Origin: Phallusia mammillata
Taxonomy: Eukaryota
DNA: 64,000 bases
Direction: 5' to 3'
Assembly (NCBI GenBank): GCA_965637545.1
Contig: OZ281500.1
Location: 2,418,001 to 2,482,000, forward strand
Part shown: positions 1-64,000 of the stretch, one piece after another
Position numbering within the stretch: the first letter of the stretch is position 1
How the letters are laid out: every line of letters starts with the position of its first letter
Notes under the pieces: generated by a model
What the model was told of the DNA's origin: nothing
What the model saw: the letters and a program-made list of their open reading frames with translations, nothing else
The model's database searches: none
Program-made: the position numbers and the translations under genes

Positions 1-1089
1 CCCTCGTGATTTTAATCGCGCCATTGTTCTTTACAGTTGATGTTGTTTAGTATCAAAATTTTACCTGTAGCCATGCTTTGTATACTGTAGCAAAACATGG
101 TGAAATAGAACTTATATGTAAAGGAACGTGAAAGAATGGTTCATCACTAACGAAAACCGCATCACTTACCGGTTTGACTTCAAGTCAAGTTCTATAAAAT
201 TTAAAATAGTCTGAATAGACATAATCCGCTCTCTTTTAATGCCTAAGTGTCCCAGCCTATCCTATCTGTTTTGCAACAGGGCGTACTGGTTACCGCACAC
301 ACACGAGCGTAAAACGCTGGCTGTCTGGGGATTGTATGCGGCGCGTACTTTCTTGACACTAGCAGACTTGCTCAAAACCACACGCGGCACGTATATTGAT
401 CTAGTTGACGCAATTCGTGCCTAAGGTCGGTTTAATACTTTCTCCATTCACTCAAATTCGTGTCAAGTCACTTTTTTTGTTCATTTTGACGCGATTGCAG
501 GTATGCCCACTTGATATTGTTTTACATTGCTTTTTTGAAGGCTTGATCAGATATCAGTATATCAGACTTTGAAACATCCGTTTCCTAAAAAAATATGTAT
601 TTTGTGAATTATTGATGAATATAGAGGATTCAATCTTTGTTTCAAAATGAGTTTGGCAAAGTTAGGGGGCACTGCTTAAGCTTTGGGTTTATGTTGTTGC
701 GTAAGTAATTTGAATTGTTATAACTATTGGGCTCGTGCCGTATGCAACTGAACCTGTTTTTTTTGCTCAATGAGTACATCTAGTGGCTGTTTACTTTAAA
801 GTTATCACCAATGTAAAACACGAGTATGGTGGATATAGTAGTTTTTTACCTTTACTTTTCTGCACTTGGACCAGTAGCTCCAGGAGTCATATTAAGGCAA
901 ATGGGAATAACAGTCTATAGACTTATCCCTGGCATTACCTTTTTACGATTGTAATCCTTCCCATTGATCTATGACCTTTAGACGTTTTTTTTTCAGGTGT
1001 TATCACTGTTAGTAAAAACTGTTAGATTGTTTCTAGTGTTGGTATATTAGCGGATAATCATTTATACTTTTCTGGTATAACGCTGACAT
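1..1089. repeat. Segmental duplicate of 48678-49756 (5' flank of an NTase-TPR gene)
   Basis: Position 1 (ccctcgtgattttaatcgcg...) matches 48678 at offset 48677. The sequences are near-identical by eye until ...ggtataacgctgacat, and ORF 239-424 recurs at 48916-49101. Confidence 0.95.
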
Positions 1090-1133
1090 TGTTGAAATTA
1101 GTCTTGAAAAGGGGTTTTCTACTCGTGTTTCAG

Positions 1134-2768
1134 TTTTGGGCCTCATACTCAGGTACGTTTAAGTTTTTAACACCGTGGGCTTAACAACTTACAATGCAAC
1201 ATGTAAATGGTCGGTAAACTAGTTAACAGTAAACAGTGTGTAGGACATAAAGGTGGTATTACCTTGGCTTGTACGTATACTGGTCGAACATAGCCAATTT
1301 GTGTTCAAAAGCGTTAATGAAACCAATATTGAATGTTTAATACCTTGCTTATGCAATGGTCAACATTTGTTATCCAGGGTTACGACCTGGATACGGTGTT
1401 TTCTGACAAAAAGATGCTCCGTGCGATCCTGAGGATGACTAGGAGATGTAGTAGCCGGCCATTTCTTCATGACTTTCAGAAACTGGTTAGAAAAACATGA
1501 TCAAGGTAAAGCTATTATGTGAATCACCTCACCAAAGCCCTTTCAAAGTGTAATCTATGTTTTGTCCTTTTTGATGCAAAATCTTATTTGCTCCTGACTT
1601 GGTTTTATTTTTGGAAATGTATTTACTTTCCTTATGAAACGTATCATCTTATTTTTTTCATCTTTTTTAAACACTGATATTAGTGGGTCACTTTATGTAG
1701 TATTCCAAAGTTTTATTTTGGGAAATTCCCTAATGACGTCATTATACGTAAAAACGACGCGTTAAGCGCTTTGTCCAAAATTGTAAGCAGGCCCAAAACC
1801 GAAACCCGGCCCAACTTTCTGCGGTTTTTCTACCTGTCCAATTGACAGAACGACAAATTATTTTAGCAAAAGCTTTGTAGTTTTCTAAACCCGCCGCTGC
1901 TATTTAGCTTACTCAGCAAAACTGCAGTCAGGCAATCAAAATCGTTGCTTAAAAACGGACAGCAATTTCTAAAGAACTGAACGCCTTTCTGAAGCGGCAA
2001 TCCTACTGATAAGTTGCGCAATGTAACGGACGCACTAAAGTTGGTAACTGTAGAAGGCAAAAATTGTGCCTGGCGAGTAACAAATTACGTTTACCTGTGT
2101 GGGGCAAACTAATACGTGTTTGACAGGTCGAAACTGTTAAGTTATTTTAATATTAACAAAGTTAACAGAAACAATACAACATTAAACGTTTTTAACCATT
2201 TTTACTCAGTTTACATTCTTTTACTGCAAAAACAGTTGCATTTAGTACATTTAGCACTAACAAAAACCAATTAAAACCAGCGTTCTAACCAGAACGTAAC
2301 TTTCCGCTTGTTAGCGCATAAAACTCCTTGTTAAACCCTTGTTACGTCACAATTGGGGATTAGATAACAAGCGAATGCAAGAGATTGGAAGCTCACGACT
2401 TTGAGATAACGACTCCCTGTTACCACGCAACCGTAACCGAACAATTTGAGCCTATTTAATTTACCCAAAAAAATTTTGAAAAGGACCCCCCCCCCTTGGA
2501 TACGCCACTGGGTGGCGTGTTTGATGCATTTTCCCTTTGCTGGTTTTTGCTTTGAGCTTTATCAATAGCAGGCATACAAAGAGGCAACTGCTGCAGTGCC
2601 TGTCATTTGTGCTTTGCGCTAGCATACTACCGATAAAAATTTTAATAAACATCTAGTTTGTATGCTGGAATAACTATGTTCGATTTATTTGTTTACAGAA
2701 GCTGTCTATTGGCGAACTGCGTGCAGCAATTCGTCTCTATTTTAAGCTACGGAAATCTCAATTTAGTT
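1134..2768 (+). other. Cryptic exon set, unit 1 (X2 1134-1174, X3 1378-1505, X4 2699-2768)
   Basis: Each block is bounded by a pyrimidine-rich AG and a GT (ttcag|..cacc|gtggg; atccag|..tcaag|gtaaag; ttacag|..agtt|gtaagt). The blocks are homologous to exon-like blocks in other spacers. Product unidentified. Confidence 0.55.
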
Positions 2769-3385
2769 GTAAGTAAGTCTGCCTTTGATTATAGGTCTTA
2801 GTCGCCAACCGTCTGGTGATTTAACTGTGGTTCATAATAAATATTTGCCTATTTCAAAGCCACTTAATTGTCAAGATGATAACGTGTTAGACGATATTAT
2901 TTACAAACACAACAACACAGCGACCGTTTTGGAATCGTTTATATGTGGACTTTTGCACAACAAAAACCCGAAAAGGAATTTAACACGAAACTTAAATGCG
3001 CAACAAAAGGGCGAAACCTAATTTGTCAAAAAATATGTGTTATATTATCATTTTCAATCATAACTAACATTGAAACAATAGTTACTGGGTCTTGACTAAT
3101 TTGTTGATGAAACAATCGTTCCCAGTATTTATCACATATGTTTTGTGAAATAAACGTGTTATGCCACCATTTCTACCAGAGCGTAACGAACAAACGAAGA
3201 AACATCACAAATATCACAGCTGCAAAAATAACGGAAATGATTCCCACCAAAGTAAAATAAAGGGCAAAGCGTCGAAAACTTAGCGTGCACAAACAACACA
3301 CAAACAATATGACAAAATCTACGTATTGCGTGTAATATTATCAGATTTTTATCAAAACACGGTCATGGTACAGTAATAGTATCAC

Positions 3386-3958
3386 TTATGGTGGTTTATT
3401 TTGCTTTCTGTTATGTAACGCTTTTTTGAGCATCTTGTGTGCCGCACATTTTGCAAAAACGTAGCTGCGCATCGGAAAATTGTGAAATAAAGTCGAATTG
3501 GTCAAACGCTTTTGCAGAAAAGATCCTGCGTGGTAAAATATGGAAGGGGTGCCATCGTAGGATGGAGTAGGTGGCCTGATTTTTAACTCCCATTCAAATA
3601 TCGCCAACATTTCGGCGACAGCTTTACTCACCAGCTCTGCAACTGGATTTGCAGCATTAGCCAACTTCATAATATGGATGCACACGTCATCAAGATCTTT
3701 CCTAATGTCATCTACATTATCGGGCTGCCTTAATACAGCTGATGTCATTAAAGCAACACTTTGAATGAGACTGATCTTATATGGACTTTTCTCTTTGTAC
3801 GCAAGTCCCAACTGATGCAAAGTTTTTGCTGATTCTTTTGGATCGATTTCCTCTCCATTGTCATAACATTGTTTTTTCAACTTTTTTGTCAAATCATTGA
3901 TGACTACGTCTGTTATTATATCGTTCAAGCAAGCGCACGAATCTTTGCATGCACACAT
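3386..3958 (-). CDS. Copy A: internally deleted mini NTase-TPR paralog (~190 aa; N-terminal domain fused in frame to C-terminal tail, NTase and TPR array absent)
   Basis: ATG at 3958 (MCACKDS...). The N-terminus up to LVSKAVAE matches the full copies and is followed directly by the tail MLAIFEWELKIRPPT...PSIFYHAGS...RSYVFAK. The frame is open to the stop at 3386. Expression unknown. Confidence 0.7.
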   Translation of the reverse strand: MCACKDSCACLNDIITDVVINDLTKKLKKQCYDNGEEIDPKESAKTLHQLGLAYKEKSPYKISLIQSVALMTSAVLRQPDNVDDIRKDLDDVCIHIMKLANAANPVAELVSKAVAEMLAIFEWELKIRPPTPSYDGTPSIFYHAGSFLQKRLTNSTLFHNFPMRSYVFAKCAAHKMLKKALHNRKQNKPP

Positions 3959-6391
3959 ATTTTGCACTACCTGTTACACAATCCGTCCTGTAATAAAAAC
4001 ACAACCAAACATGAATCATTTTTTGTTGAAGAGTTTGTTTATTCCACAGCACTGTTTGTTTTTGGCGTATTTGTAACATATGTTTGTTCCCCTTTCATAT
4101 TTACAATGTTTAATCCTATACCAAAACGCCTTTGCAAATAACGAGGCAGTTGGATGAAAATGATGAAATACTTGCGTGATATTAATTCTCTTCAAAAATA
4201 TGTATGCAAAAATCAAGCAAAACAACTCCATTACTGCAAATATTTTGTAGTGTCAGGAACGAATGATGTTCTATCTAGATTTTTTAATTAGCCAAGTTAC
4301 TTGAAAATTAATTTTCGAGAAAAGTTTTTACCTAAATAAAGTTAATTTTTGCAAGCAACACAGCAGGTTAAAAGGAATTTGTTTTGAAACCAGATTGTTT
4401 CATTAATGTGTTTTACATACATTTTGTTTGCTATCATACTATTTCCGAAACAATTATATCTTCGCTTTTCGTCTACTCTAGCTGATTGCTAACTATAGAG
4501 TCATACAAACATCTGTAGCAAACTACATCTTTTGTTACGGTTGTTGGGTTAAAAATTTTGCGCTGCTGAGCAACACACGCCTGATCTTCAACACTTGTGA
4601 TTTTGGTTCACAAAATTCGATTTAATTATGTACAGAGGGTGCGGTTCTTTTGATGCCCAACTAACCTTTATTTAAAAAACTTCTGCACTTCCCTTACGTT
4701 TAGAAATTTACTGGCGTGAAAACGAACAAAACAAAATGTCCGACCTTTCCATCGTTGTGTTTGACGCGGTCCCCCGAACACATGATCATGAAGTAACGGT
4801 TGGTTGAACTTGACAACTAGTCTTTTAACAACGTCACGTAACTTGCCCATATGTTGGAAAAGAAAACTTGCTTTCTCGACGGCCTAATTTTAAATCATTT
4901 TATTTCATATCGGATCAACATTGGTCCTGTCATTTTCATTGACATGTTTAACGTGGTTTATAGTCTTGGTTCCTTTTTTTTTTAATTTAAATCTCAGGAT
5001 ACAAAATAATTACGCGAGTTGATCTGATATCAATGCCTTTGTGTTACGTTGCTTCGCTCTGGGCTTCCATAGTATACGCAACTTGGGTTTGTAAACTTTG
5101 TTATGAAAACCTGACACCCTCGCTTTATTCTTTGAAAAAAACATATGTAAAAATTGATTCTCACTTCTGTGCTTATATTGACTTAGCATCGAATTTGTCT
5201 AGCAGCACTAACTATAGAAAAACCTGCATGTACAGTAAAAGAACACATATTCCGAAAATTACAAAGGGCTTGGGTTTGTTGGTGACGTTTTCCGTCGTTT
5301 GGGCTATGCGATTCAATCGTCGGTCCTGAATGCGTACGGTAAGGATTTTTCGATTGTCATGTTACGCGAAACGTTTGGTTTTGCCCGCCATACGCCTCAT
5401 TGGCCCCGCTATTCTCTTCTGATCGCGTCAAATGAACATCGTACCTTTAACCAAGAATGCGCTGTATTATTTCGTCATTATTACATCATCGTTTGACAAA
5501 CCGAAAAACTATGCATCTCAGCGCATTCATGCTTGTTGTCAAATTGGTTTAGAAAATTTTACTTTTTAACTCATAGCCCATACTGTTGCCTTGCCTTGTT
5601 CACACTCTGCAGACTCTGCAGACCACATGTGATCTAGACGGATTTGTCCACATTTAAACATTGATTATTTGGTTTTGCAGGGCACAGTTTGCCATTGTAA
5701 GGTTAAATGCAGCCCAACGCCCACACCCAGTCTATGACGTCACATTTATGCCGCTAATTTAAAATGGCCAAAGAAAGTCGTTTGAAAAACTGTTCCTGCA
5801 GCAAAACCCACATCAACACGAAACTTTTGGTCAGTTCGATTTTTAAACATTTTTCGGTGTTCGTAAGCAATGTAGTTGATTAGATGTAAACATGTTAAAA
5901 GGTTGGTCATATAACATTAAGAGCCGCATATTGTAACGTGAAAGTAAATAGCATTGATTTGCACATGTTTTTGTGTAAAATCTGTCGCTTGTGTTTAAAT
6001 CGTCTGCCCGACCAACGATGCGTGTGAGTTAAAAGTTTTTACCTTTTACAACAACACTCGCTACCCGCAGCACTCTCTAAATATGCGAATGGTATATCAA
6101 ACCTCTATTGGCCATAATGTTTACCGTGTTGTAGTTCTAGAAGGATTTTTATTGATTTTGCAAAGCACTTTATCTTTTAGCTTCGAATGAATAATGCTTC
6201 GCGTATCGCGGTTGGTCATCCATGAATGCTTCAGCAGGTAGAGTTACGTAACTCGGGGTCTCGCGTAAATGTATTTACTGTCTCCGCTATGTATCGTTAC
6301 GTCATACGTCAACTTGACAAACTAACTGTTTAGGAAGCTTAAAAGGCCTTTTTTTGCAAAATGTGCCTTTACAAGATGGAAAATCTATTAA

Positions 6392-6526
6392 CACCATACC
6401 TCGCGGGAGTTACTAATGTAAATTTTGTAAAACTTGTTTCCCAACCCAACACCTCTTTAGTCGCTAAATAAATAATTCATCTCTTTACGCCACCTGTCGA
6501 AAGTTGATCGCCCGTGAGGTATGGTG
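6392..6526. mobile_element. 135-bp MITE with TTAA flanks (piggyBac-like)
   Basis: Inverted repeat ctattaacaccatacctcgcggg (6385-6407) / cccgtgaggtatggtgttaatag (6511-6533), 22/23 match. TTAA lies on both sides of CACC...GGTG termini. Confidence 0.65.
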
Positions 6527-8125
6527 TTAATAGCTCTACCTTACAAGATATGTTTACTACAATATTTGGCAGGTCGTTTGTGTGGTGTGTTTGTTAATTG
6601 TGGCAACTTTGAAACACCAGTTTAAAGAATCTGTAACTTAATCTGTTTTCACGAAACGTTTGTAACTTTAATCGGATTTATAAAGGTAAGAGCGTTTGAA
6701 CAAAAAATGCGTTTATCGACGCTTCTAGATTCCACTAGAAAAACGCTTTTGTCACGACCAGTAAAAATTTGTTGTGCGATACCGAACCTGGATTTTTTTG
6801 CTCACTGTGTACATCTAGTGGTCATGATTAACAAAGTTGTGGTGGATTTGGTAGATTGTGTTTAAAAGTTTTTAAAAGATAAATGTAAACCATTGATTGT
6901 GGTCAGTTTAATCATTCGTAGGGCACTATATGGTGGCAGGAAACGTTGTTTGCTGTTGGTTTTTATGTGCAAAGCTCAGGTTGATCACAAACATTTGCTA
7001 ATTTGCCTCAATCTACCGAAAATTCCCATTGGAAGCGTAAACCTTTATACTACTAATCAGGGATAACAACCCAGCAACCTAACAAACTGTTAAATGTCGT
7101 AGAAAGATGTGTTTCTTCGTTAAACGTGAAAACTTATGACATAACATGCTAATTTTTTATGGTATTATGTATTCTCGATGTTAATCAGCAGTTTGTCATA
7201 GTATTGTTACACACAGTGATCAATCTCCATAAACGGCGAAATACGTGTGCGTAAATCACCTGTCAAAACTGCAATTTCCGTTCGTTGCTTTTCCAAAAAT
7301 TATTTGATATTCTCTGTTTAAATATTAAAAGCCGCATTATGTGTATTGCGTTACTTTATAAACAACACTACTTTTAGGGGGGATAAATCACGCTCACCAG
7401 CACAGCGATATAAACTTTTCCCGCCACTATCCAGTGTCCACTGCGGCCTTTACATTACAAACGTATTGTGACTTCATAACGCAACTAGCTGGACGACTTG
7501 TCACTTGACTGATACGTGAAATGCATTAATGTACGTGTTTATGCATGGGGAATTGGGATTTTGGCAATAATAAGCTGCGAACCTTAACACGTACGTAGCG
7601 TGGTTTGACTCATAACGAATCAACTGACTTTACGATGTTTGCCTCCCCACATAAGATAACATATTCTAAAAAATCGACGCCTATGAAGGGATTAATTCAG
7701 GTGTTATTGTGTTCAATAATAAAGGTGAAAGCGCCTCGTTGCAACAAAACAAACTCATCTTATCATTTCATTTATCGTGTAATGACTTTCATTGCCTAAA
7801 ATTTGCTGCTTCGTGAAGACCTGTCCGCGATAAAATTTCTGTTTTAAACCGGTCCGCAGCGCCAAAAAGATTGCCGAACCCTGCTCTAGCGGACAGTTTT
7901 ATCAGTAAAATCTGCTGCATCGGGTTATTTTGCTCACTGGGTACATCTAGTGGCGATGTAATCAAGGTTTAATTCACTGGAAGAGTGTGGTAAAGAAAAA
8001 AGATTCGCAATACACTAAATGAAAAAGAGCACAGCGTGCAAAGCTAGCGTGTGGCTTTGTTTGAAAACAACACATGACCGTGGTAACATCATGCAGTGGT
8101 TTAATTTAAAATTTTGTGTTGTGTA

Positions 8126-11073
8126 TCATTCAGTAAGCATCTTGTGTGTCGCACATTTTGCAAAAACGTAACTACGTAATGGAAATCTATGAATTGTACT
8201 TGAACCGGTCAACTGCTTGTGCAAAAGAGATCCTGCATGGTAAAATATGGAGGGGGTACATTCGTAAGGGGAAGTTGGTGTCGTGATTTTTAACTTCCAT
8301 TCACACTTCGCCAACGTTCTTACAATTTGATCAAAGTTTTCTTCCACACAACAGTTCTCATACACAAACTGACAAAGTTTTATTCCATGTTTTGCGGCAG
8401 CAAGGCACTCCTTATAACGATGTAACTCACCGAGGGATATTGCAAGAGTATGTACAGCCTTTACAGATATTGAGGTCGGTTTTACGGTATTCTTATGTAG
8501 CGACTTCTTGGCAAACCTAACTGCATCTTGAAGGTGGTTGTCATACAGACTTTGTAAAGAAACGCAATGAAAAATAAAGCTGCAAAACTCGGAATCTCCG
8601 GCACCAGATAGCTCCGTTTTATTTTCTTTAAGAAACAAATTCATCTTTTTATGCCAAATATGTACTAAGAAACTTTCTGGTTCAGATGACCGTTCCAAAT
8701 TGGTCAAGCATTTGAATTTTAAATAAACAAACCTGACAATAAAATTTGTTCCTTCCTTCTCATTAAAAGTTTTAGATTTCCCTGGATTATGCAGGCAAGC
8801 AAAAGCTTCTTCGTACTTTTTTAGGCCACACAGACTAACACTTTTATTAAGGAATGCCGTGTCTAAATTAAAGTCGGTTTCTATGCGTGCATGCATTTTT
8901 AGTCTCTCGGTTATCAATTTTTTATTCACTTCAAGGGCATCGGCATAATAGCCCAAATAATTTAGACACTCATTGTAATCAATTAACAGTTCCTCGTATC
9001 TGTGACCGCTTAAAAATTCAGGAAGTTTTTGCTTGCTTTCGTTGTATGCAAGTTGTAAAAATGTTCGAGCTTTTTTATAGTCTTTGAGTCGATAATAACA
9101 TTTTCCTCTGCTTGCGTTAATTTCTACTTTAGTCACATTTTGCATGCCACTCAAATGGGCTTCATGTAACATTTTCGTGTATTCCAATGCTTCTTCGTAC
9201 TTTTCCAAATACATTAGGCTTCGGTAGCATTGCTTTAAGTAAAAACCACGAAAGCCGTACAAGTCCGGAGATTCGAGCCTTGTTATTTCGTCTTTACATA
9301 CTTCAAGGCATTTTTCAGCATCACGGCACTGAAGTAAACATATTGCTTGCGAAACTTGCAAATCCTGCCGATCTTCTGCACTGATGAACTTTAAGTTTTT
9401 ACATTCATTTACTAGGGTCAAAGCAAATTCTGTTAGATACATCATTCTCGCCAGCCATACTGCCATAAATGGCGATTCTGTAAATTCAATTGTTTTTTCT
9501 ACCACACATGCAACAACATAACTTTGAAGTTTAACTGCAATATTTATTCCATCGACAATCGCTCTACTTCCTATAGATTCTGATAGTTTTTCATTTCCGA
9601 TTGTTCATGGATTTGCCTAGGTTGATTTAAAGCGTCATTTTGGCCTGAAGTCTTTATGTACCACCTTAAACGCAGTTCACATGCAACTGCCAATGAAAAT
9701 TTAAGTTTACCATACAATGCCTTTTCCATTACTTTACGTTTCTTTAGTTCTTTAAGGATTTCAAAACAAGTGAAAGTTTTGCATTTATGCATACGTCCAA
9801 GAGCTAAAATAAAGAGTGAACAACTTCTTAGTGCAACGCGTTTTATATCAAAGTAATCAGCCAAAGTATCTGAAGGTATTTTGTACAGCACATAATCTTT
9901 GATATTTTGTTTAACTCGTTTATTGTTCATAGGCATCTGCTTTAGCGTTTCTTTGACTTTTTGTTCCCATTCCTTAGAAAGATCAGAATCGCCGAATACG
10001 AAACAAGTTGTGGTCAACATGTCTGCCAAATGATATCCGTTCTTTAAATCCTCTTCTGATTCCAAGTACTTTACCATCTCACTAACTGGTTTAATAAGCT
10101 CAGTTGTCCACGGTTTCTTCTGTGTCTTTGTTTGTCTTCCCAATGGATTCTTACTTGCTTGTGGAGCAAATCCATCAGGACGAATTCCACATGGAGTGAA
10201 TGCATCATAAAACCAATTCTTTTCTTTGTTTAAGGGATTGTTAAGACATGGAATCGTCAAGAATCTGAGAGTCGTTTCTCCCAGACGAACGAGTATCATT
10301 TGGAAAACGGTTGAAAACCATCGAAAATATTTTATAATGCTTATGTAATGTTGCTGCTTTCTGCGACGTTTTTGGGTTCCGAGTTTTCGAACTTCATCCT
10401 CCAACACAATAATGCTCTCGAAATCAGAATATGGAGTAATTTCTTTTTTTGCCAATGAACCCATTCCTACCAAAGCAAACTTACAAGGTGGTTCCCCTAT
10501 TATATTAACAGTCTGTTCTCCTATGCATCTCATTCTTTTTGTGTATTTTTTAGTAACATCATTCTGTATTTTTCTCATTTGTTTGCTTCTCTCACTCCTT
10601 TCTGTCTCAAGCATATTGCTGTTTGAGTCGTCTGGTAATGGTTCCAACTTGTCAAGTTCAACTTTTGTCTTTTTTCGTAGTATTTGAATCTTTAGTGTGA
10701 TTTTGTCAACAAATTTTGTCAGATCTGCTATTCGTTTTTTATCATTGGTTCCTTGAACAGCTTTACTCACTAGCTTTGCATCTGGATTTACAGCATTGGC
10801 CAACGTCATAATATGCATGCACACGTCATCAAGATCCTTCCTAATGTCATATGCATTGTCAGGCTGCCTTAACACAGCTGATGTCATTAAAGCAACACTT
10901 TGAATGAGACTGATCTTGTCTGGACTTTTCTCTTTGTACACAAGTCCCAACTGATGCAAAGTTTTTGCTGATTCTTTTGGATTAATTTCCTCTCCATTGT
11001 CATAACATTGTTCATATCTTAACTTATTTGCTAATTCAGTTTCTCTACTCATGTCAACTCTCGCCATAAACAT
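8126..11073 (-). pseudogene. Copy B: DUF294/GlnD-like nucleotidyltransferase + TPR gene split by one frameshift (ORFs 9571-11073 and 8126-9505; ~982 aa if one nt is restored)
   Basis: NTase motif GMGSLAKKEITPYSDFES is intact. The alternative frame across 9505-9590 reads SESIGSRAIVDGINIAVKLQSYVV, matching paralogs. One A is missing in an A5 run (T5 on + at 9587-9591), so this is either a real lesion or an assembly indel. Confidence 0.85.
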
Positions 11074-12847
11074 TCGCGCAAAGTTTTAAGCACCTATTTG
11101 GTTTAACAATCCTAAAACAAAGAAAATCGTATTTAAATTTTTATTTGTGGCGCTGTTTGTTTATCTTCATTTTTCGTGGTATTCCGCTCTTGATAACTAT
11201 CTCTCACTAATAACACTTGTGATATCACGAATGCGGAGAGAAAACTTGGTAGCTTTATATAAATACTTCGGTCTACCTTTTCTCGTCAACTATCCTAAAC
11301 AAAACCTCCAGTACGGTTTGAACAACAAAGGCAGTCCTCACCTACGACGCGTCTACATCCCGTTTCTCATGACTCGAAACAATCACTTACAAGCGTACAA
11401 ATGCTAACTGTTGTTATTCTTGATTCCAAGTCATCTGATGTTGACGATTTTTGTGGGAGATTTTGCCAACATGCATGGGAGAGTTGTTTTTCCCTTTGGG
11501 CTAGATGGCAACTTCTGTGTTTTTTCTTCAAATAGTCAGTTTAATGCTATGAAGCCGACGGCCCCTCTACCACAACATACAAGTCACTTAAAATTTGTTA
11601 ACATCGAGGCAATTTCCGCAGTGCAATAGCAACGCGATATTTCTAATTCTCTCGCTTGTAACTTTTTTATACAAAAACGTAATCGATTTAGTTAAATACC
11701 ATCGCGTGCTAAAAAAATATAAAAAAATGTGCCGTTTGAATTTCGTGGCTTGAATTTGCCAGACACAACTTTTGTTAAGGCATCAACCTTTTTATCAACA
11801 GCCTAAATACCAAGTATGCCATGCGAACATCGTACATGATTAAGTGATGGTTTGATTAAATTGGTTTTATCACCCCCGATATATTACGCAATATTTGTAA
11901 CAAATTAAAAACGAAGCTAAATAGTGCCCGTTGTAACAAGTCATTAACAACAAGTATTTAACTGGGTAACAATGGTGTTTATAGTGGGTTTAAAACCTAA
12001 CGTTTTGGGCTTTATTAGGATAAATCATGCAGAAAAATTAGCCGTTATTTAAGAAGCCCACGCTCCTTTTTTAAATCATAAACCTCACGATAAGAGAATT
12101 GCAATACATTATTTTTTGCTGTCTGAGACAAGTCGAGCGCCTCACGCAGACCAGTGTCTCTGACGTCAATCGACTTCTTTTAACACAGCTATTGTTACCA
12201 GCAAAACACGAACAACGGGCGGAGTTTTGTGAGTTTTTCCAGCTACACAAAAGATGACGTGGTTGTTGGGAGTAATGTTGCTTTTATGTTTTAACCTTTT
12301 AAAGCAAGCCCACGGTGACTGAACAAAGAATGAAACGTCACAACACCAAACGACCATGCTGTAAATGTGTTTAACAAAAATTTGGCGAATTAACAAAACC
12401 TTGTAACAGTGCCAACATGTTTCAATTGGGCGCCGAAGTAGCTTGGTTTGCAATGACATACAGAGGTTACACTTGTTGACAATGTGGTTGATTGATTTTT
12501 GCATGTCAAGTTTTTAATAAAAAAAGCAGCTCCAAGATGGCTTTTCTGTTTTAGGAAAAGGGTTTTCTAGTTGTTCATGTAAAAATAATAGCGTATTCTC
12601 TGTTTTTGTCACGCTGGCAAATTAACCGACACTCTCTTTCACGGACTAACTAAGTCGTACAGAAATCGTTTAGAAGATGATTCACACAACACAAACGTAT
12701 GTGAATAATGTCAATGCTTAAAATATAGGGTTTGAACTGAAGAATATATCCACACTGTTTCCAACACAAAGGCACAGGGAGCTACGATTAAACCCCTAAA
12801 CTGCATAAATAAAGCGAAAGTCCAGTTTTGGAGGGTTAAATGCCAAA

Positions 12848-12965
12848 CATTTTTTTTTTCACGGGGTTCGAACCCAGGACTCTCCCGGGGACGAATCCCG
12901 ATCAGTTTTTTTTTATGTCTGTATATGGGTCAGGCGCGCCAGACCGTTCGGCCAAGTTCCTGCCC
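12848..12965 (-). mobile_element. tRNA-derived SINE-like retroposon
   Basis: Minus strand has A-box TGGCCGAACGG, B-box GGTTCGAACCC and an A-tail. A 12-bp TSD ttaaatgccaaa lies at 12836-12847 and 12966-12977. The paralogous empty site is at ~34623-34636. Confidence 0.8.
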
Positions 12966-13279
12966 TTAAATGCCAAATAGCTTAAATTTACGATGTTTGT
13001 AATTTACTGTGTCATCTAGTGGACACATCAATTGTCACTTTCAATTTGGTGTTTGATTTAGGTAAAATTGAGCCGTAACTAGAACATCGTAGTGCACCAG
13101 GTTCTTTAAAGGCTTTATGCTTTGAAATACCTACAACTTAGAATATTTGGCATCTCTTGCGTCACCCAGTGGCATAAATGAAACTTTGCTTGTCAACGTG
13201 TTTTTGATAGTTTTAGAACTCAGTTTTCGTTAAAACCTTTAGTATTGTTCATTTTTACCACGACTAATCTGTTTCATAG

Positions 13280-14841
13280 ATTGCTTAAAGATGAATATCT
13301 TCCTGCGACTAGGTGGCTGCAACTACGCAGGTGAAAGCTGGATGTCAACAATCAGGTGTTGGAAAATGAAAGGGTGAACTTGATGTGAGTGTTGGTATAT
13401 TAGCTATTAGCCTGTTCTGGTATAACGTTGACATTGTTGAAATTATTTTTTTTTTAAATTATTGTTATTTTTAGTTTTGGACCTAATGGACATGTACGTC
13501 CAAGTTGTTAACACTGTAAGCTTGGGTTTCTTTTTTTAAAGACAACCTACAATGTAATGTGTAAATGGTCGGTGAACTACTGAACATTAGGCATCTCGGT
13601 GGATATAAAGGTGGCACTACCTTGTACGTATACTGGTCGAACATAGGCAATTTGCGTTTAAAAGCAATATTGAAATTTGATACCTGGCTTATGCAATGGT
13701 CAACTATTTTGTTGATCCAGGTTTACGACCTGGAAACGTTGTTTTCTGACAAAAAGATGCTACGTGCGATCCTAAAGGATGACTAGGAGATTAGAAGGAG
13801 AATGCAAAAGAAGATGTTAGCAAACTTTTCTTCATGTCTGGGCGAAACTGGTTGGAAAAATATCATTAAGATAAAGCTATTATGTGAATCATCTCACCAT
13901 ATTAAGTACTTTCAAAGTGTGATCGGTGTTTTGTCCTTTTGATGCAAAATCGTATTTACTCATACGTTGGTTTTATTCTTGGAAATGTTTTGGACACTGT
14001 TCTTAGAAATCGTTTCATCTTGTATGCCAAAACTCTTTAAACACTTAGTCGAAAACCTTATGTAGTATTTCGTGTTAAATGGTAATATTTTTCATGTAGA
14101 CGCTTGGGAAAGTAGAATATGTTTCTAGTGGCATAAACAGACTCAACTCGTTCCGCCTTTAACGTGCATATTCTTCTTTCGCGTCTTTCAGCTCTGAGAT
14201 TTGTAGTCAGTAGAAATACACGGGTTAACACCTGACCCCTCGTTTATCACTGTTGTATATTATATCAGTAAACTTGCTAAATGTACGCAAATGTACCATT
14301 TGTTTATTTGGAGGAATATTTGTCGTTGTTTTGTTTACAGAACACCACCTATGCTACTGAAATCTTAATTAAACTGTAGGTGAATCTGTTGTCTTGTTTA
14401 ACTGTGTTTCTTTTTAACGGCTCAAAACTTTGACTGAAAAACTGTTTGATTGCACAATTGTAGTGGCTGTTGTACAATGTTACGCGCACGCTAGGGGGAG
14501 TAAAAGATCTAACAACAGTTATAAACTGGCTGAGGCTACACTTCAGCGTGTAACGTGCATATTCCCTTTGTTGCTTTTTGCTTTGTGTTTTATCAATGTC
14601 AGGCACACAAACAGGCAAATGTAGTGCCCATCTTTGTGGCTTGCACTAGCATATTGTTTCAGTGTGTGTGTTTTTCCAGTGAATCTAGAGAATCGTGTTG
14701 AGTATAACATCTAGTTTGGATGCTGGAATAACTATCTTCGAATTGTTTGTTCATAGAACCTGGATACTGGCGAACTACGTACACAGATTCGTCTCACAGA
14801 TCACACAGATTATGTTTATCCACGCAAATCTCCATGCAAAC
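13280..14841 (+). other. Cryptic exon set, unit 2 (X1 13280-13384, X2 13475-13515, X3 13721-13870 with donor mutated to AT, X4 14757-14841)
   Basis: AG/GT boundaries sit at positions homologous to those in units 1, 3 and 4. In-frame stops are present, so the set is degenerate or non-coding. Confidence 0.55.
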
Positions 14842-15525
14842 GTAAGTAAGTCTAATTTTGATTATTATAGGTGTCAGTCGCCAACCGCCTGGTTTATTTA
14901 ACTGTGTCCCAAAATAATTATTTGCCCATTTCCTAGCCACGCAATCGCAACATAAATCACCACTCTGACTTTGTCACTAAAAAACGTGTTACACGATATT
15001 ATTTACAAGCACAATAAAACAGCGATCGTTCCGGAAATGTTTAAATGTGGACTTTAGCACAACAAAAACCCGAAAAGGTATTTACACGAAACATAAATGC
15101 GCAACAAAGGGCAAAACCTAATGTGTCAAGATCTTTGAGTTTTGTGTAATATCACCATATTTAATCATAACTTAGATTCCTTTATTACTATTATTGGGTC
15201 CTCTAAGTTTTAACTATACATTCGCCCTCTGTAAATATCACATACATGTTGTGGGAAAAGTGTGTTATGCCACCCTTTCTACAAACACACAAAGGAACGC
15301 TAAAGTATTAAAAAATCCAAAAACATGCAAAAATACAAATATCACAGCATCAGCAATAGCGAAAAGGATTCACACCAAAGTAATTAAACGGCAAAGCGTC
15401 GAAATTTAGCGTGTAAAAACAACACGCGAATAATATGACGAAATCTACGTATTGCGTGTAACATTATTAGCTTCATAAAAGCGTTACATTGGCGTAGGTA
15501 ATAGCATCATTTACATTGGTTTGAT

Positions 15526-18469
15526 TCACAACTTTCGATTATGTAAGTCTTTGGTGAGCATTTTGTGGGCCGCAGACTTTGCAAAAAAACATAACTACGC
15601 GAGAGAAAGTTTTGAATTTAAATCGAATCCGTCAACCGTTGTGGCAAAAGTGTTCCTGCATGGTAAAATATGGAGGGGGAGCTTTCGTAGGGTGTAGTTA
15701 GTGGCCTGATTTTTAACTCCCATTCACACTTCGCCAACATTTTGACAATTTCAACAAATATTTCTTCCACACAGCAGTTGTCATACACAAACTGACAAAG
15801 TTTTATTTCATGTTTTATGGCAGCAAGGCACTCCTCGTAGCGTTGTAGCCTGCATAAGTTTGCAACCAAAGAGAATGCAGCAAATACGGACCTCTCTGAA
15901 TATTTAGGACTTTCTAAATAAATCGACAACTGAAACGCCATTTTGTCAAACCTAATCGCATCATGGGGTCGGCCGGCCTCAACCAGGTGTTTAGAAATAT
16001 GTAGATAAACTAGTTCGGAATCATCTGTCACAGATTGCTTAGGTATATTTGTTTTACGAAGCAATTCCATCTTTTCTTTCCAAAGTTCGTTTAATAACAT
16101 TTCTGCTTCTGGTAGCCGGCCTAATTCTGCCAGGGAGTAACTTTATACACAAGCAACTGATCAACTCTTCCCGAGGTCTTCCATTTTAATGCTTTGTCAC
16201 AGTAGAAAAGAGCTTCTTCGTACCTTTTCAGTTTGTACAGACTTGCGCATGTATAAAAAAATCCCGTATTTAAAATAAAGTCGGTTTCCTCATTTACATG
16301 CTGTTTTCGTCGTTCGGATATCAATTCTTCATTAACCGTAAGAGCTTTGTCATAACAACCCACTTTAATCAGGCACTCATTAAAGCAATACAACAGAGCA
16401 CAAAGACGAGGACTGTCTAACTTTGTGGCAGGATCCTTTTTTGCTTCCTTGTATGCGAGCTCAAAAGCATTCTGTGCCTTTTTGTAGTCTTTGTGCATCA
16501 TGTGGAGATTTCCAATTTCCACGTTGATCAGCACCCTTGATTGACCCGTAATTTCATTCAAATAAACTTCAGATAACATTTCTGTGTATTCCAATGCTTT
16601 TCCGTACCTTTTTAACATACTTAAACAGAAACAGCTTTGCAACAAGAACATCGATATAAGAACATGGTCTTCAATTAAACTTGGCGAATGAAGTATGGTT
16701 AATGCGTCATCACAGATTTTAAGTGCTACTTCATATTCCTCACGTTGAAGCAAACACATCACACGCATAAGCTGCAATGCCGTTTCGTATTTTACATCTA
16801 AATTCTCGTCAGACGTTGTACACGCATCAAATAGTTCTAAAGATGGCACAAACAAACGCAAACTAAATGCCAGCGCCGCTGCGCGACTTGGCGACTCCTT
16901 GAAATCAATGGTTACGAGACTTCTTTCATATTTAAAGCAAAAAACGACGTAGTGTTGAAGTTCTACCGCGATATTTATTCCACTTATAACTGCCATGTTG
17001 CCTATGCCTTTTGTAATGTATTCTGTATCTGTTGGCTGAGACAAAATCAATGGGTGAAGATGTACAATGTCATCTTGGCCTGAAGTTTTGCTGTACCACC
17101 TTAATCGCATTTCACATGCAACTGCTACCGAAAATTGAAGTTTACCGTGTAACGTCTCATTCATTAAACGACGATCCAGCAGTTCGTCAAGGATATCAAA
17201 ACAGGTTAACATGTTACATTTGTACAAACGACCCAGAGCCAAAACAAAAAGAGAACAACTTCGTGAAACAACACGCTTTATGTCAACTTTTGCAGCTAAA
17301 TTGCCGTGCTTTATTTGGTAGAGATCGAAATCTTCTTTAATATTTTGTTGTGCTCGTTGGTTGAAGATGGGCATCTGATTTAGTTTTTGTTCGACTTTTG
17401 ACTCAAACTCTTCAGAAAGAATGGAATCGCCGAATACAAAACAAGTTTTTGTCAACATATCTGCTAAATGATACCCGTTTTTTAAATCCTCTTCTGTTTC
17501 CAAGTACTTTACCATCTCACTGACTGGTTTGATCAGCTCAGTTTTCCACGGCTTCTTCTGTGTCTTTGTTTGTCTTCCCAATGGATTCTTGCTTGCTTGA
17601 GGAGCAAATCCATCAGGACTAATTCCACATGGAGTATATGCGTCATAAAACCAGTTCTTCTCTTCGTTTAAAGGGTTATTAAGACATGGAATTGCCAGAA
17701 ATTTGAGTAAAGTTTCACCGAGACGAACCAGCATCATTTGGTAAACTGTTGAAAACCATTCGAAATATTTCAAAACGTTTTTGTAATCAGGTTGGTCTTG
17801 AATTCCTTCTTCCAATACAATAATACTCTCAAAATCGGAATATGGAGTAACTTCGTTTTTGGCCAACGAACCCATTCCTAATAAAGCAAACTTACAAGGT
17901 GCTTCTCCCATTATGTAAAGAGTATGTTTTGCGATGAAACCCATTATGTCTTTGTATGTTTCGGTAACATAATCCTGCAGTTTCCTCACTTGTTCCACTC
18001 TCTGTCTCCGTATTGAATTAAGCTCATTTCCTTTTAAGTCGTCAGACATCGGTCTTAGCTCACTAAGCTTATCTTTTGTTTTTTTACGAAATATTTGAAT
18101 ATTTTTTTTGATTTCGGCAACAGCTTTACTCACCAGCTCAGTATCTGGATTTTCAGCATGAGCCAACGTCATAATATGCAAGCACATGTCATCAAGATCT
18201 TTACTAATCTCATCAGCATTGTCGGGCTGCCTTATCACAGCTGATGTCAATAAAGCAACACTTTAAATGAGACTGATCTGATCTGTACTTTTCTCTTTGT
18301 ACGCAAGTCCCAACTGATGCAAAGTTTTTGCTGATTCTTTTGAATCTTTTTCCACACCATTGTCATAACATCGTTTCCTCAACTTAGTTGCTAAATCGCT
18401 GATGACTACGTCTGTTATTATATCGTTCAAGCAATCGGACGAATCTTTGCATTCAGACATTTTTAGCAT
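15526..18469 (-). pseudogene. Copy C: NTase-TPR pseudogene
   Basis: Nonsense CAA>TAA at 18263-18265 (ISLI*SVAL), a frameshift at ~16130-16140, and a further stop at 15618-15620 plus a homopolymer shift in the tail. NTase motif GMGSLAKNEVTPYSDFES is retained. Confidence 0.88.
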
Positions 18470-19305
18470 TACTTGTTTTTGTTTGACTTCACAGGTTTCC
18501 TGCAAAACTTCAAAATATACAACACACTTAAATTTGTTGACGCGTTACCTAATTAAACTAATCGCCTTGTTAAAAAAAACAAGAGGTAGTGTAAATCCTT
18601 TGGCCAGGTTCACCGGTGTGTTACTCATTCAAATTTGGCACTAAAAATCTGTTTCTAGGTGTTAATGCTACCTGACAGTTAAACTGGTGAGCTGCTTATA
18701 CATTGTGCTGGATAAATGTGTTTGCCTAATTGATGCGAAATGACTCATTTCCGTTTAATGTGAAATATTATCACCTTTTAAATTGCACGCTAGATGTTTT
18801 GCCAACAGAACGCAGGATGTCCTGTTCCTTTTGCACACGGCTCATTTTCAAGACAAAAACGTTTAGGCTTGCCGTTGTTAAACAAACTAAAACCATGTAT
18901 TTCTAAATTGGATGATTAATGTATATTTTTTCGTAACTTTTATTTGCATGTGTTTTCTTTTTAAATCCAAGCTTTCTGTATGTACTTGTTAAGTACATTA
19001 TACATTTTGGAAGATTATGTCAACCAATGTAGCTCCGTATGAGCTGAAAATACTCGCGGCTGTCGACTTTCCACCGTTACTGGCAGTTCCTAGCTTCCTA
19101 CAATCCATGGTAGCCAATAGCAAAGACCTCTGTACACGCCCCTTGATACATATTCTTTTTTCTGCCGACTAAAAACATGTTTTAAGGACTTTGCTGTAAG
19201 TCGCAGTTGTTACGAAACATAACTGACTGTTTTCATTGTTTGCCACTACACACGCCGTACCGTTTATTTTGTCTTCTATTCGATGTTAATTCTGGTCCAA
19301 TGCAC

Positions 19306-19515
19306 TTATGGTTCGGGACCAGGAAGGCCAGCTGGACCAGCAGTTCCTGGAGGACCCCTTATTGTTGACTGGTTAGAAGGACATGCAGGTTGTTGTTCAA
19401 ACAACGAGTCGAGCGGTCGGCAAACCAAATAATTCTGTTGATGGTTCAGATAACTATAACCCTTGTTTACAACTATCAAGAGGAAAGCTAGCCTGAATAA
19501 CAGGTACAGAGACAT
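19306..19515 (-). pseudogene. Orphan first exon of a secreted collagen-like (ficolin/collectin-style) protein
   Basis: ATG at 19515 is followed by a hydrophobic signal-like MSLYLLFRLAFLLIVVNKGYS and five G-X-Y triplets (GPPGTAGPAGLPGPE), then TAA in a donor-like context (cc-ataagt). No downstream exons recognised. Confidence 0.55.
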
Positions 19516-20460
19516 CCTGTCTAGTTAATAAACCAACACGCGCTTTTGCGTTGTTTTAACCGAGTGACTAGCGAAAATGACTCGCCGCAACACAACAAAA
19601 GTTTTTGGTTCAAATCAAACTACCTACTTTAGCCTAAATATATAACTATTGTGGCGTATTTGGCATTTCAATCGTCGTACTACTACATATTTGACATTTT
19701 GGATTGTAAGAGTTGTTGACCAGTTGGCGCCAGTCTGCAATACCGCAATAGCTGCACGGGATTTTTTGTACACATTGCAGCGTTTTAACAAGTTTTAGTA
19801 TATATTGCGTCATTTATCAGTAAATAAGTTTCGTAAATCTGTAAACGTTTTTATCATTTCCAACGTTTATTTGTCGACAACTGAAATCACGTTTTTTTGA
19901 TAACATAATTTTATTGCTGTGTGAATGTTTCGCAAGTTAGGGGATTTGCTGGGGGGATTTCCTAGTTTTCACAGCGGGAAGTTTTGAAGATCCGAAATTC
20001 TGTGATTTTGCGACCGATAAAAGTCAAAAAACTAATAGACCTCGCTGATAATGTACTTTGAGGGAAAAATGAAGTATACGAGACAATAGTTTGCACTTGC
20101 AGGCAGGAACTAAACTCAGAGACAGTTAAGAAACGTTTAATTTGAAGAAACAATTTGTCTTGCTAATGTTTAATTGTACATTTATAGATTTGTCTCTTTT
20201 TTGTCTAATACTTCCAGCTTTTAATGGGCAGAGTTTGACAATATGAAAAAGGTTTTCATGTTTGAAAAATGATTTTGTCCAAAGTGTTGCAAATGGAACC
20301 TCAAAACAACCAAACCCTAGTTTAGTCACTTTCAATATTGTCAAGTTTTTGTGTATACCTGGAACAAAAATTATAATTGGTATGTATATGTATGTGTGGC
20401 ATGAACATTGCAAAACATTATGACCACAATTATAAATATTTTGGTTGCTTGGAGCATTAT

Positions 20461-20620
20461 TATCACCTCTTGGCACAACTTTATGTCGCTTGGCGCACAT
20501 TTACATCTCTTGGTGCACATTTATATCGCTTGGTGCACTTTTACATCCTTTCATGCACATTTATATCACTTGGTACACAGTTATATTGCTTGGTTCACCT
20601 TTATGCCACTTGGCACGCCT
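20461..20620. repeat. Minisatellite, 20-bp unit (consensus ttatatcgcttggtgcacat), ~8 copies
   Basis: Exact 20-nt periodicity visible from 20461 to 20620. Confidence 0.9.
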
Positions 20621-23600
20621 GTATAAGGGTGTACTAAATATCCATGGTAAATGTACAAGACATAACTATAGCTACTAATTCTGCCTGTGAGAAAAAAATA
20701 CATAATTAAAATTAATGTACATGAAATCGGAATACAGGTTCCTATTGCTAAAGTTGGAATTTCGTATCCTTTGTTATGTAACTAATCCAGTATCTGCAGA
20801 TTGGGGTTTAACAAATTTTATTAGTCATCAGTTTTATTCATATAATATATGTTCAGTTATTTGACTGATGCTGCAACTGAAAGTTGAATAATTAGGAGGT
20901 TTGTATTTCAAAATTCAGTTTGTCCATTGAAATAGTTGTGATCACTGTGTTCAATTAAAATGAGAAAAGTGGTTACAGCATTTACTTGTTTGTACTAAAA
21001 AAATTTCTTGTTTGAAATAATATGGACAGTTGTTACAATAAAGTACACAAGAAAGCAAAATTGGCTGCGTTGTAGAAAAAAATGTACACCATTTATTACT
21101 CATACATACTCTGATGAAAACCGTTGTCATCATTATTCAAATACTGCACAAGTGTGTTTATATACTAAGAAGGTAACAGGAAAAGAGATCAATCAATTTG
21201 GTCGCAACCGATAAATAGTGACAGGCAGCTTAGTATTAAAAAAAAGCTAAATAAAGGTAATAAAGGATTAAAAAGTTACATGGATTTGTTGATGTTTATT
21301 TCCAGTCCATTTTGTTAATTACAAAGCGATTCTAAAAACAAAAGTTAAACATGATCTGATGCTATTTGCAAGTTGATGCTATGCATGGCGTTTCTTTTTT
21401 GTCTATCATTTTAATGCTCTTGTTTTTATTTGTGCATTTTTACCTGATAACGGCAATTGTTTTTGTTGAAGTTCCTGAGTAATAAAGGGTTAATGTTTTC
21501 TTTTTACAGTAATGTCACAACAAGGTTATTAAACATTTACCCATGAATTAGCCATACGATTTAGGTTCACTGAAAATGGCATAAAGCTGTGTGTCAACTT
21601 TTTGAAATAACAGTAGTTTTTTATTTTGCTGGCATTTAGAGTCCTTGCAACTGCAAGAATATTTGTGAATATTGCTGCCCATTATTTGCATGTTACATTT
21701 AATTTTATGTCATACAAATTATTTATTGTTTTTACTCAACCAGTAATAGTTTGTTGCAGCATAATGTAGATATAAATGATGTAAATATGCTTAGGTTTTC
21801 ACCAAATGCAAATCTCTTTCCCACATATTGGTTCACAATACCTTTTAAGACTGGATTATTTTCTGTTTAACTTGCTACACAAGCTGAGTAGAACCTAGTA
21901 AGTTGAACTCTTTCCTGTTTATTCACATGATACTGTTATTCACATAAAAAAGCTTGGCAAATTGATTAAAGGGTTAACCAGATTGATCTATACGCATTCT
22001 GATAGGCCACTTAAATATTTGTTGAATTGTTATTAGACATGGCTTTAGACCAGGGGTGGCCAACCTATGGCGCATGCACCAAACAATATGCGTTGCTTGA
22101 TTAGAAGTGGTGCATTGCTTGATTGAAAGGAGTTGTAAAGACCTATCCAAAATTAAAAGCTAAAACTTATTTGTCTTATTTGATGTCAGGAGGTATAAGT
22201 AACAAACAAAACCAATTCCCTTGCACAATTCTATATGTGTTATCTCTAAAATATAGGTGAAGCTACTTCCGCACCTGTCGATGAAATGGCTTTTAAAGAA
22301 TTGAGAAATTTAGCTTTTTCCCTTAAGCTTTAGCTGAGATTTGAATATTCAGCATTGTCAGGTTTTTCTGTCAGGTTTTTTTGGCTATTTTTGATGTAAA
22401 AGGAAACTGTCACTTAGACTTTTTAACACTGAATTTTAGACAAACACAGTCTGGTAGTTTCCGCTTTGTTCATAAAGATTATGCTGGATGGGGGTTGCGC
22501 TGCATTAAAAAAATCGAAATGGAGTCGCACAGAAAATTTTTATGTTGTCTTTAGAAAAAAGAACTACTTTCATGAATGTTGTCTTGAACATTATTCTTTT
22601 TTCTGTTAAAGATACAGTTTAATAATCAAACTAGAAAATATTGAATTTTGTACTGGTATTATCCTGTAACTGCTCAATGTATGTACTGTATCATATTTAT
22701 GTGACCGTGAGGTGCCAGGCTTCTGATCAAGCAGTAAATCACCCCTATTTTGACCAGTTTACAACTGAGGCTCAGTCCATTTAAAATACAAGTTGTCAAA
22801 TCTATTGTCACAAGATAAAGTCTCTATTTGGCATGGACTTTTGTGTCCAAATCCAAAATACAGAGGTACAGGGAAAAATACATAAATTGTCTTTTTTTAC
22901 AAACTAGAGACCTTAAGTGCGAATTTGATTGGACGAATGTTGTATTCCAGAGTTTGATTTGACCAGTCAAATTTGTGTTAAAACTGAACAGTTTGTAAAA
23001 ATCACATTATAAGGTTTTGTGGCGCATTTGAAACCCTATGTTAAAAGGTTGGCGCAGAGTATGTATAATGTTGGCTTTATCACATGTTACTCTAACTTTG
23101 CTGCTGATTTGACAATCCTAAATCTGAAACTTTTAAACATTAAATATTTTATGGTAATAAAAAAAAGTTTACATTCATACATGGGGCTTTGTCTGCAATC
23201 AAATTTAATTAATCAACCTTAAATTTTAACAACAGGTTTTGTAACAAGTTTTATGTCAATAAACTTTTTAACCCAACTTTACTTTGCTTTTTTCCTATTG
23301 CATGGGTTTATTTTTTCTGAGTGTTTGAAGCAGATTAATATACCTCTTTTGTTTTGTTGCAAAATATTCTTTACTCCTGTTTTTTTCGGAAGGTGTTGTG
23401 ACACTCTTCTGATAAAAAATATAATCTTGCTTGCCATAAATTTTGGCTTGAACAGTGACATTAGAGGGTTATATTGTAAACAAACGGCATTCGTATGTAT
23501 TAACATCAAACTACGGCCCGCCACCGCATTTTTTGGTTTGCCAAATCGTATTGATAAATTTGTAACATTCAAAAATTATGAAAATTTACGAAAAAATTTC

Positions 23601-25222
23601 CCTGTCGCGATATGTAGAATTGATATTACCTAGTTTCATTGGATTGCAACGCCAAGGATTGATCCAAGTCGGTTTGTTACGTCACAAACAAGACTACAAG
23701 TGTTAATTGTGCGCAAACATTTGTCTTATTTTGTTATTTGTGACGTAATGTAGCGTTGGTCGTAAGATGAGACTAACTATACAGTTTAACAGTCGCATCA
23801 CCAGATTTTAAATGGGATTGTAGAAAGACCATATCTTGGCCCCCTATAAAAAACGCCTCGAGGGCAAAGATTGGAAAGACGGCGCTAGGGCTTGTAAACT
23901 ATGCGGCCCGCGCGAATCATTATTAAAATTATCCGGCTCGCAGTGAAAAAAGTTTGGTGACCTTTGATTTATATTTATGATCATGCGGGCTACTCTTTGT
24001 GGTTTGAACTTAGCGCTTCACTGCACAAACCAAGGCAAGACACTCGTCACCGACCATCCAATTTTAACACGTAAATTCGTTTTTCTTTTACTGTGCGAGT
24101 GCAATTTTGCTTGTTATGACATTCTACTGTTGTTTAAGGTAAGAATGACAAGTGCGACGCACTTAAATATGCTTAATTGTCGACTTACGTTGACTGAGTT
24201 TTAACACAGACTAATGTGAAACAGGTTTATTTGTTTCGCTTTTTATCACTGTTTGACAAACCTGATATTTTGATACTTTGAGTTAAAAGAGCGACACTAT
24301 CATAATAATCAATAAATTCGCACAGTGTACAATAGCAGGCGCCACCTTTTCGTCTTAGTGTTGTGTACAGCGGTCAGATAATGAACTTATTACTGCTCCA
24401 TCGTATATTTTCCATTTCATCAACGTAAAACTCATATGTGTATCCAGCATACCGACCTCGAAACCGTGTTTCATGGTTAGAAGATGACGATCCTACAAAG
24501 GACGACGAAAAATAGATGGAGGATGCGAATAATGAAAGTAAAAAACAAATTAACAGGTAATGTCATTTTAAATATTCCGTTATTTAGCGTCGTTACAGAT
24601 ACAAATATAACGTTTGTTGTATTATAAGTATTATAGAATAACCGCGTTTTTATGTACAGTTTGACGCGGCAGTGTAAATAGGTCCTAGGTACAGCTCTTT
24701 TAAAATTCATTTTGTTGTCATAATAATCTTCCCATATTATCTTTTTTACTGGTTTAAATAGAGTCGTGTCTTATGTTTGTTGCCTCACATTGTGTCCAAT
24801 TCCATTTCGGTAGAAACAAAAGCACTTAAATAATTTTCTGGCTATTACTTTTTTGAATAAAGTGGTGCATAAATCGAATCCATTTACGATAAAGTTCCCA
24901 CAACGCAAGTGAGCATTGTGTTAATTAGTAAAAGAATGTGCTTTGATCTTAACAATGTGCGCAATGATTCACCCTGTTTAAAGCACATGACTTAACCAGT
25001 TAAGGCTAACCCTTAGCTAGACACTGTATGGATAAAGGAAATTTCCTTTTAACGTGGGTTGTGTGCTTGAAGATACCTACAACTAAGAATAGTTGGCACC
25101 TCTTGCGTCATCTGGTGATAAAAAGCAAACTTCGCTTGTCAATGTGTTTTTTGGTAGTTTTAAATCTCAGTTTACATCAAAACCTTTTGTATTTCCGTTA
25201 CCACCACTAATCTGCTTCATAG

Positions 25223-26981
25223 ATTGCCCAAAGATGAATATCTCGCTGCGATTACGAAGTTGAAAGCTGAATGTCAACATGCCGGTGTTGGAAAAGGAAA
25301 GGAACTCGATGTGAGTGTTGTTGTATTAGCTAATAATCATTTATACTTGTCCGCGTATAACGCTGATATTGTTGAAATTAAGCTTAAAAATGATTTTGTA
25401 CTCGTGTTTTTAGTATTGGGCCTAATGGTCATGTACGTTCAAATTGTTAACACCGTAAGCTTACACAATACAATGTTTATATGGTCGGTGAACTAATGGA
25501 CAGTAGACGGCTTGGTGGACATAAAGGTGGCACTACCTTGGCTTGTAAGTATACTGTACACGTCAAACATCGGCAATTTTCGTTTAAAAGCAATAAATAA
25601 ATTCAATATTACATTTTTAATACCTTGCTTATGCAATGGTCAACGACTAGTTTTCAAGTTTTATAATTTTTAACAATTAAGTCAAATGTAACATCACATT
25701 TTGTGTTCTGCACCTTTTTTTCCGGCGCTCAAAACTCTTTGGCAGTTTTTCTTTTGGTGTTTTTTTCCTCGAACCCCAGCCACTTTCCCTAACACTTTAG
25801 ATGCCAACTTGACTATTTTGTTGTTCCAGACTTGGATACGGTGTTTTCTGACAATAAATGCCCTGTGCGCTCCAGAGAATGACGAGGAAATACAGAAGCT
25901 GGTGTTTTTTCATGGCTGTGCGAAACTGGTTGGAAAAACATCATTTAAGGTATACTATTATGTGAATCACCTCCGCCATGTTAAGCACTTTCAAAGTGCA
26001 ATCAGTGTTTTTGTCCTTTTGATGCAAAATGTTATTTACTACTGCCTAGGTTTTATTCTCGGAGTATTGGACACTTTTTTTACAAATCGTTTCATATGGT
26101 TTTCCAACAACTATTTAAACACTGATATAAGTGGATCATTTTAGGAAGTATTCTGTGCCATTTGGTAACTTTTTTATACGTAGACGCCTGGGAAAGTGAA
26201 ATATGTTTCAAGTGGGATGAACAGACTGAGTATAAGCAAAATAGCACGTTTGTTTGGAATCAGACTTAACTCGTTCCGACTTTAATATGCAAATTCTTAT
26301 TCCGCGTCTTTTAGTCTTGAGTCAGTAGAAATACACGGAGGTAGCACCGAACCCTGTTTTATCACTTTTGTATATTAGAACAGTAACTTGAGAAATCTAC
26401 GTAAATGTACCATCTGTTTATTTGGTGGAACGTTTATTGTTGTTTTGTTACAGTAACAAAACGTAAGCTACACAAATCTTAATTAAACTTTAGGTGAATC
26501 TGCGTACATTTCAAGAATGTGTCTTATTTACCTGTGTTTCTTTTTAATGGTTTAAAATTTCAAGGATTTAGGAATTTATCATTAAATTAAAATATATTGA
26601 AAGCGGCTACTCTTTTTACCGATTTAAAACTGACTCAGAAACTGCTTGACTACATAATTGCAGTGATTGTTGTACAATGTTACAGATAGTCCTGTATCAC
26701 TTTGCAACAATTCACGCACACGCTAGGGGGAGTAAAAGATCTAATAACTGTTATAAACTGACGGGGACTGAACTCATGCGCTTTGTGTTTTATCATTATC
26801 AGGTATACAAAGAGGCAACTGGAGTGCCTATCATCTGCGTTTTGTACTAGCATATTGTCTAGTTAGTATACTATATGCTAGTAAAACTATCTTCGATTTA
26901 TTTGTTCACAGAACTTGGATACTTGCACACTCCGTGCAAAGATTCGTCTCTTTATTTAGCCACGAAAATCTCCTTTCTACT
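25223..26981 (+). other. Cryptic exon set, unit 3 (X1 25223-25310, X2 25414-25454, X3 25830-25949, X4 26912-26981)
   Basis: All four blocks have AG/GT boundaries. X1 is open as LPKDEYLAAITKLKAECQHAGVGKGKELD, and X3 is open as TWIRCFLTINALCAPENDEEIQKLVFFHGCAKLVGKTSFK. Confidence 0.55.
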
Positions 26982-27204
26982 GTAAGTAAATCTGCTTTTA
27001 ATTATAGGTCTTGGTTGCCAACCTTATGGTTGATTTATATGTGTTCCAAAATACTTTTTTGCCAATTTCCTAGCCACGCAATCGCAACTTTGTCATAAAA
27101 AAAACCGTTACGCGATATTATTTACAAGCACAACAACACAGCGACCGTTAGGAAATCGTTTAAATGTGGACCTTAGCACAGTAAAAGCTTTATTTAGTCA
27201 TACG

Positions 27205-28135
27205 TGATTGCATCGTGGGGTCAGCCGTCCCAAATCAGTTGTTTGGAAATATCTAGATACTGATTAAATTCGGAAAAATCTGTTACAGATTGCGCGGTGA
27301 TTTTTTCTTTACGAAGTAGTTTCAATTTTTCATACCAACGTTTCTTTAATGCTCTAGTTGGAAATCAGGTTTATCCGCAAGGAAACGGTCAACGTTTTCC
27401 GATCTTTTGTATTTTAATGCTTCATTGCAGTAAACATGAGCTTCTTCGTATCTTTTTAGTCCGTACAAACTTAAACGTTTATGACGAAAGGCATTTGAAA
27501 TGTCTCAGTTTTCCCACATAAATGCTGTTTTCGTTGTCCAGATATCAATTCGTCATGCACCAAAGGAGCTTTGTTATAACATCCCACACGATTCAAGCAG
27601 TTATTAAAGTCATTTTTAAGTAAAATAAAAGTGATCGCCCAACTTTGCGATGAAGTCATTTTTGGTTTCGTTATATGTAAGCACGAAATAATGTCTTGCG
27701 TTTTCGTAGTATTCATGTGGCAATGCCTAATGCCTGCGTTAAAGTGCACCCTTAATTCACCCGTGACTTCATTCGAATGAACGTCAGGTAACATTTCTTT
27801 GTGTTTAAATACTTGTCTGTACTTTTTTAACACACTCGAACAGATGGAGCAAACTAGCAATATTGCAAACCTCATGCAGGTTCAACTTGGTGGAAAAAGT
27901 CGTGTTATTTCGTCGTTAAAGATTTTAAAGACTCATTCCTATTTCCAAGTTTGAAACAAACATGTGAATCATAGTACCAGCAAACTATGTTGTTTTTCCT
28001 TATTCGTTTTTCCGAGGTTTTACATTCAGATAATAGTTTTAAAGCGTGAATGAATGAAAAAAATATGCCAACTATACTGCACGATCTGGCGACTCACATC
28101 TATGGTACCTTACTTCTTTTGTTTTCAAAACAATG
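27205..28135 (-). pseudogene. Remnant D: TPR-only fragment of the NTase-TPR family (C/F subtype)
   Basis: Broken frames give ESPDRAV*LAYFFSFIHALKLLSECKTS and CSSVLKKY...NNCLNRVGCYNKA...DELIS..RKQH, homologous to copy F (ESPARATFLAWCFRLTTFALKLFDEWKTS). Confidence 0.85.
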
Positions 28136-28166
28136 AGGGGTTGTTGGGAGTAATGTTGCCCCTACC

Positions 28167-28312
28167 CAGTGTTTTTTTAAGGTGTTTTTAAGGAAATTTC
28201 TCCAGCGGTTTCCCAAAAAGCAAATATGGCAATTTTTTGGTATTTAAATGAAACACTTGGGGTCTCTTAAAACTACTTAGCGGTCACCCAAACCAAACCT
28301 TAAAAAAACCTG
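28167..28312. mobile_element. hAT-type MITE, 146 bp
   Basis: TIRs cagtgtttttttaagg / ccttaaaaaaacctg with 8-bp TSD cccctacc (28159-28166, 28313-28320). Confidence 0.85.
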
Positions 28313-30171
28313 CCCCTACCCATTACGAGTACGCTGCTTTTGTCCCTTTTAACCTGCTGAAACAAACCTAAGGTGACGAAACAAAGAATGAAACGTCACC
28401 ACACCAAACGAGCATACTGTGAAATGTATTTGACTAAAACATTGTGATACAAATCCCTGTACAATGACAAATTTCTTCCAATGCGCAAAGGTTTTTTAAA
28501 ATAACTTGGTTTACAGTCAGAGGTTACGCTTGTTGGCAATTATACTAAGATTCGAACAAAAAAAACGCTGCAAAATAGTTTCTCTTTAAATAGGAAAAAA
28601 ATGTAGGCGGTTGTAAAGGCAATTGTTTGTCTAACATTGTCCGTTTTTAACTAATTTAAATACTTTTTTTATAAAAGTAAAAACACTGGTTTATTTTCTT
28701 TAGCTTGAAAATGCCTTCCCTTTTTATGTTCTAAATGCACACAAATCGCTTGAAAACACGATGTACCAACCTAAATACAAACTCTTTACACTAGATTGCT
28801 AAAGGGAGTTAAATGTGTGTAAACTGGCATAAATGAACTGATCGTAAGCATAATAGCATTAGACATAACTTGTTCGAAATTAGACATAACTTGTTCAAGC
28901 AGCGTTTTTTATAAACATTCTCCATATGCGACTTTTAATTCTGCACTTCGTAACTAGTTAGCAGGAGTGCACGATGTCAACTTTAGACTCTTTTTTTTAA
29001 TTAGGCATCATTAATCTAACAGTATGTATGTAAATATTTGTGGTAAAATATTTATGTTTTGCTTGATTGTTCACAGAAGCTGACTAACTGCTACAGAGAT
29101 TCGTCTGCTTTAATTCTTCAGCAATTCCAATGTAAGTAAATATGCTTTTAGTTTGGGTTCAAGTTGCCAACCGTTTTTATGTAGCCTGTTGGAGAGTGTA
29201 CTATTTGATCCTTACAAATGGAAAAGTTTTTGCGATTTAACTGTAAGCTTGTCCCGCCCAATATGTTATCTCCGTTTCATGTAAATCAAAATATTTAGAT
29301 TATTTGCTTGGTCGGGTGGTTTAACAGAAATAAGGTTTCGTGTTGGTACATAACACCAGTGACGGTGATCAGTAACAGAAATTTCGTAAATAGGTCAATT
29401 CGCAGAAAATACTGGGAATTCATTGGAAGGACAACCATACATTTTGGTTATTCGTGTAGTCGATTTGTCTCTGAACCGTTTAATATGTTACACGACATTA
29501 AACTAAAACTGTATTATTTCCACTCATTGCCTGGCAAAACAATCGCCTTGGAAATTTTGTCATTTATATGTATTTTTACATGAAAACGTCATCTACAATA
29601 GTTTCTACAAACTCCATCGCGCAGCTACGAACAGAAAATTACTAACGTGTGAAAAGCCAACACAGTCGTAACTAAAAATAGTAAGCAAAGAGTAGAGCGC
29701 ATTGAGGAGTAAAGTGTTAAAGGCCCGTGTGTACGAAATCTAAAAGTATCATCAGCTGAAACCAAAACATAAACATAGTCTCACGAAAACCTCGTTTGTG
29801 CAGCGATTAGAAAAGGAGGCAACAACAGTTGGCATCTATGGCAACTGATATTCTTTTTTTAGGCTTTTACACTTACACTGTTTACATCATGTTTGTAAGT
29901 GCAAGTATATAACAAGTTAATAAATTACTAATTAAAAAATTTGACAATCAGTTAAGGCCAAACGCCCCTGAAATGTGGTGGAATGCAGTTGGAGGGTTTC
30001 GCAATACATGTAAATTTTTGGACGACTTCTATACACTTCCTCCTCACAGCAGTCCTTAATACGTATTTAAAAGTTTTATTTTATCCTTTTGTAGAAACCA
30101 TGCAGTGTTTGCAGATTTTGTTGGCAATCAAAGTGATACACAACTATAATGGTATTTAGGCAAACCTAATT

Positions 30172-32623
30172 TCATCGTGGAGTTGGCGGTCTTGAAACTT
30201 CAATGCGAATATAACGGCGAAATTTGTCATATGTTTGCCAAGGTATTCCCGTTCTATTCTTTTTGCGTATTACTCCCTTTTTTGTAGTCCAAACATCTTT
30301 CAGAAAACGTTCTATTTCTGATTCACGATGCAAGTTTGTCAAGCATTGAACTTTATGAGAAACAAAAATGATAATGTTAGGTGGTTCCTCATTGACTATT
30401 GTGTTTTTCCATGACTTGTCAAGATAATCTAGAGCATCTTTGTATTTCTTTAGGCCACATAGACTGACACCCTTGTATAAAAATGCCAATTTTAAAATAG
30501 AGTCGTTTTCTTCATGTTCATGCTGTTTTCGATGGTGAGTTACCAATTCTTCATTTACTCGTAAAGCTTTGCGGTATTGTCCCAACAAATTTAGGCAGTT
30601 ATTGTATTCAAGTAATATTTCAACATAGTTATGTCGGCCAAGTTTATCGGGAAGTTTCTCTGTTGTGTCGTTGAATGCCAGCTCAAAATACTCTGACGCT
30701 TTTTCGTAGTCGTTTAACCCCAAAAAGCATCTTCCCATGAATGCATTTTTCAGTTTTACAAATGTTCGGTGCTCCGATAAATTGTCTCCTATATCTGCCA
30801 CTGGCAACTGCTTTATGAGTTCCAATGCTATTTCGTATTTTTTTAAAAGAAACAAGCACTGCATGCAATTTAGAAAAATGCGAAGGTTGATGTCGGTTAA
30901 ACAAGGCCAGCCGAGTCGCATTAGTTCTTCTTCACTGACTTCAAGGCTTTTTTTATATGCTCGACAAAAGGTCAAACATTTTATGTACCAAAACTGCAAT
31001 AGGCATCGGTCTTTCTCATTTTTACACTCACACTGTTCTTTGCATTTATTCATTAGCTCTATGGCAAATCTAAACTGATGCAACATATATGCGAGTCGTA
31101 CTGCTCGTAATGGTGATTTTGCAAAATCGATTGTTCCTTCCGTTATTGCTTTTCCATGACATTCAACAACCCACTTTTGTAGCGATTCTGTGATGTTTAA
31201 TCCATCCACAACTGCCTTGGCCCCTATGAACTTTATTACCTTGTCTATGCCGCTAAGCACGTCTACGTTCAAATTGGTTTTTCGGTGCAACATGTCGTTT
31301 TGTCCTGAAGTTTCGCTGTACTGCCTCAAACGCACTTCACATGCAACCGCCAACGAAAATTGAAGTTCACCATGTAACGTTTTATCCAAAATACCACGAT
31401 CCATGAGTTCATCGAGAATATCAAAACTGTTGAAATTCTTACATTCGCGCACACGACCAAGAGTTAAAATGAAAAGCGAACAACTCCTTAACATTACGCG
31501 CTTTATATCCATTTTATCAAAAAAATCTTTTCCTATGTCGTATTGTTCATAATCTTTTTCAATATTCTGCTGTATCCGTTGATTGAAGTGGATGCAACCT
31601 TTGGTTTTGTGTTGATCCAGTGTTTCCTTAATTTTTAGATCAAACTCTTCAAAAACATCGGACTCGCCGAATACAAAACAAGTTGTGGTCAACATATCTG
31701 CTAAATGATATCCGTTTTTTAAATCCTCTTCTGTTTCCAAGTACTTTACCATCTCACTGACTGGTTTGATCAGCTCAGCTGTCCACGGCTTCTTCTGTGT
31801 CTTTGTTTGTCTTCCCAATGGATTCTTACTTGCTTGAGGAGCAAATCCATCAGGACAAATTCCACATGGAGTGTATGCGTCATAAAACCAATCTTCCTTC
31901 TTATTCAAGGGATTGTTAAGACATGGAATTGCCAAGAATCTTAACAAGGTTTCACCAAGACGAACCAGTATCGTCTGGTATACAGTTGCAAACCACTGGA
32001 AATATTCCAAAATGTTTTTGGAATTAGGTTGTTTCTGAACTTCTTCTTCCAACACAATGATGCTCTCGAAGTCAGAGTATGGAGTGACTTCTTTTTTAGC
32101 CAACGAACCCATTCCTAACAAAGCAAATCGACAGGGTGCTTTTTCCATTATGTCAACTGTATATCTTGCCATGATTTTCATTATTTGCTTGTATGTTTCA
32201 GTAACATATTCTTGTATGTCCCTTACCTGTATAACTCTCTGCCTCCGATGTGCATAAAGGTTAGTACCGTTCAATTTGTCGGACATTGACTTTAACTTAC
32301 TAAGCCTACATTTTGTGTTTCCACGAAGTTTTTGAATTTTGTATGCACACGTCATCAAGATCTTTTCTAATGACATCTGCATTGTCAGGGTGCCTTAACA
32401 CAGCTGATGTTATTAAACCAACACTTTGTATGAGACTGATCTTATCTGGACTTTTCTCTTTGTACGCAAGTCCCAACTGATGCAAAGTTTTTGCTGATTC
32501 TTTTGGGTCTTTTTCCACACCATTGTCATAGCATTGTTTTTTCAATGTATTTGCCAAACATTTGATAACTACGTCTGTTATTATATCGTTTAAGCAATCG
32601 GACGCAACTTTGTATGCAGACAT
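30172..32623 (-). pseudogene. Copy E: NTase-TPR gene with a ~74-nt frameshifting deletion and lost C-terminal tail (ORFs 32306-32623 and 30172-32382, 736 aa)
   Basis: DLDDVCI is joined to KIQKLR, removing HIMTLA...EIKEQ. The NTase motif is intact in the long ORF, and homology ends near HDEIRFA. Confidence 0.85.
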
Positions 32624-33293
32624 TTTAGAATTACTACTTAATACTGTCCTGTGTTAAAATCATAAGCACAAGTGAACCCTATTTTGAACAAGCAGTTTAC
32701 CATTGAACCTAATATCCGTATCTAGGTTAGTATGTCATCTGACAAGTGAAAAAGTAACATTTATATCCTTAATTCAACTATCCTTTGTCATTAACTATTC
32801 CGAAAAAAACTTCTTGTGTACCGTCTGCATCGCTTCAAGATTTTTCTGACAACTCGAAACAATCGCTTACAAAATGTGACGCTTGAGTTATTTTGTGAAT
32901 TCTAGCCACCTGATACTGACGCTTTGTGTTGGAGAAAACATTGTACAGTGAGTATTTGTGCCAATGCGACCCCACAGTGCACACTAAAATAGAATAACTG
33001 TATTTTTGTCCAATTTTGGTACTGACAACATTTTATACTTCATGTAGTCTGGCTATAAAAATTACACAATAAGTTTAACTTAGATCAAATTAAATCACGC
33101 TAGATACTTCGAATAACAAATGTGGTTGGTCTATTCAACACCATTTGGTCGGTTTTGTTTATTCCCACCAACCGTAAAAAACATAAGCATGGACTCGCTG
33201 ACTGATAATAAGATTCCTGCATGGGTCATTTAACTTGATCACAAAGTTTCGTTGTCTTGTACCCATCAAAAACCTTACAGTTTAATATTGATT

Positions 33294-33393
33294 TGTTTGT
33301 TTATAATTTTGCTGGGTTTATGTTATTTTGTTTGTTTATAATTTTGCCGGGTTTATGTTATTTTGTTTGTTTATAATTTTGCTGGGTTTATGT
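33294..33393. repeat. 35-bp tandem repeat, ~3 copies
   Basis: ttataattttgctgggtttatgttattttgtttgt repeated. Confidence 0.85.
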
Positions 33394-34666
33394 GCCGTAA
33401 TTTTGTTCAGATATAAGTCGAACCCACAATTACAAAAAAAACACAATTAAAGAAGAATATCGTGTGTCTCTCTTGTACACTGCTTTTGCTGCGGTTGTGT
33501 TGCAGAATGTTTTACTATTTTGTTTACTTCTTCCGTCTCTTTCATAACAAAGCGATATAGCGATGTGATAGTGGTACATTCTTATCTTGCAGACCGAAAC
33601 AAGTCGAGCGCCTGACGCAGACCAACGCAGCAGTCTCCATTTCTGACTTCAATCGATGACGTCAACTTCTGCAGTTTACGGGGTGAGAATTTGTTTCAAT
33701 GTGACGGCGCTTCCGACCGGACAACTAGGATCGATATTAAGAATGGGCTGAAATTGCGTGATTATTTTATTTATCGTTCTCCTAGATGTAACTTAAAAAT
33801 ATTTAAATCCAAGTGTAAGGGGGCATGTTTCACAGAATGTTAGCACAGCACCATTAAAAAATTGCTCGCAAAGGACGCACGGGTAAATGCTATAACGTAC
33901 CAAGAACACAGACCAAACGAAATATGATATAGCAGGTACCCTTCCCATGTCGCGTTCATTGTGTGAAATTCTTTGTTAAAACCACGACTTCTTTCAAACC
34001 AGTTAAAGTTACCGGCTAAACATACAAACAACGTGCGGAGGTTTGTGAGTCTGTCTCACTACATAAAATCTAAAGTGGGTGTTGGAAGTAACTTACCTTT
34101 TGTCCCTTTTAACCTGTTGAAACAAACATCCAGTGACAAAGCAAAGAATGAAACGCCGCGACACCAAACGAGCTGCAAAATGTATTAGACATAAACTTCA
34201 CAATCCCCAAACGTAACAATGACGAACATGTTTCGATCCGCGAGGGTTTGCGAAAATAACTTTGTTTGCAATGCCATGCAGTGGTTACACTTGTTGGAAA
34301 GATGCCTCGTTTTTATGCTTGTCAAATTGCCAACAAAAACAGCTTCAAGGTGGCTTTTTGGTTTGTATCCCCTAATAGTTTCCCCGATGTTTGTCCCGCT
34401 AACAAATTGATTTACACCCCCCTTTTATGTACAAGTGCTGCAGAAATCGGTCCAGAAGTTTAAACAACACAAACATAGGTGAATAATGTCAATGCCAAAA
34501 GTATAGGTTTTGAATTCAAGAATTTGTTCAATGATTCACACCATTTACAACACTACGACACAGTGAACTACAATTAAACCCCTTGAACTGTATGAGTAAA
34601 GCGAAAGTTCAGTTGACGAGGATTAAATGAACAAATAGCCTAAATTTGCGATGTTTGTAATCTACT

Positions 34667-34680
34667 GCGCCATCTAGTGG
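34667..34680 (-). promoter_or_regulatory. CTCF-like motif CCACTAGATGGCGC
   Basis: Close match to the CTCF core consensus. The core CATCTAGTGG is also at 777, 6812, 7944, 13013 and 49453, all in the same orientation. Binding is not shown. Confidence 0.45.
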
Positions 34681-34778
34681 CAACATAAATTGTCCCTTTT
34701 AACTTGGTTTTGGATTTGAGTAAAACTTAGACGCAACTAGAACCACGAAGTACGCCAGGCTCTATAAAGGCTTTAAAC

Positions 34779-35096
34779 CAGTGGTTCCCAACCAGGGCCC
34801 ATGGCCCCCCAGGGGGTCCACAAGCTATGTCCAGGGCGGCTACGGGCGTAGATTTACAAGAAACACCCACTAAAAGTCGTTTTCACTTCAACTTTATTCC
34901 CGAATTTAATCGACTATTTCACATACTATTTGTTTATAGTGAGGTTTATCACGCTCATTTACTGTATTAGAACTATTTAGGGCCAAAATTAATACCGCAT
35001 TCCAACGCGAGATTGCTATCTACATATCAAGGGGGCCACAGGTCCTACATGGTAACTTGAAGGGGGCCATGGTCCACGAAAGGTTGGGAACCACTG
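34779..35096. mobile_element. hAT-type MITE, 318 bp
   Basis: Perfect 15-bp TIRs cagtggttcccaacc / ggttgggaaccactg with 8-bp TSD ctttaaac. Confidence 0.92.
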
Positions 35097-36277
35097 CTTT
35101 AAACCAAACCAAGCTTCAGGTTTGATCCCAGTGATGTATATATGTTTATTTTCCTTTAAACCTTTTCTGATTTTGCTTAAACTTTTAAATATGGTTTCTT
35201 TTTGTTACAAAAAACTTCGTTCATAGGTTGCCCAAAGATCACAAGTCGGAAAGTGGCTGCCATGAAGCAGATAAAACCGGCCTGATGTCAACACACAGAC
35301 GCATTAGTTGGAAGAAAAGCCGAGCGGACTCGTTGAGTGAGTATTAGCCGTTAACCTCACCATCACTTTTACTAGTTATTCTGGTATAAGTTTGACCTTT
35401 TTTGTAATGAAACTTAACAATTAAAACATTTTTTCATTCTTGTTTTTAGTTTGTGACCCATCCTATGACGCACTTTTCATGGTTTGACGTAAAGAAAATC
35501 AAATAATTTCGTTTTGAGAAACTTCCTCTTTTACGGAACTTACAACAAAGGTAACAATTACCCAGTTGATTGTTGTTGTAAAATTCAGATGTTCGGAGTG
35601 TGCACCTGCAAAGGTTTGCTTAGAATATTGCAACCAAACGGCATTTGTATGTATTTGCTTTTGAGTTTGAGACTTTTGTTGATGTTAATAGTCATGCGGG
35701 CTACGCTTTGTGGTTTGAACTTAGCGCTTCATTGCAGAACCGCGGGGGCTTACGACACCCACCGTTCAACACATGACTTATGTGCTGTTCATTGCACTTA
35801 AATCCTCCCTCCTTACTCTATGGCTTTCCACTTTCTTCCTAACGCTAGATTTTTAAGGGATCGGTGTCTCATGCATTATCCAGAATGCTTAAGTATCGAG
35901 TTACGTCGCTCTTTTTAATACAGACTAGCGTAGAACAGGTTTATCTGTTCCACTTTGCACCATCGTTTGATAAACCCGACTTTTGTTACTTGGAGTTAAA
36001 AGTAGCGGCAATATCATGACAATTATTAATTTCGTAAAGTGCACATGGTATATAGCAAGTTAAGGTTAACCCCTGGTCGGACACTGATAAGGCAAATTTG
36101 CCTGCGTGGCTTGTGTGCTTCGAAATACCTACAACTTAGAATGTTTGGCATCTCTTGCTTCACCCAGTGGTATAAAGCCAACTTTGCTTGTCAACGTGTT
36201 TTTGATAGTTTTAGATCTTAGTTTTCATTAAAACCTTTAGTATTATTCACTTTTACCACCACTTATCTGTTTCATAG

Positions 36278-38269
36278 ATTGCCTTATGATGAATATCTCG
36301 CTGCGATTACGAAGGTGAAAGTTGAAAGATGTCAACAAGCACGTGTTGGAAAAGGAAAGTGAGAACTTGATGTGAGTGTTGGTATGTTAGCTAAGGATCA
36401 TTTACACTTGTTCTGATATAACGCTGACATTGTTGAAATTAAGTCTAAAAATGATTTTGTTTTCGTGTTTTTAGTTTTGTGCCTGATGCTCATGTACGTT
36501 CAATGGTTAACACTGTAAGCTGATACAATACAATGTTTAAATGGTCGGTGAACTAATGGACAGTAAACAGCTTGGTAGACGCAAATTTGGCATAATTTGT
36601 ACGTAGACGCAAAAGTGGCATAATTTGTACGTGGTTGTACGTATACTGTACACATCAAACATAGGCAATTTTCGTTTAAAAGCAATGAACAAATTCAATA
36701 TTAAATTTTTAATACCTTGTATATGCAATGATCAACGACTAGTTTTCAAGTTTTAGCATTTTTTACAATTAAGTCAAATGTAACATCACAATGTGTGTTC
36801 TGTACCCATTCTTTCGGCGCTCGAAACTATCCGGCAGGGATCCTTCTGGTGGTTTCTTTTCCTATCAAACCCCACCCACTTTCCCTAACACATTAGATGC
36901 CTACTTGACTGGTTCCACCAACGTTCCCCCCCCAGTCTCGACGTCCTAATGCGCCAACCTCACCCTCTAATTTGAGTCCCTGTCACATACCGCTTATAAT
37001 AACTGTATAGCTGCAGCGCGTTTCTCATCTCTCCACCAACTGTGCCCTTACCTTTATCGCGCTTTTTAACGTCTGAACTTTGCTCAGCTATTTCCGACAA
37101 GGTGAATATTTTAGTGCAATTGTGTTACTACGATTTTTTCACCGAGCGAAATAAACTCAACTCAACCTTTTTGTTGTTTCAGGGTTACGACCTGGATACG
37201 ATGTTTTCTGACAATAAATGCCCTGTGCGCTGCAGAGGATGACGAGGAGATACAGAAGCAGGTCTTTTTCATGACTGTGCCAAACTGGTTGGTGAAAAAT
37301 CATTAAGGTAAAGCTATTATGTGAATCTCCTCTGTCATAATATGTACCTTCAAAGTGTTATCGGTGTTTTTGTCCTTTTGACGCACAAGTTTACTTATTC
37401 CTGTCTTGGCTTCAATCACAAAAATGTATTGGACGCTTTTCTGACCTAACGTTTATCTTGTTTGACAACCTTTTTTAAACGCTGTACAGGTCGGTTACTT
37501 TATGTAGTATTCCGTGTCATGTGGTATTTTTTTACACATAGGCGCTCGGGAAAATAAGCTATGTTTTAAGTGGCATAAACATACTGAGTATAAGCGAAAT
37601 AGCACGTTTCCAATCAGACTTAACTCGTTCCGCCTTTAATATGCAAATTCTTATTCCGCGTCTTTTAGCTCAACTTGTAGTCAGTAGTAATACACGGAGG
37701 TAGCACCGAACCCTATTTCATCACTTTCGTATATTACATCAGTAAACTTGCTAAATAAACGTAAATGTACCATCTGTTTATTTAGTGGGAACAAAACCTA
37801 AGCTACAGAAAGGTTACTATAAATGTAGGTGAATCTGCGTACATTTCAAGAATGTCTTTTTAACGGTTTAAAATTTCAAGGATTTAGGACTTTATCATTA
37901 AATTAAAATATATTGAAAGCGGTTACTCTTTTTACCGATTTAAAACTGACTACATAATTTTAGTGGTTGTTGTACAATGTTACAGATAGTCCTGTATCAC
38001 ATGGCAACAATTCACGTACACGCTAGGGGGAGTAAAAGATCTAATAACTGTTATAAACTGACGGAGACTGAACTCATGCGCTTTGTGTCATAATCAGGTA
38101 TACAAAGAGGCAACTGGAGTGCCTATCATCTGCGTTTTGCACTAGCATATTGTCTAGTTAGTATGCTAGTAAAACTATCTTCGATTTGTTTGTTCACAGA
38201 TCCTGGATACTTGCATACTCTGTACAAAGATTCGTCTCTTTATTTAGCCACGGAAATCTCCTTTCTACT
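36278..38269 (+). other. Cryptic exon set, unit 4 (X1 36278-36371, X2 36475-36514, X3 37183-37307, X4 38200-38269)
   Basis: AG/GT boundaries are conserved. The X3 acceptor context is rebuilt after an insertion (~36810-37170). Confidence 0.55.
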
Positions 38270-38494
38270 GTAAGTAAATCTGCTTTTAATTATAGGTCTT
38301 GGTCGCCAACCTTATGGTTGATTTATATGTGTTCCAAAATACTTTTTTGCCAATTTCCTAGCCACGCAATCGCAACTTTGTCATAAAAAAAAACCCGTTA
38401 CACGATATTATTTACAAACACAACAACACAGCGACCGTTAGGAAATCGTTTAAATGTGGACCTTAGCACAGTAAAAACTTGCTTTACTCATACG

Positions 38495-39432
38495 TGATTG
38501 CATCGTGGGGTCAGCCGTCCCAAATCAGTTGTACGGAAATATCTAGATACTAATTAGGTTCGGAAAAATCTGTTACAGATTGCGCGGTGATTTTTTTCTT
38601 TACGAAGTAGTTTCAATTTTTCATACCAACGTTTCTTTAGTGCAGCTGTAGTAGGAAATCAGGTTTATCCGCAAGGAAACGGTCAACGGTTTCCGATCTT
38701 TTGTATTTTAATGCTTCATTTCAGTAAACATGAGCTTCTTCGTATTTTATGTAGTCCGTACAAACTTAAACGTTTATGACGAAAGGCATTTAAAATGTGT
38801 CAGTTTCTTCACCTAAATGCTGTTTTCGTCGTTCGGATATCAATTCGTCAATCACCGAAGGAGCTTTGTTATAACATTCCACACGATTCAAGCAGTTATT
38901 AAAGTAATTTAAATTTAAAAAATAAAAGTGATCGCCCAACTTTGCGATGAAGTCATTTTTGGTTTTGTTATATGTGAGCACGAAATAATGTCTTGCGTTT
39001 TCGTAGTATTCATGAAGCAATGCCCAATGCCTGCGTTAAAGTGCACCCTTAACTCACCCGTGACTTCATTCGAATGAACGTCAGGTAACATTTCTTTATG
39101 TTTAAATACTTGTCTGTACTTTTTTAACACACTCGAACAGATGGAGCAAACTAGCAATATTGCAAACCTCATGCAGGTTCAACTTGGTGGAAAAAGTCGT
39201 GTTATTTCGTCGTTAAAGATTTTAAAGACTCATTCCTATTTCCAAGTTTGAAACAAACATGTGAATCATAGTACCAGCAAACTTCGTTGTTTTTCCCTAT
39301 TCGTTTTTCCGAGGTTTTACATTCAGATAATAGTTTTAAAGCGTGAATGAATGAAAAAAATATGCCAACTATACTGCACGATCTGGCGACTCACATCTAT
39401 GGTACCTTACTTCTTTTGTTTTCAAAACAATG
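38495..39432 (-). pseudogene. Remnant D': duplicate of TPR remnant D
   Basis: ORF 38915-39172 is nearly identical to 27471-27875 over their shared length, with the same breakpoints. Confidence 0.85.
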
Positions 39433-39463
39433 AGGGGTTGTTGGGAGTAATGTTGCCCCTACC

Positions 39464-39608
39464 CAGTGTTTTTTTAAGGTGTTTTTAAGGAAATTTCTCC
39501 AGCGCTTTCCCAAAAAGCAAATATGGCTATTTTTTGGTATTTAAATAAAACATTTGGGGTCTCTTAAAACTACTTGGCGGTCACCCAAACCAAACCTTAA
39601 AAAACCTG
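39464..39608. mobile_element. hAT-type MITE, duplicate of 28167-28312
   Basis: Same TIRs and same TSD cccctacc. Confidence 0.85.
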
Positions 39609-40152
39609 CCCCTACCCATTACGAGTACGCTGCTTTTGTCCCTTTTAACCTGCTGAAACAAACCTAAGGTGGCGAAACAAAGAATGAAACGTCACCACAC
39701 CAAACGATCATACTGTGAAATGTATTTGACTAAAACATTGTGATACAAATCCTTGTACAGTGACAAATTTCTTTCAATCCGCGACGGTTTTCTAAAGTAA
39801 CATAACTAAGACTCATTCAATAATATTATTGGGTCCCCTCGGTTTTAACTATCATTCGTCGTCCCCGGTAATTTTTACATACATGTTGTGGGAAAAACGT
39901 GTTATGCCACCCTTTCTGCAAACACACAAAGGAACGCTTAGTATTAAAACACGCAAAAAAATTACAAATATCACAGCATCAGCAATAACGAAAAATATTC
40001 GCAGCAAAGGAAATAAGGGACAAAGCGTCAAAATCTAGCGCGTACAAACAACACGCGAATAATATGACGAAATCTTCGGATGCGTGTAATCATCAGCTTT
40101 GAGCAAAGCGTTACATGGGCGTAGGTAAAAATACAATTTGCAATGGTTTGAT

Positions 40153-42481
40153 TCACAAATTTCGGTTATGTAAGGCGTTGGTAAGCATTTTGTGTGCCGC
40201 AGATTTAAACTCGAATCCGTCAACCGCTTGACCAAAAAGTTGTCCTGCGTGGTAAAATATTGAAGGGGTGTATTCGTAGAGTAAAGTTGGTGACCAGATT
40301 TCTAACTTCCATTCACACTTCGCCAACGTTAGGACAAATTTCGCAAATTGGTATTCCACGCAGCAGTTCTCATACACAAACTGACAAAGTTTTATTCCAT
40401 ATTTTGCGGCAACAAGGCACTCCTCGTAGCGCCGAAGCTGGAATAAAATTGTAACCAGAAGGTATGTAGCAGATACGGACGTTTCAGGATACTTTAGACT
40501 GTTCGCATAAATCAACAATTGAAACGACATTTTGTAAAACTTAACTGCATCATGAGGTCGACCGTCTCTACACAGGTGTATAGAAAATGAGATTATAAAG
40601 TAAAACCAGTTCGGAATATTCTGTCACAGATAGCTTTGTTGTATTTTCTTTGCGACCTAAGTAAATCTTTTCTTTCCAAAGTTCTTTCAGTACAAGTTCT
40701 GCTTCTGTGAACCGATCTAATTTTATCAGTAATTTAGCTTTATACACAAGCAAATGTTCAACTCTTTCCGTGTTTTTGCATTTTAATGCTTTATCACAGT
40801 AAACTAGAGCTTCTTTTTATCTATTCTGTTGGTACAGAGTTTCGCATATTTGATAAAATGCGTGATTTAAAAAGGAGTCGGATTCCTCATCTACATGGTC
40901 TTGTCGTCTTTTGGATAATAATTCGTTACCCAGCGAAAGAGCATTATTAAAACAACCCGTACGATTCTGGCAAATACTGAGGCAAACCAACAGATTATAA
41001 TACATGTATTTGCCAAACTTTACGGTAGGGTCCTCTTTTATTTCATTGTATGCAAGCTCGCAATATTGTTGCGCTTTTTCGTAGTCTTCGTGCACCATGT
41101 AACATTGCCCAATGATTACTTTCACCTCCAAATTCAATGTTTTGTTAGGTATGTTAGGTATGTCATCAGATAACGTTTGTATGTATTTCAATGATTGACC
41201 GTACTTTTTTACTGCACTTGAACATAAGCAGCACTGCATCAAGAACTGGACACGGAAATCGACTAAACATGGCGAATTAAGTCGGGGTAATTCTATATCA
41301 CAGATCTTGAGGACTTCTTCATATTCCCCGACTTGGTGCAAGCATGTCACATGCATCAACCGCAAAAACCATTCATCACGCGCACTTAGATTCTCGTCGG
41401 AGGTTTTCCATTCATCAAACAGTTTTAAAGCAAATGTGGTTAATCGAAAACACCATGCCAGGAATGTTGCACGAGCTGGCGACTCCTCAAAATCAATGAT
41501 TGCCTTACTTTTTTGATTATCAAAGCAATTAATAACATAGTGTTGAAGTGATACTGCGATATTTATTCCACTTATAACAGCTCTTTTGCCTATGTCTTTT
41601 GTAAGGTCTTGTGTAACTGGCGGATCAAATAAGTATGGTTGATGCACGATGTCATTTTGACCTGCTGTCGTGCTGTACCACCTTAAACGCATTTCGCATG
41701 CAACCGCCACCGAAAACTGAAGTTTACGGTGTAACGTCTCATTTATTTTCGGGGTATCCCTCAGTTCGTCAAGAATATCAAAACAGTTGAAGTTTTTACA
41801 TTTGTACAATCGACCCAGAGCAAAAACGAAAAGAGAACAACTTCTTGAGACAACACGCTTGACGTCTATTTTTTCCAAATACTCGCTCTTTATTTGGTAG
41901 AGATCAAAATCTTTTTTCATATTTTGATTTGCTTGTTGGTTGAAGATGTTCGTTTGATTAAGGCTTTGTTCGACTTTTGATTTACATTCATCAGAAACGT
42001 CCGAATCGCCGAATACAAAACAAGTTGTGGTCAACATGTCTGCTAAATGATATCCGTTTTTTAAATCCTCTTCTGTTTCCAAGTACTTCACCATCTCACT
42101 GACTGGTTTAATTAGCTCAGTTGTCCACGGCTTCTTCTGTGTCTTTGTTTGTCTTCCCAATGGATTCTTACTTGCTTGAGGAGCAAAACCATCCGGACAA
42201 ATTCCGCATGGAGTGTAGGCGTCATAGAACCAATCTTCTTCATTATTTAAGGGATTGTTAAGACATGGAATAGCCAAAAATTTGAGTAAAGTTTCACCAA
42301 GACGAACCAGTATCATTTGGTAAACAGCTGCAAACCATCGGAAATGTTCCAAAATGTTTTTGTAATCAGGTTGTTCTTGAATTCCTTCCTCCAATACAAT
42401 AATACTTTCAAAATCAGAATATGGAGTAACTTCTTTTTTGGCCAAAGAACCCATTCCTACCAAAGCAAACTTACAAGGTGG
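40153..42481 (-). pseudogene. Copy F: 5'-truncated NTase-TPR pseudogene
   Basis: Homology starts abruptly at PPCKFALVGMGSLAKKEVTPYSDFES (~42481). There is an in-frame TAA at 40817-40819, a frameshift at ~40590, and a deletion in the tail. Confidence 0.88.
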
Positions 42482-44364
42482 TTTTTAGTGGCAACATATG
42501 TTTTGCTCTGTTTAAAACAAAGGCGTAACTAGAACATCGTAGTGTGCCAAGCCTGGTGAAGATTTCATACATAATCAAGCTTTGGGTCCAATGCCAATTT
42601 TAATTTATATCTGCTCATCTTAACTTACCTCTAGATTTGCTCCAACTTCCACTTATTGATTTTTTTTCCTACAATGAACTTTGTCCATAGGTGGCAAAAG
42701 CGGATAGCACAGAAGCAGAAGAATAACTGAGCGGACTTGCGCAATGAGTATTTGCATATAATCTCATTATTACTTATTTAGTTGTTCTGGTATGTGGCAA
42801 ACCTTTAATATGATAAAAAATAAACAAATAGCATGATTTTTATTTTAGTTTTGGACCCAAAGTTTGGCATAACATTCATGATGTGTTACGTATTACATAA
42901 CACGTGCTTTATGTGGAAATTGTCGATCTGAGACTAACCATGCGTGCGGGTTTCGCTTTGGGGTTAAAATGTTAACTTCACAGGCAAGACAAAAGACACA
43001 CACCATTTGACAGTTGGCTAGTGTGTTGGTTATTGCTAATAACTCGGAAATAATATGTAGAGTGGTTGTTGTTCCTTTGCTATTTCCGTCTTTGAATCAC
43101 GTGTAGAGGTCAACTAAATGGACTTATTTCTTCCCATTTTATATTCTATCCTTTATGAACGTAAAACTTCTGTGTGCATCAAGTTATCTATTCTGTTCAG
43201 AAGATGTGTTGTGCGATCCTAAGAAGGACGACGGAATAAAGATGAAGAATGCCAATGATGAAAGTAAAAAAAACGTGGAAAAAACAGGTCATATCACTTC
43301 ATGTACCGTTATTTTGTTGCTGCATTAAGCGTTGAACATACATATTTATACATAATTAACGTGAGTTAAAGCATCATACATAAACCGCGTTTTAATGTAC
43401 AGCTCTTCATGCCTGACGCAAATAGGCCTGTAGTAGAACCCCTTAAAAATCAATTTCTTCATTTGGGACAATAATTACTGCTGTTGTCACCCTTTATATC
43501 TTTGTGCAATTTTTACAAGTTTTTATTCTTCGTTTCGTTCAGTATTTTCCACTGACTAAAATGGACTGTGTATTTTTCACTACTACAGCCTAAAACTGTC
43601 TCGCAGGTTGCAAATACATTTTACTACTTCATGTTTTGTTAATAAATTGGTCGCTAGGTGGAGGTAAAGACGAGTTACAGAACAAAACTGGCTGAATATG
43701 AGTGCAGTAACATCGTGATTTAAAATCGTACCTCTGCGTCTAGTATGTTTTATTTGATTTAAGTTTTTATTTGCGTCTATTAGCTACGTGCTGTGGAATT
43801 AGTCAACACGAAGGTTCCCACATTTGTGTATTGTATTAGTATGTTGTAAATGATACACAAGGTTCAGGCCAAACCATCAACAAACCTTAAAAATGTTACT
43901 AAATGTGCCTAAAATTACTTGTTGTATATTTAGTTATAAACAACATTTTTATACTTGGTTTGTTTTTTTTGCACAGAAGCTGATCACTCGTGAACTACAA
44001 AGATTCAAACCCTTCATCCACAGCATAAACTGTGAGTGAATCTGCTTTTACAATTACTGTTTTTGAAACAAACAGTTTGTGGTTTACTTAACCATGTGCC
44101 TTATTAGCTAAATTTGATTTGTCTAGTTAGTTTGTCTATTGAAAATTATATTTTTAGCTAAAATGATTCTATAACCTCAAAAAAATCACACAAACTTACC
44201 AAGCAGTTCATTATATTAGCGTTAATTGTAACCGAGGCAACGGGTCGTGTCTATCCGGAAAGCACTCTAGCCGGTTTTAACGGTATTTAGCGGGTTTCAA
44301 AACCTAATGACTAAGTTTTTTGTTGAAATGCATCAACCAGAAAAAATGCGGTCATTATTTAAGC

Positions 44365-44644
44365 CAGGGGTGTCCAAACTTTTTTTAATGGGGGCCAATT
44401 TTTACCAAGTGAAGAAGCCCGCGGGCCAACGTTTTTTTAGAATTAGACACAAATACACGAGATTTAAGAAATTGTGGAATTTTGTTGCGTCAGCATGATG
44501 TACACTTCCTTTTTACTGGGAAATAAAGTTCCATGAAAGGCATTTACGTGAAGTCGCAAGTCGCCAAGTCCTGAAAACCTAAAAAACAGCTGCGGGCCAC
44601 TTAAAATGCCGCCGCGGGCCGCATTTGGCCCTTGGGACACCCTG
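44365..44644. mobile_element. hAT-type MITE, 280 bp
   Basis: TIRs caggggtgtcc / ggacaccctg with 8-bp TSD atttaagc. Confidence 0.88.
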
Positions 44645-45472
44645 ATTTAAGCAGTTTGCGCTTTTTTCTCAATTGGTACTGGAAACCACATTTTGTAAAA
44701 CCCTGCTGTGTACCGCACGTTCTACAAACGCAATAACACAGAGCAGCAATCATAACGTCAGTAACATTTATAAGTTACCTAAGTCATAAAAGTATTGACG
44801 GCTGCAGAGAGCATAAACAAGAACACACATGCAACGTATTATGCAACGTAATAAGTTGATTTTTGTTATGCAAAGCATCATTTGCTTTATGGAAACTATA
44901 TATACTATTGGCTTTTAACATTGTTAAATTTTAAAATCTGCTTTCAGGTCGCTAAGTATAACACAAGGCGTTAGATTTTTTCAACTTTGACAACAAACAA
45001 GACCAGGCACAATGCAGTCGTAAGGCAATGTTGTTCAACACAGTCGCAAATGTTTTAACGATTTCAACTATTTTTTTCAACTTTTCGGGTGGTTTAAATC
45101 AACACATACAGTTGCTATAACAAGGTACACGAAATTGCCAGTGATGTACAATAAAACATAGACATTTTATTATGCAGACATGCTCAAAGAAAACAGTTGT
45201 CGTTATCATCAAAATCGTGTACAATCAAACACAAGCGTGTTTAAATACTTGGACAATGTTACTTATGTCAACCATTACTATTGCTTACTTTTAACATCTT
45301 GCTATTTATCACATATCACACTAAATTTGTCGCATTTTTGACAACCCTACATAACAGTGCTTCTTAAAGGTCAATTAGGACCGAATTCTTTGTGTAAATG
45401 TTTGTATTCATAAACTCCTGTCATGTAACGCTTGTCCGCTGTCAAGCAAAACCACATGACAACAGAATAACT

Positions 45473-48337
45473 TTATGAATCTAAACTGATTGACGGAGGG
45501 CGTTTTTTCCTAAAAACAGACGCTGCGTGATAAAATATAGAGGGAGTGCAAATGAAGGGTAGTGTTGGTGGTCTGATTCCTAACTTCCATTTACAGCGTG
45601 CACACTTTTGTACGAGATCGACAAATTTTTCCTTTACACAACAGTTTATGTCCCAAGATTGATAAAATGCAATCCCATGCTTCGCTGCAGAAAGGCACTC
45701 TCCATAACGCTGTAGTTTGAATAAGACTCTGACAAGAAACCCTGCAGCATTTACGTAATGCTCTGTCGGTTTTAGGCTACCCGAGTGAAATGACCAATGA
45801 AACGACTTTTTGGCAAAGAAAAGTGCTTCATAAAATTGGCCTTCTTCATAGCGACGAATAGAAATCTTATGACAAATAAAACTGCAGAATTCGAAATATT
45901 CCGTTTCAGATAACAGCATTTCGTTCTCGGAACAAAGTAATTCCCTCTTTTCTTGCCATACAATTTTCAAAAAACTTTTTGCTTCTGATAAACAGCCCAA
46001 CTTTATCAAGCATTCGAATTTATGCGAAACAAAATCGACTATTTGATTAGTTCCATGGTTTTTATTAATATGTTTACATTTCCAGGGTTTGTCGAGGTAA
46101 ACAAGGGCTTCTTTGTATCTTTTCAAGCCGCACAAAGTACCACCTCTGTTAAGAAACGCTAAATTTAAAATACGATCGGCTTCCTCAGGCAAATGCAATT
46201 TTCGCCTTTCGAATATTAATTCATCGTTTATCTGAAGAGCATCGCCGTAACGACCCAAATTATTAAGGCATATGCTGTATTCGTTCAACAATTGCCCGTA
46301 CGTTAAACGGGAAAACTCTTTTGTCTGTTTATTTTGCATTTCGTTGTATGCATGCTTGAAATAATATAAAGCCTGTTTACATTCTTTAAGGGCTAGATAG
46401 CAACGTCCCATGCATACTGTGATATCAAATCTTCTTACAGAATGCAATCCCCTGGAACAGACCTCAGATAACTGTCTCAGATAATTCAGTGCTTCTCGGT
46501 ACTTTTTGAATTTAAATAAGCAAGCCTGATATAGACAAAGGTAATAACTTTGGGTAATGACTGAACCAGTTGAATCAAGACGTATTAATTCATCTTTAGT
46601 GACTTTAAGACAATTTTCGAATTCTTCACAACGATACAAGCATGTCACATATGATGTCATTATCAACTGGCGATCAGACTCATTATCGAACTCGTCCAAA
46701 CCTCCACATTCATTTATTAGTTTTAAAGCAAATTTGTTCAGATTTAATAAAATTGCGATCCCCACTGCTTCAGTGCGCGATTCTTCAAGATCAAGTTTTT
46801 CTATTCTTTCTGTTTGATAGCATTCAATAACATAGTTTTGAAGTGATTCTGTCATGTTTAATCCATCTACAACCGCTCTGTTTCCAATGTCTTCCGTGAA
46901 CTTTTCCATAAACGATGGTTCACCAAAATGGTTGATTTGACGTAAAACGTCATTTTGGCCTGAAGTCTTACTGTACCACCTCAAACGCATTTCACATGCA
47001 ACTGCTAATGAAAACTGAAGTTTATCATGTAATGTCTCATCCAAAATACCACGATCCCTAAGTTCGTCAAGGATATCAAAACAGTTTGAATTGTCACAGT
47101 CATGCAAACGACCTAGAGCCAATACGAAAAGAGAACAACTTCGTAACGCAACACGCTTTATATCTACATTTTTTGTTAAACTTACGGTTTGGACTCGATA
47201 TTGTTCATAATCTTTTCTGATATTCTGTATTACTCGTTGGTTGAAGATGGGCATTTCATTTATCTTTTGCTCGATTTGGGATTCAAAATGTTTGTATACA
47301 GCACAATCGCCATACACAAAACAAGTTGTTGTTAACATATCTGCTAAATGATAACCGTTTTTTAAATCCTCTTCTGTTGCTAAGTACTTCGCCATCTCAC
47401 TGACTGGTTTGATTAGCTCAGTTGTCCACGGCTTCTTCTGTGTCTTTGTTTGTCTTCCCAATGGATTCTTGCTAGCTTGGGGAGCAAATCCATCAGGACA
47501 AATTCCACATGGGGTGTATGCATCATAAAACCAATCTTCGTTTTTATTCAAGGGATTATTAAGACATGGAATAGCCAAGAATTTGAGTAAAGTTTCACCC
47601 AAACGAACAAGAATCATTTGGTAAACAGTTGCAAACCATTGAAAATACTGCAATCTGCGTCTGTAACCAGGCTGTTTTTGAGCACCTTTTTCTAACACAA
47701 TGATACTCTCAAAATCAGAATATGGAGTAACTTCTTTTTTGGCCAACGAACCCATTCCTACCAAAGCAAACTTACAAGGTGGCTCCCCCATTATGAGAAC
47801 AGTTTGTCCGGCAATAAAACACGTTACTTCCTTGTATGTTTCAGTAACATATTCTTGTATTTCCCTTACTTGCTTAACTCTTTGCCTTCGTAATGCACTA
47901 AGCTCTTCGCCTTTCAAATCATCAGGCATTGGTTTTAGCTCACTCAGCTTGTGTTTTGTGTTTTCACGAAGTATTTGAATCTGTTCCTTGATTTCGGCAA
48001 CAGCTTTACTCACCAGCTCTGCATCTGGGTTTGCAGCATTAGCCAACGTCATAATGTGCATGCACACGTCATCAAGATCTTTCTTAATGTCATCTGTTTT
48101 GTCGGGTTGCCTTAACACAGCTGATGTCATTAAAGCAACACTTTGAATGAGACTGATCTTATCTGGACTTTTCTCTTTGTACGCAAGTCCCAACTGATGC
48201 AAAGTTTTTGCTGATTCTTTTGGATCTTTTTCCTCTCCATTGTCATAACATTGGTTTCTCAACTTAGTTGCTGTATCACTGATGACTACGTCTGTTATTA
48301 TATCGTTCAAGCAATCGTACGAATCTTTGCATAGCAT
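45473..48337 (-). CDS. Copy G: intact, intronless DUF294/GlnD-like (protein-PII uridylyltransferase N-terminal-like) nucleotidyltransferase + TPR-repeat protein, ~954 aa
   Basis: Uninterrupted ORF; first ATG at 48337 (the track's 48394 start is GTG). It carries GS-x10-DFE (47708-47752), GICPDGFAPQASKNP, a DUF294_C-like DIKRVALR...ILDELRDRGILDETLHDKL...EMRL segment, and ~8 TPR-like repeats (e.g. MGRCYLALKECKQALYYFKHA, GGTLCGLKRYKEALVYLDK). Confidence 0.9.
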   Translation of the reverse strand: MLCKDSYDCLNDIITDVVISDTATKLRNQCYDNGEEKDPKESAKTLHQLGLAYKEKSPDKISLIQSVALMTSAVLRQPDKTDDIKKDLDDVCMHIMTLANAANPDAELVSKAVAEIKEQIQILRENTKHKLSELKPMPDDLKGEELSALRRQRVKQVREIQEYVTETYKEVTCFIAGQTVLIMGEPPCKFALVGMGSLAKKEVTPYSDFESIIVLEKGAQKQPGYRRRLQYFQWFATVYQMILVRLGETLLKFLAIPCLNNPLNKNEDWFYDAYTPCGICPDGFAPQASKNPLGRQTKTQKKPWTTELIKPVSEMAKYLATEEDLKNGYHLADMLTTTCFVYGDCAVYKHFESQIEQKINEMPIFNQRVIQNIRKDYEQYRVQTVSLTKNVDIKRVALRSCSLFVLALGRLHDCDNSNCFDILDELRDRGILDETLHDKLQFSLAVACEMRLRWYSKTSGQNDVLRQINHFGEPSFMEKFTEDIGNRAVVDGLNMTESLQNYVIECYQTERIEKLDLEESRTEAVGIAILLNLNKFALKLINECGGLDEFDNESDRQLIMTSYVTCLYRCEEFENCLKVTKDELIRLDSTGSVITQSYYLCLYQACLFKFKKYREALNYLRQLSEVCSRGLHSVRRFDITVCMGRCYLALKECKQALYYFKHAYNEMQNKQTKEFSRLTYGQLLNEYSICLNNLGRYGDALQINDELIFERRKLHLPEEADRILNLAFLNRGGTLCGLKRYKEALVYLDKPWKCKHINKNHGTNQIVDFVSHKFECLIKLGCLSEAKSFLKIVWQEKRELLCSENEMLLSETEYFEFCSFICHKISIRRYEEGQFYEALFFAKKSFHWSFHSGSLKPTEHYVNAAGFLVRVLFKLQRYGECLSAAKHGIAFYQSWDINCCVKEKFVDLVQKCARCKWKLGIRPPTLPFICTPSIFYHAASVFRKKRPPSISLDS

Positions 48338-48433
48338 TACTTGTTTGTGTTTGACATTACAGCTTTCGTACAAAACTTCAAAACTACAACACACTTAAAT
48401 TTGTGGACACGTTACCAAATTTAACTAACCACC

Positions 48434-48548
48434 CTGTTAAAAAAAACAAGAACGAGTGTAAATCCTTTGGCCAGGTTTACCATTTTTATTTGTTCATTCT
48501 AATTTGGCACTGACAAAAGCAAAATCTATTTCTGGGTGTTAATGCTAC
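48434..48548 (-). other. Candidate 115-nt 5'-UTR intron of copy G
   Basis: CAG|GTAGCA...TTTTTTTAACAG|G. The same boundaries and length occur upstream of copy H (55993-56107), and the donor is also present upstream of copy C. Confidence 0.5.
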
Positions 48549-48677
48549 CTGACAGTTTGACTGGTGATCTCCTTAAACATTGTGCTGGATAAGTATGATT
48601 GTCCAATAAAGCTTCTTGGTTAATGATTTACGTTAAGTAAACCTAAAACGTCACTCCTGACAACAGTGCATAAACGC

Positions 48678-49756
48678 CCCTCGTGATTTTAATCGCGCCA
48701 TTGTTCTTTACAGTTGATATTGTTTAGTATCAAAATTTTACCTGTAGCCATGCTTTGTATACTGTAGCAAAACATGGTGAAATAGAACTTATATGTAAAG
48801 GAACGTGAAAGAATGGTTCATCACTAAAGAAAACCGCATCACTTACCGGTTTGACTTCGAGTCAAGTTCTATAAAATTTAAAATAGTCTGAATAGACATA
48901 ATCCGGTCACTTTTAATGCCTAAGTGTCCCAGCATATCCTATCTGTTTTGCAACAGGGCGTACTGGTTACCGGACACACACGAGCGTAAAACGCTGGCTG
49001 TCTGGGGATTGTATGCGGCGCGTACTTTCTTGACACTAGCAGACTTGCTCAAAACCACACGCGGCACGTATATTGATCTAGTTGACGCAATTCGTGCCTA
49101 AGGTCGGTTTAATACTTTCTCCATTCACTCAAATTCGTGTCAAGTCCCTTTTTTTGTTCATTTTGACGCGATTGCAGGTATGCCCACTTGATATTGTTTT
49201 ACATTGCTTTTTTGAAGGCTTGATCAGATATCAGTATATCAGACTTTGAAACATCCGTTTCGTAAAAAAATATATATTTTGTGAATTATTGATGAATATA
49301 GAGAATTCAATCTTTGTTTCAAAATGAGTTTGGCAAAGTTAGGGGGCACTGCTTAAGCTTTGGGTTTATGTTGTTGCGTAAGTAATTTGAATTGTTATAA
49401 TTATTGGGCTCGTGCCGTATGCAACTGAACCTGTTTTTTTGCTCAATGAGTACATCTAGTGGCTGTTTACTTTAAAGTTATCACCAATGTAAAACACGAG
49501 TATGGTGGATATATTAGTTTTTTACCTTTACTTTTCTGCACTTGGACCAGTAGCTCCAGGGGTCATATTAAGGCAAATGGGAATAACAGTCAATGGACTT
49601 ATCCCTGACATTACCTTTTCACGATTGTAATCCTTCCCATTGATCTATGACCGTTAGACGTTTTTTTTAGGTGTTATGACTGTTAGTAAAAACTGTTATT
49701 GTTTCTAGGTATATTAGCGGATAATCATTTATACTTTTCTGGTATAACGCTGACAT
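48678..49756. repeat. Segmental duplicate of 1-1089
   Basis: See the feature at 1-1089. Confidence 0.95.
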
Positions 49757-51473
49757 ATCTTATTTACTCCTGAATTGGTTTTATTCTCGGAAATGTATTG
49801 GCACTGTTCTTACATAACGTTTCATCTTGTTTGCCAATTTTTTTTTAAACACTGATATTAGTCGGTCACTTTATGTAGTATTCCGTGCCATCTGGTAATT
49901 TTTTTTAAACGTAGACGCTTGGGGACGTAAACTATGTCTTCAGCAGCATAAACAGACTGAGTATATGCGAAATAGCACGATCGTTTAAAATCTCAACTCG
50001 TTCCGCCGTTAAAATGCATATTCTTAGTCCGCGTATTTTAGCTCTGAGCTTTCCAGTCAGTAGAAATGCACGGAGATAACACTTGACCCCTCTTTCATCA
50101 CTTTTGTATATTGTCTCTGTAAAGGTGCGAAATATACATAAATTTACAGTCGTTTTATTTGATGGAAGATTTATCGTTGTTTTGTTACAGAACAAAATGT
50201 AAGCTACACAAATCTTAATTTAACTGAAGGTGAATCTGCGTACATTTCAAGAATGTGTCTTGTTTGACTGTGTTTCGTTTTAAAGCTTTGAAGTTCAAAG
50301 GATTTAGGATTTTAACATTCGGTATCTACTAACAGTTAGTTTAGGGTTCCCATTAAAATCATAATATATTACTTGTTTAGTCTGTTTACCGATTTAAACT
50401 GACAGGGGAATCGTTTGCACAACTGTAGTGGTGGTTGTATGTTGTTGCAAACATTCGTGTGTCACGCGGTAACAATTCACATACACGCTAGGGGGAGTAA
50501 AAGATTTGTTAACTGTCATAAAGTTGCTTTTTTTAAGTTTTAAAGCGTAACCACCCTCGCTTGAAATTGGTGCAGCTCATTTAGCGTGTTTGATGCATAT
50601 TCCCTCTGCTGGTTTTTGCTTTGTGTTTTATCAATATCAGGCATACAAAGAGGCAACTGCAGTGCCTGTCATTTGTGTTTTGCACCAGCATATTGTTGAT
50701 GAAATAACATCTAGTTTGTATGCTGGAATAACTATCTTTGTGTTGTCTGTTCACAGAAACTGACTACTTGCGAACTACGTACAAAGATTCGTCTCTTTTT
50801 AGGCACAGAAATCTCTATTCAAATGTAAGTAAATCTGCTTTTGATTATTAGTCTCAGTCGCCAACCGTCTGGTGATTTAACTGTGTACCATAATCATTAT
50901 TTGCCAATTTCCTAGCCACGCAATCGTAACATAAATCATCACTCTGACTTTGTTAGCAAAAAACGTGTTTCACGACATTATTTACTAACACAATAACACA
51001 GCGACTGTTTTGAAATCGTTTAAATGTGGACGTCAGCACAATAAAACCCGAAATGAAATTTAACGCTAAACATAAAAGCGCAACGAAGGGCGAACGTATT
51101 TACGTAAAATATCATCATATTTAATCATAACTAAGATTCATTCAATAATATCATTGGGTCTTCTAAGTTTTAACTATACATTCTTCTCCGGTAAACTTAC
51201 ATACATGTTGTGGGAAAAACGTGTTATGCCACCCTTACTACAAACACACAAAGAAACGTTTAAGTGTGAAAAAACACAAAAACATTACTAATATCACAGC
51301 AACAATAACGGAACGGATTTACACCTAAGTATCTAAAGGGCAACGCGTCGAAAGCCGGCATGCACAAACAACACGCGAATAATATGACGAAATCTTCGGA
51401 TGCGTGTAAGATCATTGGCTTCATGAAAGCGTTACATGGGCTAAGGTAAAAGTATCATTTACAATGGTTTGTT

Positions 51474-51773
51474 TTACAAGTTTCGGTTATGTAAGGCTTT
51501 GGTAACCATTTTGTGTGGCGCACAAAACAGAACTACGCGAAGAGGAAGTTGTGAATTGAACTTGAATCGGTAAAACGCTTGTGCAAAATTGATCCTGCAT
51601 GGTAAAATATGGATGGGGTGCAATCGTAGGGTGGAGTTGGTGGCCTGACTTTTAACTCCCATTTACAACTCGCCAACAGCTTGGCAATTTCAACAAAGTT
51701 TTCTTCCACACAGCAGCATTTGTCACACACAAACTGAAAAAGTTTTATTTCATGTTTTGCGCCAGCAAGGCAC
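51474..51773 (-). pseudogene. Remnant I: isolated C-terminal tail of an NTase-TPR gene
   Basis: CLAGAKHEIKLFQFVCDKCCCVEENFVEIAKLLASCKWELKVRPPTPPYDCTPSIFYHAGS, then frameshifted ...HKMVTKALHNRNL. Confidence 0.88.
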
Positions 51774-53033
51774 AAATAGCTGGGTGGTATTTTCTTGGGA
51801 TAAAAATTTGATCATATCATGCCAAAGTTCTTTCTATGATATTCTGCGTTTTATAACCTCAGATCAAAACATGGCAAAACAATTTAACTATGGAGATACT
51901 TGCCGTACATTGTGCTTGACCAGGTTGTTTGTGCAGTGAGGCTATATGTGGTTAATGTTTCACGCCAAGACAAACAAAGGCGACACAGCTACAAGCACAT
52001 GAGTTGTCTCGTGTATATTATCACTTATTATCTTCGTAATTCAAAAAAAGTTTAACAATTGCACGTTGCTGGCAAAATGTTCTTTTTATTTCTGTTGGCA
52101 AAACATTTTGTTTTTAGTGTTAGACATACATTTCTTTTTAAAACATCCATTAGCTTGAATATTTTAAGCTCGGCCAAAATTATTGGACCTAAATCCTATG
52201 AGGTTGACTGGGTCTTTATTTTGTGTACTTTAAATGTGCCATAATTAGGCAAAGTGATTGTTTGGTGACAAAATTATTCATTGTTTGTTTGTTTACAAAA
52301 CCTAAATGATCCGAATCGTTGGTCTTTACCTTGGGGTACAGAAAAATTGGTCTTTACCTTGGGGTACAGATAGCTACAGGAAATACAGGAAGTTATTAAT
52401 TTTTCTCGTTTGACTTTATCGACAACCGTTTGTATTTAATTTATTTGACTGTTTCTTATAATCGAAAGTCTGGTTTAAAGGTTAGTTAGATATAATTTCT
52501 AATACATTCTCTGGCTTTCACGCAAATCAAATTACATTATGGATCAGCCCAAAATGACCTCTGCCAAAATTGATGAAATAATTTGTTTAAATTGTTAGCA
52601 TTCCAACGTAGGCCTAACGCAATGCGGTTAATGTTTTTCACCAATGAGTGTGCTCTTCCATATCTACCGATATCTGACCATTTCACTATTTCACTTTTTT
52701 AGATATCCCGTTGATATACGAAACATTAACTCACACTTTTTTTGTAAAAATGAAACGTGTTGTGCAACATTTTTGACAACATATTATGACAGTAAAACAA
52801 AAAAAATTGTAACAATTCAGCATTTTTTTGTCTTTCGTGAAATTAGTCTGAGAAAGTGAGTCCAAGTATATTTGTTGTTTAATAACAAAGTAAAGCACTG
52901 TCTAATTGATTTTTCTTGTTTGTTTTGTGTGCAAAAAAAAACATTAATATTGGAAACGTACAAAAATAACTCAAAAATAAAGTTTCGTGACAGAAACGTC
53001 AATTTTTAGGACAATAAAAGCGGAATAAAAGAT

Positions 53034-55903
53034 TTAGGCGTTACGAATTAAAAACCTCTTATCAGCATAAAAAAATACTGAAGGAGAGCAATCGTAGGGT
53101 AATGTTGGATTTATTCCCAACACCCGTTCGCAAAATGCAAATCGTACAGTCATCGCAAAAAATCTTTTATCCTCGAAGCAGTTCTTGCATACAAATTGAC
53201 CAAGTTTTATTCCATGTTTTGCTGAAGCAAGACACTCCTCATAGCGACTCATCTTAAAAAGGTTTAATACGAGGTTCCATGCTGCAGTTACGGACATTTC
53301 GGCGTGTAAGCTTCCCGAGTAAAATGACAAATGAAACGACGTTTTTGCAAATCTTATTGCATCGTGGAGTTGTTCTTTATTAAAATGTTTAGCAGAAATA
53401 TTAAATGAATAAAACTACAGAATAAGGAATATTCTGTACCAGACAGCTCCGTTTTATTCTCTTTGCGAAGTAATTCCATCTTTTCATGCCAAACATTTTG
53501 AAGAAAATTTTCTGCTTCTAATGATCGCCATAAGTTTGTCAAGCATTCGTATTTAGTGGAAGCAAAAACGACAATGTTGCCCTTGTCTTGATTCTCATTG
53601 ATATATTTGCATTTCCATGATTTATCGAGGTAATCAAGAGCTTCGTCGTATCTTTTTAAGCCACATAGACTGTCACCTTTTAAAAGAAGTGCAGAATTTA
53701 TCCACGGATCAGTTTCTTCATCAGCATGGAGTTTCCGTATTTCCAATATAAATTCTTCATTCACAGAAAGAGCATCGTCATAACAACCCAAACTATTAAG
53801 GCATATATTGTAGTAATTCAACAGATCAAAATAAATGCCTCGGTGAAAGTTCTTGTCTTCGAGTTCCTTTTTCACTTCGTCATATGCAATTTTGAAACAT
53901 TTTCGCGCCTTTTCGTAGTTTTCCATCATCGTATAGCATTTTCCTTCGTCTACGTGAATCTCTACTTTTGTTACAGCCCGCATTCCAATTGAATGCACCA
54001 CACGTAACTTTTGTGAGTATTTCAGTGCTTCTTCGTACCTTTGTAAATAAAATAGGCAATGGTGGCAATTGTTCAAGTATTTACCACGCAAATCTAAATA
54101 ATTTTGATTTATTGAACAATGCAAATCTAGTCGTGATAGTTCGTCCTCAGCGACTTTGATGCTCTCCTCGTATCTGTAACAGTGGCGCAAACATGACATA
54201 CACACAAACTGCAGAATTGTTTTGCCTTCCACAGTTTTAAACTCGTTCAAGTATTTTATTTCATCATATAGCACTAATCCGAATTCAAAGAGATACAATG
54301 AACATGCTAGTTGTGCTGCGTTACTTTGCAATTCTGTGAATTCAATTCGTTCTTTTCTTTTTTCTTTAAAACATTCCACAACATATTCTCGAAGCGATGC
54401 TGCAACGTTTAACCCATCTACAACTGCTCTGCTTCCTACGTCTTTTGTAAAGTCTTCCATAGTCGATGGCTCACCGATTTGCGGTTTTTGAAGCAAAATG
54501 TCACTTTGACCGCATGTTTTGCTGTACTGCCTCAAACGCATTTCACATGCAACTGCCAACGAAAATTGTAGTTTATCATGCAACATCTCATCGATGAGAC
54601 CAAGACGCATCAGTTCGTCAAGGATATCAAAACAGTTAAAAGTTTTACAGTCGTACAAACGACTAAGAGCTAAAATGAAAAGAGAACAACCCCTCAACGC
54701 AACTCGCTTGATGTCTATTTTAAAACGAAAATCATTGGGTCGTATTTCAAATAGCTCATAATCTTGTTCGATATTTTGCTGTACCCGTTGGTTAAAGTAG
54801 GATTTCCTGTCTAGTTTCTGTTGATCTAGTGTTTTTCTGATTTTTGTTTCAAATTTTTTGAAAACAACAGAATCACCGTAAACGAAACAAGTTGTGGTCA
54901 ACATATCTGCTAAATGATAACCGTTTTTTAAATCCTTTTCTTTTTTCAAGAACTTTACCATCTTACTGACTGGTTTGATAAGCTCAGTTATCCACGGCTT
55001 CTTCTGTGTCTTTGTTTGTCTTCCCAATGGATTCTTGCTAGCTTGAGGAGCAAATCCATCAGGACGGATTCCACATGGAGTAAATGCGTCATAAAACCAA
55101 TCTTCTTCCTTGTTTGAAGGATTGTTAAGACATGGAATAGCCAAGAATTTGAGTAAAGTTTCACCAAGACAGACCAATATCGTTTGGTAAATAGTTGCAA
55201 ACCATCGGAAGTAATCTAGCAGAATATTGTAATTCTCAATGTTTTGAGCAACTTCTTGTAACACAATAATGCTTTCAAAGTCAGAATATGGAGTAACTTC
55301 TTTTTTGGCCAACGAACCCATTCCTACCAACGCAAACTTACATGGTGGTTCCCCCATGATTTCAATAGTTTGGGTGGCGATAAAGTTCATAATGTTTACA
55401 TATCTGTCAGTAACATAATATTGTATTTTCTTGACTTGTGCGACTCTTTGAATCCGTATTGAATGATGTTTGTCGCCTTTCAAGTCGTCAGACATTGGTT
55501 TCAGCTCATCAAGTTTATCTTTTGTGTTTTCACGAAGTATTTGAATTTGTGCTTTTGTTTCGACAACAGCTTTACTCACCAGCTCTGCATCTGGGTTAGC
55601 AGCGTTTGCCAACGTCATAATATGCATGCACAAGTCATCAAGATCTTTCCTAATGTCATCTGCATTGTCTGGCTGCCTTAACACAGCTGATGTCATTAAG
55701 GCAACACTTTGAATGAGACTGATCTTATCTGGACTTTTCTCTTTGTACGCGAGTCCCACCTGATGCAAAGTTTTTGCTGATTCCCTTGGTTCAATTTCCA
55801 CACCATTGTCATAACATTGTTTTCTCAACTTAGTTGCTAAATCACTGATGACTACGTCTGTTATTATATCGTTCAAGCAATCGTACGAATCTTTGCATAG
55901 CAT
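53034..55903 (-). pseudogene. Copy H: NTase-TPR gene with one late frameshift (ORFs 53354-55903 and 53034-53330; ~956 aa if restored)
   Basis: ATG at 55903 and intact NTase motif. The alternative frame from ~53395 reads AKHFNKEQLHDAIRFAKTSFHLSFYSGSL, matching copy G. The segment is 1 nt short relative to G. Confidence 0.85.
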
Positions 55904-57112
55904 TACTTGTTTGTGTTTGACGTTACAGCTTTCATACAAAACTTACAAACACACTTAAATTGTTGACACGTTACCCAATTCAACTAATCGCCCTGTTAAA
56001 AAAACACAAAAACGAGTGTAAGTCATTTGGCCTGGTTCACCATTTCATTATTCATTCTAATTTAGCCCGGAAAACGATCAAAATCCACTTACTAGCGCCA
56101 ATGCTACCTGGCAGTTTAACTGGTGAGCTGCTTGAACATTGTGCTGGATAAGTATGATTGTCCAGTAAAGCTCCTTGGTTAATAATTTACTTTGAGTACA
56201 CTTAAACCGCCAAGCTTGGCAACACTGTACATAAAAAGGCCTCGTAAATTCGTTTGCGCCACTGTTCTTTACTGTTGATGTTGTTTAGTATCAAGTTTTA
56301 CCTGACCTAATTGTACCCATAGTTTTATTTACTGTAGAAAAACAAAGTGACAAACCTACTAAAAAAATTTAACTTTGATAAGTAGTCACCCTGACTGTGG
56401 AATTGTTAAGTACAACCTCAAACGTTTCTAGCGGCAAAATTATCATCAAACATCAAACAAACTCCACGACTGGAGCCAACCAGATAACTAACTTTGTAAT
56501 TGAGCATAAAGTAAAGGTTTAATCACAAAATCAAACCCAACAACTTACTGCTTTAGCTTCAAGTGACGTGTTAATAAATGTAATTGAGCATGAAAATGCA
56601 CAATGCAGTCTCACAAACAACATGGTAACATACTACCAACAAGTCATTGCCTAAACTTTGTATTTTGTGTTATTTTAAGTACTATTATGTTTTAAGTGCT
56701 GTGTCATGATTACTGAGCTCATGTCTTGCAAATATGCTTAACTACAAGTATAATTCGTATTTGATTCTAGTCACTTTTTGCCAGATCGCAGAAAACTAAC
56801 ATCAGGCACATTAATCATCACAAAAATATGTAATAATTGGACTCGTTTGCCAGTACTTGTGAAATCTAAGCGTCTCTGCGGGCCGCACGCTTAAATGAAG
56901 GGCCACATGAGGCTCGCGAGCTTAGGTTGCTCACCCCTGCATGTCATTAAAATATTAACGCAACGTATCCCTGTTATTTAAACTGTAACACAATTGTCCA
57001 CGGTGTGGTGGGTATAGTAGTTTTACTGACTTACATTTATTGTTTCTGCACTTGGATCAGTAGTTCCAGGGGTCATACTAAGGCAAATGAGAATCTGTAT
57101 AACAGTCAATTG

Positions 57113-57437
57113 CAGAGTTGCAGGTCGGGCCGGGTTCGGGCTTTGGTATTTGTCAGAAAACGGGCTCAAAACAGGCCTGACTTTACGTTTCGTTTCCGCC
57201 AGTTTTTTGTAACAATTCTCTGGCTTGGACCTAACGCCCACCCTACTCTAAAACGTATTGTTTGCCCCATTGTCTAGTATTGTTTATTGTGTTTGTTGTC
57301 TTTTCTCATATTTTCTCACTCATACTTTGTTGCAAGGCTTTCGTGGTTAGGCCTGTCAATCAAAATTTCGGGCCTAAACGGGCTTCTCAAAAACGTTTCG
57401 GGTTCGGGCTCAGATTTCGGGCTCGCTTGCAACTCTG
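57113..57437. mobile_element. hAT-type MITE, 325 bp
   Basis: TIRs cagagttgca / tgcaactctg with 8-bp TSD gtcaattg. Paralogous empty sites are at ~910 and ~49590. Confidence 0.9.
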
Positions 57438-60311
57438 GTCAATTGACGTGTTACGCTAATAAGTAATAAAAAGTATTGGCTTTAATGTAAACAAATATAC
57501 AAAGATCACACCGTTTACAGCACAATGCATAACCAGTTAAGGTTAACCCTTGGCCAGATTCTATATAGATAAAGCAAATTTCCTGTTAACGTGGGTCGTG
57601 TGCTTCGAAATACTCCTAGATTAGAATATTTGGGATCTTTTGCGTCATCCAGTGGCAAAAAGCAACAACGTGTTTTTTGCCAATTTTGAAACTCCACCAT
57701 TATTAAAACCTTCTCTATTTTTGTTTTTGCAACAACTGGGCTATTTTCATTTTCATAGGCCTTAAGATCAATATCTCAAAACGTGGCTGCGATTACGAGG
57801 GTGAAAGCTGGTTGTCAACAAGCAGGTGTTGGAAAAGAAAGAGGGGAACTTATTGTGAGTGTTTGTATATGAGCTAACCAACATATTTGCAAACCTGGTT
57901 AATTGCACACACACAAAAATTAGTTTAAAATGTAAGTTACCACTTGGGGTATTTCAATTTTATTCTGGGTTCTATGAAGGGGCAGAGATTAGGCAATCAT
58001 CTGCCAATATTATTTTCGCGAAAAACACGCTTTGACCAGCCAACGACCGAAATACGTTAATCGCACACTAAACTTTTTAATTCACTACACTTTTTGTGTC
58101 ACTACCGCGATGCTACCCCAACTGTTTAAAAGGTGCAATTAGCAATCATTAACTGACATGACGTGACTGTTACGGTCATCAATCGAAGTAGTGGTGTTCC
58201 TACCTTTTTTGCAACCTAGGTAGAATACTTACGATCTCACAATAAAAAGTAGTCTTACACCTTGCCCGTAGAGTGTTGTCACACATACTTGTCGTTGGTG
58301 TGGTGCAATCGATCACGTGTGTTTCGAAAACCGAGTTCGTAGCTAACGACGCAATATTTTTGCGAAAAAAATAAGTAACCAGAATACCGCTTTCGTATCA
58401 GAAAAAATGGTTCACCCTAATCGTATTCACGTTTATGTAACACACGCTTGTTTTTTACCAGCTGTTAACCGTTTACTTCTAGTTTAATATAATAGACTAC
58501 ACTCTCAGAAATAGGTCAACACTATAACTACAACAAATAAGCTGAGGTCATATTTTCTAATCTTCGTATGATGCGTCGTATAACACAAATCAACATAGGT
58601 TGTAGTATTTAGGGTTGGCCCGAAGATACTGTATTGACGCCGATAACTGATGCTATGTGTGATATCAGTACTCTTCGGATACTTCAGCAAAAACCGATAC
58701 ATTTATAAATAAGTAAAACATGCTTTAGTCTGCCGTTTCTGCCACTATATTTGCGAACAGTCACTTCAAACGTGCTTTTGACTCGGCTGCCATTGCAACA
58801 CAATCTCTGCGTCAGTGTTGGACGTTTGCTGTTCGTATCTGAGAACAAATGAGACGTGCCGTGATGTTATCCAAGCACAGGGGTCCACTACCTGCCGCCT
58901 TTCTGGTTATGCGTTGATTTAAACTTAATTTTAGGGTTAGTTAATGTTGTATAATCCAACAATCCAACATAATGTGATGTGGCGAAATCCAATATGGTGT
59001 AATGGCAAACAAACAATAATTAATTCGCGTTTCCTTTGAAATGTGACTACGCTTCAAATAGCACGCTGTATGTTTTGCCAACAGACGGCAGGATGTAAAA
59101 CGTTTAGGCTTGCTTTGTTAAACAAACAACAACCATGTATTTAAAAAAAATGATGATTGGAATTGGTTGTTTTAAGACTGAAGCATAGACTAACAGTTGC
59201 TAAGTCTTTGTTGAAGCCTTGCATTCGCATAACCTTTGATGTGTTGTTAATATTGGGGATTGTTTTATATTAAGTAAGTCATCAGGTAATCTACCATTTT
59301 CGCCTTGTGTGTTATATCGTAACTTATTTATCAAAGTTAGGTGGTGGTGTTTAAATGGTTGTATGCATTTGGAGCCCTGCTAAAATAGTACCAATAATTT
59401 AAACTGAAATTAGTACACAAAGATTCATAAACGTAAGAGTGAATTCACGCGTTCCTAAGTATAAATTGAACGACTTAATCTTTGTTATTATAAAATTGTA
59501 TATTAATTTTTGACGCCAGTTTAGACTTGAGACAGATATTGTAGTCTTAATAGGCAAACTTCCTTTACACTACTCAGTTTCCGTGCAAAGTTGCGCTCTA
59601 CATTATGATAGTGCGTAAATAATGTCCGACATTTGGTGGGAAAGTCGGACGCAAAATGTCACGAAAACCGGGCTTAGGTTTTTGCCATCATTTGCAAATT
59701 AAAACATTTGAATTTGAATTTATGGGACAACTTACAAAGACCAACCTTTTTTTGAAAAAAGCCAAGAATCGCTAGGATCGTCGACGAAAAGCAGCAGCAA
59801 AAGAGCCATTAACTTTTGTTTAACACTTTCCTTTTCTGTTTCGTCTTAAAATTTGATTGATAATTAATTACCGTTTTTTGGTTTGCAAACGTGTCCGTAT
59901 TGGGATTCGAAGTCGTTCGGGTTCAGAAAATTAAAAAGGGTTAAGAACCACTTTATTAAAAAGATTTTGGAAGCAATACATGGCAGTCTTTTTGTATGCT
60001 ATTGTGTGCAAACGATGCCAAATATTCAGGCAACGCACAAACTAACAATTTAGATAGTGGCGTCACTAATATATGAGATTGATCATTAAACTGTTATTCG
60101 TCATAAAGTCCTAAAAAAACAGGTATGTTTGCACTTCAAAATAGGGAATATTTTGCGGTACACGTGAAATCTCTCACGCACACAGTTTTAGAATCACTGG
60201 CCTAAGCTATTGTGCCTTGTGTCATTTCTGTCTTAAAAATCTTTAGAATTTTGAAAGCTGACTGGTGGAATTTTGTTATTTTCAACTGGCAAATCTGGAA
60301 TTGAAATTATC

Positions 60312-63300
60312 ATGGAATTTCACAAAGTGTCTGATTATCATCCGCCAAAATTTGCATCTAGTCTCGCATTTGCGCCTAGCAAACGAGTCAGGGTAACGTT
60401 TTTAGGATGTGGATAACATTTAACTATGTCATTCTTATCACATACAAGATACAGATACAGGATTGCAACCAACAACCTTGCAAACACAAAACATTTTTGC
60501 CAATTAACGATTTTTCTGCTGTCAATGTAATTTTATCAGTAAGGTTCAGTTGTGTATGTTAGAGCTGCAGTTTTTAAGACTCCATTTATTTTTAGTTGGC
60601 AGCTTTACCAACACCGCTTCACAAATGGAATCTGCCAGGAATACCCGATGATTTGCATTTGTACATAAAAAGAGATGATTTGACTGGAAATATTTTGAGT
60701 GGAAATAAAGTAAGTATTTTTTAATCGTGTTAGGGTACGAAATCTTTGATTAATTGGATATAACTTTTACAGTTGGTAGATATATACATACAGATGTGCT
60801 ATTTGTTTTGTTCAACCGTTACTTCCCAAAAGCAAAACGTTTTTGAACTAAACTACTAATCTTAAACGACAAACTTTACCAGTTTTGCAATTTTGCGCAC
60901 GTAACTACTCTTTGTATCCGCATCAGTTGCCTGAACCCCATGCAACCACAAGTGAACAAACAAGTGAGATACAAGTATTTTCTTGACTGCTTTCGTAAAT
61001 TTGCAATGTTATGTCAAGCGTGACGTTTGTTTACGCTTTAATGCAATTGGTATTGGTCGGTTTTCGTAGGCTCGTGAATACTAATCATGAGTAACTAATT
61101 ACGGGTCCCCTTCCCTGAAGGGGACACATATTGATTTTACTCAAATTGTTTTGTTTTCTTTCATTTTTCTTCTCCCCAAAGTTTGTCCGACTCGTTTTTC
61201 CATCAACTGTTTGATGGATTTGGCTGAAATTTAAACAGATGGTAGATATACGTAGATGTGCATCCCACTTTGTTTTTGTTGATAACCCCAGTATTTACCC
61301 CGCTAGCCCCCTAAAATGGGTTATTTTCTTCCCAAAGTTTGTTTGACTCGTTTTTCCATCAAATGTTAGATGGATTTGGTTGAAATTTACACAGATGGTA
61401 GATATGGTTATGTAGATGTGCATCCCACTTTGTTTTTGTTGATAACCACAGTATTTACCCCGCTAGCCCCCTAAAATGGGTTATTTTCTTTCCAAAGTTT
61501 GTCCGACTCGTTTTGCCATCAAATGTTTGATGGATGTGGCTGAAACTTATACAGATGGTAGATAAAGTTATGTAGATGAGTATCCCGCTTTGTTTGTCCA
61601 AATAACCCTAGTATTTACCCCGCTACCCCCAAAAATGGGTTAGTTTGTAAGCAGTGTCAGAATTGGCTAAAATTTGGATAGCTTATAGAGTATGCCATTT
61701 ATAGATGTCGATTGGTGTGTTCAACCTTGTAGCCTCAACATTTACCCAACAAGCCACCCAAGTGTAAAACGTATTTGTATGTTACTGGGCGCCACAAACG
61801 AAAGAATTGTGTTGCTCAATAGTTTAAGAGCAAGCAGTTGTATGTTACTCGTTTGTGACTGTGTGGATTGTTTGGTGGACGTTTTTGCGCGGGCTTGTTA
61901 ACAGCCATATGACGTCAGAAACATTAACAGTTGTTGCTCAAAACACCTCTAGTGGTCAAAATTTTAAACATTGGCGGATTGGGCTGAAATTTTGCAATAC
62001 TATTGATTAAGTCATTGAGGTTTTATATTTTTTTAGTTTGTGTGTCGGACCCCATTAGTTGCCCTACTAGCCCCCTAAAATGGGTCAGTTTTTTAAACAG
62101 TGTCGGGATTGGATAAAATTTGGGTAGTATGTGGACTATGCTATTTGTAGGTTTCAATTGATGTGTTTTACCTTTAGCCCCAACATTTACTTAACTAGCC
62201 CCCTAAAATAAATGAACTTTTAAAAAACGTCCTAATTATATGAAATTAGCAAAGTATATTAAACATACTAAGTCCTCAAATGTTATGTTTTGCCCTGTAG
62301 CACCACAACTTAACCAACTAATCTCTAAAATGTGTAACCCTTTTCACAAATTCGAATTGAATGAAAATTTGGCAGCTTCTAGAATTTGCTATTCATTTTT
62401 TTGTTTTACCCCATTATGCCACTACTTTCTTCTTCGTTTATTTGAAAAAGAACGTTAAGTAGGACATATTTCAAACAATACCTGGGGTAAATCTAAATTT
62501 ATATAGTTTGTTCTCTACATAGTATTAATATTTAAGCCCAGTCCCGATCACTGCGTTTTTCCTTACAATACTAAACTTTCACATGGTTATCTCTTGAAAT
62601 GCATTATCTACAACTTTGCATGTGTGGGGCCCATGAGTTTCTGCTTGCAGAAACAACTAAGGTTATAAAAGACAGTGGATGGTATGGGACCCAATATAAA
62701 ATAAGCATAGGAAATATATCAATGTTTTAAAATAGATTATAGTGTATATGCAAGGGCAATATGTGCTAAGCCACCCTTCTAGTGTAAGACTAAAGCTACA
62801 CGAATGTTCGATTTAGTAAAAGTATTGCTAATGTTTTACATAGCAAGTTCATTTGACAGTGTATCCAATGGCTGTGTTTGACCCCAAACCTCCAGCCTTT
62901 AACCTTCTCTAAGAAATGTATAATTAACAACTATATCCGTTTGCAAATTGCGCTGACCCATTCATTTTAGCCAGTGGATGCAACAAAGGTAACAAAATTA
63001 AATTAATGTTACCCCCAGTGTAAACAATGCAGTAAATATAAACAATTCGTTTGTTTAAAATGTACCCCTGTGCATTTAAATTAGTAATTGGTTTGTAGGT
63101 CCGAAAACTGGAGTTCTTGCTGGCAGATGCATTAGAAAAGGGATGTAGGTCAGTTATAACTTGTGGCAGTTTTAATTCAAACTGCTGCAGGGCAACTGCT
63201 GTGGCCGCAACCCAACTAGGATTGGATTGCCATTTGTTATTACGAAGCAAAAACATGGTGTGTAGCATTAAAAAAGAGGCTAGTTTGCATCATATACATA

Positions 63301-63962
63301 ACTCTACCAATCTATTAAATAATTTAATGTAATTATACATGTTAATTAACAAATATTTCTTTATGTTGTGTTAACTCTATAATAGACCTACCATACTTTC
63401 ATCACCCAAAAGGAGGACACACTCCCGACAAAGAATATTTATACTTATTTTTGTGCCTAAAGAAAATAAAGGCACAAGATATTTCACGCATTCAATTATA
63501 ATAGTCCAATTTGGATGAAGTTTAACTTACTATACATTGTTAATTTCAATTACCAATGGGCTCAACTCACGTTTTGGCCGTTTTTAAAGGCACAGTTGGT
63601 TTTTAAATTTTTAATAAATACAGAAAATTCAAAAAAGGAGGACATTTGGGCATTTTTTATTGTCCTTGGAGGACAATTTGCTTCTCGTTTAAAATGAGGA
63701 TGTATGGTAGGCCTACTCTATAATTAATGCATTTAGGATTAATTAAAAATAAATTTCTTGCCTACCGCAACCACTGCCGGCATTTGAAAAACATTTACAT
63801 GGTACAGACGTTATCTGTGAAAGATACAAAGCAACACACAAAAGATCCTGGCAACCTTTTACCATCAATTTTCTGTGGGAGTCAACTTTATTTTGTTCCA
63901 TTTGATTCTGACTTTGAGCTTGACGTTAGGGAAAGAGAAGAAAGACTGGCAAAATGCATTGA
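60312..63962 (+). CDS. dcyD: D-cysteine desulfhydrase / ACC deaminase family PLP enzyme, exons 1-4 (3' part outside window)
   Basis: Exons 60312-60392 ([27 protein letters not shown]), 60596-60709 ([11 protein letters not shown]...[16 protein letters not shown]), 63099-63257 ([37 protein letters not shown]...LLLRSKNM) and 63808-63962 (...[18 protein letters not shown]...). All introns are GT-AG and in phase. The PLP-lysine motif [18 protein letters not shown] is present. Confidence 0.93.
61175..61640. repeat. ~156-160-bp tandem repeat, 3 copies, in intron 2 of the dcyD-like gene
   Basis: Unit starts (c/t)ccaaagtttgt at 61175, 61331 and 61491. Partial related copies lie near 62050-62220. Confidence 0.88.
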
Positions 63963-64000
63963 GTAAGTTTTTCTGCATTTGAATTGTTCCGTATGCCGAC

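What the first reader, a model, noticed from the sequence alone, without database searches (positions are those of the whole stretch)
3386..55903. Tandem array of intronless GlnD/DUF294-type nucleotidyltransferase-TPR genes in an animal genome: candidate sensor-enzyme immune family
Seen: ten co-oriented gene-derived segments, six of which retain the catalytic motif G-[M]-G-S-x10-D-F-E; a near-invariant NTase core; a highly divergent TPR region; and one intact, several broken and several remnant copies. Known: hG[GS]x9-13Dh[DE] defines pol-beta NTases. The GSxxxxExxxxSD spacing, the RPDG/ASxNP segment and the following helical domain resemble the GlnD/GlnE/DUF294 branch, which transfers NMP to proteins, rather than cGAS/OAS. 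TPR arrays are ligand-binding sensors, and birth-and-death clusters are typical of innate immune receptors. Inference: a variable TPR sensor gating a constant NMPylating (or nucleotide-messenger) enzyme, which would be an animal signalling or defence system with no characterisation that I know of.
Basis: partly seen in the sequence, partly recalled or inferred. Interest (0 to 1): 0.88.

Follow-up and report, generated by a model that had tools for sequence, protein, structure and literature searches.

The report
Tunicate GlnE/DrrA-type nucleotidyltransferase-TPR gene array
This stretch of a sea-squirt-like genome holds ten tandem copies, one intact and the rest broken or fragmentary, of a gene joining a bacterial-style protein-nucleotidylating enzyme to a fast-diverging TPR binding domain; the family is very large in invertebrate chordates and octocorals, and I found no paper that has studied it.

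Summary
Ten co-oriented minus-strand segments derive from one gene. Six keep the G-M-G-S-x10-D-F-E catalytic motif, and only one (45473-48394) is intact. Pfam places the enzyme half in DUF294 above the curated cut-off. A confident AlphaFold model of that half matches GlnE (Z 24.1 and 22.0) and the Legionella AMPylase DrrA (Z 23.6); the next unrelated fold scores Z 8.5, and no cGAS/OAS match appears. The enzyme core is under purifying selection (dN/dS 0.10-0.24). The TPR half is only 31-53% identical between copies, and its groove-lining A helices vary more than its B helices (p = 7e-7).

The family is very large: 843 clusters at 50% identity with E <= 1e-30. It occurs in tunicates, amphioxus and octocorals. 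DUF294-TPR relatives occur in intracellular bacteria (Holosporaceae, Parachlamydiaceae, Neochlamydia NEX2).

The most likely mechanism is a cytosolic protein NMP-transferase (AMPylase or UMPylase) whose variable TPR groove selects the target or activating ligand. An immune or conflict role is circumstantial. I found no paper on the animal family, and recent reviews list only FICD and SelO as eukaryotic AMPylases. First readers of this scan noted the same family in the adjacent window and at two other loci of this genome; those notes are unchecked.

The parts
45473..48394 (-). Copy G, the only intact gene. The ORF is 973 aa and the likely start is the ATG at 48337 (about 954 aa). Layout: N-terminal helical hairpins (aa about 22-126), GlnE/DrrA-type NTase with helical DUF294_C-like domain (aa about 127-505), TPR solenoid (aa about 505-960).
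   Evidence: ORF; Pfam DUF294 31.8 bits against cut-off 21; AF2 pLDDT 87.9, pTM 0.83; N-half model pLDDT 89.7; fold matches
53064..55942 (-). Copy I: aa 7-957 present, catalytic motif kept, one frameshift near 53410.
   Evidence: Pfam DUF294 27.7 bits
8126..11073 (-). Copy B: full length with its own ATG and catalytic motif kept. One frameshift near 9583-9592, in or beside a run of five A.
15618..18514 (-). Copy C: near full length, catalytic motif kept. In-frame stop near 18253 and frame change near 16133-16178.
30172..32605 (-). Copy E: aa 25-845, catalytic motif kept. About 24 aa are deleted with a frame change at about 32339, and the C-terminal TPRs are missing.
   Evidence: Pfam DUF294 38.3 bits and SidM_N 19.1 bits
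40234..42484 (-). Copy G': aa 204-961, catalytic motif kept. The 5' 203 codons are lost and there is a frame change near 40587-40607.
3386..3967 (-). Remnant A: N-terminal aa 22-135 (85% identical to G) joined to C-terminal aa 927-964. The whole enzyme and most of the TPR region are deleted.
27406..27965 (-). Remnant D: TPR fragment (aa about 584-774), inside a recent segmental duplication.
38700..39316 (-). Remnant F: TPR fragment (aa about 565-774), the 94-98% identical twin of D.
51575..51772 (-). Remnant H: C-terminal fragment (aa about 900-964).
48395..48744 (-). Upstream region conserved between G, I and C. It holds a polypyrimidine-AG acceptor-like site (48432-48445) about 97 nt before the ATG. 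It is probably the promoter and 5' UTR, with a splice or trans-splice acceptor.
   Evidence: alignment; self-blastn; pattern search

Best explanation
The window holds part of a tandem, birth-and-death array of a gene family that expanded within one tunicate lineage.

What each functional copy encodes. The protein is about 950 aa and shows no membrane-targeting domain in Pfam, so it is presumably cytosolic. It has short N-terminal helical hairpins, then a GlnE/DrrA/DUF294-type pol-beta nucleotidyltransferase with its helical nucleotide- and substrate-binding domain, then a C-terminal TPR solenoid of about 10 repeats.

Most likely mechanism. The constant enzyme transfers an NMP (AMP or UMP) from an NTP onto a hydroxyl side chain, most likely tyrosine, of a protein. 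The rapidly diverging concave groove of the TPR solenoid decides which protein is bound. That protein could be the substrate, as with the TPRs of FICD or OGT, or it could be an activating ligand.

Evolution of the copies. The copies share a homogenised 5' end and a conserved enzyme core but diversify their TPRs. New copies arise by unequal crossing-over and many decay.

What is shown: the array and the state of each copy, the fold and family of the enzyme, conservation of the catalytic residues across the family, the selection pattern, and the taxonomic spread.

What is inferred: the substrate class, the role of the TPR, and a role in host-microbe or other conflict.
For: Array anatomy.

Family: Pfam DUF294 lies above the gathering score in three copies.

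Fold: the AF2 N-half model (pLDDT 89.7, pTM 0.91) matches the GlnE N-terminal domain 1v4a (Z 24.1, 302 residues, 3.2 A), DrrA 6yx5_B (Z 23.6, 299 of 339 residues) and the GlnE adenylylation domain 3k7d (Z 22.0). The next unrelated fold scores Z 8.5. Foldseek E-values are 4e-7 to 2e-5. Bacterial DUF294+DUF294_C models align over about 300 residues at 3.2 A.

Catalytic residues: G215, S226, D227, F228 and E229 are invariant in 66 family members (S216 nearly so). This fits the G-x11-[DE]-x-[DE] motif of DrrA and GS-ATase quoted in PMC8097203. Further invariant residues are E267, D291, D301, E326, K413, R418, R470 and Y474.

Selection: dN/dS is 0.10-0.24 in the core against 0.31-0.70 in the TPR part. 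The A helices vary more than the neighbouring B helices in every adjacent pair: mean amino-acid diversity 0.66 against 0.49, Mann-Whitney p = 7e-7. For the least saturated pair, C-G', dN/dS is 1.07 in A helices against 0.50 in B helices.

Homogenised 5' end: pS is 0.14-0.19 over aa 1-120 against 0.45-0.66 in the TPRs.

Lineage-specific expansion: the window copies are monophyletic (100/100) inside a tunicate clade. The family has 843 clusters at E <= 1e-30.

The closest solved relatives, GlnE and DrrA, are tyrosine NMP-transferases acting on proteins (established knowledge).
Against: There is no biochemical, expression or interaction data of any kind.

No overall dN/dS above 1 was found. The one value near 1 comes from two pseudogenes, and synonymous sites in the TPR part are near saturation. 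The A/B helix contrast could partly reflect stronger packing constraints on B helices.

No immune adaptor domains (Death, TIR, CARD, NACHT) were seen in any listed relative.

I could not inspect model coordinates, so I do not know whether the TPR groove faces the active site.

Kanamycin nucleotidyltransferase, a small-molecule modifier, shares the two-domain core (Z about 8), so a non-protein substrate is not excluded.

Nine of the ten segments in this window are broken or fragmentary.
Confidence: 0.55

Rival explanations
1. Sensor-gated messenger synthase. Ligand binding to the TPR releases the NTase to make a diffusible nucleotide signal (cyclic or linear oligonucleotide, or an NTP-derived alarmone), as in cGAS/CD-NTase or OAS systems.
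For: The protein has a pol-beta NTase fold with an intact catalytic triad. Bacterial DUF294 enzymes are habitually fused to small-molecule sensor domains such as CBS, Cache and PAS. A variable TPR fits a sensor role.
Against: The closest solved folds by a wide margin are the protein NMP-transferases GlnE and DrrA (Z 22-24). No cGAS, OAS or CD-NTase chain appears among the Foldseek or VIA matches listed. No Mab-21 or OAS Pfam hit was found. No candidate receptor or effector gene is visible in the array.
Confidence: 0.12
2. Housekeeping or regulatory AMPylase family. As with FICD and BiP, the TPR recruits endogenous client proteins, and the copy number reflects neutral tandem duplication rather than conflict.
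For: TPR plus AMPylase is the FICD layout, where the TPR docks the substrate. The enzyme core is under strong purifying selection. No immune adaptor domains were seen.
Against: Expansion is massive and lineage-specific, with species-specific clades. Pseudogenes are frequent. TPR divergence is extreme (31-53% identity) and concentrated in the groove-lining helices. Among named hits I saw only tunicates, amphioxus and octocorals, with no vertebrate; the lists were not exhaustive.
Confidence: 0.15
3. Selfish or horizontally mobile cargo. The intronless DUF294-TPR gene was exchanged between intracellular bacteria and marine animals and multiplies as part of a mobile or segmentally duplicating unit, with little benefit to the host.
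For: The CDS is intronless. Distribution is patchy, and bacterial rows (Holosporaceae, Parachlamydiaceae) are intermixed with octocoral and amphioxus rows in the tree. Neochlamydia has 50 NEX2 paralogues with DUF294 and TPR. Segmental duplications of 94-98% identity lie inside the array.
Against: No transposase, integrase or reverse-transcriptase domain was found in the ORFs of 90 aa or more between copies. Purifying selection on the enzyme core and conservation across tunicates at 30-45% identity point to host-level function. All tunicate sequences form one clade with a long stem (100/100), which fits one old acquisition or inheritance rather than ongoing transfer.
Confidence: 0.08
4. Small-molecule nucleotidyltransferase. 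Like kanamycin nucleotidyltransferase, the enzyme inactivates or activates a metabolite or toxin, and the TPR serves as a scaffold.
For: Kanamycin/aminoglycoside NTases share the NTase-plus-helical-domain core and appear as weaker matches (Z about 8; E about 0.15).
Against: The similarity is far weaker than to GlnE and DrrA. A 450-aa diversifying TPR solenoid is a protein- or peptide-binding device; its best structural matches are LGN/Pins and kinesin light chain TPRs.
Confidence: 0.05

Closest known systems
DrrA/SidM AMPylation domain (Legionella pneumophila effector; PDB 6yx5, 3nku)
   Same: Same NTase-plus-helical-domain fold (Z 23.6, 299 of 339 residues aligned; Foldseek E 3.9e-7). Same G-x11-D-x-[DE] catalytic motif. 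Pfam SidM_N is hit weakly by copy E and above the cut-off by amphioxus relatives.
   Different: An animal-encoded gene, not a secreted bacterial effector. No GEF or PI4P-binding domains. It carries a C-terminal TPR solenoid and N-terminal hairpins. Sequence identity is about 14%. Substrate is unknown.
GlnE (glutamine synthetase adenylyltransferase) and GlnD (PII uridylyltransferase)
   Same: Same catalytic fold (1v4a Z 24.1; 3k7d Z 22.0). Faint motif-level hits to the GlnE Pfam model and GlnD NCBIfam models. Public databases auto-name relatives 'Protein-PII uridylyltransferase N-terminal domain-containing'.
   Different: Not an orthologue. NCBIfam scores are 12-18 bits against cut-offs of 631-1010. 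It has one NTase domain, not two as in GlnE, and no HD or ACT domains as in GlnD. It belongs to a multigene family and is not a single-copy nitrogen regulator.
Bacterial DUF294/DUF294_C 'signal-transduction' nucleotidyltransferases (CBS-, cNMP-, Cache- or PAS-linked)
   Same: Pfam DUF294 membership above the gathering score. About 300 residues superpose at 3.2 A on DUF294+DUF294_C models. A constant NTase coupled to a separate recognition module.
   Different: The recognition module is a C-terminal TPR solenoid instead of N-terminal small-molecule sensor domains. The host is eukaryotic. The function of the bacterial family is itself untested.
Neochlamydia NEX2 family and Holosporaceae/Parachlamydiaceae DUF294-TPR proteins
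   Same: Same DUF294-then-TPR order and a large paralogous family. NEX2 has 50 members (Domman et al. 2014, PMC4209131). A Holosporaceae protein of 1295 aa has DUF294 and TPR_12 and is 26% identical over the enzyme half. Bacterial rows group with octocoral and amphioxus rows in the tree.
   Different: NEX2 members carry an N-terminal F-box (some also OTU) and are read as effectors acting on the host ubiquitin system. No F-box or OTU is present here. The tunicate clade is separated from these sequences by a long stem.
FICD/HYPE (metazoan TPR-Fic AMPylase)
   Same: Works alike on paper: a TPR domain that docks the protein target, joined to an AMP-transferase.
   Different: An unrelated catalytic fold (Fic against pol-beta NTase). 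FICD is single-copy, ER-resident and membrane-anchored, with two TPRs. Here the family is multigene, with about ten TPRs and no transmembrane segment.

Membership tests
Pol-beta nucleotidyltransferase superfamily | hG[GS]-x9-13-Dh[DE] motif on the strand-turn-helix-strand core | tested here: met
   G-M-G-S-x10-D-F-E is present in six copies. G215, S226, D227, F228 and E229 are invariant in 66 relatives.
Pol-beta nucleotidyltransferase superfamily | Third metal-binding carboxylate on a following strand | tested here: inconclusive
   Invariant E267, D291, D301 and E326 are candidates. Which one is structurally equivalent to DrrA D150 or D249 could not be checked without model coordinates.
DUF294 (PF03445) | Pfam score above the gathering threshold | tested here: met
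   31.8, 27.7 and 38.3 bits against a cut-off of 21 for copies G, I and E.
DUF294_C / KNTase_C-clan helical domain (PF10335) | Helical substrate-binding domain directly after the NTase | tested here: inconclusive
   By sequence it falls below the cut-off (20.3 against 22.5 bits). By structure, the helical domain superposes with DUF294+DUF294_C models and with GlnE and DrrA.
GlnD (PII uridylyltransferase) | Equivalog-level similarity plus HD and ACT domains | tested here: not met
   NCBIfam scores are 12-18 bits against cut-offs of 631-1010. No HD or ACT domain in Pfam.
GlnE (GS adenylyltransferase) | Two tandem GlnE NTase domains; PF03710 above the cut-off | tested here: not met
   PF03710 scores 13.6-16 bits against a cut-off of 24, and there is a single NTase domain. 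The fold is nevertheless shared (Z 22-24).
DrrA/SidM | SidM_N (PF20879) above the cut-off, plus Rab GEF and P4M domains | tested here: not met
   Copy E scores 19.1 bits against a cut-off of 27, and copy G gives no hit. Amphioxus relatives reach 40.7 and 29 bits. No GEF or P4M domain is present. The fold is shared (Z 23.6).
cGAS/OAS/CD-NTase messenger synthases | Mab-21/OAS-type NTase fold and Pfam signatures | tested here: not met
   None appears among the Pfam hits or among the listed Foldseek or VIA matches of the enzyme half.
TPR solenoid | Tandem 34-residue helix-turn-helix repeats | tested here: met
   TPR_1, TPR_2 and TPR_12 hits, above the cut-off in copy I. The model shows about 19 paired helices. 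Best fold matches are LGN/Pins and kinesin light chain TPRs.
Neochlamydia NEX2 family | N-terminal F-box (some with OTU) before DUF294 and TPR | tested here: not met
   No F-box or OTU domain in copies G, I or E. The DUF294-TPR core order is shared.
NLR/STAND-type animal immune receptors | NACHT or NB-ARC NTPase, with Death-fold or TIR adaptor domains | tested here: not met
   None in the window proteins, in the four relatives I scanned, or in the precomputed Pfam lists of the 240 relatives listed.
Known anti-phage defence proteins (PADLOC) | Match to any PADLOC-DB model | tested here: not met
   No hit at E <= 0.1.
Birth-and-death multigene family | Tandem co-oriented paralogues with intact, broken and remnant copies, and species-specific clades | tested here: met
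   The window copies are monophyletic at 100/100.
Birth-and-death multigene family | Diversifying selection on the recognition surface | tested here: inconclusive
   A helices are more variable than B helices (0.66 against 0.49, p = 7e-7). Pooled dN/dS is 0.55 against 0.41, and for pair C-G' it is 1.07 against 0.50. No site-model test was run, synonymous sites are saturated, and most copies are pseudogenes.

The most novel reading that the evidence does not exclude
Invertebrate chordates and octocorals may run an innate recognition system of a kind not yet described. It would use hundreds of paralogous 'receptor-enzymes' whose hypervariable TPR grooves bind microbial or non-self proteins directly. 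Their constant DrrA/GlnE-type domain would then AMPylate or UMPylate the bound protein, or a signalling partner. That would make it a third class of animal AMPylase. It would share ancestry, through gene transfer in one direction or the other, with effector families of intracellular bacteria (Neochlamydia NEX2, Holosporaceae, Parachlamydiaceae).
Probability: 0.25. Interest if true: 0.85.

Novelty: new variant of a known kind. Interest (0 to 1): 0.62.

Why it matters
Two recent reviews name only FICD and SelO as eukaryotic AMPylases and treat the GS-ATase/DrrA type as bacterial (PMC8097203, PMC12409994). This family would put a DrrA/GlnE-type protein nucleotidyltransferase into animals. It is not a curiosity there but one of the larger lineage-expanded families of tunicates and amphioxus, with 843 clusters at 50% identity at E <= 1e-30.

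The pattern of a constant enzyme joined to a diversifying TPR groove, in tandem arrays with rapid gene turnover, is what one expects of recognition genes in sessile marine animals. It offers a direct test: express an intact copy, look for NMPylated proteins, and pull down the TPR partners.

The close relationship with DUF294-TPR families of obligate intracellular bacteria also bears on how host and symbiont exchange or mimic signalling enzymes.

None of this function is demonstrated yet. What is solid is the gene family, its fold and its mode of evolution.

Tried and rejected
Sequence searches against PDB found nothing significant. I tried the whole protein, the family profile (DrrA only at E 0.56-1) and an amphioxus relative. 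The link to DrrA and GlnE therefore rests on Pfam and on structure.

The whole-protein fold searches were swamped by TPR proteins. I therefore modelled and searched the enzyme half alone.

PADLOC gave no hit. NCBIfam gave only motif-level GlnD hits far below the cut-offs.

Rfam, tRNA and tandem-repeat scans of the window found no RNA gene and nothing tied to the array.

Nine inter-copy ORFs of 90-147 aa had no Pfam domain, so I found no transposon machinery and no partner gene.

Here I found a conserved 1.1-kb unit on the 3' side of six of the ten segments. In the two units whose ORFs I listed there was no conserved plus-strand ORF: reading frames decay after about 10 shared residues. The lead is not confirmed in this window.

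Assembly artefact is rejected, because the copies differ by dS 0.3-1.6.

I did not run codon site models. There are only six sequences, five of them are pseudogenes, and the TPR synonymous sites are saturated.

The scan of bacterial and archaeal genomes returned a single locus, because the search patterns were tuned to the tunicate consensus. It is not a census.

Full report
**What is in the window**

The DNA is AT-rich (GC 32-40% in 2-kb windows), with no assembly gaps.

Nine ORFs of at least 150 aa lie on the minus strand between 3386 and 55939. The longest is 973 aa (45473-48394). Searching it against the window with tblastn gives ten co-oriented segments:
- A 3506-3949
- B 8192-11040
- C 15621-18514
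- D 27406-27965
- E 30193-32605
- F 38700-39316
- G' 40234-42484
- G 45476-48394
- H 51575-51772
- I 53064-55942

The motif G-x-G-S-x(8-12)-S-D-F-E occurs six times, all on the minus strand, in B, C, E, G', G and I.

Only G is intact. The other copies are damaged as follows:
- B has one frameshift near 9583-9592, in or beside a run of five A.
- I has one frameshift near 53410.
- C has an in-frame stop near 18253 and a frame change near 16133-16178.
- E has lost about 24 codons, changes frame at about 32339 and stops at aa 845.
- G' has lost its first 203 codons.
- A joins the N-terminus (aa 22-135) to the extreme C-terminus.
- D, F and H are TPR or C-terminal fragments.

The copies are real paralogues and not assembly duplicates: pairwise synonymous divergence is 0.3-1.6.

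**Gene structure**

The coding sequence is uninterrupted. The first ATG of the G reading frame is at 48337, and homologues start at the equivalent place.

About 350 bp upstream is conserved between G, I and C. This region contains a polypyrimidine tract ending in AG about 97 nt before the ATG. That would suit a 5'-UTR intron or the spliced-leader trans-splicing common in tunicates (my own knowledge).

A Ciona homologue (P0105) is also one uninterrupted 2493-nt CDS, nested in an intron of an ABC-transporter gene. 'Intronless CDS' is therefore a family trait.

**What the protein is**

Pfam places copies G, I and E in DUF294 (PF03445) at 31.8, 27.7 and 38.3 bits against a cut-off of 21. Weaker hits go to DUF294_C, GlnE and SidM_N, and there are TPR hits in the C-terminal half.

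AlphaFold2 with a 66-sequence alignment gives a confident full-length model (pLDDT 87.9, pTM 0.83). The enzyme half alone gives pLDDT 89.7 and pTM 0.91.

The enzyme half was compared with solved structures:
- VIA-align: GlnE N-terminal domain 1v4a Z 24.1 (302 residues, 3.2 A); DrrA 6yx5_B Z 23.6 (299 of 339 residues); GlnE adenylylation domain 3k7d Z 22.0.
- The next unrelated fold scores Z 8.5, and kanamycin nucleotidyltransferase about Z 8.
- Foldseek agrees, with E 3.9e-7 to 1.8e-5 for the same three entries and 0.15 for the next.
- No cGAS, OAS or CD-NTase entry appears in either list.

In the ESM Atlas, about 300 residues superpose at 3.2 A on bacterial DUF294+DUF294_C proteins.

The first 100 residues or so form TPR/14-3-3-like hairpins. 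This match is weak (Z 7-8.5).

The C-terminal half is a TPR solenoid most like the LGN/Pins and kinesin light chain TPRs.

Across 66 relatives the invariant columns include:
- G215, S226, D227, F228 and E229, which fit the G-x11-[DE]-x-[DE] motif quoted for DrrA and GS-ATase in PMC8097203;
- E267, D291, D301 and E326;
- K413, R418, R470 and Y474 in the helical domain.

The active site therefore looks maintained throughout the family.

The protein is not an orthologue of GlnD, GlnE or DrrA:
- NCBIfam GlnD models score 12-18 bits against cut-offs of 631-1010.
- There is one NTase domain, with no HD, ACT, GEF or P4M domain.
- PADLOC has no match.

**How the copies evolve**

By Nei-Gojobori estimates:

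| Region | Amino-acid identity | dN/dS |
|---|---|---|
| NTase core (aa 196-365) | 77-90% | 0.10-0.24 |
| TPR part (aa 501-973) | 31-53% | 0.31-0.70 |

Synonymous difference is uneven along the gene: pS is 0.14-0.19 over aa 1-120, 0.29-0.35 over aa 281-360, and 0.45-0.66 in the TPRs. Together with the conserved upstream DNA, this suggests gene conversion or recent exchange at the 5' end, while the TPRs keep older divergence.

Within the solenoid I classed the helices by the canonical TPR pattern; the B helices carry the Y-x-x-A-L-x-x-[YF] signature. Every A helix is more variable than its neighbouring B helices. Mean pairwise amino-acid diversity is 0.66 against 0.49 (Mann-Whitney p = 7e-7). 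A helices line the concave groove where TPR proteins bind peptides (established knowledge).

Pooled dN/dS is 0.55 in A helices against 0.41 in B helices. In the least saturated pair (C-G') it is 1.07 against 0.50. This is suggestive of diversification of the binding groove, but it is not proof, because C and G' are pseudogenes and no site model was run.

Self-comparison shows several repeated blocks:
- a recent 2-kb segmental duplication carrying D and F (94-98% identity);
- a 97% repeat between window 1-1089 and 48678-49756;
- a 1.1-kb unit on the 3' side of A, C, D, F, G' and H, but not of B, E, G or I.

**How wide the family is**

Copy G finds at least 715 proteins. The named ones among the 120 listed are from the ascidians Ciona intestinalis and Clavelina lepadiformis, at 28-45% identity.

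A profile of the enzyme half, searched against 1.84 billion cluster representatives, finds 2470 clusters at E <= 1e-3, 1791 at E <= 1e-10 and 843 at E <= 1e-30.

Named relatives also include:
- dozens of amphioxus proteins (Branchiostoma floridae, B. belcheri, B. lanceolatum);
- octocorals (Dendronephthya, Paramuricea, Xenia);
- Parachlamydiaceae genomes assembled from metagenomes.

A scan of bacterial genomes returned a 1295-aa DUF294+TPR protein of Holosporaceae bacterium 'Namur', with a paralogue on the same contig.

Domman et al. 2014 (PMC4209131) described NEX2, a 50-member Neochlamydia family with an F-box, DUF294 and C-terminal TPRs.

In a maximum-likelihood tree of 67 enzyme halves:
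- The five window copies form one clade (100/100).
- That clade lies inside a 27-row clade holding all named tunicate rows and eight unnamed rows, with 100/100 support and a stem length of 1.24. The window is therefore very probably tunicate DNA, and the array expanded after its lineage split from Clavelina and Ciona.
- Amphioxus, octocoral and bacterial rows are intermixed in the other half. For example, one octocoral clade is sister to a clade holding both Parachlamydiaceae rows (93/75).
- The tree is unrooted, so the direction of any transfer is open.

I saw no vertebrate among the named hits, but the lists are not exhaustive.

**How it most likely works**

The closest characterised relatives all transfer an NMP to a tyrosine of a protein: GlnE on glutamine synthetase, GlnD on PII, and DrrA on Rab1 (established knowledge). 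I therefore read the enzyme as a protein NMP-transferase.

A TPR solenoid of about ten repeats with a diversifying groove is a protein- or peptide-binding device. In FICD and OGT the TPRs dock the substrate (and my own knowledge). In bacterial DUF294 proteins a separate sensor domain accompanies the enzyme.

The TPR therefore either selects the protein to be modified or senses a ligand that switches the enzyme on. I cannot separate these two options without coordinates or experiments.

A conflict or immune role rests on three things: lineage-specific expansion, rapid turnover, and kinship with families of intracellular bacteria that are read as effectors. It is an inference. No Death, TIR, CARD or NACHT domain was seen in the relatives listed.

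**Novelty**

Full-text searches found no paper on an animal DUF294-TPR family. The HEPN survey lists GlnD/GlnE/DUF294_C as bacterial. Two AMPylation reviews name only FICD and SelO as eukaryotic AMPylases.

On the other hand, the proteins are in public databases under automatic names. Examples are 'Protein-PII uridylyltransferase N-terminal domain-containing protein', or misleading names such as KLC1, TTC28 and OGT. The fold family is also well known.

I class it as a new variant of a known kind: a GlnE/DrrA/DUF294 enzyme in a new host group, with a new partner domain arrangement and a new evolutionary mode.

First readers of this scan noted the same family in the window just before this one and at two other loci of this genome. 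Those notes are unchecked, and I could not read that DNA.

Noticed in passing
window 26539-28505 and 37855-39801: A recent segmental duplication of about 2 kb, 94% identical overall and 97-98% locally. It carries the TPR remnants D and F and is much younger than the divergence between the gene copies.
   Followed up: partly
window 1-1089 and 48678-49756: A 1.09-kb direct repeat at 97% identity, 48.7 kb apart. One copy lies just upstream of intact copy G and the other at the window start. It may be part of a larger duplication unit or a young dispersed repeat.
   Followed up: no
window 2525-3459, 14400-15620, 26611-27186, 38007-38478, 39801-40206, 50580-51557: A conserved unit of about 1.1 kb (67-86% identity) on the 3' side of segments A, C, D, F, G' and H but not of B, E, G or I, so the array has two types of 3' flank. 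In the two units whose ORFs I listed (14400-15650 and 50500-51600) I saw no conserved plus-strand ORF.
   Followed up: partly
window 61170-61646: A tandem repeat of a 160-bp unit, 3 copies, 87% matches, outside the gene array.
   Followed up: no
window about 48340-48360 (minus strand), and the same place upstream of copy I: A short out-of-frame upstream ATG opening a 6-codon reading frame that ends just before the likely main ATG. It is conserved between G and I and could be a small uORF.
   Followed up: no
L005 2563-6450 (Holosporaceae bacterium 'Namur', JACGYV010000021.1): A bacterial 1295-aa protein with DUF294, a weak SidM_N hit and C-terminal TPR_12/TPR_10. A 1428-aa paralogue (P0250) lies on the same 22-kb contig. 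This is an intracellular bacterium with the same architecture as the animal family.
   Followed up: partly
L003 10001-12493 (Ciona intestinalis AP043575.1): The Ciona family member P0105 is a single-exon CDS lying inside, and antisense to, a gene for an ABC transporter.
   Followed up: no
P0121 (Branchiostoma hybrid, XP_078684219.1, 2060 aa): Three enzyme halves with identical profile scores (aa 208-681, 833-1306, 1458-1931) in one predicted protein. This is either a true triple-enzyme protein or three tandem genes merged by the gene model.
   Followed up: no
P0293, P0330, P0347 (two of them unnamed, one Parachlamydiaceae): Relatives in which a methyltransferase domain precedes DUF294. P0259 and P0270 carry ankyrin repeats with DUF294 and TPR. 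The enzyme is combined with varied partner domains outside tunicates.
   Followed up: no
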